64,000 nt of DNA from an uncultured Pseudomonadota bacterium (GTDB lineage Bacteria > Desulfobacterota > Syntrophorhabdia > Syntrophorhabdales > CAYQXL01): contig CAZYVU010000007.1 of NCBI GenBank assembly GCA_964651435.1, forward strand, positions 9,143 through 73,142, in the 5' to 3' direction. Shown here piece by piece: positions 1 through 64,000 of the stretch (position 1 is the stretch's first letter; every line of letters starts with the position of its first letter). Under the pieces are notes generated by a model. That model had not been told where the DNA came from and ran no database searches. It worked only from the letters and a program-made list of their open reading frames with translations. Both the position numbers and the translations under genes were made by a program.

Positions 1-70
1 AAAGCAGAAGACGCAGGCCACCCTATTCTGAGCCGACGGGCCCCAAAGTCGAGGCGCAGGCAACAGGGCG

Positions 71-793
71 TTACGAGGCCTTCCCGCCGTGCGCCCGGAG
101 CACGTATTTCAAGTATTCCCTCACCTTTCTCTTTCCCACGATAGGCCCCATGTGCCCGTCGCAGAAGATGTCGGCGTCGAGGGCCGTGAGCTTGTCCACC
201 GATTCCGCCCAAGCGGAGGGATCGCAGTCATAGTATTCGAGCAGGGGCGCCGAGATGTCCTGTCCAAAGAGAATCCTGAGCCCGTCCTGATCGAGGTACG
301 GCGAGATGGAGCCGGGCGTATGTCCGGGTGTATGTATCCACGAGATCTCGCGATCTCCGAAGGAAACGGCGCCCTCACTTCCCGTCAAAATCCTGTCGAT
401 AGGGAACGGCTCCAGCTCAACGCGAAAACAGATGGCCGCGCTCAGCCGGCTGTCACCTCGGGCTATGATCTCTGCATCCTTCTCGTGCATGACGAGCGGT
501 ATGCCGAGGTGCTTCCGGAACAATGGCGCCGCACCAATATGGTCGTAGTGGCAGTGGGTTAGAAGTATGGAGGAGAGGGCCGAAGGGCTGTGCCCGGCCA
601 TCTTGATGTTCGTAACGGTCTGCCGGAACTTGAACCCCGATCCCGCATCTATGAGCAGGGTATCGCCGATGTCAAGCAGGTAGACCGCCGAGTCGTATGA
701 CCCGGTTATTTCCGGGCCGGCAACCTGGGCGAGGTTAGGAAGAATGTTTTTCGGTGCCAAATGCGCTCCTCGAATGCTGTCTTCTCTGTGCAA
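71..793 (-). CDS. MBL-fold metallo-hydrolase
   Basis: 240-aa ORF with the HxHxDH motif (LLTHCHYDHIG) of the metallo-beta-lactamase fold. The annotated start overlaps the ygiQ stop by 59 nt, so the true start may lie further in. Confidence 0.8.
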   Translation of the reverse strand: MHREDSIRGAHLAPKNILPNLAQVAGPEITGSYDSAVYLLDIGDTLLIDAGSGFKFRQTVTNIKMAGHSPSALSSILLTHCHYDHIGAAPLFRKHLGIPLVMHEKDAEIIARGDSRLSAAICFRVELEPFPIDRILTGSEGAVSFGDREISWIHTPGHTPGSISPYLDQDGLRILFGQDISAPLLEYYDCDPSAWAESVDKLTALDADIFCDGHMGPIVGKRKVREYLKYVLRAHGGKAS

Positions 794-2552
794 ATATGTG
801 CATGAGGTGTTCTTTCTTCAAGGCGCAGAGCGCCTCACGGACGAGCACCCCATTCTCGGGGTGGCGATATTGAAGGAGGGCTCGCTGCAAACGGCGGTCC
901 TTGTCCGTTCGGGGGACGTATACCTCTTTGCCGCTCGTTGGATCCTTGCCCGTGTAGTAGATGGCACCGGATAACGTGAGCGGAAGGGGCATGAAGTCCT
1001 GAATCTGCTCGGGGTAGATCCCCATTCTTTGAAGGTCCAGTGACAGGGCAAGCGCCTCTTCCAGGGTGGCCCCCGGATGAGAAGATATGAAATAGTGAAC
1101 GAGAAACTGTTTCCTTTCAATAGCTTTGCTAAGGAAGTCAAAGTTTTTCTTGAACTTCCTGTAAACCGCCAGAGGCGGTTTGTTCATCAGTGCCAGCACG
1201 GCGTCGGACGTGTGTTCCGGTGCCACTTTCATCTGTCCGCTCACATGGTGGGATAGAACCTCCTTCAGGTAGGGGAGGGCGTCCTTCTCGGCCAGCAGGT
1301 CGTGCCGGAAGCCGCTGGCAATAAAGACATGCTTGACGCCGGCAAGGCTTCGAAGACCCTTCAGCAGGTCGACGGAGGCCTTGTACCCAAGCCGTAGGTT
1401 GGGGCACCTGCGAGGCGTCAGGCAGTGACGGGTAAGACATGCGCCGCCTCCCGCCCAGCGGTCGCAAAACGCCTCGTAAAGGTTGGCCGTTGGTCCGCCG
1501 ACATCGGTTATCGTCCCCCTGAAACCCTCCTGTTGTGTCAGAAGCAGGGCCTCCCGGACGATGGAGCCTTTGCTCCTGGATTGGACGATGCGGCCCTGGT
1601 GCATGGACAGCGAACAAAAGCTGCACCCTCCCACACATCCGCGATGGGTGATGAGAGAATGTCTCACCGTCTCGAAGCCGGGAACGCCCCCGAGCCTGTC
1701 GTAGGCAGGGTGCGACGCCCGGCAATAGGGCAACTCATAAATTCCGTCCAGCTCCTTCGTCGACAAGGGCAGGGCAGGCGGAAACTGGATGACGTATCGG
1801 TTGGCATGCTTCTGCGCTATAGTGGCCCCCCGAAGCGGATCCTGATTGGCATAGACGGCGGAAAAGGCTTGATTGAACCGATCCTTGTCCCGAGCGACAT
1901 CTTCGTAGGACGGGATTTCAAGAATAGGTTGGTCTTCCGGCGGGGTTCCCACGATAACGGCCGTGCCGGGTATTCCAAAAAGGCTCATGCCCGCACGGAG
2001 GCGCCGGCCAATCTCGACTACCTGCATCTCTCCCATGCCGTACACAAGAATGTCGCTCCGGCTGTCGACAAGAATGGACCGCCGCACCGCGTTATCCCAC
2101 CAGTCGTAGTGGGCAAATCGCCGGAGGCTTGCCTCTATCCCTCCGATGACGATAGGAACGCCGGGAAAGGCTTCCCGTAGGCGGTTTGCATACACAAGAA
2201 CGGCCCGGTCGGGACGCCTTCCGCCTGCACCGCCCGGCGAGTAGTCGTCTACCCTGCGGGGCCGCTTCGACGCAGTATAGTTTGCCACCATGGAATCAAG
2301 ATTACCCGCAGTAATGCCGAAAAAAAGGCGTGGCCGCCCGAAGGCCTTGAAATCATCAATTTTTCTCCAGTCGGGCTGCGCTATGACAGCCACCGTAAAA
2401 CCTGCCCGCTGAAGAACGCGCCCAATGACCGCCGTACCGTACGACGGGTGATCGACATAGGCGTCCCCCGTCACGAGTACGGCATCGAAAGCGCCACCTC
2501 GCGGCTTTTGCGGTGCAGCCGAAGATAACGGCAAGAAGGCCCGGTCAACCAT
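735..2552 (-). CDS. ygiQ: YgiQ-family (UPF0313) radical SAM protein
   Basis: 605-aa ORF with the N-terminal block DAVLVTGDAYVDHPSYG and the Cys cluster HRGCVGGCSFCS typical of YgiQ-type radical SAM proteins. Confidence 0.85.
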   Translation of the reverse strand: MVDRAFLPLSSAAPQKPRGGAFDAVLVTGDAYVDHPSYGTAVIGRVLQRAGFTVAVIAQPDWRKIDDFKAFGRPRLFFGITAGNLDSMVANYTASKRPRRVDDYSPGGAGGRRPDRAVLVYANRLREAFPGVPIVIGGIEASLRRFAHYDWWDNAVRRSILVDSRSDILVYGMGEMQVVEIGRRLRAGMSLFGIPGTAVIVGTPPEDQPILEIPSYEDVARDKDRFNQAFSAVYANQDPLRGATIAQKHANRYVIQFPPALPLSTKELDGIYELPYCRASHPAYDRLGGVPGFETVRHSLITHRGCVGGCSFCSLSMHQGRIVQSRSKGSIVREALLLTQQEGFRGTITDVGGPTANLYEAFCDRWAGGGACLTRHCLTPRRCPNLRLGYKASVDLLKGLRSLAGVKHVFIASGFRHDLLAEKDALPYLKEVLSHHVSGQMKVAPEHTSDAVLALMNKPPLAVYRKFKKNFDFLSKAIERKQFLVHYFISSHPGATLEEALALSLDLQRMGIYPEQIQDFMPLPLTLSGAIYYTGKDPTSGKEVYVPRTDKDRRLQRALLQYRHPENGVLVREALCALKKEHLMHIFAQRRQHSRSAFGTEKHSS

Positions 2553-2619
2553 TCACCATTCTATCAGAATATGTGGCACATTATAAAGCGCACCGTGGTC
2601 TGGTGGCCCACTGAAAAGC

Positions 2620-2648
2620 TTGAGGGGTTCGAGCAAGTATGGTATATA
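2620..2648 (+). promoter_or_regulatory. candidate sigma70 promoter for tRNA-Ser
   Basis: TTGAGG (2620-2625), 17-nt spacer, TATATA (2643-2648), ending 9 nt upstream of the tRNA 5' end. Confidence 0.4.
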
Positions 2649-2657
2649 ACAATCACT

Positions 2658-2752
2658 GGAGAGATGTCCGAGCGGCTGAAGGAGCACGACTGGAAATCGT
2701 GTGTGCGGGACAAAAACTCGCACCGAGGGTTCAAATCCCTCTCTCTCCGCCA
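2658..2752 (+). tRNA. tRNA-Ser (anticodon GGA), CCA encoded
   Basis: GGAGAGA acceptor stem pairs with TCTCTCC. Anticodon loop is CTGGAAA, the variable arm is long (GTGCGGGACAAAAACTCGCAC), the T-loop is GGTTCAAATCC, and the 3' end is GCCA. Confidence 0.9.
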
Positions 2753-2913
2753 TAACAGAATAGATCGGTAATCAGTGATCCATAGCCGGCTGGCGGGAAA
2801 TTCCCACAGTGGCGCTGCCGGGCCGAAAAAAAAGGGGTTAAAGAAACTTCTTTCAGTTCCGTGCAGATAAGGGGTCACCGATCACGAACTATCAATTAAT
2901 GTTGTCTAAAAGA

Positions 2914-3012
2914 ACGGCCGGGCCCTGCGCAACGTGGAGGCTATGAACCCCGTCAGGTCTGGAAGGAAGCAGCGGCAGTAGTTTTCCTGTGTGCCGCAGG
3001 TAGCCTGGCTAT
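2914..3012 (+). ncRNA. ffs: signal recognition particle RNA (small 4.5S type)
   Basis: Contains the conserved domain IV sequence GTCAGGTCTGGAAGGAAGCAGCGGCAG. The terminal helix GCCGGGCCCTGCG pairs with CGCAGGTAGCCTGGC. It sits in the classic position just upstream of dnaX. The ends are approximate. Confidence 0.75.
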
Positions 3013-3040
3013 TTAATGATCTACACGATACCGCCCGCCT

Positions 3041-4609
3041 ATGACCTACACCGTTCTCGCGCGAAGATGGCGCCCCACAAGATTCAAGGATGTGATCGGG
3101 CAGGACCACATCGTCACGACCATTAAGAACTCGATAAAGTTTGAGAGAATCGGCCATGCCTACATTTTCAGCGGGCCCAGGGGCGTAGGGAAGACCTCGC
3201 TCGCCCGCATTCTCGCCAAGGCCGTCAACTGTTTGAACGGTCCGGCCGAGGAACCCTGCAACGTATGCGATGCGTGCAAGGACATACAGGCCGGCCGTTT
3301 CGTTGACCTCGTTGAGGTAGACGCGGCGTCGAAACGCCGCCTCGTCGACATGCGGGAACTCATCGAGACGGTACGCTATATGCCCATGAGGGGGCGCTAC
3401 AAGGTCTACATCCTCGACGAGTCGCACATGCTCATAGACGAGGCCTGGAATGCCTTCCTCAAGACGCTTGAGGAGCCACCGGGGCACAACATCTTTGTTC
3501 TTTCCACCACCGACGCCGAAAAGATCCCCTATACGATCAAGTCGCGGTGCCAGTCCTTCGAGTTCAGGAGAATTTCCGACCGCGATATCGGGTTGCAGTT
3601 GAAGAGGATATGCGATGACGAGGGCATCGGGTATGACGAAGGCGTCTTCGATTACATAGCGGCCGAGGCCGACGGAAGCCTGAGGGATGCCGAGTCCATT
3701 TTGGACCAGGTCATTGCCTTCGGCGGGCAAAACATTACGGAGGCCGACGTAGGCGCCGTCATCGGCATTGTAGGGCGAGAAAGCACGTACCGCATCATCG
3801 AGTCTATCATCACCGAGGACTTGAGGGGTGGATTGACGCTTATCGACCGCCTCATCGTTGAAGGTCACGAGGCCTACCAGATATATAAGGGGCTCGTTGG
3901 TGCGCTGAGAAAGATGCTTCTCTTCAGCATCTATGAGTCATCCCCACCGTTTCTGTATATGGGTACTGAAGAGGCGGCAAGGATTTCTTCGCTCATTACG
4001 GACCTCGAATATTACGAGATCCAGAACATGCTTGCATACCTTCTCAAGGCAGAGAATCTCCTGGCCGGCCTTTTCCCGAAGGTCACCCTCGAAGTGCTTT
4101 ACGTGAATCTTTTCAACCTGGCGAAGCTTCGCGATCTGGGCAAGATGGTCCGGGCAGCCGAAGCAGGGAAGATTCAAAATCCTGAGATGCCGTCGCCGAA
4201 ACCCCCAGCTCGGCAAGTTCATTCCGACGCGTTATTGACGGTTCAAAGCCCTGAGATACTGTCGTCGGAACCCGTAAGGATCCCCAAGGAGACAGGGAAA
4301 CCGCCAGACCAAAAAAGACAAGATGGGCCCGAGGGGTTCTTTGTGCTCCTGAGGGATAAGCAGCCCTTTCTGGCCGCGCTGCTGGAGGGTGCGGTGGTGG
4401 AATTCGAAGAATCGCGTGTGATCATCTCTACCGACAAACAGTATTCAATGATTGGGGAAGATCCGACATACCGAGAAGAATTGAAAGAGGTCCTTTACGA
4501 GTTTTCGGGGAAGAGAATGGATGTTCTCTTTCGTGAGGTGAAAGAATTGAGTGACGATCCGCTTAAGGATTATGTGAGGGAAGCTGAGCTCATTTTCAAG
4601 AAAAATTGA
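3041..4609 (+). CDS. dnaX: DNA polymerase III subunit gamma/tau
   Basis: 522-aa ORF starting LARRWRPTRFKDVIGQ, with Walker A GPRGVGKTS, the zinc module CNVCDACK and the DEAH-like YILDESHML block. Confidence 0.95.
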   Translation: MTYTVLARRWRPTRFKDVIGQDHIVTTIKNSIKFERIGHAYIFSGPRGVGKTSLARILAKAVNCLNGPAEEPCNVCDACKDIQAGRFVDLVEVDAASKRRLVDMRELIETVRYMPMRGRYKVYILDESHMLIDEAWNAFLKTLEEPPGHNIFVLSTTDAEKIPYTIKSRCQSFEFRRISDRDIGLQLKRICDDEGIGYDEGVFDYIAAEADGSLRDAESILDQVIAFGGQNITEADVGAVIGIVGRESTYRIIESIITEDLRGGLTLIDRLIVEGHEAYQIYKGLVGALRKMLLFSIYESSPPFLYMGTEEAARISSLITDLEYYEIQNMLAYLLKAENLLAGLFPKVTLEVLYVNLFNLAKLRDLGKMVRAAEAGKIQNPEMPSPKPPARQVHSDALLTVQSPEILSSEPVRIPKETGKPPDQKRQDGPEGFFVLLRDKQPFLAALLEGAVVEFEESRVIISTDKQYSMIGEDPTYREELKEVLYEFSGKRMDVLFREVKELSDDPLKDYVREAELIFKKN

Positions 4610-4618
4610 GGAGGGGTT

Positions 4619-4933
4619 ATGTCTAAGAATTTTGGGCAGATATTGAACCAGGCCAAGAAGATGCAGGAAAAATTGCAGAAACTCCAGGAGGAGCTCGGTG
4701 GACGGACGGTAGAAGCCCAGGCGGGTGGAGGCATGGTCTCATGTGTTGTAAACGGAAAGCAGGAGATCGTTTCTCTGACCATTTCGGAAGAAGTGTGGCA
4801 GGAGCAGGACAGGGAGCTACTGGAAGACCTTCTTCTGGCAGCGGTAAACGAGGGTCTCAACAAGTCGAGAGATATGGTGCAGGAAGAGATGTCCAAGGTC
4901 GCCGGCATACCGGGGCTACAGCTTCCTTTTTAG
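4619..4933 (+). CDS. ybaB: YbaB/EbfC-family nucleoid-associated protein
   Basis: 104-aa ORF (NQAKKMQEKLQKLQEEL...) in the conserved dnaX-ybaB-recR position. Confidence 0.9.
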   Translation: MSKNFGQILNQAKKMQEKLQKLQEELGGRTVEAQAGGGMVSCVVNGKQEIVSLTISEEVWQEQDRELLEDLLLAAVNEGLNKSRDMVQEEMSKVAGIPGLQLPF

Positions 4934-4939
4934 GACGCC

Positions 4940-5536
4940 ATGCTATATCCTCTACCCCTCGAACGGCTCATTGATAATCTCTCGAAGCTCCCCGGCATAG
5001 GGCGGAAGACGGCAACACGACTGGCGTTCTTTCTTCTCAACGGAAAGGAGTCTTTCGTCCAGGAACTATCGTCGAGCCTAAAAGACCTGAAAGAGAAGAT
5101 CCGCCTGTGCAGCACCTGCTTTAACATCACAGACGTTGACCCCTGTCCCATCTGTGCCGATCCCCACAGAGACAAGAATGCCGTTTGTGTCGTCGAGGAG
5201 TCTTCTCACATGATGGTCATAGAGTCGTCTTTCCCGGGTGCCTTCAGGTTTCATATCCTCCATGGCGTCATCAACCCCATCGAGGGGGTTGGACCCGATG
5301 ACGTGCGCGTCCGGGAGCTGGAAAAGCGGGTGCGCGATGAGGGCATTCGCGAGGTGATTATTGCCACGAATCCTAACATAGAAGGCAACACAACAGCCCA
5401 CTACATCGCCGAAATATTGAAGCCCTACGGCGTTACTATAACGCGCATCGCCTCGGGAATCCCCGTTGGCGGCGATATCGTCTATTTAGACACGCTCACC
5501 ATCAGGAGCTCCCTGGAGAACCGCAGGAACCTTTAA
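4940..5536 (+). CDS. recR: recombination protein RecR
   Basis: 198-aa ORF with an N-terminal HhH (LPGIGRKTATRLAFF), a C4 zinc finger (CSTCFNITDVDPCPIC) and a Toprim region. Confidence 0.95.
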   Translation: MLYPLPLERLIDNLSKLPGIGRKTATRLAFFLLNGKESFVQELSSSLKDLKEKIRLCSTCFNITDVDPCPICADPHRDKNAVCVVEESSHMMVIESSFPGAFRFHILHGVINPIEGVGPDDVRVRELEKRVRDEGIREVIIATNPNIEGNTTAHYIAEILKPYGVTITRIASGIPVGGDIVYLDTLTIRSSLENRRNL

Positions 5537-5583
5537 CGTTCGGGTCCCCTGTCTGTGTTAGCCGGCACCCCTTCGGTCCGCAC

Positions 5584-6237
5584 CTATTTTGCCGTCTTTT
5601 CCAAGGTCTTATAGTCGCTCAGAAATTTCTCTATTCCTATGTCCGTAAGGGGGTGCTTCATCAACTGCCGAAGGACGGCGAAGGGTATCGTTGCAATCTC
5701 GGCACCGACGAGGGCCGCCTGAAGAACGTGCAGGGGGCTGCGGATGCTGGCCACTATCACTTCCGTGTCGAAGAAGTAGTTCGCCAGAATCGTGTGTATA
5801 TCCTGGACGATTTCCATGCCCGTAGCCGAAATGTCGTCAAGCCTCCCGATAAAAGGGCTTACGTAGGTCGCCCCCGCCTTGGCGGCAATGAGGGCCTGAA
5901 GGGGCTGAAATATGAGCGTTACGTTGGTCTTGATGCTCTCTTCCGACAGGACGCGGACGGCTCGAACCCCTTCTTCGGTCATGGGGATCTTTACGACGGC
6001 GTTAGGACCGAGTGCCGCCAGCGACCTTGCCTCCCTGCACATGCCGTCAAAGTCCGTTGCGATCACCTCTAAGCTGACGGGTCCGTCAACAAGCGCGAGA
6101 ATCTCACCGATCGTCTCCTTCGGATCCCTCTTCTCTTTTGCCAACAGCGACGGATTCGTCGTCACGCCGTCGACAAGGCCTAATTCAAGGCCTTTCCTGA
6201 TCTCATCGGCGCTCGCTGTATCGATAAAAAATCTCAT
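5584..6237 (-). CDS. tal: transaldolase / fructose-6-phosphate aldolase (short type 3B)
   Basis: 217-aa ORF starting [15 protein letters not shown]...GVTTNPSL, the hallmark of short transaldolase/FSA proteins. Confidence 0.9.
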
Positions 6238-6246
6238 GGCAACCTC

Positions 6247-6849
6247 CTACCATTTTCTATATTGGTCCGAGTATTTCCTGTACTCCTTTTTCGTGTCGCT
6301 ATCATGAAAAACAAAAAAACATGACGCCTCAAGGCTGCTCGTGTACATGTATGCCTCTTCCAGCATATCACCACGGGCGAAGCTTCCGTGACCCCGGAGA
6401 AGCACAATCTTGAAGTCCTTGAGGTACTCACTCACAAGGACGGATGCCTCGGGAGACCCGATGGTCTTTTCGGATACGACAACGGGGACGCGTTTAAAAA
6501 GATACGACCCCTCCGAGTCGATGGGAATGATTTCGTCATGCCTCATAGACAAGAGCGTGGCATAGGGCGGGTGGGCATGGACGACGGCCAGGGCGCTCGT
6601 GTTCCGGTATATGGCCCTATGGATGACAACCTCCGACGAGGCCATCAGTATATGGCTGTCGTCCGCCTCCACGGGTATCTCGACAATATCGCCCGCGCTT
6701 AACCGGCCGAGCATGGACCCCCGTCTCGTAAGATACATCCTCCTTCCCGCACGGGTACTCATGTTCCCTGCGTGGGAGCTGATGAGCCCCCGCAGGAATA
6801 TATCTCTTCCTATGGATGAAAAGGTGTCGGCAAGATGGGCGTCAATCAC
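6247..6849 (-). CDS. class II aldolase/adducin-domain protein (fuculose-phosphate-aldolase-like)
   Basis: 200-aa ORF with the SHAGNMSTR substrate loop and Zn-ligand blocks VVHAHPPYAT and RGHGSF. Confidence 0.8.
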   Translation of the reverse strand: MIDAHLADTFSSIGRDIFLRGLISSHAGNMSTRAGRRMYLTRRGSMLGRLSAGDIVEIPVEADDSHILMASSEVVIHRAIYRNTSALAVVHAHPPYATLLSMRHDEIIPIDSEGSYLFKRVPVVVSEKTIGSPEASVLVSEYLKDFKIVLLRGHGSFARGDMLEEAYMYTSSLEASCFFVFHDSDTKKEYRKYSDQYRKW

Positions 6850-6870
6850 ACGTTTACCCTTTTATACGTT

Positions 6871-8583
6871 CTACCATACCAGGTCAAGGCTTGAAAGCGT
6901 CTCGGGCCGAGGCGTGCCGTCCTCGTCCCACCTCCGGGCCTCGTAGTACTCCTTGAGTAGCACCTCCAGCGGAACCTCCCCAAATCGTTTTGGAAGCATA
7001 TCTTGCTCCACTCCCTCTCTGAGGTTGAAGAGGCGTTCGAGGTTCCAGATTCTCTCCCCGATCTCCAGGGACGCCTCCCAGCTTACTTTTCTTCCTGTGG
7101 CCGCGCCAAGAATGCGCGAGTAGTGGTCGTGAGGCAGGGCAAAGGACGAAAAGCGACACATGACGAGCGTGTCCATAAAGGCGGAGATGTTTTGGTAAAG
7201 ACAAAGCAGGCTGGCCTTTCCCGTGACGGAGAAGCGGTCCACGAGTTTCGGGATGCCGAGCACCTCTGCTCCAATCATGTTGCCCTGCATATGGCAGCCG
7301 CCCCGATTAGACGTCGCGTACCCCAAGGCATGTCCGTAAGCGCCTCGGGGATCGTAGGCGGGGAGTTCAAGCCCCTTCACCTGCGGGGCCAGCTCGGGCG
7401 CATCCCTGTCCCTGCAGAGCGCCCTGCTGCCGTGGCAGAGGGCCTCTCCCGGCCCGGTCTTTTCGGCTATACACCGAATGAGATCCTCAACCCCATCGAA
7501 ATCCCCAAAAGATACACCGAGAGGCAGAAGGCCCTTCTCGCTCAATTCTATGGCCGCACCGATCGTCACACCAGCAGTGATAGAATCGAGGCCCAGCTCG
7601 TTGCAGAGGTTGTTGAGACGAATCACCCGCCCAAGGTCATAAAGACCAAGATTAACGCCCAGGGCCCATAGCGTCTCGTACTCCGGGCCGTCACCCGATT
7701 CCGTAACCCTTCCGCAGGCAATGGGGCAGAAGTGGCAGGCCCTCCGCTTTTTCAGAAACAGGTCGGCAAGCATTTCCCCTGACAGGCCCGCCGACTCAAA
7801 AGGCGCCGGTGCCGAGTAATTGCGGCTCGAAAGGAGCCCTGCTTCGCGCATATAGTTCATGAGAACCGACGTGCCGTACTGCGCAAGACCTCTGGAGGTT
7901 ATAGGATTGGCAGTCAACCACTTTCTGGATTCATACCGCACAAAATCGAATTGATCCCTGTCGGGCACCGCTATCTTTTGCCCGCTCTTACCCTGGACCA
8001 CAACGGCCTTAACATGCTTTGAGCCCATCACGGCCCCAAGTCCTCCCCTACCCAGAAACCTGCCGTCGTTTTCGACGTTGGCAAAGGACACAAGTGTCTC
8101 TCCGGCCCGGCCGATGAGCGCAACGGAAATCTGTCGGCCATGGCGGCTCCGCAAGAACTCCTTGGCAACGGCCTTGCTTTGACCCCAGATGGAGGAGGCA
8201 TCCCGAACGGACAGGCCTTTCTCGTCTACCAGGATGTACGAGGGCACGGCGGCTTTGCCAACGAGCACAAGAAAATCCACACCGCACTTCTTTAAGCTCA
8301 CGCCGAGCCTGCCTCCGCAGGACGAAGCAAATATTGTTCCGGTAAGGGGGGACTTGGTCGTCGTTATGAATCTACCGCCCATTGGAAAGGGCATGCCGGT
8401 GACGGGCCCCGTGCCGAAAACGATGGGACAGAGCGGAGAAAGGGGGTCGACGCCGGTGGGAGCGCGACGATACAGGATGTATGCGTTGACGCCACGGGCA
8501 CCGACAAATTGGTGCTCCACAGAGGGGGGCAGGGATTCCTCGCTTATCCGCCCGAGTGATAGATCAACGATGACGATTCTCAT
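6871..8583 (-). CDS. aldehyde:ferredoxin oxidoreductase family protein (tungsto/molybdopterin)
   Basis: 570-aa ORF of AOR-family length and layout, with the Cx2Cx3C 4Fe-4S motif (CHFCPIAC). Confidence 0.9.
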   Translation of the reverse strand: MRIVIVDLSLGRISEESLPPSVEHQFVGARGVNAYILYRRAPTGVDPLSPLCPIVFGTGPVTGMPFPMGGRFITTTKSPLTGTIFASSCGGRLGVSLKKCGVDFLVLVGKAAVPSYILVDEKGLSVRDASSIWGQSKAVAKEFLRSRHGRQISVALIGRAGETLVSFANVENDGRFLGRGGLGAVMGSKHVKAVVVQGKSGQKIAVPDRDQFDFVRYESRKWLTANPITSRGLAQYGTSVLMNYMREAGLLSSRNYSAPAPFESAGLSGEMLADLFLKKRRACHFCPIACGRVTESGDGPEYETLWALGVNLGLYDLGRVIRLNNLCNELGLDSITAGVTIGAAIELSEKGLLPLGVSFGDFDGVEDLIRCIAEKTGPGEALCHGSRALCRDRDAPELAPQVKGLELPAYDPRGAYGHALGYATSNRGGCHMQGNMIGAEVLGIPKLVDRFSVTGKASLLCLYQNISAFMDTLVMCRFSSFALPHDHYSRILGAATGRKVSWEASLEIGERIWNLERLFNLREGVEQDMLPKRFGEVPLEVLLKEYYEARRWDEDGTPRPETLSSLDLVW

Positions 8584-9161
8584 GACCCTGTGGCCCGAAA
8601 ATCAGCCTTGCACAACCCTTGCAGACTGCCACGTGCCCGGTCCAGCCGCCTGACGACCTGTTCCCCGCCGATCGCATCGAGGCACGTTTGAAGGGTGATA
8701 CCCAAGAGGGGGTGCATGAGGTCCGGCTCTATCTCGAGGCACGGCACGAGGGCAAACTTCCTCTTGTGCAGCTCCCGGTGAGGAACCGTCAGATCGACTT
8801 CGTCTATAACTTCCGAGCCAAAAAGAAGGATATCAAGGTCGACGGTCCTGGGTCCCTTGGGCACCGTGCGGATACGACCGTACCTCTCCTCGATACTCCG
8901 AAGGGTGCGCAACAGTTCCATAGGCGTACCCTGCCAGCCCAGCTTGACGGCACAGTTGATGTAGTCGGGCTGCTCAAAAGAGGATAGGGCCCCGGTCTCA
9001 TACAAAGACGATACAGCCACGGGCAGGACGCGCTTATGGGACAGCATGTCCTTGACTACACTAACGCAATAGCCGATCCGGTCACCAAGATTGGAGCCGA
9101 CACCCACAAAAGCAGGATATGCCTCTGCAGGGCCCACAGAAGATGTGCTGCCAACGTCCAT
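8580..9161 (-). CDS. folK: 2-amino-4-hydroxy-6-hydroxymethyldihydropteridine diphosphokinase
   Basis: 193-aa ORF with the HPPK blocks VGVGSNLGDR, RTVDLDILL and LTVPH. Its stop overlaps the AOR start by 4 nt. Confidence 0.85.
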   Translation of the reverse strand: MDVGSTSSVGPAEAYPAFVGVGSNLGDRIGYCVSVVKDMLSHKRVLPVAVSSLYETGALSSFEQPDYINCAVKLGWQGTPMELLRTLRSIEERYGRIRTVPKGPRTVDLDILLFGSEVIDEVDLTVPHRELHKRKFALVPCLEIEPDLMHPLLGITLQTCLDAIGGEQVVRRLDRARGSLQGLCKADFRATGS

Positions 9162-9265
9162 GGCAACATCCTATCACACCCGCTGCGTGCGCGTCCATAA
9201 AGGGCCTCCGTGGGGCGAGAGGGCAAAGCCGTGCCTGACGGAGAGGCTTTTCGGACGCTCTGGCG

Positions 9266-9294
9266 TTGACTGGGGAGCATTTTTGATTTATTAA
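9266..9294 (+). promoter_or_regulatory. candidate sigma70 promoter for def-fmt
   Basis: TTGACT (9266-9271), 17-nt spacer, TATTAA (9289-9294). The -10 ends only 7 nt before the GTG start, and no Shine-Dalgarno is visible. Confidence 0.35.
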
Positions 9295-9301
9295 TTATGT
9301 C

Positions 9302-9799
9302 GTGGCGATTCTCAAGATTTGCAAATACCCCGAGCTTGTGCTCAGAAAGCCCGCATTGCCGGTGGAGAGGGTAACAGACGAAATAGTGAAGCTCTCCGGC
9401 GACATGCTGGAAACGATGGTCGGCGCCCGCGGGATAGGCCTTGCGGCAAATCAGGTAGGCATCGCCATCAGGTTGATAGTCCTCCATCTTCAGACCAAGA
9501 AAGGCGAAGAGCCTCTCGTCCTTCTCAATCCTGCCATTGTGGAAAGCGATGCGGAGGAGATTTCCGAGGAGGGATGCCTGAGCCTTCCCGGTTACTACGA
9601 GTATGTGCCCAGGGCAGGCAAGGTTCTCGTCAAGGCCATAGATACCCGTGAGAACCCTTTTTCCTTGGAGTGCGAAGGACATCTTGCCCGGGCCTTTCAG
9701 CACGAAATTGATCATCTCAACGGCGTACTCTTCATCGATCACCTCAGTCCCGTAAAGAGGAGTCTTTTCAAGAAGCGGTACGCAAAAAGCGAACGATGA
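9302..9799 (+). CDS. def: peptide deformylase
   Basis: 165-aa ORF with N-terminus MAILKICKYP and the motifs GIGLAANQ, EGCLSLPG and HEIDHLNG. GTG start. Confidence 0.95.
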   Translation: MAILKICKYPELVLRKPALPVERVTDEIVKLSGDMLETMVGARGIGLAANQVGIAIRLIVLHLQTKKGEEPLVLLNPAIVESDAEEISEEGCLSLPGYYEYVPRAGKVLVKAIDTRENPFSLECEGHLARAFQHEIDHLNGVLFIDHLSPVKRSLFKKRYAKSER

Positions 9800-10719
9800 A
9801 GATCGCTTTTTTCGGCTCTTCCTCCTTTTCCGTACCCCCTCTTCAGTCCATTGCCTCTCAGGTCGCGGCGGTCATCACAAAAAAGGCCCGCCCCAAGGGA
9901 AGGGGCTATCTCTTGGGGGACAATGAGGTGAAACGCACCGCCGGCGACCTTGGCCTACCGGTTGTAGAGATAGAAAGCTTTAAATCGGACGATGCCGCCG
10001 CCGTAACAGGCCTGGATGTAGATCTCTTTGTCGTAGCCTCCTTCGGGCTCATCATACCCGGGCCTACTTTGGCCCGCCCGGCCATAGGCGCCATAAACGT
10101 CCACCCCTCCCTGTTGCCCAAATATCGAGGGCCCTCACCAATACAGTGGGCCCTGTTGCGAGGTGATACGGCTACGGGTCTGACGGTCATTCGGATGACC
10201 GAAAGGATGGATGCCGGACCCATTGTCTATCAGGAGACAGCGCCCATAGGAGCAGAGGAAAACGCCATCGCCCTGTCGGCAAGGCTTTCCAGTCGCGCGG
10301 CAGAGATCCTGCCTGCACTGATCGGCGACATTGAAGGACGCCGTGCAATCCCTGCCGTGGCGCAGGCCGAAGAGGAGGCTACCTATTGCCCGGTCCTGGA
10401 TAAGGGAATGGGTCTCATCGACTGGAATGACGATGCCGCCGCCGTTGTCAGAAGGGTTCGGGCTTTTGTGGAGTGGCCCACAGCCTATACCTATCTGGAC
10501 AACAAGATGCTGAAGGTACATGAAGCGGCGGTGTTGGCGGCCCAAGGGCCCCATGAGGCCGGCAGGGTGTTGGCCCTGTCGAAAGAGGGTTTCATAGTCA
10601 GCGCCGGAAAAGATGCCGTCCTTTTGAGGGACGTGCAACTCGAGAACAAGAAGAGGGTCTCGGGCCGCGATTTCGCCAACGGATACAGGCATCTTGTTGG
10701 AAAAGTGCTTGGACGGTAG
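9796..10719 (+). CDS. fmt: methionyl-tRNA formyltransferase
   Basis: 307-aa ORF with a 4-nt overlap with def and the block INVHPSLLPKYRGPSPIQWAL. Confidence 0.95.
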   Translation: MKIAFFGSSSFSVPPLQSIASQVAAVITKKARPKGRGYLLGDNEVKRTAGDLGLPVVEIESFKSDDAAAVTGLDVDLFVVASFGLIIPGPTLARPAIGAINVHPSLLPKYRGPSPIQWALLRGDTATGLTVIRMTERMDAGPIVYQETAPIGAEENAIALSARLSSRAAEILPALIGDIEGRRAIPAVAQAEEEATYCPVLDKGMGLIDWNDDAAAVVRRVRAFVEWPTAYTYLDNKMLKVHEAAVLAAQGPHEAGRVLALSKEGFIVSAGKDAVLLRDVQLENKKRVSGRDFANGYRHLVGKVLGR

Positions 10720-10737
10720 ATTTTTGGCCGTTTTTTG

Positions 10738-10766
10738 TTGACAGTTCGCGGTAGCACCTTTAATAT
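10738..10766 (+). promoter_or_regulatory. candidate sigma70 promoter for the lytic transglycosylase gene
   Basis: TTGACA (10738-10743), 17-nt spacer, TAATAT (10761-10766). It lies inside the TTG-extended ORF, which argues for the ATG at 10774 or later. Confidence 0.45.
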
Positions 10767-10773
10767 CAAAAAT

Positions 10774-12567
10774 ATGGCTATGAGAAAAAATATGCAGGTG
10801 GTTTCTGTCTTCGAGGCCCTTTTCACCATTGCTCTTGTAATTACGCTATGTTCCTGCGCAGGGTCGGGTTCTGTTGTAAAGCAAACCGATACCATCGCCC
10901 CTGTCTCCGCCGGTACGGCAGCCAGCGACGACCGGGCGGAACCGAAAGAGTTGATTGTCTTTTCTCCCGGCGGGGATGCCTGCGATACCCGGATGGGGGT
11001 GGGCCGAGCCACTGAGGACGACAACATTGCCCTCCTTCTTGGGCCCGATGGGTATTCGAAATTCGATATTCCCATAGTGTTCAACGAGGCCGTTCAATAC
11101 AACATCCGCTGGTTTCAGGAGGAAAAACGCAAGGTTTTTACTAACTGGCTCAGAAGGTCGAAGAGGTACGTACCGCTTATCCGCAGCCTGTTGAAGCAGC
11201 AAGGGATGCCGGAGGACCTCGTCTACCTTGCCATGATCGAGAGCGGCTTTAACCCCCGGGCCTACTCCCCGATGAAGGCTTGCGGTCCCTGGCAATTCAT
11301 CTACGCAACGGGCGAGCGCTATGGCCTCAAGGTTGACTACTGGGTTGACGAGCGGCGTGACCCGGAGAGATCGACAGTGGCAGCGGCAAAATACCTTCGC
11401 GACCTTTTCAATCAGTTTGGGTGTTGGTATCTTGCGGCGGCAGGCTACAACGCGGGAGAGGGAAGGATAGAAAGGGCCATTGAGCGGCACAATACAAGCG
11501 ATTACTGGGAACTGGTCAGGTATAACGCACTGCCCAAGGAGACTCGAGAGTATATCCCGCGGCTCATAGCGGCCGCTATTATCGCCAAAGACCCGGAAAA
11601 GTTCGGCTTCGGCGACATTAAATATGATCCCCCTGTACCGTACCGGAAGGTGACGGTGCCGGGAGGCATACCACTAAACGCAGTAGCGAAAGCGGCTGAC
11701 GTAAATCCGGACACCTTACGTTTTCTCAACCCGGAGATCTTGAGAGGCATTACCCCTCCCACGTCCAGGGAGTACGTCCTCAAACTGCCCGGAAGCATGT
11801 CCCGTCAGGCGGATGACGGGCTTGCCCTCTCCCTGGAGAAGGAGAGGCGGGTAACCGGCCTCGTGGCACATAAGGTGAAGAAAGGCGAGGGCGTTGACAA
11901 GATACTGAGAAAGTACAAGGTTTCACGGGCCGACTTCTGTCTCGTCAACGATTGCGGAGAGCAACTTCGAATCTCCAGGGGCATAACGGTTAATGTGCCG
12001 CGCTTTGCCGCGGAAGTGGCCGTAGGACGAACAGCGGGCAATGTGGCTGTGGCCTCCGCTGATGGAAGGCCTGCGCCGAAAGGAACACTGACGGCCAAGG
12101 CGAAACCCGTGCGCGTCACTAAAGCCGGGAAGGAAGCTGATCCAAAGGAAAGGGGCAGGGGGGCCGCCGAAGAGCGAACAAAGATCAGAACGGCCGGGGC
12201 CGGAAATAGCGGCGCGGGGACTGACGGATCGGGGAAGGACGTACCCCCCGTTCATGTCGTCAGGAAGGGGGAGAACCTGGCGTCAATTGCAGAGAAATAC
12301 GGCGTCGACGTTGCCACGATAAGGTCGGTCAACAACTTGAAGGGAAACACTGTCCACCCCAATACGAAGCTGAGGCTGGTGAGTTACGGGAGACCTAAGG
12401 AATCGGCCCCGGCAAAGATTCACGTTGTAAAGAAGGGTGAGTCGCTTAAGAGCATTGCGGAGCGGCACAAAATCACTGTCGCCGCACTCAAAAGCACCAA
12501 TGGGATCGACGATAAAGACAAGCTTCGTCCCGGTACAAAGTTAAAAATCATCAGGATGGAGAATTAG
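10774..12567 (+). CDS. membrane-bound lytic transglycosylase with three LysM repeats (MltD-like), probable lipoprotein
   Basis: SLT catalytic block [23 protein letters not shown] and three LysM-like repeats ([39 protein letters not shown]). Signal sequence with ITLCSC. The ORF track starts at TTG 10735, and the start is uncertain (10774, 10780 or 10792). Confidence 0.85.
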
Positions 12568-12593
12568 AAAAAGGCTTTTATTTCGAAGCGCCG

Positions 12594-13073
12594 TCAGACG
12601 TGGAGCACCAGATTGATCATGTCTCCGCGCGAGAAGCCCATGGCGTGGAAGAATTGCAGCAGATCCCAGTCGTTCCAGTTCACAAGGGTGTAAATCGTGT
12701 CTACACCATAGTTCTTCAGATTGGCGATGAGGCCCGTGGCCAGGACCTTCGCAATGCCCCTGTTTTGGTAGTCGGGGTCTATACCGATTGTATCGATCCA
12801 CCCTATGTTGTTCGGCACCTTGAATTCCCAACCACTTACCTCTCCGAGGATAAAACCCACGATCTTTTCGTCGATCTCCGACACAAGGGAGGCGTCAACG
12901 GGCCTCGAACCGGCCTGTTTGATGATCTTGTAAAACCAATAATCCCTTCTCGACTCACCTAGAACCTTGGTGTCTATTTCTACGATGGCATCAAGGTCTT
13001 CCGGAAGCATGGTTCGAACGGAGAGTTTCTCAAAAAAATTACTCATGGAGTTCTCTTGTTCATTTTTTAACAT
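12594..13073 (-). CDS. GNAT-family N-acetyltransferase
   Basis: 159-aa ORF with the acetyl-CoA-binding block IGIDPDYQNRGIAKVL. Confidence 0.75.
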   Translation of the reverse strand: MLKNEQENSMSNFFEKLSVRTMLPEDLDAIVEIDTKVLGESRRDYWFYKIIKQAGSRPVDASLVSEIDEKIVGFILGEVSGWEFKVPNNIGWIDTIGIDPDYQNRGIAKVLATGLIANLKNYGVDTIYTLVNWNDWDLLQFFHAMGFSRGDMINLVLHV

Positions 13074-13126
13074 GCTCGAATTTCTATTTCAACAAGAATT
13101 ATGTAAATTGTGAAAAGTATTACATA

Positions 13127-14782
13127 CTATCGGTTCGATAGAAGGCAGCGGTCGCCCTCGCACAGCAGTATATGCATTCGGCCCGGAGCCTTTTCTTCAA
13201 GGGCGGGGAGTATCTTTTTAGCCGCTATCGTCAGTATCCTCTTCTCCGATCTGTAACGATCAAGAAACTCTTCGAGGGAGATGAAGTACGGCGCCGCATC
13301 CTCGTGCCGTGCGCCCATGGCAAGCTCTCCTTTATGGGCGGCCAGAATGACGCGGGATCTTGTGTAGAAGGGCACGCTCTCCTCAAAGGAGTTCAAATTG
13401 ACTACTTCATCGAACTGGCCCCTCAGCTCGTTTATTTGAAGGCTTATCCTCTTCGATGTATTGACCTTGTCTACAATATCGATGTTGGCCAGAAGAAAGG
13501 AGAGGGCAATGGCGGGAAAGGCCGCACACCACACCACCCACCGGCTGGGGCTCCTTACAGAGACCATAGCAGGAAACAACGCCCAGGCAAGACCCGTCAC
13601 CCCACACAGAAGAAGGGACCACCACGGCTGGGGAACCTGAAGCGTCCCAATCAGCTTTGGCGGGAGGACCGTATCGGCGGCAATGGCCGCGTACAGGGCC
13701 CCCACAGCAAAGAGACCGCCCAGGACGGCAGATGCAAGAATCTCGGCACGAGAAAGTTGGCGGCTGTGCACCTTCAGTTCAGCCAAATAGTGCCCCAACA
13801 CCAGCGCAAGGGGAGGGAAAAGGGGCAGTATGTAGGGAGGAAGCTTTGACCCCGAGAGGCTGAAAAATAGAAAGGTGACGAGCGACCACAGAAGGAACAG
13901 CCGCAGGTCCCGTGAACGCCAAACGCTCTGGAGCTGGAGGGCTCGCGGCAATAAGACTGTCCACGGCAGCAACCCGCCCAGCAGCACGGGAATAAAATAA
14001 TAGAACGGCCCTGACCGTTTGTGTTGGGTGGTCAGAAATCGAAGAATATGCTGATCTACAAAGAAAAAATAGATAAATTCCTTTTCCCTCAACCCTATGA
14101 GCACAAACCATGGCGCAGCCACGACCAGGTAAAGAGCAATCCCGGGTAACCAAAGCAAGCTCAGAAGAGGCCTTGCCGTTCTCTCGGTCAAACTGTACAG
14201 AAAAACGGTCGCGCCCACAAGAACGACGGCAACGGGACCCTTCGTCAGCGTTGCACAGGCCAAAGACAGATAAAAAACTATGAGGTAACGTCGCCCCCCT
14301 TGCCTGAAGTAGAGCGCGCACGAGCAGAGGGAGAGAAAAAGAAGAAAGGCAAAGCACATGTCAAGCGTCACAATGCGTGCCATGGCGAGGAAGCTGAACG
14401 ACGAACAGAGCACTATAGCCGAAATAAAGCCGGTCTCCTCCGAGAACAGGCGCCGCCCGGCAAAGTAGACCAGCAGGACCGTAAGGAGGGCGCAGAGCGC
14501 ATTGGGAAAGCGAAACGCCCACTCGTTCAATCCAAATAGCTTGAATGAAAGGGCCGTTGCCCAGTAGAGAAACGGCGGCTTCTCGAAGTAGCGTGTGTAG
14601 TTAAAATAGGGGACAACCCAGTCGCCGCTTTCCACCATTTCCCGAGGAATCTCGGCATACCTGCCCTCATCGGGCTCCTTCAAAGAGTAATCACCAAGAT
14701 TGACGAAGAAGAAGAGCAATGAAAGGAGCAGTAGGATCGCGACGCGGCCCAGTGCCGTGGAGGTGCCTGCCTGAACCTTCAT
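13127..14782 (-). CDS. GT39 (ArnT/PMT-like) polyprenyl-phosphate-dependent glycosyltransferase
   Basis: 551-aa polytopic membrane ORF. The first periplasmic loop EPDEGRYAEIPREM...YFEKPPFLYW matches the GT-C/GT39 signature. Confidence 0.8.
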   Translation of the reverse strand: MKVQAGTSTALGRVAILLLLSLLFFFVNLGDYSLKEPDEGRYAEIPREMVESGDWVVPYFNYTRYFEKPPFLYWATALSFKLFGLNEWAFRFPNALCALLTVLLVYFAGRRLFSEETGFISAIVLCSSFSFLAMARIVTLDMCFAFLLFLSLCSCALYFRQGGRRYLIVFYLSLACATLTKGPVAVVLVGATVFLYSLTERTARPLLSLLWLPGIALYLVVAAPWFVLIGLREKEFIYFFFVDQHILRFLTTQHKRSGPFYYFIPVLLGGLLPWTVLLPRALQLQSVWRSRDLRLFLLWSLVTFLFFSLSGSKLPPYILPLFPPLALVLGHYLAELKVHSRQLSRAEILASAVLGGLFAVGALYAAIAADTVLPPKLIGTLQVPQPWWSLLLCGVTGLAWALFPAMVSVRSPSRWVVWCAAFPAIALSFLLANIDIVDKVNTSKRISLQINELRGQFDEVVNLNSFEESVPFYTRSRVILAAHKGELAMGARHEDAAPYFISLEEFLDRYRSEKRILTIAAKKILPALEEKAPGRMHILLCEGDRCLLSNR

Positions 14783-16335
14783 GACTTGCCGCCCCGGTAC
14801 TCAAGGATGACCATGTCCGTACCCCCCACCTTTCTCTCTGCCAGGACCACAGCGCCTGACAGCGCCTCGGAAACCTCCCGCAAGTCCCTTTTTCGCGTGA
14901 GAATTATAAGCCGCCCGTGGTGCCGTCCCACCTCCCGCAGGCCCTTCGTGTCGTGCTCGTCCACATGGAGAGCCCGCTGTCCCACATAGTATACATACAC
15001 ACCCCTCATGCTTCCGTAGTATAACCAGGGTCTGCCGTCTGAAACAATCCGTTTGACCTCTGCGGCCAGGGGGCGGGGGGATTTGAAGGAATCGATCTTC
15101 TCGTACAGAATTATGTTGGCCAGCAAGAAGGAGGCACAGACAAGGGAGAAAAGGGCGACCCAAAGGTCCCTCGCAGATCTTCGGACGGCAAAGAGTATGG
15201 CAACGCCCCCCCCGGCAAAGAGGACGGAAAAAAGGATGCATTCATTTCGAAGCTGCGCCGGGATCATTTTCGGTCCGGCGACAAGCACCCCGGCTGCCAC
15301 GAGGAGCGCTGTGGAAAGCAGCACGCCAACAATTTTCTGATAGAGGGCGGAAGGTCCCTCCAAGGCCAGGGCTGAGAAGACCGACAGGGCAGGTACGAGA
15401 GGGAGCATATACTTGCTGATTTTTCCCGAAGAGACTGAAAGGAACAGAAAGGCCCAGGTCGAAAAGATGAGAAGGAAAAGGATCAGGAGACTCTCCTTTC
15501 GCTCTTTGAAGGCCCTATAGATGCCCAAGGGCAGGAAGAGGGACCAGGGCAGGAAGTCCATCGGCAAGGTCGTAAGGTAATAATAGAAGGGCCGCCGGTG
15601 GCTCCACGCCTCGGAAAAGCGCAGCAGGTTCTGTCGGACCACATTTTCGTAAAGAAAAGAAGGGCCCTCCTTGAGGTAAACGGCTACGTACCACGGCATG
15701 ACGATGGCAGCGAAGAGCAGGGATGCAGCACCGGCATGGAGCAACGGAAAGGGCGTCTTTCTCTTGGCCAGAAAGGAAAAGGCCAGCATAGGGGGAAGGG
15801 TGAGGACCAACGCAAGAGGGCCTTTCGTGAGAAAGGCACCCCCCAAGAAGACGGCACAAAGGTAAAGGCAACCGGTCCTCTCCTTCGCGAAGAACCACAG
15901 GAAGGAAAAGAGTGACAGGCAAAGAAATGCCGAAAAGACCATGTCCACCTGAACATATCGTGCCTGCCAGTAGACGAGAGGTGATGAAACAAAGATGAGC
16001 GACGCATAGAGGGCCCTCTTTCTGTCCGAAAGCCATGCCACGGTGGCAAAAAGGGCACAGGCAAGAGCCAGTGCAAAAAGAGCCGACGGCACCCGGAAGG
16101 AGATCTCCTCCTTGAGCCACGGCTGAATCTTGCCGGAAGCATATAGGACATAGTAATACAGGGGGGGCTTCTCGGCGTAGGGCTTTCCGTTGAGGCGGGG
16201 CACGACGAAATCGTCCTCTAATTCCCGGGCCACCTGGGCAAAATCCCCCTCGTCGGGCGCCCAAAAATCCCTCGATCCAAGGCCTGTGAAAAACAATGCT
16301 ATGGCCAAGCAGGAGAGTAGTATCATCCCTTTCAT
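14779..16335 (-). CDS. GT39 (ArnT/PMT-like) glycosyltransferase, tandem paralogue
   Basis: Loop APDEGDFAQVAREL...YAEKPPLYYY, with a 4-nt overlap with the downstream paralogue. The ORF track extends to a TTG at 16410 that abuts the RNase P RNA 3' end. The ATG at 16335 (MKGMILLSCL...) is the more plausible start. Confidence 0.75.
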   Translation of the reverse strand: MKGMILLSCLAIALFFTGLGSRDFWAPDEGDFAQVARELEDDFVVPRLNGKPYAEKPPLYYYVLYASGKIQPWLKEEISFRVPSALFALALACALFATVAWLSDRKRALYASLIFVSSPLVYWQARYVQVDMVFSAFLCLSLFSFLWFFAKERTGCLYLCAVFLGGAFLTKGPLALVLTLPPMLAFSFLAKRKTPFPLLHAGAASLLFAAIVMPWYVAVYLKEGPSFLYENVVRQNLLRFSEAWSHRRPFYYYLTTLPMDFLPWSLFLPLGIYRAFKERKESLLILFLLIFSTWAFLFLSVSSGKISKYMLPLVPALSVFSALALEGPSALYQKIVGVLLSTALLVAAGVLVAGPKMIPAQLRNECILFSVLFAGGGVAILFAVRRSARDLWVALFSLVCASFLLANIILYEKIDSFKSPRPLAAEVKRIVSDGRPWLYYGSMRGVYVYYVGQRALHVDEHDTKGLREVGRHHGRLIILTRKRDLREVSEALSGAVVLAERKVGGTDMVILEYRGGKS

Positions 16336-16410
16336 GTCGATCGGCTCGTGCGGCTGTATAGGGGAGGGCACATCGGCTATAAGGGAAGCATAAAAAGGGG
16401 CTGAGGACAA

Positions 16411-16863
16411 GGGTAGACTGTAAGCCGGGTTCTGTCTCCCGCTGAACGCGGGACGGTAGTCATTCCTCTGGCCCCGTGCGTGCCGGGGTCTTGCGGCCTA
16501 CCCGGGTTAAAGGACGGGCCGTCCTCATCGCGCTGCGAGCGCGATCCCCTGTTTGGCCTTGCATCGGATGGGGTTTGCCAAGCTCCCGCGTCGCCGCGGG
16601 ACTGGTAAGCTCTTGCCTCACCATTTCACCCTTACCCGCCAAGGCTCTCGCCTTGAAGTTCGGAGTTCTGAGTTCGGAGCTTAGAGCCTTCATCAGCCCG
16701 AAGCCCTTCACCTGCTTCTCTTCACTGCCGCCGAAGGCGGCGTGGGCGGTGTATTTTCTGTTGCACTTTCCTTGAAGTTGCCTCCAGTCCCCATTAGGGA
16801 CCATCCTGCCCTGCGATGCCCGGACTTTCCTCCCCCTGTAAGGGGGCGACCACCCGTCTACCC
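16411..16863 (-). ncRNA. rnpB: RNase P RNA, bacterial type A
   Basis: Read on the minus strand: a P1 helix (5' GGGTAGAC pairs with 3' GTCTACCC), GGAGGAAAGTCCGGGC, GTGCAACAGAAAATACACCGCC, GGGTAAGGGTGAAATGGTGAGGCAAGAGC, GCAAGGCCAAACAGGGG and ACAGAACCCGGCTTACAG. The ORFs 16460..16804, 16476..16775 and 16742..17854 overlapping it are spurious. Confidence 0.85.
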
Positions 16864-16960
16864 TTGTCCTCTGATCAAGCTTCTTTTGCCGTCGCCATGT
16901 CTTGCTCGCCTGCCCTGCTTGCCGTCACAGTCTACTGCCCGGCCAAGAAAAACGGACTCC

Positions 16961-17671
16961 TTACTCTGCTTCCGAGAAGTAAAATATCCGGTTACAGCTC
17001 GGACAGGTGTGAAGCCTAAGGTTTTTTGTAACTTCAATAAAATACTGAGGAGGAATATTCATGTAGCAACCCATGCAGACAGCTTCCTTAACGTTGACTA
17101 CGGCCAGACCTCCTCTCCTCGCCCGGAGCGTCTCGTATGTCTTTCTGAGGTCGGCATTAACGGTGGACAGCAGCTTTTCTCTCTGGGTTTTGAGTTCCGA
17201 TATGCTCTTGCCGATCGATTCGATCTCCTCATTAAGGACCTTCTTCTCCCCGGCTACTTCCTTTTCTCTCGTCGACAGGAAGGTGGTGGTCGAGTGATTG
17301 TCCTTTTTGAGGCCCTCGACCTGATCCATGAGCACGATGATATCCTCTTCCATCTTGTCTCCGGCCACCTTCAGGGTCTCGATCTCCTTGAGCAATGCCT
17401 GATATTCCTTGTTTGTCTTTACCTCGTAGAGCCGGGATTCAAGCTTCTTGATCTTTTCTTTCTCCGCATCAAGGTCCTTTTCTTTTCGCTTCCTTTCCTT
17501 TTCCAGCTCTTCAACAATGACTTTTTCCGTGGCGATCTTTTCGCGCATTCCTTCAATTTCCGTGTCCAACTCTTCCAATCGGCCTGGCGCACTCACCATT
17601 TTACGTTCCCACTGCGCGATCTGGGAATCTATCTTTTGTGCCTCAAAAAGAGTTCTCAGTTCCTCTTCCAA
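16961..17671 (-). CDS. zinc-ribbon / coiled-coil protein (COG1579-type)
   Basis: 236-aa ORF with a long heptad-rich coiled coil and a C-terminal C4 ribbon (CMGC...CPSC). TTG start preceded by GGAGGG at 6-nt spacing. Confidence 0.7.
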   Translation of the reverse strand: MEEELRTLFEAQKIDSQIAQWERKMVSAPGRLEELDTEIEGMREKIATEKVIVEELEKERKRKEKDLDAEKEKIKKLESRLYEVKTNKEYQALLKEIETLKVAGDKMEEDIIVLMDQVEGLKKDNHSTTTFLSTREKEVAGEKKVLNEEIESIGKSISELKTQREKLLSTVNADLRKTYETLRARRGGLAVVNVKEAVCMGCYMNIPPQYFIEVTKNLRLHTCPSCNRIFYFSEAE

Positions 17672-17689
17672 AATGAGCCCTCCAAAATG

Positions 17690-17726
17690 AAAAGGGGGTG
17701 CACCCTAAGGTACACCCCCTTTTTTG
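17690..17726 (-). terminator. hairpin with flanking U/A tracts between tRNA-Met and the zinc-ribbon gene
   Basis: GGGGGTGCACC-CTAA-GGTACACCCCC (one mismatch), flanked by AAAA on one side and TTTTTT on the other. On the minus strand it is followed by TTTTCATTTT and sits immediately 5' of the zinc-ribbon gene RBS, so it may attenuate rather than fully terminate. Confidence 0.4.
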
Positions 17727-17773
17727 ATAGCGATACTATAAAGCAATTTTTTAGCCACATCCGCAATTTTTAT

Positions 17774-17846
17774 TGGGCCCACCTGGCCTCGAACCAGGGG
17801 CCTACCGGTTATGAGCCGGTGGCTCTACCAACTGAGCTATGGGCCC
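17774..17846 (-). tRNA. tRNA with CAT anticodon (elongator Met, or Ile2 if lysidine-modified)
   Basis: The reverse complement is GGGCCCATAGCTCAGTTGGTAGAGCCACCGGCTCATAACCGGTAGGCCCCTGGTTCGAGGCCAGGTGGGCCCA, which folds as a cloverleaf. It has a G1-C72 pair, so it is not an initiator. No CCA is encoded. Confidence 0.9.
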
Positions 17847-17858
17847 GTAATTAGTAGT

Positions 17859-17888
17859 ATGATAACCGATGCTTACGCTACTTGTCAA
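17859..17888 (-). promoter_or_regulatory. candidate sigma70 promoter for tRNA-Met
   Basis: Minus strand: TTGACA, 18-nt spacer, TATCAT, ending 12 nt upstream of the tRNA 5' end. Confidence 0.5.
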
Positions 17889-17986
17889 GGAATAGGTCCT
17901 TGGTCCCATTTTTTCGTTTTCTTTTCTGCAGATTCACTATAGAATGTTTCGCAGGGGCAGAAGAAGCGCTATGCATAGGAGGGGAC

Positions 17987-19333
17987 ATGGAAGACAAGAA
18001 GGCAACAAAGGAAGAGCTTATCGAGAAGGCCAAGAAACCGGCTTACGATGCCCTCAAGATGCATCCGTACTACAAGGGCAAAATAGAAATTGTACCTAAG
18101 TGCGTTATCAGGGATTTTCGGGATTTTGCAATCTGGTACACCCCGGGTGTGGCCGAGCCCTGCAAAGAGATCAACAAGTTTCCGGAAAAGGTTTACGAAT
18201 ACACGAACAAGGCCAACATGGTCGCCATCGTGACAGATGGGACACGGGTCTTGGGCCTTGGAGACATAGGCCCCATGGCGGGGCTTCCAGTTATGGAGGG
18301 CAAGGCATTGCTCTTCAAGTACCTTGGGGGCGTGGACGCCTTCCCTATTTGCCTTGATACGAAGGATGCCGACGAAATCATCAGAACAGTCAAGATTCTG
18401 GCACCGACATTCGGCGGTGTCAACCTTGAGGATATCGAAAACCCGAAATGCTTCTATGTCCTGGAGAGGCTGCGGCAGGAGTCGCCCATTCCTGTCTGGC
18501 ATGACGACCAGCAGGGCACGGCGGCCGTGACGCTTGCCGGACTGATCAATGCCCTAAAGGTTGTGGGAAAGAAGATCAATGAGGCCAAGGTCACCATGGT
18601 GGGGATCGGCGCTGCCAACGTCTGCATCGTTCGTATGCTCATCAAAGCGGGCGTCGACCCGAAGAAAATGCTCGTTGTAGACAGCAAGGGTATTTTGAAT
18701 AGAAAACGGGACGATATCAAGCCTTCCCACAAGGAGAAACTGGAGTTTTGCGGGATAACGAACGAAGAGAACAGGGCCGGTGGCATTCCTGAAGCGCTGA
18801 GGGGCCAGGACGTTCTCATCGCCCTCTCCAAATCGGGGCCCGACGTCATCGACAAGGCATGGGTCGGAGCGATGGCCGATAGCGCCATCGTCTTCGTTTG
18901 CGCCAATCCCATACCTGAAATGTGGCCCTGGGATGCCAAGGAGGCGGGGGCCAGAGTTGTTGCAACGGGACGGAGCGACTTCCCGAATCAGGTCAATAAT
19001 TCGGTGGGCTTTCCTGCAATCTTTCGCGGTACCCTGGACGTCAGAGCCCGAACCATCACCGATGAGATGTGCATTGCCGCAGCCGTAGAGCTGGCAAGAT
19101 GTGCGGAAGACAAAGGCATCCACGAGGATTACCTCCTTCCGACCATGGACGACGTCGATGTCTTTCCCCGGGAGGCCGTGGCCGTTGCCAGGAAGGCCAT
19201 GGAGCAGGGCGTGGCGCAGCTTAAGCTGACCGAAGAAGAGCTTTTTCAAATGGCGGACAGCAAGATCAAGCGGGCCCGCGAAGAGGTCGGGCTGATGATG
19301 GAAAAGGGCATCATAGAGCCATACAGGGAGTGA
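17987..19333 (+). CDS. NAD(P)-dependent malic enzyme
   Basis: The ORF track starts at TTG 17882. The ATG at 17987 (MEDKKATKEEL) follows AGGAGGGG. Blocks VAIVTDGTRVLGLGDIG, FGGVNLEDI and VMVGIGAAN match the short bacterial malic enzyme. Confidence 0.9.
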   Translation: MEDKKATKEELIEKAKKPAYDALKMHPYYKGKIEIVPKCVIRDFRDFAIWYTPGVAEPCKEINKFPEKVYEYTNKANMVAIVTDGTRVLGLGDIGPMAGLPVMEGKALLFKYLGGVDAFPICLDTKDADEIIRTVKILAPTFGGVNLEDIENPKCFYVLERLRQESPIPVWHDDQQGTAAVTLAGLINALKVVGKKINEAKVTMVGIGAANVCIVRMLIKAGVDPKKMLVVDSKGILNRKRDDIKPSHKEKLEFCGITNEENRAGGIPEALRGQDVLIALSKSGPDVIDKAWVGAMADSAIVFVCANPIPEMWPWDAKEAGARVVATGRSDFPNQVNNSVGFPAIFRGTLDVRARTITDEMCIAAAVELARCAEDKGIHEDYLLPTMDDVDVFPREAVAVARKAMEQGVAQLKLTEEELFQMADSKIKRAREEVGLMMEKGIIEPYRE

Positions 19334-20176
19334 GTGATGAGGGAAGTTCATGCTGATGACGTGATCGCAGCCGTGGAGAGGCTCTTCATTGAAGCCAATC
19401 TCTATCTGTCCGAAGACGTGCTGAAGGCCCTCAACGATGCCGTAGAGCGCGAGAAATCGACCGTTGGTAAAGAGGTTATCAGGGAGCTGATCCTCAACGC
19501 CGAAACGGCGCGGAGAGAGCAGATACCCATATGTCAGGATACGGGTCTTGCCGTCACCTTCGCTGAGGTGGGGCAGGATGTTCATGTTGTGGGAGGTGCT
19601 TTCTTAGACGCTATATCGGAAGGCGTGCGCAGGGCCTACAAGAAGGGCTATCTTCGCAAATCCTGCTGCGACCCATTCAGCCGAAAAAATACAGGCGATA
19701 ACACTCCGCCCATAGTGCACACCTCCATCGTACCGGGAGATAGGATACGCATAGTGGCCTTGCCCAAGGGTGGCGGAAGTGAGAATTACGGTGAGCTTCG
19801 AATGCTCGTTCCTTCGGCAGGCCGGGAGGGGGTTAAGGCTTTCATACTGGAGATGGTGGAGAAAGGGGGACCCAACCCGTGCCCCCCTATTATCGTGGGT
19901 GTGGGAATCGGAGGAAATTTTGAGGCGGCGGCGCTCCTCTCAAAAGAGGCGCTCATGGTGCCCCCTGGGAGGCGGAATCCCGATGCGGACGTTGCCGGAT
20001 TGGAGGTTGAACTGCTCGACCTTATCAACAAAACGGGTATCGGGCCTCAGGGATACGGCGGTACGGTAACGGCACTGGATGTTCACGTGAAGGTCATGCC
20101 ATGCCACATCGCCTCGCTGCCCGTGGCCGTCAACATTCAGTGCCACGCACACCGGCTCAAAGAGGTTCTTATCTGA
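19334..20176 (+). CDS. Fe-S class I fumarate hydratase / tartrate dehydratase, alpha subunit
   Basis: 280-aa ORF with QDTGLAV and the Cys ligand pattern of the Fe-S hydro-lyase alpha domain, followed by the beta subunit. Confidence 0.85.
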   Translation: MMREVHADDVIAAVERLFIEANLYLSEDVLKALNDAVEREKSTVGKEVIRELILNAETARREQIPICQDTGLAVTFAEVGQDVHVVGGAFLDAISEGVRRAYKKGYLRKSCCDPFSRKNTGDNTPPIVHTSIVPGDRIRIVALPKGGGSENYGELRMLVPSAGREGVKAFILEMVEKGGPNPCPPIIVGVGIGGNFEAAALLSKEALMVPPGRRNPDADVAGLEVELLDLINKTGIGPQGYGGTVTALDVHVKVMPCHIASLPVAVNIQCHAHRLKEVLI

Positions 20177-20232
20177 TGGAGATCCGAGGCTGTAATATAC
20201 ACGCGATCGTTTCGCTTACGGTGGGGTAAAAT

Positions 20233-20787
20233 ATGGAGATCAGACGGATCGAGACACCCTTGGAGGAAGACGTTGTCCAGCGGCTCGAAGCCGGACAGAA
20301 AGTCTTTCTTTCCGGCTTTATCTATACGGCCCGCGATGCGGCGCACAAACGGTTTTTCGATGCACTGAGCAAGGGGCAGTCTCTTCCCATGGACATACGG
20401 AATCAGGTGATCTATTATTGCGGGCCATCGCCCGCACCGCCCGGCAGGGTCATAGGTGCCTGCGGCCCCACAACGAGCTCCCGCATGGATGCTTATGCCC
20501 CAGAGCTGATCGCGTTAGGCCTTAAAGGAATGATAGGCAAGGGCAAGCGATCCCAATCAGTCAGGGATGCTCTGGCACTCCACAAGGCCGTCTATTTCGG
20601 CGCCACAGGCGGGGCGGGAGCGCTTCTTTCCAAGTGTGTCGTCTCGTCGGAGGTTATAGCCTATGAAGATCTGGGCCCCGAGGCGGTTGTGAAGCTCGGG
20701 GTGAGGGATTTCCCTCTTTTCGTTATCAATGATGTCTTCGGCCGAGACCTCTACCAGGCGGGCCTGCAGGAATACAGGAGATTATGA
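20233..20787 (+). CDS. Fe-S class I fumarate hydratase / tartrate dehydratase, beta subunit
   Basis: 184-aa ORF with GFIYTARDAAHKR and IGKG blocks typical of the beta (C-terminal) domain. Confidence 0.85.
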   Translation: MEIRRIETPLEEDVVQRLEAGQKVFLSGFIYTARDAAHKRFFDALSKGQSLPMDIRNQVIYYCGPSPAPPGRVIGACGPTTSSRMDAYAPELIALGLKGMIGKGKRSQSVRDALALHKAVYFGATGGAGALLSKCVVSSEVIAYEDLGPEAVVKLGVRDFPLFVINDVFGRDLYQAGLQEYRRL

Positions 20788-20794
20788 CCCCCGG

Positions 20795-20844
20795 TCCTGC
20801 GCACGGTATCAGGCAAGATGTTCCGCGCCTCCTGCGCACGGTAT
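20795..20844. repeat. 15-nt direct repeat TCCTGCGCACGGTAT x2
   Basis: Exact copies at 20795-20809 and 20830-20844, in the intergenic region upstream of the inositol-3-phosphate synthase gene. Confidence 0.7.
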
Positions 20845-20903
20845 ATCTTTTGACTTTTTAGGATAATTATTTTAAAAAAGGGAAAACCTTTATCGAAGAG
20901 ACT

Positions 20904-21995
20904 ATGAAAGAAATTCGCCTTGCCATAGTAGGTGTAGGAAATTGTGCGAGCTCGCTTGTCCAAGGTTTGCAGTATTATTCGACGCCAAGGGCCGATAGTA
21001 TAGGCCTCATGCACCATGAACTTGGCGGGTATGTTCCGGGAGATATCAAGGTGGTGGCGGCCTTCGACGTCGACGCGCGAAAAGTGGGAAAGCCGCTCAA
21101 TGAGGCGGTCTTTGCACCCCCGAACTGCACGAAGGGCATAGCCCGAGACCTTCCGCCATCCAGCGTGGAGGTCAAGATGGGGCCGGTATTTGACGGCGTG
21201 TCACCCCATATGAGCAATTACCCCAGCGAGCAAACCTTTGTCCTTTCCGACAGGAATCCTGACGACGTCGCTGCCGTTCTTAAGAAAGAGGGCGTCGAGA
21301 TATTACTGAACTATCTCCCCGTCGGCTCCGAACAAGCGACGCGGTTCTATGCCCAGGTGTGCATGGCCGCGGGCGTAAGCCTGATAAACTGCATCCCTGT
21401 CTTTATTGCCTCGGACGCCCACTGGGCCGGGGAGTTCCGGGAGAAGGGGATTCCGATTATAGGCGACGACGTTAAGTCTCAGATAGGCGCCACGATCATC
21501 CACCGCACCCTCGCCAAGTTGTTCAGCGACAGGGGGGTCACAATAGACCGGACATACCAGCTCAACACGGGCGGAAACACGGACTTTCTCAACATGCTGA
21601 ACCGCGACCGGTTGGTCTCAAAAAAGGTCTCAAAGACCGAGGCCGTCCAGTCCCTTCTCGAAGCACCGCTCAGGTCCGACAATATACACATCGGGCCTTC
21701 CGATTACGTACCCTGGCAAAAAGACAACAAAATCTGCTTCATGAGGCTGGAAGGAAGAATCTTCGGCGACATACCCATCGACATAGAGATCAGGCTCTCC
21801 GTAGAAGATTCCCCCAACAGCGCCGGCTGTATCATCGACGCCATCCGTTGCTGCAAGCTTGCCAGAGAAAGGAAGGTTGCAGGCGTCCTCGAGTCGATTT
21901 CGGCATACACGATGAAGCACCCTCTCAAACAGTACCCCGATGATGTAGCGAGGACGATGGTAGAGGAGTTCATTCGGGGAGCGAGAGAACGATAG
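20904..21995 (+). CDS. inositol-3-phosphate synthase (myo-inositol-1-phosphate synthase)
   Basis: 363-aa ORF with N-terminus IRLAIVGVGNCASSLVQGLQYY plus the GDDVKSQIGAT and NTGGNTDF blocks of short bacterial/archaeal MIPS. Confidence 0.9.
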   Translation: MKEIRLAIVGVGNCASSLVQGLQYYSTPRADSIGLMHHELGGYVPGDIKVVAAFDVDARKVGKPLNEAVFAPPNCTKGIARDLPPSSVEVKMGPVFDGVSPHMSNYPSEQTFVLSDRNPDDVAAVLKKEGVEILLNYLPVGSEQATRFYAQVCMAAGVSLINCIPVFIASDAHWAGEFREKGIPIIGDDVKSQIGATIIHRTLAKLFSDRGVTIDRTYQLNTGGNTDFLNMLNRDRLVSKKVSKTEAVQSLLEAPLRSDNIHIGPSDYVPWQKDNKICFMRLEGRIFGDIPIDIEIRLSVEDSPNSAGCIIDAIRCCKLARERKVAGVLESISAYTMKHPLKQYPDDVARTMVEEFIRGARER

Positions 21996-22004
21996 GTCAG
22001 ACCC

Positions 22005-22646
22005 TTGATCAGTTCTAAGGCTGGTCACAGACTCGATCCCCTTCTTAACAGGATTTACGGTAGTGTTTTCGGCGCCAAAACCGTCGATCCCAATATTTTC
22101 ACGATCATTGGCCTTATCTTTGCCGTTGGCTCGGCCGTTCTTCTCGCCGGCGGCCTGTTCCTTTGGTCCGGGATACTTCTATTTCTTTCCGGTTTTTTTG
22201 ACCTTATGGACGGCGCTCTGGCCCGGTCGCGAAGCCGCGTGACACGTTTCGGAGGATTTCTTGACTCTGTTATCGACCGCTATAGCGACCTTGGGCTGAT
22301 GGTGGGCCTTGCCGTTTATTTTCTCAGAAACGGGGATTGGTTTTATCTGGTGGTGAGCCTTATAGCATTGGTCGGAACGGCCATCATTCCGTATGCCAAG
22401 GCTCGGGCAGAGGCAGCGTCGATCGACTGCAACGTCGGTTTGCTCGAAAGGTCAGAGCGCACGATTATTCTCCTTATCGGCATATTGTTTAATGTGCTAC
22501 GACCGGCCGTTATCATTCTGGCCTGCCTCACCCATTTGACCGTCATCCAGAGAATACTTTTTGTGAGAAAGAAGCTGTCACAAGATCCACTTGGTGAGGC
22601 ACCGGCCCTAAAGCATCCCCCGGTGGGTCAGGACAAAAGGTTGTAG
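22005..22646 (+). CDS. CDP-alcohol phosphatidyltransferase family protein (phosphatidylinositol-phosphate-synthase-like)
   Basis: 213-aa membrane ORF with the signature DLMDGALAR...GGFLDSVIDRYSD (DGx2ARx8Gx3Dx3D). It lies 9 nt after MIPS and has a TTG start. Confidence 0.8.
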   Translation: MISSKAGHRLDPLLNRIYGSVFGAKTVDPNIFTIIGLIFAVGSAVLLAGGLFLWSGILLFLSGFFDLMDGALARSRSRVTRFGGFLDSVIDRYSDLGLMVGLAVYFLRNGDWFYLVVSLIALVGTAIIPYAKARAEAASIDCNVGLLERSERTIILLIGILFNVLRPAVIILACLTHLTVIQRILFVRKKLSQDPLGEAPALKHPPVGQDKRL

Positions 22647-23719
22647 ATCTCTTCCTTAAGGATGTCCTTGGCTATCTCCTTCGGAATCCCGTTGCGCGTT
22701 ATCTTGCCGTTGGAGAAGAGGGCCGCCTTGTCGCTGCCGAAGGCAAGACCGATGTGGGCCTCCTTTGCCTCTCCGGGCCCATTGACCTCGCACCCCATAA
22801 TGGCCACATCAAGGTGGCTGTCGATATCGGCTATCTCCTTCTCGAAGGCCTTAACGATGTCTGCAAGGTTGGTCTTGCACCGCCCACAGGTGGGGCACGA
22901 TATGATGTTGATCCCGCGCTTGCGGAGCCCAAGGTCCCGAAGAATATGGTAGGCCGCGATGACTTCGTATGCAGGATCACCCGTCAGGGAAACCCGGATA
23001 GTGTCGCCGATACCCTCGTACAGCAAGATGCCCAGACCGATGGCTGACTTTATGGCACCGGAGAAAATGGGCCCCGCCTCGGTAATACCGATGTGCTGCG
23101 GGTAGTCCGAGGCCTTCGAAAACTTCCGGCAGGCCTCGATTGTCTGAAAAACCCCCGAGGCCTTGAGGGAGACCTTCAGCTCCGTCCATCCCGCATCCTC
23201 AAAAAGCTTCGTATAATACAACGCGCTTTCGACCATGGCATCGGCGTTTGCTTTTCCGTACTTCTTGAGTATCCGTTTTTCCACGGAACCCACATTGATC
23301 CCGATCCGTATGGGCGTCTTTGTCTGGAGCGCGACGTGCGCGATCTCCCTGACCTTTCGTACGTTGTTGATGGTGCCCGGATTGATGCGCAGGCCATCGA
23401 TGCCCAACTCCATGGCCTTCAGGGCAATCTTGTAGTTGAAGTGGACGTCGCCGATGAGGGGGACGCCCCCCTCCCTCTTTAGGAACGGTATAAGCCTGCA
23501 CGTGTCTTCCTGGGGAAGGGCCATACGGACGATCTCGCACCCGACCCTCTTCAGGTCCCTGATCTGGTCCAGCGTCTCGCTCAGGTTCTCCGGGTTGGTC
23601 TTGAGCATCGACTGGACGGCGATGGGGCTATCGCCCCCTACGGGCACGTGGCCGACCTTGATCCTTCTCGTCTTTTTCCGTTCCATCTGTATTTTGCGGT
23701 GATGAGCTCTTTTATACAT
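22628..23719 (-). CDS. ispG: 4-hydroxy-3-methylbut-2-en-1-yl diphosphate synthase
   Basis: 363-aa ORF with VGGDSPIAVQSM, RINPGN and CPTCGRC blocks. The start may be the internal MERKK (23686). Confidence 0.95.
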   Translation of the reverse strand: MYKRAHHRKIQMERKKTRRIKVGHVPVGGDSPIAVQSMLKTNPENLSETLDQIRDLKRVGCEIVRMALPQEDTCRLIPFLKREGGVPLIGDVHFNYKIALKAMELGIDGLRINPGTINNVRKVREIAHVALQTKTPIRIGINVGSVEKRILKKYGKANADAMVESALYYTKLFEDAGWTELKVSLKASGVFQTIEACRKFSKASDYPQHIGITEAGPIFSGAIKSAIGLGILLYEGIGDTIRVSLTGDPAYEVIAAYHILRDLGLRKRGINIISCPTCGRCKTNLADIVKAFEKEIADIDSHLDVAIMGCEVNGPGEAKEAHIGLAFGSDKAALFSNGKITRNGIPKEIAKDILKEEIYNLLS

Positions 23720-23896
23720 CTCCGCCGTAGGCTTGTCAATGCAAGAATGGGCGACCGCCTCAGGTTTTTCGAAGTCCGCTCCAGGGGTATTTACCTATTG
23801 CGGGTGGGCGAAAGGCCGGGGTATATAGACTGCAGAATGGCAAGTCAGGCCGATCCGTCTAATGGGTTGATATTCCTTGTTTGTTAAAACTTTCAC

Positions 23897-23923
23897 TTGA
23901 CTATCACCTGTGAGTAATATAAT
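23897..23923 (+). promoter_or_regulatory. candidate sigma70 promoter for the decarboxylase gamma/beta genes
   Basis: TTGACT (23897-23902), a short 15-nt spacer, TATAAT (23918-23923). Confidence 0.35.
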
Positions 23924-23997
23924 GTCTTCACGAACCAAGGGGTTTCGAGCTAACGCCGCACTATGATTCAACATTTTAAATCTTAGGAGGTAGGGTT

Positions 23998-24135
23998 ATG
24001 GACAAGTGGACCTTCGGTCTCACTATGCTCGTTGTCGGCATGGGTGGAACCTTGCTGACCCTCATCATTCTTAGTCTTATCATGGGCTTACTAAAGAAGT
24101 TGTTCCCTTACAAAAAGGAACAAGAGGAAAATTAG
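23998..24135 (+). CDS. OadG-like gamma subunit of a Na+-translocating decarboxylase (45 aa, absent from the ORF track)
   Basis: My own translation is MDKWTFGLTMLVVGMGGTLLTLIILSLIMGLLKKLFPYKKEQEEN. It has a single TM helix with the GMG motif, AGGAGG 7 nt upstream, and ends 9 nt before the beta subunit. Confidence 0.7.
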   Translation: MDKWTFGLTMLVVGMGGTLLTLIILSLIMGLLKKLFPYKKEQEEN

Positions 24136-24144
24136 GAGGACGGC

Positions 24145-25284
24145 ATGGGAGAGGCGATTTTATCTGGACTTGGTGGACTAACGGCCGGATTTGTGAACCT
24201 TCATTGGTCGCATCTGGTTATGATCGGCATCGGATGTCTCCTTCTGTACCTCGGTATCAAGAAGGACTGTGAGCCTTTACTTCTTGTGCCGATAGGATTC
24301 GGCTGTATCCTCGTTAACATACCGCTCGCCGGCCTCATGGAGCCACACGGCTTCTTGCGGACCATCTACGACGCCGGCGTCATCACGGAACTTTTTCCAT
24401 TGTTCATATTTGTGGGCATAGGGGCCATGACCGATTTCGGACCGGTGTTGGAGAACCCGTACACCTTTCTTCTCGGGGCCGCCGGCCAGTTCGGCATATT
24501 CCTCACCCTTCTTCTCGCTTTGGCGCTGGGCTTTCCCTACAAGGACGCCGTAACCATCGGTATCATCGGCGCCTGCGACGGCCCTACGGTCATCTATGTG
24601 GCGTCCCAGTACGCCCAGCACCTTCTTGGCCCCGTTACCGTTGCGGCCTATTCATATATGGCCCTGGTACCGGTGCTCCAGCCCCCCATCATGAAGATGA
24701 TGACGAGCAAGAAGGAGCGCGAGACCGTCATGAAGACACATGCCAAGACAGTGTCAAAGACAACGAGAATGATGTTCCCCATCGTCATCACCGTTGTTGG
24801 TGGCCTTATCGCCCCCATGGGCCTTCCGCTCCTTGCAACGATCATGTTGGGTAACCTCATGAAGGAGTCGGGAGTCGTCGGCAGATTGGTCAAGGCTGCA
24901 GAGAACGAAATTGCCAATATCGTAACCCTGCTTCTCGGGATTGCAATCGGCGGGACGATGAGTGGCCCCGTCTTCGTGCAGCCCAGGACGCTCATTATCC
25001 TTGCTCTCGGCCTGCTCGCAATCTGTCTTGATACGGTGTGCGGCATGCTGTTCGGCAAACTCCTCTATGTGCTGACAAGGGGAAAGGTCAATCCCCTTAT
25101 CGGCGCCGCGGGCATCTCGGCATTTCCAATGGCGGCCAGAGTTGTGCAGAAAGAGGGCCAGAAGTACAACAAGAGAAGCTTTCTGCTCATGCATGCCATG
25201 GGCGCTAACGCAGGCGGTCAGGTAGGATCGGTTATGGCTGCCGCGGTCATGCTGTCCGTGCTGAAGGGCATGGGCGTTATTTAA
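24145..25284 (+). CDS. Na+-translocating decarboxylase beta subunit (OadB/GcdB/MmdB family)
   Basis: 379-aa polytopic ORF with blocks LLLVPIGFGCILVN, IGACDGPT and GAAGISAFPMAARV typical of the family. Confidence 0.9.
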   Translation: MGEAILSGLGGLTAGFVNLHWSHLVMIGIGCLLLYLGIKKDCEPLLLVPIGFGCILVNIPLAGLMEPHGFLRTIYDAGVITELFPLFIFVGIGAMTDFGPVLENPYTFLLGAAGQFGIFLTLLLALALGFPYKDAVTIGIIGACDGPTVIYVASQYAQHLLGPVTVAAYSYMALVPVLQPPIMKMMTSKKERETVMKTHAKTVSKTTRMMFPIVITVVGGLIAPMGLPLLATIMLGNLMKESGVVGRLVKAAENEIANIVTLLLGIAIGGTMSGPVFVQPRTLIILALGLLAICLDTVCGMLFGKLLYVLTRGKVNPLIGAAGISAFPMAARVVQKEGQKYNKRSFLLMHAMGANAGGQVGSVMAAAVMLSVLKGMGVI

Positions 25285-25298
25285 GCAACGGACATGAG

Positions 25299-25328
25299 CG
25301 GGGGCGGGAGGAGCCGCCCCCGTTTTTT
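25299..25328 (+). terminator. rho-independent terminator after the decarboxylase beta gene
   Basis: Perfect 9-bp stem CGGGGGCGG / CCGCCCCCG with loop GAGGAG, followed by TTTTTT. Confidence 0.8.
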
Positions 25329-25365
25329 GTAGCAGGTCTAATTCAGAGCAAGGGGGAAGTTACTT

Positions 25366-26700
25366 ATGGAGTTTACACAGTACCTGGCAAGCGCCATCTT
25401 TCTCGCCAGCATCATCCTCGTCATCACGGGCTGGATCGACAGTGTGCTGGCGGCCCTCCTGGGCATCCTGGGCATGATCTTTATCGGCGTCATGACCGAT
25501 GTGGATGCATTCAAGATTGTCGACTGGAACGTCATAGTCATCCTGCTCAGCATATGGATTATCTCGGGGTATTTCGGGAAATCAGGGGTGCCCGATTTTT
25601 TATCGGCCCTTCTGCTCCGAATGTCGAAGGGCAACGTGGCCCTTTTTGTCACGTCTCTCGGCATGCTGGCAGGGTTTGTCTCTATGCTTATCGACAACGT
25701 TGTTGTGGTCCTCATGTTCGCCCCCGTTGTCTTCCATGCCTGCAGGCGGTTCAAGTTTCCTGCATTCGCGCCTGTGCTCTTCGTCGGCCTCTGCTCCAAC
25801 TTCATGGGTACGGCCATGCTCCTGGGCGACCTGCCGCCCCAGATGCTGCACAGCGTATCTGGAATTGAGTTTATGGGCTTTATCTGGCAGTTTGGAAGAC
25901 CGTCCTCGTTCTTCATTCTTTGCTTCTCCTACTTTGTGACCTGTGCTGTCTTTTATTGGCTTTTTTCTCGGCAATACAGAGGAATCAGGATGGATGTGGC
26001 CTCCATGGCCGGCGAAAAGGCGCTGGATCACATTAAGGACAAGCCCTTTGCCATTACCGTCTGCACCGTCTTCGTCCTCACGATCCTGGCCATGGCCTTC
26101 AGACCCATATTCGGCTATCATCTCGGCTTTATCGCCATGTGGGGCGCCATTTGCATCATACTGATTTTCGAGTTTTTCAAGAGCAAGTTTACCATCGAGA
26201 TTCCCGACCTCGAGCACGTGCTCGCAGAACTGGACTGGCGGGCTATATTTTTCTATGTTTCCCTTTTTGCACTTGTAGGCGGTCTCGAGCACGCCGGCGT
26301 CATCAAGGTTGTGACAAACATGATTACGCCGGTAATCCAGAAGAGCCTTGTTGTCGGTGCAACGGCCCTCTACTGGATCACGGCACCTATCGTGGGTATC
26401 GTGGAGCATGATGCCTATATCCTGACCCTCCTCTATGTCATCCGGGACCTCGGCAATACACAGGGCATCAACCCCTGGCCGCTGTACTGGATGCTTATGT
26501 GGGCCGGCACCCTGGGCAGCAACCTGACCATCGCAGGCGCTCCGGCGCTTTTTGTGGCCAAGAGTTTGGGCGAGAAGGAAGACCAGCGGGCGGTAAGCTT
26601 AAAGGAGTTTCTTGGCATAACTGCGCCCTATGTGGTTGTATCATTGATTGCCTGCTATATACCGGCTATGTTCGTATGGGTAATTCCTTTTGCAAAATAG
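25366..26700 (+). CDS. ArsB/NhaD-superfamily (citrate-transporter-like) anion permease
   Basis: 444-aa polytopic ORF whose overall pattern matches the CitMHS/ArsB-type permease fold. The substrate is unknown. Confidence 0.7.
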   Translation: MEFTQYLASAIFLASIILVITGWIDSVLAALLGILGMIFIGVMTDVDAFKIVDWNVIVILLSIWIISGYFGKSGVPDFLSALLLRMSKGNVALFVTSLGMLAGFVSMLIDNVVVVLMFAPVVFHACRRFKFPAFAPVLFVGLCSNFMGTAMLLGDLPPQMLHSVSGIEFMGFIWQFGRPSSFFILCFSYFVTCAVFYWLFSRQYRGIRMDVASMAGEKALDHIKDKPFAITVCTVFVLTILAMAFRPIFGYHLGFIAMWGAICIILIFEFFKSKFTIEIPDLEHVLAELDWRAIFFYVSLFALVGGLEHAGVIKVVTNMITPVIQKSLVVGATALYWITAPIVGIVEHDAYILTLLYVIRDLGNTQGINPWPLYWMLMWAGTLGSNLTIAGAPALFVAKSLGEKEDQRAVSLKEFLGITAPYVVVSLIACYIPAMFVWVIPFAK

Positions 26701-26718
26701 AGAAGTAGGGGAGGGGCC

Positions 26719-27567
26719 ATGGCGGTACTAACCATATCGAGAGAATACGGCAGCGGCGGAAAGGAGATCGGGCGGCGCGTGGCCGAGGCGATGGGATACG
26801 GCTACGTCGACAGGGGCCGCATACTGGCGGACATGAGAGAATCCGGCGCCCAGTGGGAGGAGCAGGCCAAGTACTTTGACGAGAATAGCCCCGATGTCTG
26901 GGAACGTTTCAAATGGTCATTCCGGGGCTACGTGGCGCTGCAACAGTACCATATCCTCAATTACGCACTGCAGGACAACCTGGTCATCATGGGAAGGGGA
27001 GGGAACTTCCTCCTCAAGAACATTCCCTATGTGCTACGTATACGCACCCAGGCGCCCCTGAAGAAGCGCGTAGAGACGGTCATGCTCTGGGAGGACACAA
27101 ACTCTGAGAACGCCCAATATCTCATTGAAAAGGCGGACAAGGAGATGGCAGGGGCCGTTTATCTGACCTACGGCCATTCCTGGAATGACCGGACGCAGTA
27201 CGACATGATCTTCGACACAAGCCTCCAGTCCTATGACGATATTGTGGTTATCCTAAAGGATGAGCTTGGGAGGCGGGACCAAGTCCACACGCCGAAAGCG
27301 CAGGAACTACTGCAACTGAAGGTTCTTGCCGCAAAGATCAAGGCTGAGCTTGCAATCAATCCCGACTTTCACATCTCGTCGCTTTCCGTCGACTTCAAGG
27401 AAGAAGGCCTTGTCGAGTATGGGCTCATCGTCAAGGGTGCCGTTCACGAGGGTGACGACATCGCCCAGATTAAGGAATTCGTGACGAAGGCTTGCGGAAC
27501 AATTCCAGTAGAGTTCGAGGTAAAGTTCCGCTGGCCCTCGCGGCTTGGCCGCTGGCAATACAAATAG
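26719..27567 (+). CDS. cytidylate-kinase-like family protein
   Basis: 282-aa ORF with N-terminus LTISREYGSGGKEIGRRVAEAMGYGYVD, typical of the cytidylate-kinase-like (non-Cmk) family. Confidence 0.65.
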   Translation: MAVLTISREYGSGGKEIGRRVAEAMGYGYVDRGRILADMRESGAQWEEQAKYFDENSPDVWERFKWSFRGYVALQQYHILNYALQDNLVIMGRGGNFLLKNIPYVLRIRTQAPLKKRVETVMLWEDTNSENAQYLIEKADKEMAGAVYLTYGHSWNDRTQYDMIFDTSLQSYDDIVVILKDELGRRDQVHTPKAQELLQLKVLAAKIKAELAINPDFHISSLSVDFKEEGLVEYGLIVKGAVHEGDDIAQIKEFVTKACGTIPVEFEVKFRWPSRLGRWQYK

Positions 27568-27578
27568 ACCTTTCCTGG

Positions 27579-27612
27579 CGGGGGTCCGGCTCCGGACCCC
27601 CGTTCCTTTATT
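27579..27612 (+). terminator. probable rho-independent terminator
   Basis: CGGGGGTCCGG / CCGGACCCCCG inverted repeat followed by the T-rich TTCCTTTATT. Confidence 0.6.
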
Positions 27613-27638
27613 GACAAGAAGTTTCTCAACTCTATATA
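27611..27638 (+). promoter_or_regulatory. candidate sigma70 promoter for the P-type ATPase gene
   Basis: TTGACA (27611-27616), 16-nt spacer, TATATA (27633-27638). Confidence 0.45.
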
Positions 27639-27696
27639 TTAAGATTCCACACGCTACAGAGACTGCTGCGAATATACCGATTTCCGGGGGCTCTCG

Positions 27697-30498
27697 ATGG
27701 AAGAAAGGCCTTATTATTGCCTGCCGGCCGAACATGTTGCCGACAGGCTCAACACACGTATCGAGGCGGGACTCACGACAGAGGAAGCCCGGCAGCGGCA
27801 GCGGCAGCAGGGTTTCAACGAGCTGGCAGAGAGAAAACAGGCCGGTTTTTTAAAGCTCCTCCTATCCCAGTTCAACAATTTTCTTGTCATCATTCTCATA
27901 ATCGCCGCCGCTGTCTCCTTCGTTCTTGGAGAGCAAATCGATGCCGCCGCCATCCTGGTGATCGTTGTCCTTAATGCGGTGGTGGGGGTAATCCAAGAGT
28001 TCAAGGCCGAGCAGGCGCTCCTTGCGCTCAAAAAGATGTCGGCACCGAATGCTCAGGTCATGCGGGACGGGCGCCAGCAAACCATTCCGTCGAGAGAACT
28101 GGTTGTCGGCGACATCGTCGTCGTCGAGGCCGGGAACTACGTGCCGGCAGACCTTCGCCTCATAGAAAGTGTCAATCTGAAGATTGAAGAGGCCTCCTTG
28201 ACCGGTGAATCGATGCCTGTGGAGAAAGAGGCCACTGCAGTTCTGGACCGGGAGATACCTTTAGGAGACAGACGGAATTCGGCCTTCATGAGCACAATAG
28301 TCACCTATGGCAGAGGCAAGGGCATGGTCACGGCAACGGGTATGAAAACCCAGATCGGTCTCATTGCCGAAATGCTTCAGTCCACCTCCGACGAATCGAC
28401 GCCCCTCCAGAAGAAGCTGCAGCAGTTGGCAAAGGTGCTCGGCATGATCTGTCTGTGTGTCTGCGCCGTCATCTTCGCCCTCGGACTCATCAGGGACACC
28501 AACATAACGACTATCTTCGACGCAGGTTTTTCTGCCTACCTCGTCGCCGAAAAGAAAGATATTGTCGGACTTTTCATGGCGGCCATCAGCCTCGCCATTG
28601 CGGCCATACCGGAGGGGCTCGCTGCTGTTGTTACGATTTGCCTCGCCTTGGGCATGCAAAGAATGATCAGCCGCCATGCGCTTATACGGAGGCTCCCGGC
28701 GGTGGAGACCCTGGGCTGCGCCTCCGTCATCTGCTCCGACAAGACGGGGACTCTGACCCAGAATGCCATGACGGTGGTGAGGGCGTGGTGTGCTGGAAGG
28801 GCCTATGAGATCACGGGGAACGGTTACTCACCTGAAGGAGAAATTCTTGGGGAAAAAGGTGAGGCAGCCGCAACAAACGACATGCCGCTACGCCTCTTGC
28901 TTCAGGGAAACCTTCTCTGCAACGATGCACTGCTGGAGAGACCGGAGGAGAGCGGGACTGCCGGACCGTGGCGCATCATAGGCGATCCGACGGAGGGCGC
29001 ACTGGTGGTGGCCGGGGCAAAGGCCGGCCTGTGGAAGAGGGAGGTGGAATCCGCCCTGCCGAGAATAATGGAAATACCCTTTGATTCTGAAAGAAAGAGG
29101 ATGACGACGATCCACAAGGCAGGGAAAGGGATAGGGCTCCCTGAGGCATCCGACGGGGACCGCGGCCCCGTCATCGGCTTTACCAAAGGCGCCCCCGATT
29201 TCGTATTGAGCCTCTGTGACCGTATGCTCTTGGACGGAAAGATTGTGGCGCTTACCCCGGCCGAACGCGACAGAATTCTTGCTGAAAATAGAGAGATGGC
29301 GCGAAGGGCCCTTCGCGTTCTTGCCTTGGCCTATCGGACCTTTCCCGACGCCCCACCTACGTGCGACTTTCGCGTCATCGAGAACGGGCTGGTGTTCATA
29401 GGGTTAACGGGCATGATCGATCCTGCAAGACCGGAGGCAAAAGCGGCGGTCAAGGTGGCAAATAGCGCAGGATTGAAGACAGTCATGGTCACGGGAGATT
29501 ACAAGGAGACGGCAGAAGCCATAGCCGCCGAGATAGGCCTCATCACCCCCGGAGGCAAGGTCCTCACCGGCACGGAGCTCGACGCCATGAGCGACCAGGA
29601 GCTCGCCGGTATTATTGGCGACGTGAATGTCTGCTGCCGCGTTTCTCCGCATCACAAGACCAAGATCGTCGATGCCTTTAAGTCAAGGGATCACGTGGTA
29701 GCCATGACGGGCGACGGGGTAAATGACGCGCCCGCCCTCAAGAAGGCCAATATAGGCATCGCCATGGGGATTACGGGAACAGACGTATCGAAAGAGACGG
29801 CGGACATGGTCCTTACGGACGACAACTACGCAAGCATTGTGTCGGCCATCGAAGAGGGGAGGATCATCTATTCGAACATTCGCAAGTTTGTCTACTTTCT
29901 CTTAGTCTGCAACGTTGGAGAGATCCTCATCATCTTTTTTGCCATGCTCTTTGGCCTACCACTACCCCTCAAGCCCGTGCAGCTACTCTTGCTTAACCTT
30001 GTGACGGACGGGGCACCCGCCCTCGCCCTGGGGCTGGAAAAAGGAGAGCCCGACATTATGCAGCGGCCGCCAAGGCCCGCAAAAGAACCCGTCATTAACA
30101 AAGACATGCTCATAGGGCTCATCGTCATCCCCATAGTCGATGCGATTGCCATACTCTCCGTCTTTTCGCTCTTTCTTTCCCGTTTTCAGGGTCAGGTCGG
30201 TCAGGCGCAGACCGTTGCTTTTGCCACGCTGTGCGCCTCGGAGCTTCTACGTGCATTCACGGCCCGCTCGGAACGGAACAGCATAGCGGCTGTCGGACTG
30301 ACCTCGAATAAATGGATGGTTTGGGCCTTTGGGAGCTCCCTTGTCATTGTGCTTTGCACCATATATCTGCCATTCCTGCAGACCCTTTTCGGCACCGTCG
30401 CCCTCTCCCTTGTCGACTGGGCTATCATGCTTCCCTTCATCTTCATGGCGCCTGCTGCCGCCGAGTGCGTGAAGGTCTTTGTCAGGCGGACCTACTGA
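27697..30498 (+). CDS. cation-translocating P-type ATPase (type IIA, Ca2+-ATPase-like)
   Basis: 933-aa ORF with TGES, the phosphorylation site CSDKTGTLT, the MVTGD block and the hinge [13 protein letters not shown]. Confidence 0.9.
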
Positions 30499-31135
30499 AC
30501 TTCTCCACGTCTTGGTTCTTCCCGATGACAACAAGTACCTCGCTCCCCTTCATAAGGTAGTCTTGAGGGACCATTGTGACCTTGTCGGTCAGGATGTCAC
30601 GGATGGCGATGGCATCGACGTGGTACTTGCTCCGCAAATGCACCTCCGCCAGCGTCTTTCCTATGAAGTTTTCCGGAGGGGCCACCTCACAGACCGCATA
30701 TTCATCGCTTAACGGGAGAAAATCAAGGACATTGGGCGAAACAAGACTACGGGCCACCTTGCTCGCAATCTCCTTCTCGGGAATGATCACTTCCGTGGCG
30801 CCCACGCTTTCCAGCACAAGTTTGTGCTCGCTGTTCGGCGCCTTGACGATGATCGTCTTCACGCCGATCTGTCTCAGGTGGAGGGTGATAAGAGTGCTCG
30901 CGGCGAGATCCTCGCCAAAGGAGACGACAACCGTGTCATCGGGCTCAATCCCCAGTGATTCGAGAAGCCCGCGGTCAACGCCATCGGCAAGAATGGCCTT
31001 TGTACAATAATCGCGCACCTCTTGTATGGCCTCTTTCTTCTTGTCAATAGCCATCACCTCCAAACCGGCGTCAAAAAGGGCCTTCACCAGATTGAAGCCA
31101 AAGATCCCTATGCCGATGACTACCACCCTTTTCAT
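30482..31135 (-). CDS. ktrA: TrkA/KtrA-type K+ uptake regulatory subunit
   Basis: 217-aa ORF with the Rossmann motif VVVIGIGIFG (RCK_N) plus a C-terminal RCK_C. It lies downstream of ktrB. Confidence 0.85.
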   Translation of the reverse strand: MKRVVVIGIGIFGFNLVKALFDAGLEVMAIDKKKEAIQEVRDYCTKAILADGVDRGLLESLGIEPDDTVVVSFGEDLAASTLITLHLRQIGVKTIIVKAPNSEHKLVLESVGATEVIIPEKEIASKVARSLVSPNVLDFLPLSDEYAVCEVAPPENFIGKTLAEVHLRSKYHVDAIAIRDILTDKVTMVPQDYLMKGSEVLVVIGKNQDVEKFSRSA

Positions 31136-31146
31136 TGCGTGCCCTC

Positions 31147-32526
31147 CTATCCGACCATAATCGGTTCTTCAGCGTACGTGAATTTCTGCCTTCCCGACTG
31201 AAGGCTCAAAGACAGGGCCAGAGTAAGGGGCCCAACCCGCCCCGCAAACATGAGCAAGGCAACGACCAGTTTCTGGAAATCGCTGAGGGCTGAAGTAACA
31301 CCCATGGAAAGGCCGACTGTGCCATAAGCGGAAACCGCCTCAAAGAGATATTCGACAAAAAAATGCCTGCTGGCTGAAGGGGATGGGGTCACGGGTGCAC
31401 TTACCAGCAACAATGCAGTGACAAGGGCCACGGAAAACGCGGAAGCAAATATGATGGAAATGGTCCGCGTCGTTGTCTCTTTGGGAATCGTCCTGTTGGC
31501 CACGGAGACTTCTTCGATTCCCTTGAACCTGTTCCAGATGAGCAGCCACAGAACTGCAGCGCTTGAGGTCTTTATCCCTCCACCCGTGGAGCCTGGTGAG
31601 GCGCCGATAAACATGAGGACTATGAGGAGCAGGATACTGTCATTGGTAAGCCTTCCTACTTCTACCGTGTTAAATCCGCATGTGCGGGCAGTGACGGACT
31701 GGAAGAGGGCAACGAGCACCTTCGTTGAAAAATCGAATTCTCGTATGACGTGGTTTCGCTCAAAGACAAAAAGGAGTATGGCTCCGAAGGCCACGAGAAC
31801 AACGGTTGTAATGATGACGATGCGGGCGTGAAGGGATAACCTCCTTTGCAGGCCTCGAATTCTATCGAGGAGTTCGTGAAGGACGATAAACCCGATGCCT
31901 CCAAGAAGGATCAAGGCAATGATTGTCAGGTTAACTATGACGTCCCCCTTGTAGTTCTCAAGACTGTTTGAAAACAGCGAGTATCCGCAATTGTTAAATG
32001 CCGAGATGGAATGGTATATGGCCAGATAGAAGGCCCGTCCGGGCTGAAAATCTGCCGAGAAGCGGACAAAGAGGAGCATGGCCCCGACACTCTCGATGAC
32101 AAGGGTAAACCAGAAGACGGATTTTAGAATAACGAAAAAATCCCTCGTGGGCGCGTGAAGGAATGAAGACTGAATGATCTCCCTTCCTTTGAAGGATGTT
32201 CCAAAGCCCATCATCCGAAAGAACAGCACCGAGAAGGTGATGATTCCAAGGCCACCCACCTGGAAAAGAACAATGGTCGTTATCTGCCCAAATAAGGAAA
32301 GATCTTTGCCAATGTCGACGACGGCAAGGCCCGTAACACAGACAGCCGACGCAGACGAGAACAGGGCGTTGATAAAGGTGAGGCGCTGACCGGACGCAGA
32401 GATAGGGAGCCAGAGCACAATCGCACCGGCAAAAACCAGACAGGCGAAGCTAAGAATAAAGGTGCGCGGCGCATCGAGATGACGCATAAAGAAACGTCGT
32501 AGTCGCATGATCGCTGATGTCTTCAC
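31147..32526 (-). CDS. ktrB: TrkH/KtrB-family K+ transporter
   Basis: 459-aa polytopic ORF with repeated selectivity-filter-like segments (CVTGLAV, NNCGYS, RTCGFN, GSTGGGIKT). The start could be the ATG at 32508. Confidence 0.85.
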   Translation of the reverse strand: MKTSAIMRLRRFFMRHLDAPRTFILSFACLVFAGAIVLWLPISASGQRLTFINALFSSASAVCVTGLAVVDIGKDLSLFGQITTIVLFQVGGLGIITFSVLFFRMMGFGTSFKGREIIQSSFLHAPTRDFFVILKSVFWFTLVIESVGAMLLFVRFSADFQPGRAFYLAIYHSISAFNNCGYSLFSNSLENYKGDVIVNLTIIALILLGGIGFIVLHELLDRIRGLQRRLSLHARIVIITTVVLVAFGAILLFVFERNHVIREFDFSTKVLVALFQSVTARTCGFNTVEVGRLTNDSILLLIVLMFIGASPGSTGGGIKTSSAAVLWLLIWNRFKGIEEVSVANRTIPKETTTRTISIIFASAFSVALVTALLLVSAPVTPSPSASRHFFVEYLFEAVSAYGTVGLSMGVTSALSDFQKLVVALLMFAGRVGPLTLALSLSLQSGRQKFTYAEEPIMVG

Positions 32527-32540
32527 GGTTAGCGGAAATG

Positions 32541-32569
32541 ATTATATGCGCTTGGCTCCCTCTTGTAAA
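32541..32569 (-). promoter_or_regulatory. candidate sigma70 promoter for ktrBA
   Basis: Minus strand: TTTACA, 17-nt spacer, TATAAT. The -10 ends 14 nt before the GTG at 32526. Confidence 0.45.
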
Positions 32570-32729
32570 TGGATTTTGACCCTCCCGGACTGTACCGTCA
32601 AACTCCCCGAAAGCTGGGGGTCATGTACAAATTGTTGATTCCTATGGGAAATAGCGTTACCATTAGGCCTTAGGTGCTTTGCAACTGCGCATAAACACGG
32701 TGCATGAATAACGTTGGCCGGAGAGATCC

Positions 32730-33632
32730 ATGGAGCCGAAGTTTCCCCGGTTTAAGTCTATCGAGTTAAGGGATCGGGCTATTTTTCAATCCTTCCTCGC
32801 TGAGTACAAGCCAAACACGTCGGAGTGGACGTTTTCGAATCTTTTCATTTGGCGTTCTCACTATGGGTTCCGTTGGTCGTTGTTTGAGGATTGGCTGCTC
32901 GTCCTGTGCGGTGGAGGAGAGGATGGAGCATACGGGTTGCAGCCCATCGGCCCCACTCCCAGGGATCGAGCGGTTGCGACCCTCCTGTCATTCCTTAAGG
33001 ACTCAGAGGGCCGGGAGCACGCTTTTGTCGAGAGGGCGGACGCCAGGACAGTGGCAGAGCTAAGAGACAGTTCCGCTTTCAGAATAGAGCCCGCGCGTGA
33101 CCACTTCGACTACGTGTACCTGCGGAATAACCTTGCGAGGTTGGAGGGGAACCGCTTCAGATCGAAACGCAACCATATCAACAAACTGCAGCGAACACAT
33201 ACGTTCAGCTATGAGGCCCTGGAGGAGCGCCACATCGATGCGTGCCTCGACCTGCAAGAGCGATGGTGTCGCATCCGGCGGTGCCGGGACGACCTAAACC
33301 TGCTGGGAGAGTGGGAGGCGGTGCGTGAGGTGCTAACCCACTTTGCCACACTGGAACTGATGGGCGGAGTCATCGTGCTGGAGGGTAGGGTGGATGCCTT
33401 CACGGTCGGAGAGATGCTGAACGACAACACGGCCGTTGTCCACATAGAGAAGGCAGACCCCAAGATACCTGGTCTCTACCCCATCATTAATCAACAGTTC
33501 TGCGAAAACGCCCTTGTTCGCGCTTCTTACGTTAACCGGGAGCAAGATCTTGGAGTCCCGGGCCTGAGAGAGGCAAAGATGTCCTACTATCCCGACCACT
33601 TTGAGGAAAAATACCGCATCACGCTTGCCTGA
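32730..33632 (+). CDS. DUF2156-like protein (tandem GNAT-like fold, related to the MprF C-terminal domain)
   Basis: 300-aa ORF. The N-terminal FSNLFIWRSHYGFRW block and the overall size recall the DUF2156 family. This assignment is from memory only. Confidence 0.5.
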   Translation: MEPKFPRFKSIELRDRAIFQSFLAEYKPNTSEWTFSNLFIWRSHYGFRWSLFEDWLLVLCGGGEDGAYGLQPIGPTPRDRAVATLLSFLKDSEGREHAFVERADARTVAELRDSSAFRIEPARDHFDYVYLRNNLARLEGNRFRSKRNHINKLQRTHTFSYEALEERHIDACLDLQERWCRIRRCRDDLNLLGEWEAVREVLTHFATLELMGGVIVLEGRVDAFTVGEMLNDNTAVVHIEKADPKIPGLYPIINQQFCENALVRASYVNREQDLGVPGLREAKMSYYPDHFEEKYRITLA

Positions 33633-33646
33633 GAATGGGACGGCCG

Positions 33647-35146
33647 TTACCTGACGTCGCTGGGTTGCGAACCTGCGGCGTACTTCTCCCGTTTTTGCCT
33701 GTACATGGCAGAGTCAGCCTTTGAGATAAGCTCATCGATTGTGATGGGTTCCTGGGGGTCGTAGTAGTGGCTTCCAACACTAAGGGCAAGATCATAGGGC
33801 AGGGTGCGGGTCGTGTTTGTCGCCGTCAAGCGGTCTCTGAACCGCTCTTCGATAATGGCAACGCTTTCCTTTAGCGCATCGAGGGCCAAAACGACGAATT
33901 CATCGCCTCCGATCCGGGCAACGATGTCGGAGCCCCGCATGGTATCTTTCAGTATCCCCGCCGTTTCAACGAGAGCGCGGTCTCCTTCGTTATGGCCGAA
34001 GGTATCATTTATCCATTTCATGCGGTCCAGATCAATAAAAAAGAGGATCATTCCCTTCTTGGACCGTTGAACTATACGGGCCTGCTGGTCCGCAAGGGCG
34101 AGGAACCCTCTCCTGTTATAAAGGCCCGTCAGTTCGTCATGGAGCGACATGGTTCTTAACCTGTCTTCCAGCTCTTTTAGGGCGGTAATATCGCGGAAAT
34201 CCTCGATGATACCCAGCAGCGTGCCATCTGTGTGGCGGAAAGGGGCAACGGTAAGGAGGCATGTTGCCAATTCGGTGCTCTTGGGCCAGGGCAAGCGTAT
34301 TTCAGATTCGTAGCGCCGGCATCCACCGGCGACGCGTTCCATGGAGCATTCAGGCTTTCGATAGAGGGGGCAGTCCAGAATTTCGAAGCACTTCTTTCCT
34401 GCAAGCTCGTCCTTAGGCATCCCAAGGGACTTGAGAAGGGTGCCGTTCACCCTCTGGATCGAAAAGTCCGTATCGACGACCCACATGCCGTCCGCCGCCG
34501 TGTTGAAGATCTGATCGAGCTCTCCATAGGCCTGATTGATGGTGTCCTCTGCCTTTTTGCGTTCCGTTACGTCGCGGATAAGCATTACCGTACCATTGAA
34601 GGATGGGAGGTTTCCCTCAACGATCTCGAGGGCCAAAAGGTGACCATCTTTTCGTACCCCCGTCGCATATTCGACGCGAAACCCCTCAGAGCCGAGTACT
34701 TCCCTCATGTTGTCCCATTGCCGCGAGAGGCCTTGGCTATCGCCATAGAGAATGTCGGGCTCTCGGTTTATAAGCTCTTCCACCCCGTACCCGAACATCT
34801 TTTCCACGGCATTGTTGCACATGATGATCCTGCCCTTACTGTCGATCACAACGAGTGCGTCGGGGTCGATGGCCGTAATAACGTTCTCGAGCTCGCGCCG
34901 CTTCTTCTCGGCCCGTTTCCAGCGCCGGTAGGTGAGCCAAAGCAAGCCCGTCAGGTACAGAAAGATGAAGTTAATGGCAAACTTGGCTATTTCGGTCCCA
35001 TAGTAGCTGACGAAGAATCGGTAAATAGGCTCAATAAAGTGGATGGAAAGACCAAAAAAAGAGAAGATGATGGTCAGAAGAGTGACAACAAGAAGGTCGA
35101 GCAGTTCCTTCTGTTTCGTGCGTATTGATGACCAGCCTGCGAGCAT
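33647..35146 (-). CDS. membrane-anchored PAS-PAS-GGDEF diguanylate cyclase
   Basis: 499-aa ORF with two N-terminal TM helices, two PAS-like regions and a GGDEF domain (RIGGDEFVV, with RxxD upstream). Confidence 0.85.
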   Translation of the reverse strand: MLAGWSSIRTKQKELLDLLVVTLLTIIFSFFGLSIHFIEPIYRFFVSYYGTEIAKFAINFIFLYLTGLLWLTYRRWKRAEKKRRELENVITAIDPDALVVIDSKGRIIMCNNAVEKMFGYGVEELINREPDILYGDSQGLSRQWDNMREVLGSEGFRVEYATGVRKDGHLLALEIVEGNLPSFNGTVMLIRDVTERKKAEDTINQAYGELDQIFNTAADGMWVVDTDFSIQRVNGTLLKSLGMPKDELAGKKCFEILDCPLYRKPECSMERVAGGCRRYESEIRLPWPKSTELATCLLTVAPFRHTDGTLLGIIEDFRDITALKELEDRLRTMSLHDELTGLYNRRGFLALADQQARIVQRSKKGMILFFIDLDRMKWINDTFGHNEGDRALVETAGILKDTMRGSDIVARIGGDEFVVLALDALKESVAIIEERFRDRLTATNTTRTLPYDLALSVGSHYYDPQEPITIDELISKADSAMYRQKREKYAAGSQPSDVR

Positions 35147-35255
35147 TACGAACCCATCTAATTTCTATATGGGATTACCCTTCAATGTCAAGCGCAGAGA
35201 GCATCGGCGCCCTCTTTGGCCGCCATTGCGTGAGGCGATACAGGATTTGAGAGGG

Positions 35256-35293
35256 TCGTGTTACATATGAAAATCGTGATACATATCATTGAC
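35256..35293. promoter_or_regulatory. tandem operator-like repeats overlapping the pilA -35
   Basis: TCGTGTTACATATGA (35256-35270) and TCGTGATACATATCA (35274-35288) with an 18-nt period. The second contains the inverted repeat TGATA-CA-TATCA and recurs upstream of pilM (53080-53094). Confidence 0.5.
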
Positions 35294-35317
35294 GCCACGG
35301 CAAAGGCAGTCTATAAA
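35289..35317 (+). promoter_or_regulatory. candidate sigma70 promoter for pilA
   Basis: TTGACG (35289-35294), 17-nt spacer, TATAAA (35312-35317). AAAGGAGG RBS before the ATG at 35359. Confidence 0.55.
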
Positions 35318-35358
35318 TAGAATGTGAATTACTATTCTACCTACTAAAGGAGGTTCAC

Positions 35359-35787
35359 ATGAAGATCAAAAGAAATACCAAAGGTTTCACCCTCATCGAG
35401 TTGCTCATCGTTGTGGCGATCATCGGCATTCTGGCGGCAATAGCCATCCCCAACTACATGAGCTATACGAAGAGAGCCAAGATGGGCGAGGTGGTACATG
35501 CAATGGGTGCGATTAAGAACGCGGTTGTGGTTTACTACTCGGAAAATCCTACTTTACCAACGGCTGGGAGCGCAGATTTGATTAAGAGCCACTATGGCGT
35601 GGACCTCCCCACCACTAAGGCTAGTTATGGGTTCGATCCAAGCACTCGAATAATTACGGCAAGCACTCTTTTGCCCGATAGTTCTGGGACTGCTACCCTA
35701 AGTGGAAATTTGACGTTGACCGCGGATGAACAGTATAAGAACTGGACTTGGGGAGGTACTGTCGAATCAACCTATAAACCGAAATAG
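35359..35787 (+). CDS. pilA: type IV major pilin
   Basis: 142-aa ORF with a class III signal MKIKRNTKG|[24 protein letters not shown] (G-1, F+1, E+5), followed by its own terminator and pilD. Confidence 0.85.
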
Positions 35788-35803
35788 CACCAGCGTATTG
35801 AAT

Positions 35804-35830
35804 GGGGGGCGAAAGCCCCCCTCTTTTTCT
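35804..35830 (+). terminator. rho-independent terminator/attenuator after pilA
   Basis: GGGGGGC-GAAA-GCCCCCC hairpin followed by TCTTTTTCT. Confidence 0.8.
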
Positions 35831-35868
35831 CTTGATAGGAGTCGCATGGGTGCGGTCTAATAAGTATT

Positions 35869-36636
35869 ATGGAGATAGTAATCGTGGCCGTCTTTGGCGC
35901 CATCATAGGAAGCTTTCTCAACGTATGCATCTACCGCCTTCCCCGGGACCTGTCGATCGTGCGGCCCGGTTCCTCATGCCCCCACTGCAATAGCTCCATA
36001 AGGTTTTTCGACAACATACCCATTCTGAGCTATGCTATTCTCTGGGGTAAATGCCGAAAATGCAAGGCTCCCATCAGCCCCCGATATGCTATCGTCGAGG
36101 CCTTGGCGGCAGCGCTTTTCGTCTTCCTATATCTCACCATTGGCCTCGCTGTCGAACTACCTATCCTCATGCTGTTCGTAGCCCTGCTCATCGTCATTTC
36201 CTTCATAGACCTTGAGTTTCAGATCATTCCCGATGTTTTGAGCATTGGAGGAGTGATTGTCGGGTTCTTGCTTTCCTTTCTTAGGCCCACATTCACCTTC
36301 CTTGATTCGTTGTACGGCATTTTCCTGGGCGGCGGCCTCCTCTATGCCATTGCCTGGGGATACCAGTTTATTACAAAGCGTGAGGGTATGGGGGGAGGAG
36401 ACATTAAGCTCCTGGGTATGATCGGCGCCTTCTGCGGCGTCAAAGGGGTGCTCTTCAGCCTCTTTGCCGGTTCCCTCATCGGAGCCATCGTCGGCATTCC
36501 GCTCATGCTCTTTCAAAGAAAAGGGCTAACCTACGCAGTACCTTTCGGGCCATTCCTCTCTGGTGCAGCCTTAATATATGTCTTTGCCGGGCAACGGATC
36601 GTTCAGATTTTTGTCGCATTCTTGATGGGGCAGTAG
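35869..36636 (+). CDS. pilD: prepilin peptidase / N-methyltransferase (A24 family)
   Basis: 255-aa ORF with the Cys motif CPHC...CRKC and conserved Asp blocks (ISFIDLEFQIIPD, GGGDIKLL). Confidence 0.9.
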   Translation: MEIVIVAVFGAIIGSFLNVCIYRLPRDLSIVRPGSSCPHCNSSIRFFDNIPILSYAILWGKCRKCKAPISPRYAIVEALAAALFVFLYLTIGLAVELPILMLFVALLIVISFIDLEFQIIPDVLSIGGVIVGFLLSFLRPTFTFLDSLYGIFLGGGLLYAIAWGYQFITKREGMGGGDIKLLGMIGAFCGVKGVLFSLFAGSLIGAIVGIPLMLFQRKGLTYAVPFGPFLSGAALIYVFAGQRIVQIFVAFLMGQ

Positions 36637-36638
36637 CC

Positions 36639-37136
36639 ATGCTTCGCTTTGCCAACGTGGCACCGGGGTTTTCTCTCATCGAGGTCATGCTCGTGGTCAT
36701 ACTCCTCGCCATCCTCTCCGTGGGCGGGGTAGCCATGCTGAAACCGATGCTGGCGGATCAAAAGCTTATCAAGTATGGCACACAGATGGAGTACATGGTT
36801 AAGTATGCCAGGCTTCACGCCATGGAGAAGACCGTTAAGGTAGGCATTTGTATCGCCGGTAACCAGCTCACGCTGTATGACCTTGGTACGAACCGCGACT
36901 CGACGGTATGCGGAACATCGGGGCAAAGAATCATGTCTATGGCCGTTGAATCGGATGATCTTTCCTCGGGCATCACACTCATCGGTTCAAGCGTCTCCGT
37001 TGACCCCAGAGGCCTTGCGCTGTACCCGGGCACGGGCGGCAACGCCTGCGTCACAAACGGCAGAAAATACTACAAGACAACGGTCGGCGTGGCAGGTGTG
37101 CGGACGAAGCAGGGGACCGGGACATGTCCTTCATGA
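36639..37136 (+). CDS. GspH/FimT-family minor pilin
   Basis: 165-aa ORF with prepilin signal ...APG|FSLIEVMLVV and a downstream pattern like FimT/GspH. Confidence 0.7.
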   Translation: MLRFANVAPGFSLIEVMLVVILLAILSVGGVAMLKPMLADQKLIKYGTQMEYMVKYARLHAMEKTVKVGICIAGNQLTLYDLGTNRDSTVCGTSGQRIMSMAVESDDLSSGITLIGSSVSVDPRGLALYPGTGGNACVTNGRKYYKTTVGVAGVRTKQGTGTCPS

Positions 37137-37516
37137 AAAATGTCATTCATAAAGCGTATCATGGTTCAGGGGGTTTCACCCTCATTGAAACCCTGATCGG
37201 CCTCGCCCTGCTCGGCATTGCGCTTATGGGCATGGTCGCCATGATGGGAAATTTCGTAGCCCAGACGAGCGACAGCTTTTTGCGCTCCTGCGTCCTCGAT
37301 TCAGCCGTTAATGCGATACTTCAATACAAATCGAACGCCATGCCCGTGCCTACGACGTTTAATTGCACTACCTCGAAGGGACTCTCCTATGCCGGCACAG
37401 TTGTCATGAACTTCAGTACCTATCCGCCCCAAGATGAGTGCTACGACTTCACCGCAACGGCTACGGCAGGGGGCAAATCCGTTCTCCTCAGAGAGAAGAT
37501 ATGCAATTTCAGATGA
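37124..37516 (+). CDS. pilV: PilV-like minor pilin
   Basis: 130-aa ORF with signal ...GSGG|FTLIETLIGLALLGIALMGM, typical of PilV. Confidence 0.65.
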   Translation: MSFMKNVIHKAYHGSGGFTLIETLIGLALLGIALMGMVAMMGNFVAQTSDSFLRSCVLDSAVNAILQYKSNAMPVPTTFNCTTSKGLSYAGTVVMNFSTYPPQDECYDFTATATAGGKSVLLREKICNFR

Positions 37517-38508
37517 AGATGCCAAAGCTGGATGCCAAGGGGCATACCCTTATCGAGCTTCTGATTGTGGTAGGCATAGCCATGTTTGTGCTGCAGGCCG
37601 TCTATTTCCTGCAAAGCGGATTCCTAAGCCTCTTCAAAGATGTGAAAACCAGGTCCGAGAACATCCAGACAAAGATCCCTTCCATGGAGCTTGTGTCGCG
37701 TTACTTCGACCGTTGGGGCGTCAACGTCATCGGAAACGGGATTGCAGGAGGATCAAACTGCAGCTCGTACCCCCCGTCTCACGCCCGGTGCATCACTGCT
37801 ACCACGGGAACCCAGTGCGATGAAGTCACCTTCTGGGGGAACCTCTACGGGTTTGGGTTCGTCAACTCGGCCACCTCGGGCACAGCTTCGCTCGCCAGTT
37901 GCAGGCTCAGCAGTTCAGACAGCCATAACCGGTACTATATCTGGAGCAGCGATACGCTTTACAACGACGTCCTCCGAGATGGAAACGGCAACATCATCTA
38001 TGTCATTCCACTGCGACTGAGTTCATTGAGTGCCGACAGCGCGGATTGCACAGGCCTTACAGCCGGCAGTCCGGCCAATGCGACCACAGGCTATTCGCTG
38101 ACGCCCCCCACATGGGTGCAGACTTTTTGTCCGCTCCTGTTCGGTGTCACCTGCAGCGAGACAACTAAGTATCTTCAGGCGGGCGATGTGATTCAAAGGG
38201 CACCTCACCGTGTCCGCTTGTACTGTGCCCAAAATTCCACGGACAACAACCAGCTCTGGCTTTACGTCCGCTTGGTCGACACGGCGGACAACGTCGATGA
38301 AGGGGCCGTTGCCATCGCCCCCGTCATGTACGAAACACGAGAGAGCGGCAATATAAAAGGTCTGGAGGTCCAATTACTTCCTTCGGGCTGCGACGCCACG
38401 GTGGGAGGCTGCCTGGGCGCCCGCGTCTGGGTCAATTTTCGCAGCCAAGCCCAGACAACAGCCCACCAATTCGCGACCCAGCGGGTGGAGCGGGTCTATT
38501 CGAGGTGA
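37501..38508 (+). CDS. pilW: PilW-like minor pilin
   Basis: The ORF track starts at 37438. The ATG at 37501 gives MQFQMKMPKLDAKG|[17 protein letters not shown]. About 335 aa, with PilW-like size and position. Confidence 0.6.
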   Translation: MQFQMKMPKLDAKGHTLIELLIVVGIAMFVLQAVYFLQSGFLSLFKDVKTRSENIQTKIPSMELVSRYFDRWGVNVIGNGIAGGSNCSSYPPSHARCITATTGTQCDEVTFWGNLYGFGFVNSATSGTASLASCRLSSSDSHNRYYIWSSDTLYNDVLRDGNGNIIYVIPLRLSSLSADSADCTGLTAGSPANATTGYSLTPPTWVQTFCPLLFGVTCSETTKYLQAGDVIQRAPHRVRLYCAQNSTDNNQLWLYVRLVDTADNVDEGAVAIAPVMYETRESGNIKGLEVQLLPSGCDATVGGCLGARVWVNFRSQAQTTAHQFATQRVERVYSR

Positions 38509-38509
38509 G

Positions 38510-40411
38510 ATGATGAGCGACAACAGAGGTATGGCACTCGTGATCGTCCTTGCCGTCAATTTTCTCATCTTTTTTCTTGGCCTGGCAGCCTTCAAAATGA
38601 CGGAACTGGGGTACCTCACCTACGGGAGCGAGCGCCGGTTTCAAGTAGCCGGCGAGGCGTCAGAATTTGCCCTAAACACGGGCGTCAAGTACGCCCTTGA
38701 TAATGGCGCTTGTCCTGCCTCCGGGAACTGCACCGGCACGATGACATCTGCGGGAGGAACGGCGAACTATACCTGTTTCTCCGTTGCGGCCGGGAACAAG
38801 TGCTTCATCCATGCCACTGGAAGCTTTCGAGGATCGAGAGTTGTAAAAACCGTGGTTGTTCCTTACGGCGGGGCGACGGAGTACGGAGCCATAACGGTAC
38901 GTAACGGGGGCGTCTTCCAGATGGGAGGGTCCTCCTCCATCGCAAACTGCCAGTCCGATTGCCCCACGCCAGGTGTTTCCTATGGGGGCAGCATGACCCT
39001 GCAACTGCAAGGGGGCCTTTATAACACGACCGACTGCCCAAACAACCCAAAGGGCATCTATGGTGCCCCATACGCCGTAGCCGACGGAACCGGCAATCAG
39101 GCACCCTGCGCAAACCCAAGGAATTGCTCCTTTTCCGCCCCCGTTCTGCCGGACCTTATACCTTCGACCTTTGTGGTAGGAAGCGGGTGCAGATCTGCCG
39201 GCACCTGTTGGGCAGACCTGAAGACCGCTTTGGCCGGTACGTACGGCGGCGTTTCCGTAACGCCCTCCAGTCTTGTGGTGGCAGGCATGCCCGAAAGGCC
39301 AGCAACAACTCCGAACCCTACCTGCTTTTGCACCGACTCCAGCTTCACCCTCACCTCCGGCTCAAACTCATGCACGGGCGTGGCGGATTTCTCAACCTGC
39401 GACGGCGGCATCAAGTTCAACGGAACCATGACGATACAGGGAATACCTGTCGGCATCTCAACCTTGGTATCAACCGGAACCATGACAGTTACAGGCGTCC
39501 CTTCGGGCAGCGGTAATTTTTCGGGGAAGAACCTTTATGCCTTAGGCGCCTCGAGCATTACAGTCAATGACAGCGACGTATCGTTTGCCAACGCGCAGGT
39601 TGTTTCAGGGGGCTCGGTGACGCTGCAATATGTTGCGGATATATCTAGCACGACCATAACCTCAGGAACAAACCAAAGCGTAACGCTTCAGTCCACGGGA
39701 ACAATAAGCGACAGCACCATTATATCCGGAGGCGGCATCACTATGCAGTCGAGCACGTCCGGTATAAATAACTCTAAGCTGCTGGCAGAGGGCTCCTCAG
39801 GAGTAACAGTGCAGAGCGGCAATGGCATAGACAACACGGTTATTGTCACCGCAGCCGCGGGCGCCGACATCACCCTCCAGGGTGGGACCATCACGGGCTC
39901 CACTCTTGTAACCAAGGATGCACTTACGATACAGTCCAGCAACGGCACCGTGACGGATTCAAACCTTTTTTCGGACTCCATAGTCATCCAGAAGGGCGCG
40001 GGCAACATCGGCGGGGGTATGCTGTACTCCAACTCGGGGGCCACAATCCAGGGAACGGGTGGTGGTACACAGCAAGTAGGGTTGACGACGAACCCGACCC
40101 TTCTCCTTACCGGAGGCAATCTGACGATCCAGCATACTAACGGCACGACCGACTTTAACGGTATGGTTTTCACCAACGGGAGAATCGTCTATCAGTCAAA
40201 CGGGGACTACGGTATACGAGGGAAACTCGTAGCAAACAGCGGCACAGCGGGAAGTGTCTTTCAGGGCGGCGGCAATGCCCATATCAACTACGACCACGGC
40301 GTGCTACAACTGCTGGCCACACGTCTTGCCACGCTCGTTCGTGCACCAACCTGCGGCGGGGGGGGCAACATGAAGCCCTATGTATCCATGACAAAGATGA
40401 CGGTATATTGA
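38510..40411 (+). CDS. PilX-N-terminal-domain protein fused to a long Gly/Thr/Ser-rich repeat (predicted beta-helix) region
   Basis: 633-aa ORF with N-terminus RGMALVIVLAVNFLIFFLGLAAF (PilX_N-like, no E+5). The C-terminal half holds about 10 repeats of about 20 aa centred on [ILV]T[LIVM]Q. Confidence 0.6.
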   Translation: MMSDNRGMALVIVLAVNFLIFFLGLAAFKMTELGYLTYGSERRFQVAGEASEFALNTGVKYALDNGACPASGNCTGTMTSAGGTANYTCFSVAAGNKCFIHATGSFRGSRVVKTVVVPYGGATEYGAITVRNGGVFQMGGSSSIANCQSDCPTPGVSYGGSMTLQLQGGLYNTTDCPNNPKGIYGAPYAVADGTGNQAPCANPRNCSFSAPVLPDLIPSTFVVGSGCRSAGTCWADLKTALAGTYGGVSVTPSSLVVAGMPERPATTPNPTCFCTDSSFTLTSGSNSCTGVADFSTCDGGIKFNGTMTIQGIPVGISTLVSTGTMTVTGVPSGSGNFSGKNLYALGASSITVNDSDVSFANAQVVSGGSVTLQYVADISSTTITSGTNQSVTLQSTGTISDSTIISGGGITMQSSTSGINNSKLLAEGSSGVTVQSGNGIDNTVIVTAAAGADITLQGGTITGSTLVTKDALTIQSSNGTVTDSNLFSDSIVIQKGAGNIGGGMLYSNSGATIQGTGGGTQQVGLTTNPTLLLTGGNLTIQHTNGTTDFNGMVFTNGRIVYQSNGDYGIRGKLVANSGTAGSVFQGGGNAHINYDHGVLQLLATRLATLVRAPTCGGGGNMKPYVSMTKMTVY

Positions 40412-40472
40412 GTGTGATAGTACATGTACGACCCGAAGGGCGGGGATTCAGTGGGTCAAAGGATTACCTTTC

Positions 40473-42536
40473 TTGCAAAAGACCATAAACATTCTGGGCG
40501 CCTGTGCGCTCTTCCTGCTTCCTTTTGTCGGCGGAAATCACCTTCCCCTCCACTTCTTTACGGTCGATCGGTTTTGGATCGAGACGTCCTTTGCCTTTGT
40601 GCTCGCGTCCTGTTCCGTCGCCGTATTTCTGCTGGCGGATACCCGCATGAATCGGCTTCTGCCATTTTTCGTTCTTGCAGGCCCATACATTTTGATCAAT
40701 CTCCTGAGCCTTGCCTACTCATGGGATCTCTTCGCCACCATTAAGTCTATAAACGTCTTGCTTCTGGCCCTCGCCATGGCATGCGTTGCGAGCTTCATGG
40801 ACAGAGGCCTCGTCATACGATCCCTCGTTGTCGGGGGACTCGTGCTCGCAGCATGTGCAATAGTCCAGCACTGTGCGCTTTTTCCCTCTCTTCGAACCAT
40901 CTTCACCTCAGGCCAATACGCCGCATTGCTCGGCGAGCAGTCATCGATACCCTTCGGCTCCTACCTCTATCACAACATAATGGGTGGCTATCTCGCTTTC
41001 CTTTTCCCTCTCTCGATTTTCCTGGCAGCATCAGAGAAACCCTTTGCCTGGGCCCCCATATCGGCAACGATCATAATAGGAGTGGTTCTCTCGTCATCCC
41101 GTATCGCTCTGACCCTCGTCGTGATCATTGTCGGCATCTGTGGGGTAGCGTTTTTCATTAAACGTAAATTCCAGCAGGCACTTATCGTTTTCGTTGTCTG
41201 TGCACTTGCTGCAGGCGGCACCTTTCTTCTCCTGAAACTCCCCGGCACTCCCGAGGCTACCACGGTGCAGAAGGTGCTTGAAGAGAAGGTCAAAACGGCC
41301 GGAAGCCAACTGTCGACCATGAATACGAGAACAGATATTTGGAAGAATGGGTTGGAGGCCTTCAGGCACCACCCCATCGTCGGGGTGGGGGCAGGAAGCT
41401 TCGAGTTTGCCTACAGAAAGTATTTTTACGGTAACTCCTATACGAGGGTCGCCCACTCCACGCTGCTCAAGACGGCCGTCGAACTGGGAGTCATAGGCTT
41501 ATTGTGCCTCATCATTTACCTGGTGGAAGCTCTTCTGCATCTTAGGGGCACCAAATGGGGCTTCGGCGATTTTGCCCTGATCGCCGCCTGCGGATGCGGG
41601 TTCGCCTTTGGGCTTGTCGATTTCTCCTTCGACGTTCCCTCCCACGTAATTACGTTCTTTGCGCTAAGCTCCATGCTCTTTGTGGACAGGCGAGCTCCGC
41701 TCCGGTCAGTTACGCAAACAGACGGTGCCGCACGCCATGCGTTGTTCTTGAGCCGTCACAAGCTGGTAGCCCTGGCCATGATGGTGGCCCTATTGCTGTC
41801 CCTGACATTTACTTTCAGGGCAGCCCTTGCCGACAAGGCCTTGGAAAACGGCGGGCACCTTGAAGACCTCGGCCTGACGGCCGATGCGGTCAAGTCATAC
41901 GAGGACGCCGACCATCTCATGCCCTGGAATGCGGAAGGTGCCCTGAGGGCGACAGCGGCCTTAACAGGCGCATATCTTTCCGGGGGTGGAAAAGAGGCCG
42001 GGAATGTGATAGGAGAGAAACTAACCATGTCCCTGGATGGAATAAACGCGAAGAGAACGAGGAATTCAGAGGCCTTCTTGATCTCGGCGAGAGGGTACGT
42101 TGCACTCGGGAAGACCGGCGAGGCCGACAACGCCTTTCGGGCAGCCCTGAGCCTCTATCCAACCTCCGCCTATTATGTGTCCGAATTCCTCGATTTCTCC
42201 ATTAGCACCAATCAACTCGACCAGGCGGAACGGCTCGTCCGGACCTTTGCCCCGCTGAAGCCAAAGTATGTAGGTCCCTACAACACGCGAGGTCTCTATG
42301 TGTACCGAATTCAGGACCTGGAGGCTACGCTTGCATACAAACAGGGGGACCGGCGGAAGGCCGTGGACATAGCCAAAGCAAACCTGGAGGATGCAAGAGA
42401 AGGCAAGTATGTCATAACCAGTGCGCGGTCACGGCAGTTTGTGCGGAGAGACGACATCCTTAGATATCTCGAGCAAAGGCACCGCCAGTTCCAGAATGCG
42501 AAATTACACGAAAAGGTTCCAAATGTTATGCGATAA
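40473..42536 (+). CDS. Wzy_C / O-antigen-ligase-family membrane protein with a C-terminal TPR-like domain
   Basis: 687-aa ORF, polytopic, with the periplasmic-loop signature SSSRIAL... and AHSTLLKTAVELGVIGLL (compare the AHN.YL..L.E.GiiG block of WaaL/PglL/PilO). The last ~230 aa are helical-repeat-like. TTG start. Confidence 0.75.
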   Translation: MQKTINILGACALFLLPFVGGNHLPLHFFTVDRFWIETSFAFVLASCSVAVFLLADTRMNRLLPFFVLAGPYILINLLSLAYSWDLFATIKSINVLLLALAMACVASFMDRGLVIRSLVVGGLVLAACAIVQHCALFPSLRTIFTSGQYAALLGEQSSIPFGSYLYHNIMGGYLAFLFPLSIFLAASEKPFAWAPISATIIIGVVLSSSRIALTLVVIIVGICGVAFFIKRKFQQALIVFVVCALAAGGTFLLLKLPGTPEATTVQKVLEEKVKTAGSQLSTMNTRTDIWKNGLEAFRHHPIVGVGAGSFEFAYRKYFYGNSYTRVAHSTLLKTAVELGVIGLLCLIIYLVEALLHLRGTKWGFGDFALIAACGCGFAFGLVDFSFDVPSHVITFFALSSMLFVDRRAPLRSVTQTDGAARHALFLSRHKLVALAMMVALLLSLTFTFRAALADKALENGGHLEDLGLTADAVKSYEDADHLMPWNAEGALRATAALTGAYLSGGGKEAGNVIGEKLTMSLDGINAKRTRNSEAFLISARGYVALGKTGEADNAFRAALSLYPTSAYYVSEFLDFSISTNQLDQAERLVRTFAPLKPKYVGPYNTRGLYVYRIQDLEATLAYKQGDRRKAVDIAKANLEDAREGKYVITSARSRQFVRRDDILRYLEQRHRQFQNAKLHEKVPNVMR

Positions 42537-42686
42537 TTTAAGGCTATGCTTGAAAGAATGGATTCAGCAGTATATCGGAGAGTGGCTTGTTTCGCGCACC
42601 AGAGGTTTGCGGACATCGCGGACAACATCTTCAACCTGCGATCTACATCGTCCGCATCGACAGCGAAGAGCGGGTGCGTTCTCCTG

Positions 42687-43493
42687 ATGAGCAGCGGCCA
42701 TAGGAATTTCTCTCTGAGGTCATCAGTCCGCAGCATAAGAAGAATAATACAACTCACAAACTATGACTTTAGATCCAAATATCTCGGTTCGCACTTAGGT
42801 CTATTTTGGTCCTTTTTGCAGCCACTTCTAACGCTGGCAGTTCTTTGTTTCGTTCTTCAAGTCGGTTTTAAAACGGGAAGCGTGGGGAATTACCCATTTA
42901 TCATGTGGCTAATGGCTGGAATTATTCCTTGGTTCTTTATATCCGAAGGTCTTTCAAATTCTTCTGGTGCCATTGTTGAAAATAGTTTTCTTATCAAGAA
43001 AGTGGTATTTGACGTCCATCTTCTGCCGATAATAAAGATTATTTCCGCTCTATATGTACACGCGTTCTTTATTGTTCTTTTATTGCTTGTTTTTCTCTTT
43101 CAAGGGAATTCTCCTTGCCGTTATTGGTTGCAGCTCATCTATTATTTGAGCTCCTCGATTGTCCTGGTAATGGGAATATCCCTTCTCACTTCAGCCGCCG
43201 TAGCCTTTGTTTCTGATTTGAAGCCTGTCATCGCAATGTTTTTGCAGTTGGGTTTCTGGTTAACCCCCATCTTTTGGTCCCATCATGCGGTGGCAAAGAA
43301 TTATCGGTATTTGATAAAGCTCAATCCTTTCTTCTATATAGTTACTGGGTACAGGGACAGCATGATTGACCATGTTTGGCTATGGGAGCGCCCCTTGCTT
43401 ACAATCTACTTCTGGATTTTCACGGTTCTGGTTTTGATAACTGGTATTCTTGCTTTTCGTCGGCTGCAATCTCAATTTGCTGACGTGGTTTAG
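42687..43493 (+). CDS. wzm: ABC-2-type polysaccharide export permease
   Basis: The ORF track starts at 42546. The ATG at 42687 gives a typical ~268-aa Wzm/TagG protein (YDFRSKYLGSHLGLFWSFLQPLL, 6 TM). Confidence 0.8.
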   Translation: MSSGHRNFSLRSSVRSIRRIIQLTNYDFRSKYLGSHLGLFWSFLQPLLTLAVLCFVLQVGFKTGSVGNYPFIMWLMAGIIPWFFISEGLSNSSGAIVENSFLIKKVVFDVHLLPIIKIISALYVHAFFIVLLLLVFLFQGNSPCRYWLQLIYYLSSSIVLVMGISLLTSAAVAFVSDLKPVIAMFLQLGFWLTPIFWSHHAVAKNYRYLIKLNPFFYIVTGYRDSMIDHVWLWERPLLTIYFWIFTVLVLITGILAFRRLQSQFADVV

Positions 43494-44699
43494 ATGACGA
43501 GTGAAGCTGCCATCCAAGCGAAACGTGTGTCAAAGAGCTATCGATTGTATGACAGACGTTCTGACCGAATTATGGATTTGCTCACGCTGTTTAAAGGAAC
43601 CTATCACCGAAATCATGCTGCTTTGTCCGACGTCAACTTGACAATCTCCAAAGGCGATATAGTTGGTATCGTTGGGCGAAACGGGTCGGGCAAGTCTACC
43701 CTCCTTGGCCTTTTCTCCGGCGTCATAAAGCCTACAGCCGGAGATATATCGGTTAGCGGAAGAATCTCTACCCTTCTTGAGCTCGGTATCGGCTTTAATC
43801 CAGCGTTGACGGGGATTGAAAACGTCTATTACTTTGGCTTGATTCTTGGGCACACCAGGAGCGAAATGAATAGCAAGATCGGCGATATTCTACAGTTTGC
43901 CGATATAGGACAATACGCATACCAACCTGTCCGAACTTATTCAAGTGGCATGTTTGTAAGGCTGGCATTTGCGGCTGCCATTAATGTTGATCCCGACATT
44001 CTTCTCGTCGATGAGGTCTTGGCGGTTGGGGATATTAACTTCCAACTGAAGTGCATGGAGAAGTTTGACGAATTTAAGGAGCGCCACACGACAATCGTAT
44101 TTGTTTCTCACGACATGAATATGGTGAAGAAGTTTTGCGGTAAGGCCGCTTGGCTGGATCAAGGAAGAATAAAAATGTTTGGTGACGTGCATGACGTCGT
44201 TAATCGCTATGAGCATCATCTAAAGGCTTGGGATCACACAAGCAGGAGCGCCGGAACCTCAGTAAGGAGCTCGGAATCACCTGGCTACTTGCGTCGAATC
44301 AACATACTTAATGCAGCACGTGCCGAATCGGACACATTTTCAATTGGTGCCGACATGTTCGTCAGGGTAGAGTACGAGGTAAAGGACGCCTCAATAGAGA
44401 TAGTGATTGGAGTGGCGATTTTTGGAGTAAACAACGTGTATATCTCGGGACTTAATACTGACTTGGATGGATACAGAGTAAGGGGAAAGCTGGGGAAAAA
44501 CGTAATCCTTCTTCGTTACGGGAACCTAAGACTCCTTGAGGGACACTACTACATCGATGTCGGCTTATTCGAAAGAAATGCTATAGTAGCGATGGATTAC
44601 CGGGCCAGAGCAATAGAGTTTTCCGTAGAGGCTCCTTACGTTTCTGAAGGCATAGCTCTCCTGGATCACGAATGGTTGGAAGAAAGCAGCATTACATAG
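43494..44699 (+). CDS. wzt: polysaccharide ABC transporter ATP-binding protein with a C-terminal extension
   Basis: Walker A GRNGSGKST, signature YSSGMFVRLAFA and Walker B ILLVDE. About 150 aa of extra C-terminal beta-rich domain, as in Wzt proteins carrying a glycan-binding module. Confidence 0.85.
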   Translation: MTSEAAIQAKRVSKSYRLYDRRSDRIMDLLTLFKGTYHRNHAALSDVNLTISKGDIVGIVGRNGSGKSTLLGLFSGVIKPTAGDISVSGRISTLLELGIGFNPALTGIENVYYFGLILGHTRSEMNSKIGDILQFADIGQYAYQPVRTYSSGMFVRLAFAAAINVDPDILLVDEVLAVGDINFQLKCMEKFDEFKERHTTIVFVSHDMNMVKKFCGKAAWLDQGRIKMFGDVHDVVNRYEHHLKAWDHTSRSAGTSVRSSESPGYLRRINILNAARAESDTFSIGADMFVRVEYEVKDASIEIVIGVAIFGVNNVYISGLNTDLDGYRVRGKLGKNVILLRYGNLRLLEGHYYIDVGLFERNAIVAMDYRARAIEFSVEAPYVSEGIALLDHEWLEESSIT

Positions 44700-44751
44700 T
44701 TGCCGTTTTAGATGCTTATAGCGTAATGACATACCTTTCAGGCGGGATTAT

Positions 44752-46203
44752 TTGTTGGAAAAAATTCGTATAGGTTTCATCCAAGCCAACAACGACGTTG
44801 ACATTCAGACTTATAAACCTTTGGCGTTCGGATACCTAAAATCTTTTTTGGAGATGAAGCTTAAGGACCGAGTTGAAATGTCCTTTCTCGAAGATGAGAA
44901 TGTTGCTTTGCCCTTTCACGTCATTGGCATCTCGTCTACCTCGCAGAATTTTTCGAGGGCCAAAAATCTGGCAAGGAAAATCAAAGATAGGGATCCCACC
45001 AAATTCATTGCCTTAGGGGGTCACCATATAACAAGCCTTCCCGAAACCTTGGGGCCAGAATTTGACATTGGAGTTAGAGGGGAAGGGGAACAAACCTTTT
45101 TTGAGCTAATCAGCTTAATTATAGAGAACGGGATCGTTATAGAACCGGAACTGTTGGCAAACATAAAGGGCTTGATATATCATCACGGAAACCGCGTAGT
45201 TCAGTCACCCGCAAGAGAGCCTATTTTCCCACTCGAACAGCTTCCAGTCCCTTATAGAGATAAGGGTTCATCCCACTATCTCTTTTCGTCAAGAGGCTGC
45301 CCTTATCGATGTGCATTTTGTGGGAGCTCATCGTTTTGGGGGGCAGTGCGTTACTTTAGCCCCGAATACGTGGTGAACGAAATTGAGAGCATCCTCGAAT
45401 ATTGCGATAGTGACAAGAGCATTACCGTTTGGGATGACCTATTTGTTGCAGACCGGAAAAGGTTTAAACAAATAATCGAGACCCTTGAAAAGCGCGGTAT
45501 AAGACAGGAAGTCAGCTTCACCTTCTCGGTCCGGGCAAACTTGGTCAACGAGGAACTTTGTAGAGATCTAAAGCTAATTCGTGTATCCGAGATAAATTTT
45601 GGCGCCGAGTCTGGTAGCAATAGAATTCTGGGGTTGCTCGATAAAGGAACAACAGTGGAAATGAACCAAGAAGCGATAGATTTGTTGCGCAGGCATGGCT
45701 TTTCCGTCAGATGTTCCTTCATCGTAGGATGCCCAACAGAAACGGCAGAGGAGGTCAGGAGCACCTACGAGTTTCTAATCCGCAACGTCCTAGCGGGCAA
45801 ACTGCCTCACAATTGCCCCGTAAACATTCTTATGCCTATTCCTGGCACCAAGGTGTGGAACGAAGGGGTTCGCGCTGCCAAGATTAGTCCGGCTAATTTT
45901 GATTGGGAGAGGCTGGGGCTATTCGCTTCGTACAGAGACTCCGGGATATCGAACTTCGCCGATTGGGCGGTGCGCCGGAGAATTAATGGTTCGTTATATT
46001 TGGCTGAAAACTCTCTACCCGAAGAGGTGCTTCTAAAGATGATGGGATTTTACGAGGATGTTCTGGCCGCCCTTGGGGAGAGAGCAGTATATCAAGACGC
46101 GCTCAGAAATAGTGACACAGCACTAAGGAAAATCATGGGGTCTCGGGGTTGGAAAATGTTGTCACAATATTATAGGTTGCGGGACCTTATAACCGCACGA
46201 TAA
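44752..46203 (+). CDS. B12-binding-domain radical SAM protein
   Basis: 483-aa ORF with an N-terminal cobalamin-binding-like Rossmann region and the cluster motif SRGCPYRCAFCGS. TTG start. Confidence 0.8.
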   Translation: MLEKIRIGFIQANNDVDIQTYKPLAFGYLKSFLEMKLKDRVEMSFLEDENVALPFHVIGISSTSQNFSRAKNLARKIKDRDPTKFIALGGHHITSLPETLGPEFDIGVRGEGEQTFFELISLIIENGIVIEPELLANIKGLIYHHGNRVVQSPAREPIFPLEQLPVPYRDKGSSHYLFSSRGCPYRCAFCGSSSFWGAVRYFSPEYVVNEIESILEYCDSDKSITVWDDLFVADRKRFKQIIETLEKRGIRQEVSFTFSVRANLVNEELCRDLKLIRVSEINFGAESGSNRILGLLDKGTTVEMNQEAIDLLRRHGFSVRCSFIVGCPTETAEEVRSTYEFLIRNVLAGKLPHNCPVNILMPIPGTKVWNEGVRAAKISPANFDWERLGLFASYRDSGISNFADWAVRRRINGSLYLAENSLPEEVLLKMMGFYEDVLAALGERAVYQDALRNSDTALRKIMGSRGWKMLSQYYRLRDLITAR

Positions 46204-47151
46204 ATGAGCCCTCAACATAACCTTATAAATAGTTGCATCAATCATTACTCCAGGATATTCGCCATGCCGGAAAGGATCGTTGAGCCATATTCATGGGTCG
46301 AACACATACCTTTCGTTTTCTATCTTGTCGGCCTAATACACCCTGCTAGAATAGTGGAGCTGGGCGTTCACACCGGCAATTCCTTCTGCGCCTTTTGCCA
46401 GGCCATTGAAATGAGCGGCGTTGAAGGTACCTGTTACGGAATCGACACCTGGGCAGGCGACGAACACTCTGGTCGCTACGGTGATACTGCTTATGATGAT
46501 TTACAGTCATATGTCCGTCGTAGATACGGCACCTTTGCCAATCTCATCAAAGCCGATTTTAATGATTCCACTCGTCTTTTTGACAATGGTACGATAGACA
46601 TTCTCCACATAGATGGATACCACACCTATGATGCTGTCAAGAACGACTACGAGAATTGGCGCGCTAAAATGGCCAAAGGGGGTATTATTCTTTTTCATGA
46701 CACCGAAGTAAAGGACCGGGATTTCGGCGTCTGGAGGTTTTGGGCAGAAATATCAACAAAGTATCCTTCTTTCAATTTCACTCACGGTTACGGGCTGGGT
46801 CTGCTTGCAATCGAAGCGGAAAAAGCGAGCAGGGTAATCCAGTTTGTCGATTGGGCCAACAGTAGCGGGTTCGTTACGGATCTTTTTGCGCGACTCGGTG
46901 CCGCTGTTCAAGCCATGGCGTTGAAAAAGGTGCTTGACGAGAGGGATAGGCGCATAGCGCTCTTGAACGACGAAGTCAGGCAATTATCGGCCAAGCTTCA
47001 AGAAATTTATGGGTCGCAACGATGGCGCCTCACACGGTCGATTAGTGGAGCAATAAACCGACTCTTACCGCAAAGGACGAGGCGAAGGTCGATACTTACG
47101 TCGTTAATTGAAGCCGTGTTGTCGCGAGGGGCGAATGATAACCGGCAATAA
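46204..47151 (+). CDS. class I SAM-dependent methyltransferase with a C-terminal coiled coil
   Basis: 315-aa ORF with blocks VELGVHTGNSF, LHIDGYHTYD and GGIILFHD (TylF/CmcI-like), then the heptad-like segment DERDRRIALLNDEVRQLSAKLQEI. Confidence 0.7.
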   Translation: MSPQHNLINSCINHYSRIFAMPERIVEPYSWVEHIPFVFYLVGLIHPARIVELGVHTGNSFCAFCQAIEMSGVEGTCYGIDTWAGDEHSGRYGDTAYDDLQSYVRRRYGTFANLIKADFNDSTRLFDNGTIDILHIDGYHTYDAVKNDYENWRAKMAKGGIILFHDTEVKDRDFGVWRFWAEISTKYPSFNFTHGYGLGLLAIEAEKASRVIQFVDWANSSGFVTDLFARLGAAVQAMALKKVLDERDRRIALLNDEVRQLSAKLQEIYGSQRWRLTRSISGAINRLLPQRTRRRSILTSLIEAVLSRGANDNRQ

Positions 47152-48484
47152 CTTGCGCCACGGTCAATCTGAAACCCCTTTTCAAAGAGCTATTAATGTT
47201 TTCTTGATGCCTCGCGGCAGCAGGCGACGAAGAATAGCATCGTACCTGGTTAACAGCATCAGGACTCGCTTAAGCACTCTGTTAAGACCTTACTATCTGG
47301 CCAAAGAGAAACGTGCCGTTAAGAAACTAAAGCAACTGAGGCCGGCGGTTGCACCACGAAGGCTTGGCAGCAATATCAAACGCGTGCTTGTACTCAACCC
47401 CTACTTTCCCACCCTTGGAGGTGGAGAGAAATCCATGGCGTTTCTCTGCAAATTTCTGGAGAATTACTACGAATCGGCAAGTATTGACGTGTTGGTCTTT
47501 GACTTCGACGATATCAGGACGGATGCCCCGAAATACCCAACGATCGATGATTTAGAGAGGCGTTTTTCTGTAGAGCTTGGCAAGACGACTCTCATCAAGA
47601 TGACGGGCAAGCACCACGATGTTGAACAAATCGGCCGTTCTTACGATCTGTTTATCAATCACATGTTTCTCAGCAAGCACCCAGGAGGGGCCAGGAAGAA
47701 CTTGTATGTGTGCATGTTTCCGCCACGCAAACGGCCCTATGTGGACCTGAGATTTATAACAAGCTACGACATATTTCTGGCAAACTCACAGTATACCGAC
47801 TCATGGATGCGCCAGTACTGGGGCGATCAAGTTGATTGTCGCGTGTTGTATCCGCCGGTCTTTTTTGAAAACGAATTGGCTGGCCGCTACCAAAGAGAAG
47901 AGAAAAAGAATATCATTCTCGCCGTGGGCCGGTTTCAGGTAGACAACCACAATAAGAAGCAGCACGTGATGATCGAGTTTTTTAGCAAGTACGGTCGACT
48001 CTTCTCTGATTGGGAGCTCCATCTTGTTGGGGGGGTTTCAGGACGAAAGGTCGACTTGGCTTACGTCGACACGCTCAGACGCCTTGTAAGGACGCCTAAC
48101 ATATTTCTCCATGTCAATGCCTCGAGCTCGGAGTTGTCAGCCCTTTACAAGCAGGCCAAGATTTTTTGGCATCTAACAGGTTACGGGGAGGACAGGGAAC
48201 GCTATCCGGAGAGGATGGAACATTTTGGGATAACAACCGTTGAGGCGATGAGTTATGGCACTGTGCCGGTGGTCATTAAGATGGGCGGACAGACAGAGAC
48301 GGTTGCCTCCGGGATCAACGGGTATCTTTTTGAAACGGAAGAGGAGCTGATTCGTCAAACCAATGCGTTGATTGGCAGCGACAATCAAAGGAAAGCTATG
48401 GCTCAAAGAGCCGTTGACGCCTCAAGATTTTACTCCGTTGAAAACTTTTACAATCGAGCTAGGGCCATATTCGATGACCTATGA
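47135..48484 (+). CDS. GT4-family glycosyltransferase
   Basis: EX7E motif EHFGITTVEAM and GT-B C-terminal domain blocks. The start is uncertain (TTG 47108, ATG 47135 or ATG 47207). Confidence 0.8.
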   Translation: MITGNNLRHGQSETPFQRAINVFLMPRGSRRRRIASYLVNSIRTRLSTLLRPYYLAKEKRAVKKLKQLRPAVAPRRLGSNIKRVLVLNPYFPTLGGGEKSMAFLCKFLENYYESASIDVLVFDFDDIRTDAPKYPTIDDLERRFSVELGKTTLIKMTGKHHDVEQIGRSYDLFINHMFLSKHPGGARKNLYVCMFPPRKRPYVDLRFITSYDIFLANSQYTDSWMRQYWGDQVDCRVLYPPVFFENELAGRYQREEKKNIILAVGRFQVDNHNKKQHVMIEFFSKYGRLFSDWELHLVGGVSGRKVDLAYVDTLRRLVRTPNIFLHVNASSSELSALYKQAKIFWHLTGYGEDRERYPERMEHFGITTVEAMSYGTVPVVIKMGGQTETVASGINGYLFETEEELIRQTNALIGSDNQRKAMAQRAVDASRFYSVENFYNRARAIFDDL

Positions 48485-49766
48485 CGTTTCCATAATTGCT
48501 GTCAACCATAATGGCAGCAAATATCTGCCGGATTTCTTCTCAGCGCTATCAGCTTTGGAATCCAATGACCTCGCATATGAGCTTGTTTTTGTAGACAATG
48601 CGTCTCGAGATGGTTCTCCAAATATGGTTCGGGAGTCGTACGGACAACATGTCAAAAACCTAAAACTCATCGAATCGAGCAAGAATCTTGGTTTTGCCGG
48701 AGGAAACAACCTCGGAGCAGAACATTCGACCGGCGAGTATTTGGCATTCCTAAACATAGACACGGCAGTCGATCCCGGATGGCTTCTTAATCTCTGGCAT
48801 TGCATAAGACATTCAGGCGCCGGCATTGTCAATTCAAAGCTTCTTTTTTTCAATGATTATCTCAGATTGACTATTCTTTGCGACGAAGCAATGAAGATAG
48901 CCAATCACGTGATCGTAAACGACAATCCAATCAGGATCGAAAGCAAGTTCTGGCGGGGTGGTATAGAGCGTCAGGGCGAAGACCTCGTCTGCTCACAAGG
49001 TTCCTCAGTCTATCTTCCAGTCACTCATGGTTTAACTGACTGCGTTATAGAGGTTTTTCCGGCAAGTGTGCCTTCTAAAAGCACCGGATCCCTACTCATC
49101 TGTGGCCGCGAATATGTTTGGGCGCCTAATAGCTTGAGCAGCGGGTGTGTTATCGAACTTACTATAGCTGAAGTCAGCACTCATGCGGTCCAGCTGATAC
49201 AGAATGCAGGATCGGGGGTTAATGGAAATTTGGACGGTTATGATGTCGGTTTTGGAGAGGAAGACTCCGGCCAGTACGAAGCCTGCCGAGAGATTAATAA
49301 CGCGTGCGGAGCAGCTATGATCATACGTAAAGACGATTTTGACCGGTGCGGCAGGTTCGACTCCAGCTTTTTTATGTACTACGAAGACACCGATCTTTCC
49401 TACCGAGTCAAAAACTTGGGGAAACGACTCCTCTACTGTCCGAAAGCTGTCGTTCGGCACGTTCATGCCGGCACTAGCATCGAATGGTCACCCCTTTTTG
49501 TTTACTTTGTCTTCAGGAACAAGATGCTGTTCATACTGAAGCACTATAGCTTGAAGCTTTTTTTGCGCTTCTTTATAAAACACGCTCGCTTTACAATTCA
49601 GCACCTGTTAAGTTCTGTTGAATTGGCCAAGAAATATGCCATGTTGAAAGCTCTCTTGTCTGTCTGTGCGCTAACGCCCATTTACGTAAGTCGGAATGTC
49701 AGAGCAGGAAGGAAACCCCTCGCAGACATCGACGATTTGTTCGACGATCCCGCCGCAGGGCCATGA
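48474..49766 (+). CDS. GT2-family glycosyltransferase
   Basis: The ATG at 48474 gives MTYDVSIIAVNHNGSKYL...VFVDNASRDGS and the DxD-region block (YEDTDLSYR). The ORF-track start at 48372 overlaps the previous gene by 113 nt. Confidence 0.8.
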   Translation: MTYDVSIIAVNHNGSKYLPDFFSALSALESNDLAYELVFVDNASRDGSPNMVRESYGQHVKNLKLIESSKNLGFAGGNNLGAEHSTGEYLAFLNIDTAVDPGWLLNLWHCIRHSGAGIVNSKLLFFNDYLRLTILCDEAMKIANHVIVNDNPIRIESKFWRGGIERQGEDLVCSQGSSVYLPVTHGLTDCVIEVFPASVPSKSTGSLLICGREYVWAPNSLSSGCVIELTIAEVSTHAVQLIQNAGSGVNGNLDGYDVGFGEEDSGQYEACREINNACGAAMIIRKDDFDRCGRFDSSFFMYYEDTDLSYRVKNLGKRLLYCPKAVVRHVHAGTSIEWSPLFVYFVFRNKMLFILKHYSLKLFLRFFIKHARFTIQHLLSSVELAKKYAMLKALLSVCALTPIYVSRNVRAGRKPLADIDDLFDDPAAGP

Positions 49767-49845
49767 CTCTCAAGCTCCAACCTTTATCTATGGCACCACG
49801 ACATTCTCGACTCTTCAAGAACGATGGCAATTCGATGGGGCAGAT

Positions 49846-50847
49846 ATGGTTAGCCTTGTAATAGTGAATTACCTGAGACCGCAAATTCTTTTCTCGTGCC
49901 TGCGAAGCCTTGACGCTCAAACACATTCGCGATTTGAACTTATAATCGTCGATAATGGATCCGAGAACGGGGCGGCAGAAGAGATTCGTAATTTTATCGG
50001 CAATGTATCAAAGGTCGAATCAGTTAGGTTCACGTCTCTATCCGACAACAAAGGATTCGCCGGCGGATGCCAGGCGGGCTTAGCCCTTAGCAGCGGTAAT
50101 TACGTAGCCCTGCTGAACAACGACACCGAACCAGACCCCTCTTGGCTTGAGCGGCTTATTGCAACAATGGATGCTAACGCCAATGTGGGAATATGCGCTT
50201 CACGACTCATGGTCTACGGTTCTGACGCAATAGACAGCGCGGGTGATGGTTTTTCAACGGCACTCAAAGGTTTCAAAATTGCCGAGGGACAGAAGACTGA
50301 CAACGGAAATACGGAAGATCGCTTCGTCTTCGGCGCTTGCGCCGGGGCGGCTCTGTACCGCCGGGAGATGCTGGACGAGATCGGCTTCCTCGACGAGGAT
50401 TTCTTCCTTATTCACGAAGATACGGACCTCAACTTTAGGGCCCAACTGGCCGGCTGGAAGGTCCTGTATGTGCCCACAGCGGTTGTGCACCACAAGGTCC
50501 GTTCCTCCATAGGCGCTATGTCTCCCACGGCTGTCTACTATAGCCTCCGTAACAGCGAACTGGTACGAATGAAGAATGTGCCGGTGGGAATTCTCCTTCG
50601 GTGCCTTCCGGAATTGGTAGTCGGGGCCATCGTCGAGTTCTTTTACTTTGCCGTTCGTCACGGCTTCTTCCGCCTCTACTTTAAGGCCAAGCTCGACGCC
50701 CTGAAGATGCTTCCGAAGATGCTCCGCAAGCGGAAGAAGATTATGGCCCTCAAGCGGGTCTCCAATGCCTACCTCCTCAGCGTTATAACGCCCGTCTGGG
50801 AGCGCGGTTTCTTTCGGTCGAAATTCAGGAAGCTGCTCCGTGGTTAG
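49846..50847 (+). CDS. GT2-family glycosyltransferase
   Basis: MVSLVIVNYLR...LIIVDNGSENG and HEDTDLNFR. The ORF track starts at 49696, and the start is uncertain. Confidence 0.8.
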   Translation: MVSLVIVNYLRPQILFSCLRSLDAQTHSRFELIIVDNGSENGAAEEIRNFIGNVSKVESVRFTSLSDNKGFAGGCQAGLALSSGNYVALLNNDTEPDPSWLERLIATMDANANVGICASRLMVYGSDAIDSAGDGFSTALKGFKIAEGQKTDNGNTEDRFVFGACAGAALYRREMLDEIGFLDEDFFLIHEDTDLNFRAQLAGWKVLYVPTAVVHHKVRSSIGAMSPTAVYYSLRNSELVRMKNVPVGILLRCLPELVVGAIVEFFYFAVRHGFFRLYFKAKLDALKMLPKMLRKRKKIMALKRVSNAYLLSVITPVWERGFFRSKFRKLLRG

Positions 50848-51712
50848 CGTCATCATACCCACTCTCAATGCGGGGCCTTCCTTTTCTGAGCTTCTCGACT
50901 GCCTACAAAGACAGACCGTTCGCTGCGAGATCATTGTCGTTGACTCCTCCTCCTCCGACGGAACTCCGGATGTGGCAAGGAGCAACGGGTGCAGGGTGGA
51001 GAGCATCCTCAGGCAGCAGTTTCACCATGCCCGGACAAGAAACCTTGGCGCGCGGCTTGCCAAAGGTGATATCCTTGTTTTTATGACGCAGGACTGTATG
51101 CCCGTCCATGACGACTGCGTGGCAAAACTGATAGCCCCCCTGGTCCGGAGTGAAATAGCGGCATCATACGGAAGGCAGCTCCCAAGGAGCGGGGCAAAGC
51201 CTACCGAACGCTTCGCCAGGGCCTTTAACTATCCCCCCGAAAGCGCCGTGAAGGGTAGGGCCGAAGCCATTAGACTCGGCATCAAGGCCTTCTTTTTCAG
51301 CAATGTCTGTTCCTCCGTGAGGAGAGAGGCATTCGGGCAGGTCGGGGGGTTCCCGGAAGACCTCACCATGTTTGAGGACATGCGGCTCGCCAAAAGGCTT
51401 GTTGATGCCGGCTATAAGATCGCCTATGTTCCCGAGGCTAAGGTTATCCATTCCCATGACCTTGGTCTACGGGATCAACTTGCTCGCTATTACCAGGCAG
51501 GCTTTTCATTGTCCGCAGTCCCGGGGCTTCTCGCCGCAAGCAGGGCCAATGACGAAGCCCGGAGATTTATAAAGGAAGAGCTTTTGTTCCTTGCCCGCAA
51601 TGGTTACGTCAGGTGGATTCCGTACGCCCTTGCCGAAGCAGCCTGCAAGTTTACGGGTTTTCGATTGGGGGCACTGACGTTCACTGCAAGAAGGTTCAGA
51701 CAGCATGATTGA
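50840..51712 (+). CDS. GT2-family glycosyltransferase
   Basis: MVSVIIPTLNAG...IIVVDSSSSDGT and FEDMRLAKR. 8-nt overlaps with both neighbours. Confidence 0.8.
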   Translation: MVSVIIPTLNAGPSFSELLDCLQRQTVRCEIIVVDSSSSDGTPDVARSNGCRVESILRQQFHHARTRNLGARLAKGDILVFMTQDCMPVHDDCVAKLIAPLVRSEIAASYGRQLPRSGAKPTERFARAFNYPPESAVKGRAEAIRLGIKAFFFSNVCSSVRREAFGQVGGFPEDLTMFEDMRLAKRLVDAGYKIAYVPEAKVIHSHDLGLRDQLARYYQAGFSLSAVPGLLAASRANDEARRFIKEELLFLARNGYVRWIPYALAEAACKFTGFRLGALTFTARRFRQHD

Positions 51713-53069
51713 GGCAGACAGCAAGATCAACCGGACCATCGTCCCTACGCTTCTTATCGTAGATGCTGCAGCCATAATGCTGTGTCTCATTGCGGCATTT
51801 TATTCAAGAGTTTGGCTCGGCTCCGTTCTCGCCCTCGTGCCCCTCGGCCACGATCTCGACACCTACCTCTCAAAATGGTGGATCTGGGTGGTCATCATAC
51901 TCGCAGTCGCTTACAAGGGCGGCTACGGAAGCCTTGTAAGCTTCTGGGACGAGGCCGTCACCTTTACAAAAGGCCTGGCCTTTTCCTTCCTGGTAGTGTG
52001 GCTTGTTCTCTCACTGCAAAAGGAGTCTGAAACGGTATCCCGCATCGTGGTGACGCTCTCTTTTATTTTCATGGTTCTCGTGATGCCTGCAGAAAGGCTT
52101 ATGCTCAAGTTCCTCCTCTTCCGGTGCTTGGGATTGCGGAACAGGGCATACCTGTACGAAAGGAGAAAGGGGCCGAGGAAGGATGACCTAAGGGACACCC
52201 TCAACCGGGAATGGTACTCGGGCTACTACATCGTCGGCAACATCGACATGGACTCCCTCGCCGTGCCGGCAGAAGCCTGCTTCATCCCCATTGAATGCGC
52301 CGACGAGGCGACAATACGGGCCCTGAAACCGAAGGTTCGGACCCTGATCATCGTCTCCGCCCTTTCCGGGCTTGCTTTCATGAACACAGACATCAAGACC
52401 TTTCTGGGCAAAAATATCACTCTCATCACCACAAGCAACGGCCTCCTCTCCCTGCAGAACGTGCTCCTAAAGAGAGCCTTCGACATCGCTTCGGCCGGTG
52501 TTCTGCTCCTCCTCTTGAGCCCCCTTCTCGTTGCGCTTCCCGTCCTGATCCGGATACATTCGTGTGGCCCGGCAATCTTCAGGCACAAGAGATGCGGCTA
52601 CCGGCTTGAAGAGTTCGATATGCTGAAGTATCGCACTATGCGTATAGACGGGGACCAGGTATTGAGCACCTATCTCAAGGAGCATCCGGAAGCCTTAAAG
52701 TCGCTGCAAGAGAGAAACAAGATCAAGGGCGATCCTCGCGTGACCGGGCTCGGCAGGCTTCTCAGGCGCCTTTCCCTCGATGAGCTGCCGCAGCTTTACA
52801 ACGTGCTGGTCGGCGATATGTCACTCGTTGGACCGAGACCGGACAGCAAGGATGCCTTAAAAGACTATATCGATGACTACAGCCAGATCTACGCCTCACT
52901 CAGGCCCGGGGTCACGGGACTCTGGCAGGTAAGCGGCAGAAGCGAGATCGGCTACCGCGAACGGGTACAGCTGGACCACCTGTATATGCTCAACTGGTCC
53001 CTATGGCTGGACTTGGTCATCATGCTCAAGACATTTCGGGCTATACTGGGGCAGAAAGGGGCCTACTAA
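51705..53069 (+). CDS. polyprenyl-phosphate sugar-1-phosphate transferase (WbaP/exopolysaccharide priming type)
   Basis: 454-aa ORF with N-terminal TM helices and a C-terminal catalytic domain (KRAFDI, FRHKRCG, MLKYRTM, DELPQLYNVLVGDMSLVGPRP). Confidence 0.85.
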   Translation: MIEADSKINRTIVPTLLIVDAAAIMLCLIAAFYSRVWLGSVLALVPLGHDLDTYLSKWWIWVVIILAVAYKGGYGSLVSFWDEAVTFTKGLAFSFLVVWLVLSLQKESETVSRIVVTLSFIFMVLVMPAERLMLKFLLFRCLGLRNRAYLYERRKGPRKDDLRDTLNREWYSGYYIVGNIDMDSLAVPAEACFIPIECADEATIRALKPKVRTLIIVSALSGLAFMNTDIKTFLGKNITLITTSNGLLSLQNVLLKRAFDIASAGVLLLLLSPLLVALPVLIRIHSCGPAIFRHKRCGYRLEEFDMLKYRTMRIDGDQVLSTYLKEHPEALKSLQERNKIKGDPRVTGLGRLLRRLSLDELPQLYNVLVGDMSLVGPRPDSKDALKDYIDDYSQIYASLRPGVTGLWQVSGRSEIGYRERVQLDHLYMLNWSLWLDLVIMLKTFRAILGQKGAY

Positions 53070-53123
53070 CATATAGTTTTCGTGATATATATCATTGACA
53101 GAATGCTCGTACTCTGTTAATTA
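53068..53123 (+). promoter_or_regulatory. pilM upstream element: operator-like palindrome plus a candidate promoter
   Basis: TCGTGATATATATCA (53080-53094) contains the perfect 12-bp palindrome TGATATATATCA and abuts TTGACA (53095-53100). The -10 is weak (GTTAAT/TAATTA at 16-17 nt). About 26/34 nt are identical to the pilA upstream element. Confidence 0.45.
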
Positions 53124-53174
53124 ACAAGGTATTCTCAAGAATACCCTGCTGCTGAAGGGGAGGGGCTTTAGATT

Positions 53175-54227
53175 GTGGGCCTGATACAAAGATTAGGTTT
53201 TAGTCGAACGACAGAATTGATAGGCATCGACATCGGCACCTCCTCCATTAAGGCGTGCCTCCTTAAGCCAGGACGGGATGGCATCAGGATGGCCGCCGTC
53301 GGCCGACGGACTTACAGCCAGGAGATTCTGAATGAAGGATATATCCTGGATGGGGCCTTCGTTGCGCAGGAGATAAGGGAGATTCTCACCGACAAGGGTA
53401 TTAAGGCCAAGGCGGCTGCCTCTGCCCTATCGAGCTACGCCGTCATTGCCAAGGAAGTTACCTTGCCCTTCCTGGAGCCCGGGGAGCTCGACCAGAATAT
53501 CAGCTATGAGGTGGAGAACGCCATCCCCTTTCCCCTAAAGGACGTCTACTACAGCTACTGCGTTCTCGGCGCCGAAGAAGGGCGGGAAGATCGGCTCAGC
53601 GTGCAGATCGCCGCAGCCAAAAAGGAGATTGTCGACGGGTTTGTGGATACCTTTCGGGCAGCAGGACTGACCCTTCAGATCCTTGACGTAGACATCTTTG
53701 GCATTACCAATCTTGTGGAGCAGATCTATGAGCCGAAAGACTCCTCGGCTCTGGTCGTCGACATCGGTGCGGCAACGACCAACATGGCAATCATCCGTGG
53801 CGAAAGCGTTCAGTTCACGCGGGAGATTCTTTTGGGCGGGCGAAGGCTCACGACGCTGATTGAAAGGTCGCTCCGTGTCCCATTCGAGGAAGCCGAACAG
53901 AGAAAGATCGCCGGCGATGCCGCGGCCGCCCACCTCTTCGATGACTTCATCTACAACGTGTCCTCGGAAATCAACAAGACGATAAACTTCTACGTTTCCA
54001 TAAAACCGAAGGAGGCCATCTCGGCCATTTATCTGACGGGAGGCGCTTCCTTGCTGAAGGGCTTAAAGGAACAGATCGAAAAAGACACGAAGATCACCGT
54101 CGAGTACCTTGACCCCCTGAAGCTTCTTGCTGCCGACTCTGAGGCCGGATCAACCTATGGCGAGTACAGAAACTTCCTTTCCGTGGCACTCTACCTGTCG
54201 AGCCGCGTTAGTGACATAGCCTCATGA
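53175..54227 (+). CDS. pilM: type IV pilus assembly protein PilM
   Basis: 350-aa actin-like ATPase-fold ORF (IGIDIGTSSIKA), with a GTG start after GGGGAGGGG, followed by pilNOPQ. Confidence 0.9.
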   Translation: MGLIQRLGFSRTTELIGIDIGTSSIKACLLKPGRDGIRMAAVGRRTYSQEILNEGYILDGAFVAQEIREILTDKGIKAKAAASALSSYAVIAKEVTLPFLEPGELDQNISYEVENAIPFPLKDVYYSYCVLGAEEGREDRLSVQIAAAKKEIVDGFVDTFRAAGLTLQILDVDIFGITNLVEQIYEPKDSSALVVDIGAATTNMAIIRGESVQFTREILLGGRRLTTLIERSLRVPFEEAEQRKIAGDAAAAHLFDDFIYNVSSEINKTINFYVSIKPKEAISAIYLTGGASLLKGLKEQIEKDTKITVEYLDPLKLLAADSEAGSTYGEYRNFLSVALYLSSRVSDIAS

Positions 54228-54760
54228 TCAAAGTCAACCTTCTCCCAGCCACGTCTGCAAAGAGGCATTTCAAGGGCTGGGGATGGATTCTGTTTTGCGT
54301 GGTCATTGCGGCTAATCTATCCGTTCTTGGATTCCTTTATTTCACCAACAGCAAGGAGATCTTAAGCAAGGAGCGGGCAATAGCGTCGACAAAGAAGGAG
54401 ATAGAGAAGCTCCAAAAGACGCGAAAGGAACACCAGCTTCTCACCGCAGACAGAAAGGAGCTTGAAAGAAGGCTCGAAACGATCAAGAAGCTAAAAGAGG
54501 GTAGGGCGCTGTCGGCCAGAATGATCTTCGATCTATCGGTGCTTACGAAAGACAATGTGTGGATTAAATCCTTCCGGCGAAACGAAGCGCAGTTTGAGCT
54601 GGAAGGCCGCTCTGCAGAGAACGATTCCATCTCCGATTTTGTCGAGGCTATGTCAAAAATCCCTTACGTCAAAACGGTCGAGTTGCGTCGCATAGAGGAT
54701 GTAGCAGAGGAGGGCGTGACGGTAAAGAAATTCTCCCTACAGGGCACGGTGGGGCTATGA
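54224..54760 (+). CDS. pilN: type IV pilus assembly protein PilN
   Basis: 178-aa ORF starting MIKVNLLP, with a single TM helix and a coiled coil. 4-nt overlaps with both neighbours. Confidence 0.85.
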   Translation: MIKVNLLPATSAKRHFKGWGWILFCVVIAANLSVLGFLYFTNSKEILSKERAIASTKKEIEKLQKTRKEHQLLTADRKELERRLETIKKLKEGRALSARMIFDLSVLTKDNVWIKSFRRNEAQFELEGRSAENDSISDFVEAMSKIPYVKTVELRRIEDVAEEGVTVKKFSLQGTVGL

Positions 54761-55356
54761 CGTTAGGTGTCGACACCGGGCCCATTAAGGATTTTCTGGA
54801 ACGATTCCGGCTGATCATTATGATTGGCGTCAATGTGGCAATCTTCGCCATCGTTTTTCTTATGGTCATTATGCCCCAGTACGAGACCAAAAGGAAGCTG
54901 GAGCTTCAATACAAAGAGGTCGCCAAAGACCATGAGATGCTCGTGGGCCTCCACAAGGGAATGGCACAGTTCAAGAAAGAGTATGCCGCCATTAAGGAGT
55001 CCTTCGAAAAGGCCCTTGCAGAGCTGCCGGACAGGAAAGATATCCCTGACATTGTTCGAACCATGGCACAGCTTGGAGGGGAAACGCGGGTAAAGGTCCG
55101 ATTCTTTGAACCGAAAGCAGTAACCAACAGAGATTTCTACGGCGAACTTCCCATAGAAATGCGCTACGTTGGTTCGTACCAGAATTTGGGATTTTTTTTC
55201 GACGAGCTGCGAAGAATGCAGCGAATCGTCCAGGTCCCCGTCTTCTCCCTGGAGGCAAAGGGGCCACCAGGGCAGATTTTTCTGGAAGGATCCTGCATGG
55301 CCAGGACATATCTCTTTATTCGTCCCCCAAAAGACCCGAAAGGGGGAAAAGGGTAG
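54757..55356 (+). CDS. pilO: type IV pilus assembly protein PilO
   Basis: 199-aa bitopic ORF with a coiled coil and ferredoxin-like C-terminus, in the PilO position. Confidence 0.8.
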   Translation: MTLGVDTGPIKDFLERFRLIIMIGVNVAIFAIVFLMVIMPQYETKRKLELQYKEVAKDHEMLVGLHKGMAQFKKEYAAIKESFEKALAELPDRKDIPDIVRTMAQLGGETRVKVRFFEPKAVTNRDFYGELPIEMRYVGSYQNLGFFFDELRRMQRIVQVPVFSLEAKGPPGQIFLEGSCMARTYLFIRPPKDPKGGKG

Positions 55357-55363
55357 CGTGGCT

Positions 55364-55840
55364 ATGGGCGGCAGGCGGCACATATTGACAGCATTAACTT
55401 TGCTTGCGGCTATGCTGCCGTTCATGGGCGGCGTGGTCCTTGCTCAAGCGCCCAAGAATGCGCCAGCCCCATCTGCCGAGCAAAAATACGAGTTGGGTGA
55501 ATTTTCGTTCTCCTCGAAACATTTACGCGATCCCTTCGAGCCCGTTTTTCTCCTCAAGGCCCGCAAATTGAGGGTCGGATACCAGGTTCCCACAGATAAG
55601 GCGAAAGGCCTACGGGAGGGATACGAGCTCGAAGAGCTGCGACTTGTTGGAATCATTCAGAAAGAGAATGCACGCTACGCCATGATGGAGGACCTTCAGG
55701 GAAAGGGCATGCTCTTCAAGAAGGGAGACATGATCAACCCACGGTTATGGATTGTGGATGTCGTCGAAAATAAGGTCGTAATGGGCTACCGGACGAAGAA
55801 GGCAACGAAGACGTTCGAAGTGGAGATTCAAAAGAAATGA
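55364..55840 (+). CDS. pilP: type IV pilus assembly protein PilP
   Basis: The ORF-track start (55169) lies inside pilO. The ATG at 55364 (or GTG at 55358) gives a signal sequence MGGRRHILTALTLLAAML and a ~158-aa protein with a PilP-like beta domain (LRLVGIIQKENARYAMMED). Confidence 0.7.
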   Translation: MGGRRHILTALTLLAAMLPFMGGVVLAQAPKNAPAPSAEQKYELGEFSFSSKHLRDPFEPVFLLKARKLRVGYQVPTDKAKGLREGYELEELRLVGIIQKENARYAMMEDLQGKGMLFKKGDMINPRLWIVDVVENKVVMGYRTKKATKTFEVEIQKK

Positions 55841-57201
55841 GGGACGGAGCCATGAAAAGGAGACTGTTGTGCGTTACTTTGGCTGTTTTGCTCTTTTTGC
55901 CGCTTATCGCTTACGGCGAATACGGCAAGAAAGGAGGGCCCCGCATTTCGTTTGATTTCGTCGATGCGGACCTCAAGAATGTGCTGAAGGTGCTGGCCGA
56001 GGTATCGTCCAAGAATATTGTCGTATCCGAGGACGTTAAGGGCAAAGTGACTATGCGGATCGACAATATTACGTGGGAGGAGGCCTTTGAAGTTATACTG
56101 AAGAATCACGATCTCGGAAAAATCGAGGATGAGAATATTCTGCGCGTGGTGACGTTAAAAAAGTACTTCGACGAGCGGGAACGGGACCGCAAAGAGAGGC
56201 TGGAACTGCTCAGGGAAAAAGAGGTGAAGCAGAAGCTCGAAGAGGATTTTGTGACGGAAACAGTCTTCATCAATTACGTTGACGCAGGAGAGATCGAGAA
56301 GATCGTTCGAGGACAGGCCGCCACTCCTTCCGGCCCCGGGGCGCCCGCCACCGGATCGGCAAGTAAGGGCCTCCTGACCCCCTTCGGGGCCGTAACGCTC
56401 GTCAAATGGACCAACTCATTGATTCTTAAAGATGTTAAGGAGAACGTCGAGCAGATCAAGCTGAGAATCCGTGAGCACGACGTGCCGCCGGCGCAGGTAC
56501 AGATAGAGGCCAGAATAGTGGAGGCAAACAGTGACTTTTCCCGTGAGTTGGGCATCCAATGGGGCGCAACCTACCACAAGAGCAACAACCTGATCGGCGG
56601 CACCGTGTCGGCACCCACCCTGGGCTTCCCGGCCGCAGGGACCTTGAGTGTTCTCATCGGCGCGCCGACAGACTCCTTTCAACTAAGCGCCAAGCTGTCG
56701 GCCATGGAAAGTGAGGGTCGCGGCAAGATCATCGCCAATCCCAAGGTCGTCACTTCGGACAATCAGCCTGCCAAGATCAGTCAGGGTACACAGATTCCGT
56801 ATCAAACGGTCTCCCTTAACGGCACCCAGACACAATTCATCGACGCCGTTTTGAGCCTTGAGGTAATCCCTCACGTGACGAAGGACGGGAATGTAAACAT
56901 GAAGATTAAGGCCACCAAAGACAGGCCTACCCAGATTCTCGGCTCACCGATTCCCGGCGTGGATAAGAAGGAGGCCACAACCATCGTCCTCGTGAAGGAT
57001 GGCGAAACAGCGGTCATAGGCGGAATCTACGAATCCGAGAGAGAGGACAGAGAGGAGGGCATTCCCCTGCTGAACAGAATTCCGCTGCTTAACTGGATTT
57101 TCGGGTATACAAAGAAACAGATGATTAAAAAGGAACTGCTCATCTTCGTTACCCCCAGCATCATCAAGAACAAGTATGTTGAGGTGGGGGTGAAAGAATG
57201 A
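55837..57201 (+). CDS. pilQ: type IV pilus secretin PilQ (short form, no AMIN domains evident)
   Basis: 454-aa ORF with a signal peptide, an N0-like block ISFDFVDADLKNVLKVLAEV, and the secretin domain ending GIPLLNRIPLLNWIFG...ELLIFVTP. Confidence 0.9.
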   Translation: MRDGAMKRRLLCVTLAVLLFLPLIAYGEYGKKGGPRISFDFVDADLKNVLKVLAEVSSKNIVVSEDVKGKVTMRIDNITWEEAFEVILKNHDLGKIEDENILRVVTLKKYFDERERDRKERLELLREKEVKQKLEEDFVTETVFINYVDAGEIEKIVRGQAATPSGPGAPATGSASKGLLTPFGAVTLVKWTNSLILKDVKENVEQIKLRIREHDVPPAQVQIEARIVEANSDFSRELGIQWGATYHKSNNLIGGTVSAPTLGFPAAGTLSVLIGAPTDSFQLSAKLSAMESEGRGKIIANPKVVTSDNQPAKISQGTQIPYQTVSLNGTQTQFIDAVLSLEVIPHVTKDGNVNMKIKATKDRPTQILGSPIPGVDKKEATTIVLVKDGETAVIGGIYESEREDREEGIPLLNRIPLLNWIFGYTKKQMIKKELLIFVTPSIIKNKYVEVGVKE

Positions 57202-58493
57202 AGATGACGACGGTAGTGATGGGGCTTGTCCTGTGCCTTACGATCGCTGCAGCCACCCCCTCGCACGGTATAATTGGACGCATCGCCGCCACCGTTCATG
57301 GCAGGATCAACGTTGCCTCCGGCGATAGGGCAGTGGTCACCCTGGGAAACAACGCCGGCATCATAAAAGGAGATATCCTTAAGGTTGTCACCAATATGGA
57401 TCAGGGCATCTCGAACCCTTTGGGTTCCTGTCCTGTCATTGAGGTGAGAGAGAATTCGAGTATTTGCGAAATAATGAACGCTCGAACAGAGATAGACAGG
57501 GGCTGCCGCGTGGTGGCTAAAGACCTGCAAGCGGGGGACCCCCGTCTTTTTCCGTACCTCTTCAGGATGATGGCCGATTCCGTTGAGCCCTACGCGCCCT
57601 ATGCGCCCGTTCGCATGCATATACACACCATCTACGATTCCATGAATAACGTGACGGCACTGTCCCAACGGCTCACCGATGAGATATACAAGCTTTTCAG
57701 CCAAAAGCAGAGAATTACGATAAAGAGTGTTTATAGAGAGGGCGATCTCCGCCTCTATCCCAAAAGACTGAAGGACAACTATCAGACGGCAAAGTACTTC
57801 ATGGAGAAGACCGACACAGACATCGTTCTTACCGGCCTCTACAGCATCCAGGGCGATACAGCGCTCGTAACCCTTTACGCCATTGACAGGACCTATGGAG
57901 AACGACAGAGTTCCTTCTCCGTAAAACTCGACGGCCTCTCTGAAATGGCGGAAGCAACAACGATAGTCACCCCCTATGATCCTGCGGAGGTAGATGAATA
58001 CGTCCCATGCAGAATTGAGTTCGTCGAAAAACCTTACGTCCCCCACAAAGACGAGAAGAAACAGATAATCGCATATGAGGCGGGCGACAACGCATTTAAG
58101 GCCCACGAACTAAAGCGTACGGCTTTCACCACCATGAGTCCTGTAAATATTTCCGTTCACCTCGACAAGGAAAAGGTTGACTTCGGGTCCAGAAACGATA
58201 CGGTGCTCCTCATTCAGAAGGGCCTCCACCGCCTGTCTGCATCCTTCAGGCGCGGATATTTTATGAACGCAAAGGAGAGCCTCCTCTTTACATCAGATAA
58301 GGAGGTGACCCGGGATGCGCTTTTGCATATATCCAAGGGGGGAGTTGTAGTTGTTCGCATCGCCCTCAGCCCCGCCATCCAACAGTCGGGCATCGAAATC
58401 AGCGTATTCAGAGAAGCGGATCACGAGAAAACGGTCCTTAAGCCTATTACTACCGTGGAAGCGGGCCGCGTAGTCGATTATTACAAGGATTGA
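57198..58493 (+). CDS. secreted protein of unknown function, translationally coupled to pilQ
   Basis: 431-aa ORF whose ATG overlaps the pilQ stop (ATGA). It has the signal peptide MKMTTVVMGLVLCLTIAAATPSHG. I recognise no family with confidence. Confidence 0.6.
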   Translation: MKMTTVVMGLVLCLTIAAATPSHGIIGRIAATVHGRINVASGDRAVVTLGNNAGIIKGDILKVVTNMDQGISNPLGSCPVIEVRENSSICEIMNARTEIDRGCRVVAKDLQAGDPRLFPYLFRMMADSVEPYAPYAPVRMHIHTIYDSMNNVTALSQRLTDEIYKLFSQKQRITIKSVYREGDLRLYPKRLKDNYQTAKYFMEKTDTDIVLTGLYSIQGDTALVTLYAIDRTYGERQSSFSVKLDGLSEMAEATTIVTPYDPAEVDEYVPCRIEFVEKPYVPHKDEKKQIIAYEAGDNAFKAHELKRTAFTTMSPVNISVHLDKEKVDFGSRNDTVLLIQKGLHRLSASFRRGYFMNAKESLLFTSDKEVTRDALLHISKGGVVVVRIALSPAIQQSGIEISVFREADHEKTVLKPITTVEAGRVVDYYKD

Positions 58494-58500
58494 TGCGAGA

Positions 58501-59268
58501 ATGGAGCGGCTTTCCAAGTTACTCGCCAGCGCCGGAATTGCCTCAAGGCGGAAGGCGGATGATCTTATTCGCAATGGTCGAGTTAAAGTAAATAATATTA
58601 AGATATTAGACCCGTGGTTTAAAGTAGATACTTGCAATGATCATGTAACATTTGATAATAGCGTTGTTTCTACGCATAACAAGCCCGTCTACGTAGCTCT
58701 CTACAAGCCCACGGGGTATCTGTCCGATCTGCAGCGCGACCCGGGCCGAAAGCTCGCCCGAGATCTGGTTCCGCTGCCGGGTCGTTTGTATCCCGTCGGC
58801 CGACTGGACCTGAACTCTGAGGGCCTCCTTCTTTTTACCAACGACGGCTCCTTTGCTTACCGCATGATGCACCCGCGTTTCGGTATGACCAGGGAATACG
58901 TCGTTAAGTTCCAGGGAAAAATGGGAAGCGACGTCCTCGAAAGGGTTAGGCGCGGTGTTCGGGATGCAGGGGACATCTTGACGGTTCTCGCTATCGATCC
59001 ATTACAGGAGACACGCACAAACACCTGGTGCCGCATCCTTCTCGGCGAGGGCAAGTATCGCGAGATTCGAAGGATCGGTGAGGCTGTGGGCCATTCCATC
59101 CTGAAGCTTCGACGCGTGAGAATGGGTCATATCATATTAGGCAGTCTTCGGTCCGGACAGTTTCGACACCTCGAGCAATGGGAGGTTGAGGCCGCAACGG
59201 CGGATGAGTATGAAAAAAGAATGGAGGAACGTCATGAGATCGCGGGAAAAGTGGCCTCACATCCTTAA
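58501..59268 (+). CDS. RsuA/RluB-family pseudouridine synthase
   Basis: 255-aa ORF with an N-terminal S4 domain (RLSKLLASAGIASRRKADDLIRNGRVKVN) and the catalytic block GRLDLNSEGLLLFTNDG. Confidence 0.85.
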   Translation: MERLSKLLASAGIASRRKADDLIRNGRVKVNNIKILDPWFKVDTCNDHVTFDNSVVSTHNKPVYVALYKPTGYLSDLQRDPGRKLARDLVPLPGRLYPVGRLDLNSEGLLLFTNDGSFAYRMMHPRFGMTREYVVKFQGKMGSDVLERVRRGVRDAGDILTVLAIDPLQETRTNTWCRILLGEGKYREIRRIGEAVGHSILKLRRVRMGHIILGSLRSGQFRHLEQWEVEAATADEYEKRMEERHEIAGKVASHP

Positions 59269-59506
59269 GACGCTTGGCCACCCCCTGAGGTTTGAGATTG
59301 TGAGGCACTTGCTGAGCGAAGAGAAGTGTGTTTACGAACTCTGGAACACGTTGAGACAGCAACAGTCGGTGGTATCGCAGCACCTGGCCATCCTGCGAAA
59401 AGGGGGGATAGTGGGATACCGCCGGAAAGGGACGCAGGTCAAGTACTTCATTGTCGCGAAGCGCATCCGTGAACTGATGAAGGTTATGGATGATGATTTA
59501 AGTTAA
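59234..59506 (+). CDS. ArsR/SmtB-family transcriptional regulator
   Basis: ~90 aa from the ATG at 59234, with a wHTH (LGHPLRFEIVRHLL...CVYEL...SVVSQHLAILRKGGIV). The ORF track starts at 59186. Confidence 0.75.
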   Translation: MRSREKWPHILKTLGHPLRFEIVRHLLSEEKCVYELWNTLRQQQSVVSQHLAILRKGGIVGYRRKGTQVKYFIVAKRIRELMKVMDDDLS

Positions 59507-59605
59507 CATAATATCTCTTATCGGAACTTATCGGTTTATCAACGCAACGTGTTGCCGACCACACAGGCCTTTCCACGCCCCCCACAATGCCCCCCCGTGC
59601 CATGC

Positions 59606-60862
59606 CTACTGCCTCATGAGCCTCTCCACATAGGCCATGCACTCGTCTATAGCTTCTGCAGTCTTGTCGAGGTCCTCATCGGTGTGGCGGTAGTTTATAT
59701 ATGCGTGGTGGTGCGGCGTAAAGAAGAAGCCTCTTCGGATCATCTGCGTGTAGAAGGTGTCCCGCCTGGTTCGCTGCGTGTCGGCCTCGTCTCTCTTAAA
59801 GGTAATGAAGAACATGGGGGCAACCCCCGTCAGTTCGGCGCCCACATCGTATTTGTCGATGATAGCCTGAACCTTCTTGAGGAAGCGTTCGCCCTTGGCC
59901 CAGATATTATCCAGGACCCGCTCGCGGTTCATTATCTCTACTGTCTTCAGGGCCGCAATATAGCCGTCGCTGTTGGGGAAAAATGTGGATGAGATGAAGA
60001 GCTTCTGTGCTGCCGCCATCATCACGTCCGCCTTGCCCGTTACAACGCTTATGGCGTAGCCGTTTGCCATCCCTTTTCCGAGGACGGTCAAGTCCGGAAA
60101 CACCCCGTACAGTTCCTGCGCCCCACCCATGCGGAGCCGGAAACAGGTGCGCACCTCATCAAAAACAAGTACAGCCCCGTACCTGTCTGCCAGGGCCCGC
60201 ACGCCTTCAAGAAACCCAGGCAGCGGTTCCTGCATTTTTTGGTGCAACGGGTGGCCGAATGGCGTCATAATTATAGCGGCCGTCTCGTCACCATGCTTCG
60301 ACATGAGATCGGTGAGGCGGTCGAGGTCGTTGTAAGGGAACTCGTAAACATCCTCGTAGAACTTTTCAGGGATGCCGCCCTTCATTTCCACACACCAGTC
60401 GTGCCATCCGTGGTAGCCGCAGCGCATAACCTTTACCCTTTTCGTATAGGCTCTGGCTATGCGTATGCTCGCCGTCGTCGCGTCCGATCCTGTCTTTAGA
60501 AAAATGCTCAGCTCCGACGATGGCACCAGTCGCGTCAATTGCTTAGCCAGGTCGTTCTGATACCGCTGCGTGAGGGTAAAACAGAAGCCCTTCTCCTTGA
60601 TTTGCCGTATTACGGCGTCGTCGACCTCGTCCTCCCTATACCCAAGGATAATGGGCCCGTAACCGCAGAGAAAATCGATGAACTCATTGCCGTCGACGTC
60701 GATCAACCGGCACCCCTTGCCGTATTCAAGAAAGATCGGGTACTCTCCCTCAATAAAATCCGCCGGCTTCCTTGCGCCCAAGACACCACCGGGCACCAAC
60801 GTCTTGGCCTCCTCAAAAAGCTCACGACTTCTGGTTATATTCAGTTTCTCGACATTTTTCAT
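59606..60862 (-). CDS. class III (GSA-aminomutase-like) PLP-dependent aminotransferase
   Basis: The ATG at 60862 follows AAGGAG and gives MKNVEKLNITRSRELFEEAKTLVPGGV.... It shows a HemL-like layout but lacks the canonical GGVNSPVRAF block. The ORF-track start at 60979 overlaps the upstream gene. Confidence 0.8.
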   Translation of the reverse strand: MKNVEKLNITRSRELFEEAKTLVPGGVLGARKPADFIEGEYPIFLEYGKGCRLIDVDGNEFIDFLCGYGPIILGYREDEVDDAVIRQIKEKGFCFTLTQRYQNDLAKQLTRLVPSSELSIFLKTGSDATTASIRIARAYTKRVKVMRCGYHGWHDWCVEMKGGIPEKFYEDVYEFPYNDLDRLTDLMSKHGDETAAIIMTPFGHPLHQKMQEPLPGFLEGVRALADRYGAVLVFDEVRTCFRLRMGGAQELYGVFPDLTVLGKGMANGYAISVVTGKADVMMAAAQKLFISSTFFPNSDGYIAALKTVEIMNRERVLDNIWAKGERFLKKVQAIIDKYDVGAELTGVAPMFFITFKRDEADTQRTRRDTFYTQMIRRGFFFTPHHHAYINYRHTDEDLDKTAEAIDECMAYVERLMRQ

Positions 60863-60885
60863 TGGACATTCTCCTTGTCTGGGAT

Positions 60886-62031
60886 TTACACCGCAAACAT
60901 AGACGTTATCGTTTCCGTCTGATGTATCCGGGCACCCCTCTGGAGGAGCGCCTTGAGGAACTTCTCGGGATCTATGCAACCCTCGGGCGCCACGACGCCC
61001 TTTGCCGTCACATGGCCCTCATTCAACATAAGCGCAGCAATGGAAGCCGGAAGGCCCGTTCCCGGCGCCATCCTGCCAACAATGTCAGCCGTGTAGGTGA
61101 TCCCTTTGCCGGCCCTTTCTCCCTTGACAATTACCTTTAGCCCCGATGCCGGCGGACCATTGTCTCTGCCCTTGGGAATCTGCTCCCACAACCTCAATGT
61201 CAAATCGTAGGGCGCTACCTTAGCGCCCTTCACCTCCACCGGCTCGGTGCTCAGGAACCCCGTCTCCTTCTGCTCCCTGATGAGCTCGTCCACCCAACCC
61301 GGTATAAGGGCCCCTTTAATGACCACCTTCTTAACGCCCTCGATGTAACGCGGTATCGTTATGGGCTGCGGATGGCCCACATAGCGAACCACGCAAGTAC
61401 CGAGGGGCTCCAAAAACCGGGCCTCCTCCTCTCCGGTCCCACCATCCACGTAGACCAGTTGTCCATCCAGAAACTGAGGGATTTTGCCCGTGGTCATGTG
61501 CAGGCTGTGGTCCCAAGCCGCACCGGCGAGCTCCGCGATGCTCACAACCCAGAACAGATGAATCTCGTCGACGCGGTCCAGTCTGTCCGCGTACCATTTC
61601 ACAAGCACGTTGTTCGTGCCGGGATCGGACCCCATGCCCGTCAGCACAGTTATGCCCGCGCCCTTTGCCGCCTCATCAATGTCAGTGGAAGAAAAGAGGA
61701 TCGGTACCGCCTCGTAGTCATCGCAAATATCAATGTAGTTGACCCTCGCCTCGACGGCAGCCCTGGCTACGGCAACAGCCGTCTTATAGAACGGTCCGGC
61801 ACAGTTGACGACCACATCAGCCTCTCCTATAGCCCGGACCATTCCCTCGTGGTCATTGACGTCGATGCGACTCAGCGACACCTTGTCGCTTGCCCGCAAT
61901 TTTGCCTGCACCCGTTCCGGGTCCGTGTTGATGTCGCCCAATATAACTTTCTCAATCTGTTCCTGCTTGATGAGGTCCCGGGCCACACCCTGTCCCATCC
62001 CTCCGGTCCCGCCCAACACTATTGCCCGCAT
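60886..62031 (-). CDS. saccharopine-dehydrogenase-family NAD(P)-binding protein
   Basis: 381-aa ORF with Rossmann N-terminus MRAIVLGGTGGMGQGVA. Size and pattern match the saccharopine/homospermidine/carboxynorspermidine dehydrogenase-like fold. Confidence 0.7.
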   Translation of the reverse strand: MRAIVLGGTGGMGQGVARDLIKQEQIEKVILGDINTDPERVQAKLRASDKVSLSRIDVNDHEGMVRAIGEADVVVNCAGPFYKTAVAVARAAVEARVNYIDICDDYEAVPILFSSTDIDEAAKGAGITVLTGMGSDPGTNNVLVKWYADRLDRVDEIHLFWVVSIAELAGAAWDHSLHMTTGKIPQFLDGQLVYVDGGTGEEEARFLEPLGTCVVRYVGHPQPITIPRYIEGVKKVVIKGALIPGWVDELIREQKETGFLSTEPVEVKGAKVAPYDLTLRLWEQIPKGRDNGPPASGLKVIVKGERAGKGITYTADIVGRMAPGTGLPASIAALMLNEGHVTAKGVVAPEGCIDPEKFLKALLQRGARIHQTETITSMFAV

Positions 62032-62077
62032 ACCCCCTTCCTCCTTTACGCCCTTTTTTGTTTAGTCTCGTTGCGTT

Positions 62078-62497
62078 CTATTTGCTGATGTCAAAATCCC
62101 CATCGAGAAGCTCTGTCAGCACCCCATGCAGCTCGTGGGGGTGGTGGACGAAGGCGTATCGGGTACCAAAGAGCCGGCGAGGCTTCGCATCTATCAGCTT
62201 GACGTTTTTTGCCCTCAGCTCCTCCATCGCCTTGACGAGGTCGTCAACCTTGTACGATATGAGGAACACGCCCTCCCCCCGGTTGCTGATAAATTTTCCT
62301 ACCTCTCCCTCAGGCGACGTCGACTCCATGAACTCCACGGCCACCTCGCCTATGTAGTAGCGTGCGACCCTGATCTTCTCCGATTCGGCGACGTATTCAC
62401 AGGTTGGTGTTAGGCCGAAATGCTGCTCGTAGACCCTCTTCGTCTCTTCCAAATCCCTCACGGCGAAGCAAATGTGGTCGATTTTCTCTATCTTCAT
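62078..62497 (-). CDS. VOC-family protein (methylmalonyl-CoA-epimerase/glyoxalase-like)
   Basis: 139-aa ORF starting MKIEKIDHICFAVRDLEETKRVY, with paired beta-alpha-beta-beta-beta modules and His/Glu ligands. Confidence 0.65.
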   Translation of the reverse strand: MKIEKIDHICFAVRDLEETKRVYEQHFGLTPTCEYVAESEKIRVARYYIGEVAVEFMESTSPEGEVGKFISNRGEGVFLISYKVDDLVKAMEELRAKNVKLIDAKPRRLFGTRYAFVHHPHELHGVLTELLDGDFDISK

Positions 62498-62501
62498 AAT
62501 C

Positions 62502-64000
62502 TTATCCTTGGCCCTGAGTCACCTTCTTCGCCTCAATGGCCCTGATGATCTTGTCCGGGGTAATGGGATAGTCATGAAAATCGACGCCGACGGCGTTGCA
62601 GATCGCCCCGCAATAAGCCTGGGCCGCCGACATGGCTACGGACATCCCCGCCTCCTTTGCCCCGTATGGCCCGTTCGGATCAATGGTCTCAACGATAATG
62701 TTATTAATGACAGGCATATCGATTGCAAGTGGTACCTTGTACCCCAACTGTGTCGGGTTCACCACCCTTCCATCATACCACTGGAGCTCCTCCAGCAGCA
62801 TCCCCCCTTGGCCTCCCATGGCCAACCCGCCTTCAAATTGCCCTTCAATTACCTTTGGGTTGAGGGCATAACCCACGTCCTGTGCGGCCGTCACTTCGAG
62901 AACATCCACTTTGCCGGTCTCTGGGTCCACCTTCACCTCGCACACAACGGCCCCAAAAGAAAACGTCTCACTGAGCTGCCCAAAGGGATTATCCACCCAC
63001 TCCCTCCTGGGGTCAACCTTTGGCCAGTAGGATCCTTCCCCGCTGATCGCCTCGCCTCGCGACAGAGCAGTCCTGACGAGCTTCGAGATCGATATGGCCG
63101 TATCCGGCCGGCCCTGCACCATCACTTTTCTATCCCGAGCCACCAGCGTCGAGGCATCAGCGTGCAACGCCTCTGCTGCAAGCCTGAAGATCTTCTCCTT
63201 GGCGTCCTTTGCTGCCAATCTCACGGCATTACCCCCAACGAAGGTTTCACACATGGAGTACGATCCGGGGTCACTGGGCGTAACCTCTGTGTCGGCCGTA
63301 ATGAGCTGAACGTCATCAACATTCAGCCCCAGCTCCTCAGCCGCAATTTGGACCAGCATGTTCTCGTTCCCCTGGCCGTTGTCAACGACCCCCGAGATGA
63401 CCGTGATGCCACCCTCTTCGTTGAACTTGATAAATGCCTGAGAGCCGCCACGAATGCCCATGGGAAAGCCGGTCTGGACAGAATTCATGCCGATGCCGAT
63501 GCCGTGGTAGGGAGGCAGCTTTCCCCACTTCTCTTTCCATCGGGCCTTTTCCGCGCTTCTTTCGATAGCCTCCGTAAGTCCACAGCTCGCAACGTACGAT
63601 CTCGTCGGTGTGTATTCTCCCTGCCGCCTTGCATTCCTCAACCTCATTTCCACAGGATCGATGTCCAGCTCTCTGCCAAGCATATCGAGTTGCAGATCCA
63701 CACCGCAGGCGAAGGCCCGCCCATGAACGCGAAACATACCCCGTATGGGCTTGTTGGTAAAAACCCTATACCCGTTGTAGCGCACATTGTCCATGCGGTA
63801 GGCCTGCTCCATACACAGAAAAGGAACGCTCACGGCGATGGGGCCCGTGCTACTGTAAGCGCCGCCATCCATGTGGCACGTGATGTCCCTGGCCAGCACC
63901 CGACCGTCCCCATCCACGCCCGTCTTTATCCGGGCCACCATGGAGTGTCCCTGTCTGACGCAAACCGTGTTTTCCTCCCGTGTGTAGACTATCTTGACGG
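62502..64000 (-). CDS. xanthine dehydrogenase/aldehyde oxidase-family molybdopterin-binding subunit (C-terminal part; 5' end lies outside the window)
   Basis: The reading frame stays open past the listed Met at 63941 to the window edge (...VKIVYTREENTVCVRQGHSM...). It has family blocks DGGAYSS, GQGNENMLVQIAAEELG and GAKEAGMS. Confidence 0.85.
   Translation of the reverse strand, partial: VKIVYTREENTVCVRQGHSMVARIKTGVDGDGRVLARDITCHMDGGAYSSTGPIAVSVPFLCMEQAYRMDNVRYNGYRVFTNKPIRGMFRVHGRAFACGVDLQLDMLGRELDIDPVEMRLRNARRQGEYTPTRSYVASCGLTEAIERSAEKARWKEKWGKLPPYHGIGIGMNSVQTGFPMGIRGGSQAFIKFNEEGGITVISGVVDNGQGNENMLVQIAAEELGLNVDDVQLITADTEVTPSDPGSYSMCETFVGGNAVRLAAKDAKEKIFRLAAEALHADASTLVARDRKVMVQGRPDTAISISKLVRTALSRGEAISGEGSYWPKVDPRREWVDNPFGQLSETFSFGAVVCEVKVDPETGKVDVLEVTAAQDVGYALNPKVIEGQFEGGLAMGGQGGMLLEELQWYDGRVVNPTQLGYKVPLAIDMPVINNIIVETIDPNGPYGAKEAGMSVAMSAAQAYCGAICNAVGVDFHDYPITPDKIIRAIEAKKVTQGQG

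Follow-up and report, generated by a model that had tools for sequence, protein, structure and literature searches.

In the slg clusters of Geobacillus stearothermophilus NRS 2004/3a and Paenibacillus alvei, a WbaP-type primer (WsaP/WsfP) is paired, unusually, with a Wzm/Wzt exporter, in low-GC, tightly packed arrays that further encode a methyl-capping enzyme (WsaE), an O-oligosaccharyltransferase (O-OTase; WsaB/WsfB) and a TPR protein (WsaA); the glycan consists of an adaptor, a repeat chain and a terminal methyl cap predicted to be bound by Wzt, and a Wzy_C enzyme makes the final transfer to protein, with the TPR either fused to it (WsfB) or encoded next door (WsaA) (PMC2943079). The locus presented here shares the primer-exporter pairing and the low-GC, compact organisation. 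The likeness is one of gene content, and the slg hosts are Gram-positive, with an S-layer acceptor encoded near the cluster, whereas here the setting is a type IVa pilus locus of a diderm bacterium. Transfer of Und-PP-linked glycans to pilin itself is the province of pilin-adjacent Wzy_C-superfamily enzymes with conserved catalytic Arg/His residues, namely TfpO (PilO), TfpM, PglL and PglS. PglL and PglS possess extra C-terminal periplasmic regions, and for the larger one, that of PglS, a role in recognising internal sequons of proteins has been suggested; TfpO and TfpM use a C-terminal Ser/Thr of the pilin. The characterised pilin OTases natively add, usually, a single repeat unit, of O-antigen or capsule, and come without their own Wzm/Wzt cassette, in contrast to the ABC-transporter cassette of our locus. 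Adjacency to pilin genes predicted O-OTases in 21 of 31 PglL homologues (PMC3643930).

A further parallel is TfpW, which is required for pilin glycosylation in Pseudomonas aeruginosa strains with group IV pilins: this glycosyl/oligosaccharyltransferase spans the membrane several times, has its gene directly 3' of pilA and carries a large C-terminal TPR domain in the periplasm. However, it is modelled on ArnT, is Emb-arabinosyltransferase-like and hence GT-C-like, and builds D-arabinofuranose oligomers, whereas the protein described below is built on a core of the Wzy_C/WaaL type and would presumably hand over a glycan already assembled on Und-PP. As for gene position, the xap ABC-exporter genes of Geobacter sulfurreducens lie a few locus tags from pilA (xapD is GSU1501), and pilGHI of Myxococcus xanthus is thought to encode an ABC transporter linked to the pil cluster; both are from related phyla, but Xap is described as a biofilm exopolysaccharide and not as a pilin glycan. 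A preliminary description of the present DNA knew of no pil locus with an embedded ABC-transporter glycan pathway. The slg, xap and pilGHI systems are precedents that temper this statement; a Wzy_C-TPR gene alongside xap or pilGHI is not reported in the literature searched.

The locus occupies part of a 64-kb stretch of DNA (the window) and comprises 22 co-directional genes, from pilA (35359) through the ORF 3' of pilQ (58493), which by ORF calls and Pfam and NCBIfam matches run in the order pilA, pilD, minor pilins, a gene for a protein with Wzy_C and TPR regions, Wzm/Wzt, a B12-radical SAM enzyme, a methyltransferase, four glycosyltransferases, a WbaP-like primer, pilMNOPQ and the final ORF; all features given below are on the + strand. 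The preliminary description had reported the strand and extent of these genes, the gene content of the stretch at 40473-53069 and the tight gene junctions, and each agrees with the ORF coordinates, the domain matches or re-inspection of the junctions. As it had also stated, Wzx, Wzy polymerase, nucleotide-sugar and PilB/C/T domains were not found among the scanned ORFs of the window. The starts of Wzm, GT2a, PilP and the third minor pilin probably lie 3' of the longest-ORF start.

The major type IVa pilin PilA (142 aa, 35359..35787; N_methyl and Pilin domains) has no Cys and a C-terminal half rich in Ser/Thr, and its alignment with 16 orthologues reveals a conserved C-terminus, W.W..G[ST]....Y[IM]PKN, that lacks a terminal Ser/Thr. 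It is followed by the prepilin peptidase PilD (35869..36636; A24_N_bact and Peptidase_A24 domains), 52-68% identical to its orthologues in related loci, and by three minor pilins with N_methyl motif matches (36639-37136, 37124-37516 and 37438-38508). Two relatives (L015 and L024) carry the same three-gene set at 39-51% identity, and a PilY1/PilW set occupies this position in others. The next gene (38510..40411) had been counted as a fourth minor pilin, but its 633-aa product, with a hydrophobic N-terminus and a repetitive Gly/Thr/Ser-rich body, has neither the prepilin motif recognisable in the other three nor a family match in Pfam, NCBIfam or PHROGs. Orthologues occupy the same position in L015 (57%) and L024 (43%); going by its N-terminus we read it as PilX-like, and its position suggests that it is probably a tip or adhesin component. 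At the other end of the locus, pilM, pilN, pilO, pilP and pilQ (53175..57201; PilM_2, PilN, PilO, PilP and Secretin domains) code for the alignment subcomplex and secretin. The last gene, translationally coupled to pilQ and overlapping its end (57198..58493), encodes a 431-aa protein with an apparent signal peptide in its translation, which would make it secreted, and with no match in Pfam, NCBIfam or PHROGs; its orthologues (30-32% identity) come after pilQ in L023 and L027.

The pilA promoter has a CRP/FNR-like site, CGTGATA-N3-TATCAT, fused with its -35 TTGAC (35274..35293), and the identical 20-mer recurs upstream of pilM (53080..53099), as had been claimed earlier. The element, TCGTGATAYATATCATTGAC, has exactly these two occurrences (starting at 35274 and 53080) in the 64 kb, where 0.01 would be expected. 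A variant, GTGAYANNNRTCATTKAC, is found upstream of pilA in most relatives, and in L003 a matching element (18501-18518) precedes the ORF immediately upstream of pilM. Its resemblance to TGTGA-N6-TCACA suggests recognition by a CRP-type regulator. An intrinsic terminator or attenuator 3' of pilA (35804..35831), with the hairpin GGGGGGC-GAAA-GCCCCCC of seven G-C pairs and a T-run, is the strongest terminator-like site within 35-54 kb.

Downstream of the Wzy_C-TPR gene, Wzm (42546-43493; an ABC-2 permease, ABC2_membrane) and Wzt (43494-44699; an ATPase with a C-terminal carbohydrate-binding domain, ABC_tran and Wzt_C, the latter at E=1e-13) are TagH- and galactan-Wzt-like in their Pfam and NCBIfam matches, with a GC of 0.43-0.47. 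Two further low-GC genes code for a B12-binding radical SAM enzyme (44752-46203; B12-binding and Radical_SAM), of a kind that recurs in the cassettes of L002, L013, L017 and L024, and a methyltransferase (46204-47151; Methyltransf_24). By analogy these are candidate glycan methylation or chain-capping enzymes, the capping role being modelled on E. coli O9a and S-layer glycans. Then follow a low-GC GT4 (47108-48484), three GT2 enzymes (48372-51712; GT2a up to 49766, GT2b from 49696, and GT2c) and a WbaP-like polyprenyl-phosphate hexose-1-phosphate transferase (51705-53069; Bac_transf, WbaP/EPS_sugtrans). GT4 and GT2a, the cassette's strain-variable glycosyltransferases, have their best matches in Syntrophorhabdus aromaticivorans UI (L009; 51% and 47%) and are absent from most other relatives. 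GT2b, GT2c and the primer (49696..53069) are of host-like GC, and in many relatives orthologues at 44-59% identity lie at the module's pilM-proximal end.

The drop in GC from ~0.55 to ~0.46 over 42.5-49.7 kb would be expected if an ordinary polysaccharide cluster had recently and fortuitously inserted into the pil operon as a 12.6-kb block, with no lasting association. However, in the ligase-like gene, the primer and two GT2 genes the GC is host-like, many relatives have orthologues of these genes in the same position, and exchange is limited to the middle of the block. These facts and the synteny survey below contradict such an insertion, which we regard as very improbable. The compositionally foreign-looking part is only Wzm to GT2a (42546-49766; GC 0.43-0.49 versus 0.53-0.57). 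A 12.6-kb module splitting the pil locus, as previously described, is too simple a picture: a block does separate two sets of pil genes, but it is not wholly foreign, and Wzm-GT2a alone constitutes the mobile cassette. In close relatives DNA homology runs out close to the 3' terminus of the ligase-like gene; L014 and L018, for instance, share ~78% DNA identity as far as ~160 nt short of where the Wzy_C-TPR match ends, and none beyond. The glycan block is a replaceable cassette and the ligase-like gene a long-standing resident of the pil locus, as probably are the primer and two GT2 genes.

The preliminary description had reasoned that an ordinary O-antigen cluster inserted by chance would be found in relatives unlinked to pil genes, and had suggested a synteny search. 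Across 26 distinct related loci, all from Syntrophorhabdaceae, a syntrophic, anaerobic family, including the cultured S. aromaticivorans UI, and with 28-43% protein identity, the outcome favours linkage: in at least 23 the Wzy_C-TPR gene (X) lies beside pil genes, with pilA-pilD-(minor pilins) before it, pilMNOPQ after it, or both. This linkage persists across the change of minor-pilin set (PilY1 type versus the three minor pilins with the 633-aa protein) and also where the glycan cassette has been wholly replaced, inverted or lost. Glycan genes usually follow X; L023 and L027 have none between it and pilM, L027 being reduced to a minimal pilA-pilD-X-pilMNOPQ arrangement; L008 has a pilA-X pair; the subclade of L025 keeps only the pilM-side linkage; and in L003 the glycan genes are degenerate with X still pil-linked. 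As the linkage is kept where glycan genes are absent, degenerate or replaced, it is not that of a fortuitously inserted O-antigen cluster, even if some of the synteny could be plain inheritance, given that all loci come from one bacterial family. The earlier wording of a dedicated glycosylation system is too strong, as in L023 and L027 the ligase-like gene has no local glycan genes and the glycan must come from elsewhere.

The product of X (40473..42536; Pfam Wzy_C E=4e-22, with weak TPRs) is a candidate glycan ligase/O-OTase. Its predicted topology comprises a WaaL-like 12-TM core, an Arg/Lys-rich linker, a 13th TM helix and a TPR domain of ~220 residues on the periplasmic side, in a family of 660-710 aa as against 420-620 aa for the TfpO, TfpM, PglL and PglS classes; its AF2 model has a pLDDT of 81 and a pTM of 0.82. 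Across the family, R286 and H328 never vary and R210 hardly does. The family profile matches both TPR proteins and the WaaL of Cupriavidus metallidurans (PDB 7TPG), which shares the Wzy_C domain, the 12-TM core and the periplasm-facing Arg/Arg/His. Wzy_C sequences do not tell WaaL from O-OTases (PMC3643930), and the computed evidence leaves the protein a candidate for either class without separating the two.

The main rival to a role in pilus glycosylation is that the protein acts in this lineage as the LPS O-antigen ligase (WaaL), that the cassette is an ABC-transporter-dependent O-antigen cluster and that the pil association is inherited gene order with no functional link; the TPR domain would then serve otherwise, for example in contacts with Wzm/Wzt or Lpt proteins. 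The alignment of the core with 7TPG, the WaaL Arg/His residues, the failure of the Pfam scan to find the PglL-specific motif (PglL_A), the restriction of every locus to one family, and an O-antigen-locus look, with conserved ends around a variable, low-GC middle and sharp breakpoints of recombination, are all consistent with it. Nevertheless, we consider it somewhat unlikely: the solved WaaL (413-aa chain) matches the core only (profile positions 209-356), with no counterpart of the 13th TM helix or TPR domain, and is not known as pil-linked. To our knowledge, characterised WaaL enzymes have no large extra periplasmic domain, because their acceptor, lipid A-core, is in the membrane. Moreover, the pil linkage outlasts whole-cassette loss (L023, L027), minor-pilin exchange and relocation of the pilA block, a degree of rearrangement beyond what neutral synteny usually tolerates; the pil promoter element flanks the gene on both sides, before pilA and before pilM; and Geobacter combines rough LPS with an ABC-exporter glycan cluster next to pilA. 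Conservation of the TPR domain (mean identity 41%, versus 49% for the core), which stays unchanged on cassette swap, points to a constant partner rather than the variable glycan. Six more distant Wzy_C+TPR proteins lie outside pil loci, and therefore the pil linkage belongs to this family, not to the fold.

Taken with the precedents above, the pil linkage and its persistence despite turnover, the topology, the TPR conservation, the family specificity and the shared pilA/pilM element lead us to favour, tentatively and a little short of an even chance, a pilus-dedicated O-OTase fed by an ABC-transporter pathway, in mechanistic terms best read as the S-layer slg scheme applied to a pilus. Alongside the observed gene content, predicted topology and catalytic residues, long-lived linkage and cassette-like turnover, we infer the chemistry of every step and the pilin as acceptor. 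The WbaP-like transferase would prime undecaprenyl phosphate, and the two conserved GT2 enzymes would attach a conserved reducing-end adaptor. Strain-specific GT2/GT4 enzymes would lengthen the chain, to be modified or capped by the methyltransferase and/or the B12-radical SAM enzyme. The finished chain would be recognised by the C-terminal carbohydrate-binding domain of Wzt and exported by Wzm/Wzt. In the periplasm, the family-specific Wzy_C protein would transfer it en bloc, with the extra transmembrane helix setting the TPR domain beside the catalytic loops, where it might dock a pilus protein, most likely PilA before assembly, to yield an O-glycosylated pilus.

Against this proposal, the PglL_A motif is absent and PilA, unlike TfpO and TfpM substrates, has no terminal Ser/Thr; WaaL genes, too, often sit beside O-antigen genes. 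Further, Wzt_C and the candidate capping enzymes suggest a long polymer rather than the usual single repeat unit, and pilus subunits that each carry such a chain might pass the secretin less easily. A capped polymer would also suit an EPS- or S-layer-type glycan, and the acceptor could instead be general periplasmic or surface proteins, tip/adhesin proteins only, or the lipid or protein anchor of a Xap-like pilus-associated exopolysaccharide, the pil linkage then reflecting co-regulated surface structures used in aggregation. PglL-type enzymes do glycosylate many non-pilin proteins, and the Geobacter xapD mutant lost detectable PilA, an exporter-pilus link without demonstrated pilin glycosylation. 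We regard these other acceptors as doubtful, given that the locus conserves neither an S-layer gene nor another obvious gene for an acceptor; a tip-only target, in particular, is opposed by the retention of the Wzy_C-TPR gene where the minor-pilin/adhesin set is exchanged or, as in L027, lacking.

Returning to glycosylation of the pilus, our findings suggest that Syntrophorhabdaceae coat their pili with a strain-variable glycan. If this is true, the pili of these bacteria would bear a glycan that differs from strain to strain and is supplied by a swappable sugar-polymer cassette.

The ORF map and domain scans (Pfam, NCBIfam) of the window reproduced almost in full the gene-by-gene picture of the preliminary description: 22 co-directional genes occupy 35359-58493, with tight or overlapping junctions as had been claimed. 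The upstream part of this run encodes PilA, PilD, three proteins with prepilin-methylation motifs and a 633-aa ORF, which are followed by a Wzy_C protein of 687 aa that matches TPR weakly (40473-42536, + strand; henceforth Wzy_C-TPR), Wzm and a Wzt with a Wzt_C domain. Next come a B12-binding radical SAM enzyme (B12-rSAM), a Methyltransf_24 methyltransferase, one GT4 and three GT2 glycosyltransferases, and the run ends with a WbaP/EPS-type polyprenyl-phosphate sugar-phosphate transferase, PilMNOPQ and a 431-aa ORF. The combination of a major pilin bearing a class III signal, PilD, PilMNOP and a PilQ secretin identifies a type IVa pilus system, while the ABC2_membrane protein and the ABC_tran protein with a Wzt_C domain, with neither Wzx nor Wzy polymerase found in the window ORFs scanned, identify an ABC-transporter-dependent glycan pathway. 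Scanning the other window ORFs bore out the reported absence of Wzx, Wzy polymerase, nucleotide-sugar and PilB/C/T domains; none of those scanned gave a Polysacc_synt/Wzx match or a second Wzy-like protein. The Wzt C-terminal domain is recovered with E=1e-13, and the adjoining methyltransferase and B12-rSAM genes are candidates for a capping role. Neither the 633-aa nor the 431-aa ORF matches any family in PHROGs, NCBIfam or Pfam. The 431-aa protein (57198-58493, + strand), which has an apparent signal peptide and overlaps the pilQ stop, is retained 3' of pilQ in distant relatives (L023, 16265-17545; L027, 16347-17609), which makes it a candidate for a new pilus component associated with the secretin.

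To place this arrangement in a comparative context, we used a one-genome-per-species scan yielding 25 loci, including that of the cultured Syntrophorhabdus aromaticivorans UI, and three contexts obtained by protein identity, which together gave 26 distinct loci onto which all window proteins and the minor-pilin set of locus L001 were mapped. Wzy_C-TPR is linked to pil genes in at least 23 of the 26, usually also adjoining a polysaccharide cassette that could represent an O-antigen cluster. The linkage asked about in the preliminary description is thus recurrent, and the synteny of the ligase-like gene in relatives effectively rules out a recent chance insertion. In 20 loci, pilA and/or pilD together with a minor-pilin set lie directly upstream of Wzy_C-TPR. 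A single contig is cut upstream, with the usual Big_9 neighbor preceding the gene and pilM following it (L011). Three loci have unrelated genes upstream and the usual Wzm-Wzt-GT module downstream (L020, L021, L025); pilMNOPQ follows that module in L025, and the contigs of L020 and L021 are cut before that point. The arrangement in one locus (L013) was not placed. Split tblastn matches in the MFD assemblies (L026-L028) were considered as potential pseudogenes, but this was rejected: pilD, pilQ and BacTr are equally split in the same loci, and the splits are therefore attributed to assembly indels.

Two of the 20 loci are particularly informative: L023 has the order pilA, pilD, minor pilins, Wzy_C-TPR, pilMNOPQ, the unknown ORF and rluB, and L027 has pilA, pilD, Wzy_C-TPR, pilMNOPQ, the unknown ORF and rluB, with no glycan genes between Wzy_C-TPR and pilM in either. 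A third locus, L003, retains only remnants in this interval. Hence, the ligase-like gene is a core resident of the pilus locus, with the glycan genes being accessory. This linkage is not a property of the Wzy_C+TPR fold as such. An exhaustive search recovered thousands of Wzy_C+TPR proteins across phyla, and six outgroup contexts contain no pilin, PilD or PilMNOPQ neighbors. In the nearest outgroup clade (P0110, P0116, P0222), the gene always precedes those for a hexapeptide acyltransferase, a DegT aminotransferase and an Rrf2 regulator; the contexts of P0072 and P0074 are unrelated or capsule-like, and that of P0225 has only a lone PilT-like ATPase. The outgroup module (L031, 6594-11018; L032, 8215-12732; L033, 10001-14377) is a separate conserved unit.

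The glycan genes behave as an exchangeable cassette. Locus L014 shares ~78% DNA identity with L018 or L016 across pilA-pilD and the ligase-like gene; homology then breaks off within the Wzy_C-TPR match, ~160 nt short of its end, and resumes only at the far end, if ever. The contents vary, with a short Wzt lacking the C-terminal domain in some cassettes, B12-rSAM genes in some and different methyltransferases in some, and Wzm/Wzt are inverted in several loci. The S. aromaticivorans UI locus (L009) matches the window in architecture and also has its GT4 and GT2a. Conversely, GT2b, GT2c and the WbaP-like primer recur pilM-proximally in relatives with 44-59% identity. This pattern of conserved end and variable middle agrees with the GC profile of the window: only the stretch from Wzm to GT2a (42546-49766) is GC-poor (GC 0.43-0.49, GC3 0.48-0.57), whereas its flanks, with the Wzy_C gene at one end and the GT2b, GT2c and primer genes (49696-53069) at the opposite end, are host-like (GC 0.53-0.56, GC3 0.61-0.72). 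Accordingly, the 12.6-kb glycan module proposed earlier is indeed embedded in the pil locus, but only its Wzm-GT2a portion is GC-poor and variable, the ligase-like gene, and probably the primer and GT2b/c, being resident. A conserved reducing end joined to a variable distal part, as predicted from these genes, matches what would be tolerable to a transferase reading only Und-PP and the first sugars. B12-rSAM genes recur in the cassettes of L013, L017, L024 and the window, and in L002 (Syntrophorhabdus sp. PtaU1.Bin153; 12432-15593) a single 1053-aa gene combines a B12-binding radical SAM with two GT2 domains; this recurrence points to unusual, possibly C-methylated, sugar chemistry. Such cassette behavior is O-antigen-like, and is what would be seen if the ligase-like protein were a WaaL and the cluster an O-antigen locus that happens to sit among pil genes. 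We consider this the main rival reading, unlikely if well short of negligible; were it to hold, a TPR-bearing WaaL kept within the pil locus would be an unexplained conserved oddity.

The Wzy_C-TPR protein scores 79.1 bits against Wzy_C (PF04932), well over the Pfam gathering cut-off of 31.7. Its family profile matches WaaL (7TPG) with E=3e-6 over positions 209-356, and many TPR proteins over 453-640. Among 28 sequences, R286 and H328 never vary, and R210 is near-invariant (at least 90% conserved); judged from spacing and position, these residues match R215/R288/H338 of E. coli WaaL and R224/R298/H349 of PglL (PMC3643930). Wzy_C sequence by itself does not tell a WaaL from an O-oligosaccharyltransferase. 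A scan with Pfam found neither marker of the PglL type, the PglL_A motif (PF15864) or Wzy_C_2, at E <= 0.01. An AlphaFold model based on 28 family members (pLDDT 81, pTM 0.82) predicts a helical membrane core (2-400), a poorly ordered linker, a long helix (419-465) and a TPR superhelix (469-681). From hydropathy and the positive-inside rule we derive 12 TM helices, then a cytoplasmic linker rich in Arg/Lys, and then a 13th TM helix (430-448); in this topology the TPR domain would be periplasmic and face the same side of the membrane as the loop at 255-335, which bears R286 and H328. When the full-length model was compared with the PDB by Foldseek, generic TPR proteins (Tom70, OGT, CTPR designs) dominated the matches and nothing emerged on the membrane core; the sequence-profile search was the more informative of the two. 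The mean pairwise identity of the TPR domain (41%) is near that of the core (49%), and the domain is unaltered when the cassette changes; we read this as binding to something conserved. Since the gene stays in place where the minor-pilin set changes or vanishes, its likeliest partner is PilA or the assembly complex.

The family is sharply bounded: a profile word-index search gave ~68 clusters of 32-43% identity over the full length, followed by an E-value gap from ~1e-173 to ~1e-15, and the exhaustive search gave 3464 Wzy_C+TPR representatives at E <= 1e-10. The named members belong to Syntrophorhabdus or to MAGs labeled Syntrophus or Deltaproteobacteria. A metagenome scan with a four-sequence alignment returned only the contig of the query itself.

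Comparison with characterized systems offers several clues regarding function. TfpO, TfpM, PglL and PglS are Wzy_C enzymes whose genes often lie beside pilin genes. Wzy_C-TPR departs from the TfpO/TfpM class in its length (687 aa versus 420-470 aa) and in being five genes removed from pilA in the window. Direct adjacency to pilA is confined to L008 (5126-7258, 9080-12040), where the arrangement is TfpO-like, with no pilD or minor-pilin homolog detected in between; a second protein, 710 aa long, whose N-terminus is hydrophobic and whose C-terminal part has TPR repeats, is encoded ~2 kb farther upstream. PilA orthologs end in ...PKN, ...PK or ...PKG, with a conserved Y[IM]PKN terminus that is never Ser/Thr, which excludes a TfpO/TfpM-style C-terminal site; an internal site would instead be expected, and the orthologue alignment reveals a Ser/Thr-rich region after the N-terminal helix. 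In loci where pilM is not directly behind the ligase-like gene, 13 of 14 aligned PilA sequences lack Cys and that of L014 has one. The PilA proteins of L023 (5576-5995) and L027 (8044-8502), the only two aligned loci without a cassette, have two Cys each. TfpW is likewise pilA-adjacent with a periplasmic C-terminal TPR, but has an unlike fold: its class is defined by an ArnT/Emb-like GT-C core, whereas the core here is Wzy_C rather than PMT/ArnT, leaving the C-terminal TPR, whose periplasmic location is predicted in Wzy_C-TPR, as the only common feature.

A further parallel is provided by the S-layer glycosylation clusters of Geobacillus stearothermophilus and Paenibacillus alvei, which show an unusual pairing of a WbaP-type primer with Wzm/Wzt; in those clusters, Wzm/Wzt are considered to export a methyl-capped chain, which a Wzy_C enzyme then moves to protein, its TPR motif being either fused (WsfB) or encoded alongside (WsaA) (PMC2943079). 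The same pairing of a WbaP-type primer with an ABC-transporter-dependent pathway is seen in the window locus. This gene set, together with the parallels to the S-layer systems and pilin oligosaccharyltransferases (OTases), leads us to favor, at slightly less than even confidence, a pilus-directed O-oligosaccharyltransferase over the WaaL reading. By analogy with the S-layer scheme, a WbaP-primed polymer would be exported by Wzm/Wzt, and Wzy_C-TPR would couple this capped, serotype-like variable polymer to the major pilin. An alternative is that the glycan has another acceptor, or forms a pilus-associated polysaccharide like Geobacter Xap, whose ABC exporter lies a few locus tags from pilA and affects PilA levels in a background of rough LPS; we regard this as improbable. 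More specifically, we tentatively propose that Wzy_C-TPR may typify a fifth, as yet undescribed O-OTase class that joins a WaaL-like core to a 13th TM helix and a TPR domain in the periplasm, fixed in the Syntrophorhabdaceae pil locus and sheathing pili with a strain-specific, capped, ABC-exported polymer. In an incomplete literature search, we found no account of type IV pilus loci that contain a Wzy_C-TPR gene or a Wzm/Wzt cassette, nor any of pilin glycosylation in Syntrophorhabdus or Desulfobacterota. The components are each known in kind, and it is their combination and the family that are new.

The locus also displays signs of common regulation. The 20-mer TCGTGATAYATATCATTGAC occurs exactly twice in the 64 kb (0.01 expected), at 35274-35293, 66 nt before pilA, and at 53080-53099, 76 nt before pilM, substantiating the shared element noticed earlier. 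Its form is TGTGAYA-N3-ATCATTGAC (also written TGTGAYA-N3-ATCAT) joined to a TTGAC -35 hexamer, and it is retained upstream of pilA in most Syntrophorhabdaceae loci (L001-L026), with a second copy preceding the ORF upstream of pilM in L003. We infer that it is a CRP/FNR-like half-site pair (TGTGA-N6-TCA) fused to the -35 in a class II-like arrangement; no CRP/FNR-type regulator gene was found among the window ORFs scanned. A strong intrinsic terminator lies 3' of pilA and, taken with the shared element, suggests the likely transcription units: pilA alone, read-through to pilD, the ligase-like gene and the cassette, and a separate pilM unit under the same control. Just upstream of pilA on the opposite strand is a gene for a PAS-PAS-GGDEF diguanylate cyclase (33647-35146, - strand), a hint that pilus expression may be tied to c-di-GMP; in the three relative contexts examined, an oligopeptide-type ABC ATPase takes its position.

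Elsewhere in the window, two tandem PMT_2/ArnT-like GT-C glycosyltransferases, one with the ArnT C-terminal domain (13127-14782 and 14779-16410, - strand), could function in lipid A modification or protein mannosylation, and are thus relevant to further envelope decoration. A myo-inositol-1-phosphate synthase gene beside one for a CDP-alcohol phosphatidyltransferase (20904-22646, + strand) suggests synthesis of inositol-containing lipids, which is to our knowledge uncommon in bacteria. Structural RNAs include tRNA-Ser(GGA) (2658-2752, +), SRP RNA (2916-3013, +), RNase P RNA (16405-16865, -) and tRNA-Met (17774-17846, -); a 370-aa ORF (16742-17854) overlapping the latter two and with no family match is probably spurious.

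If pilin is the acceptor, the locus would be the first of any pilus system to carry an ABC-transporter-dependent glycan pathway of its own, and its transferase a new O-OTase class whose TPR could explain the choice of protein substrate, an open question in the OTase literature. An enzyme natively handling Wzm/Wzt-made polymers would also be of interest to builders of bioconjugate vaccines. Syntrophorhabdus breaks down aromatic compounds and depends obligately on methanogens as partners; if its pili carried a glycan that varies between strains, this would be relevant to how partners are recognized, to aggregation and to the pressure exerted by phages in digesters and sediments.
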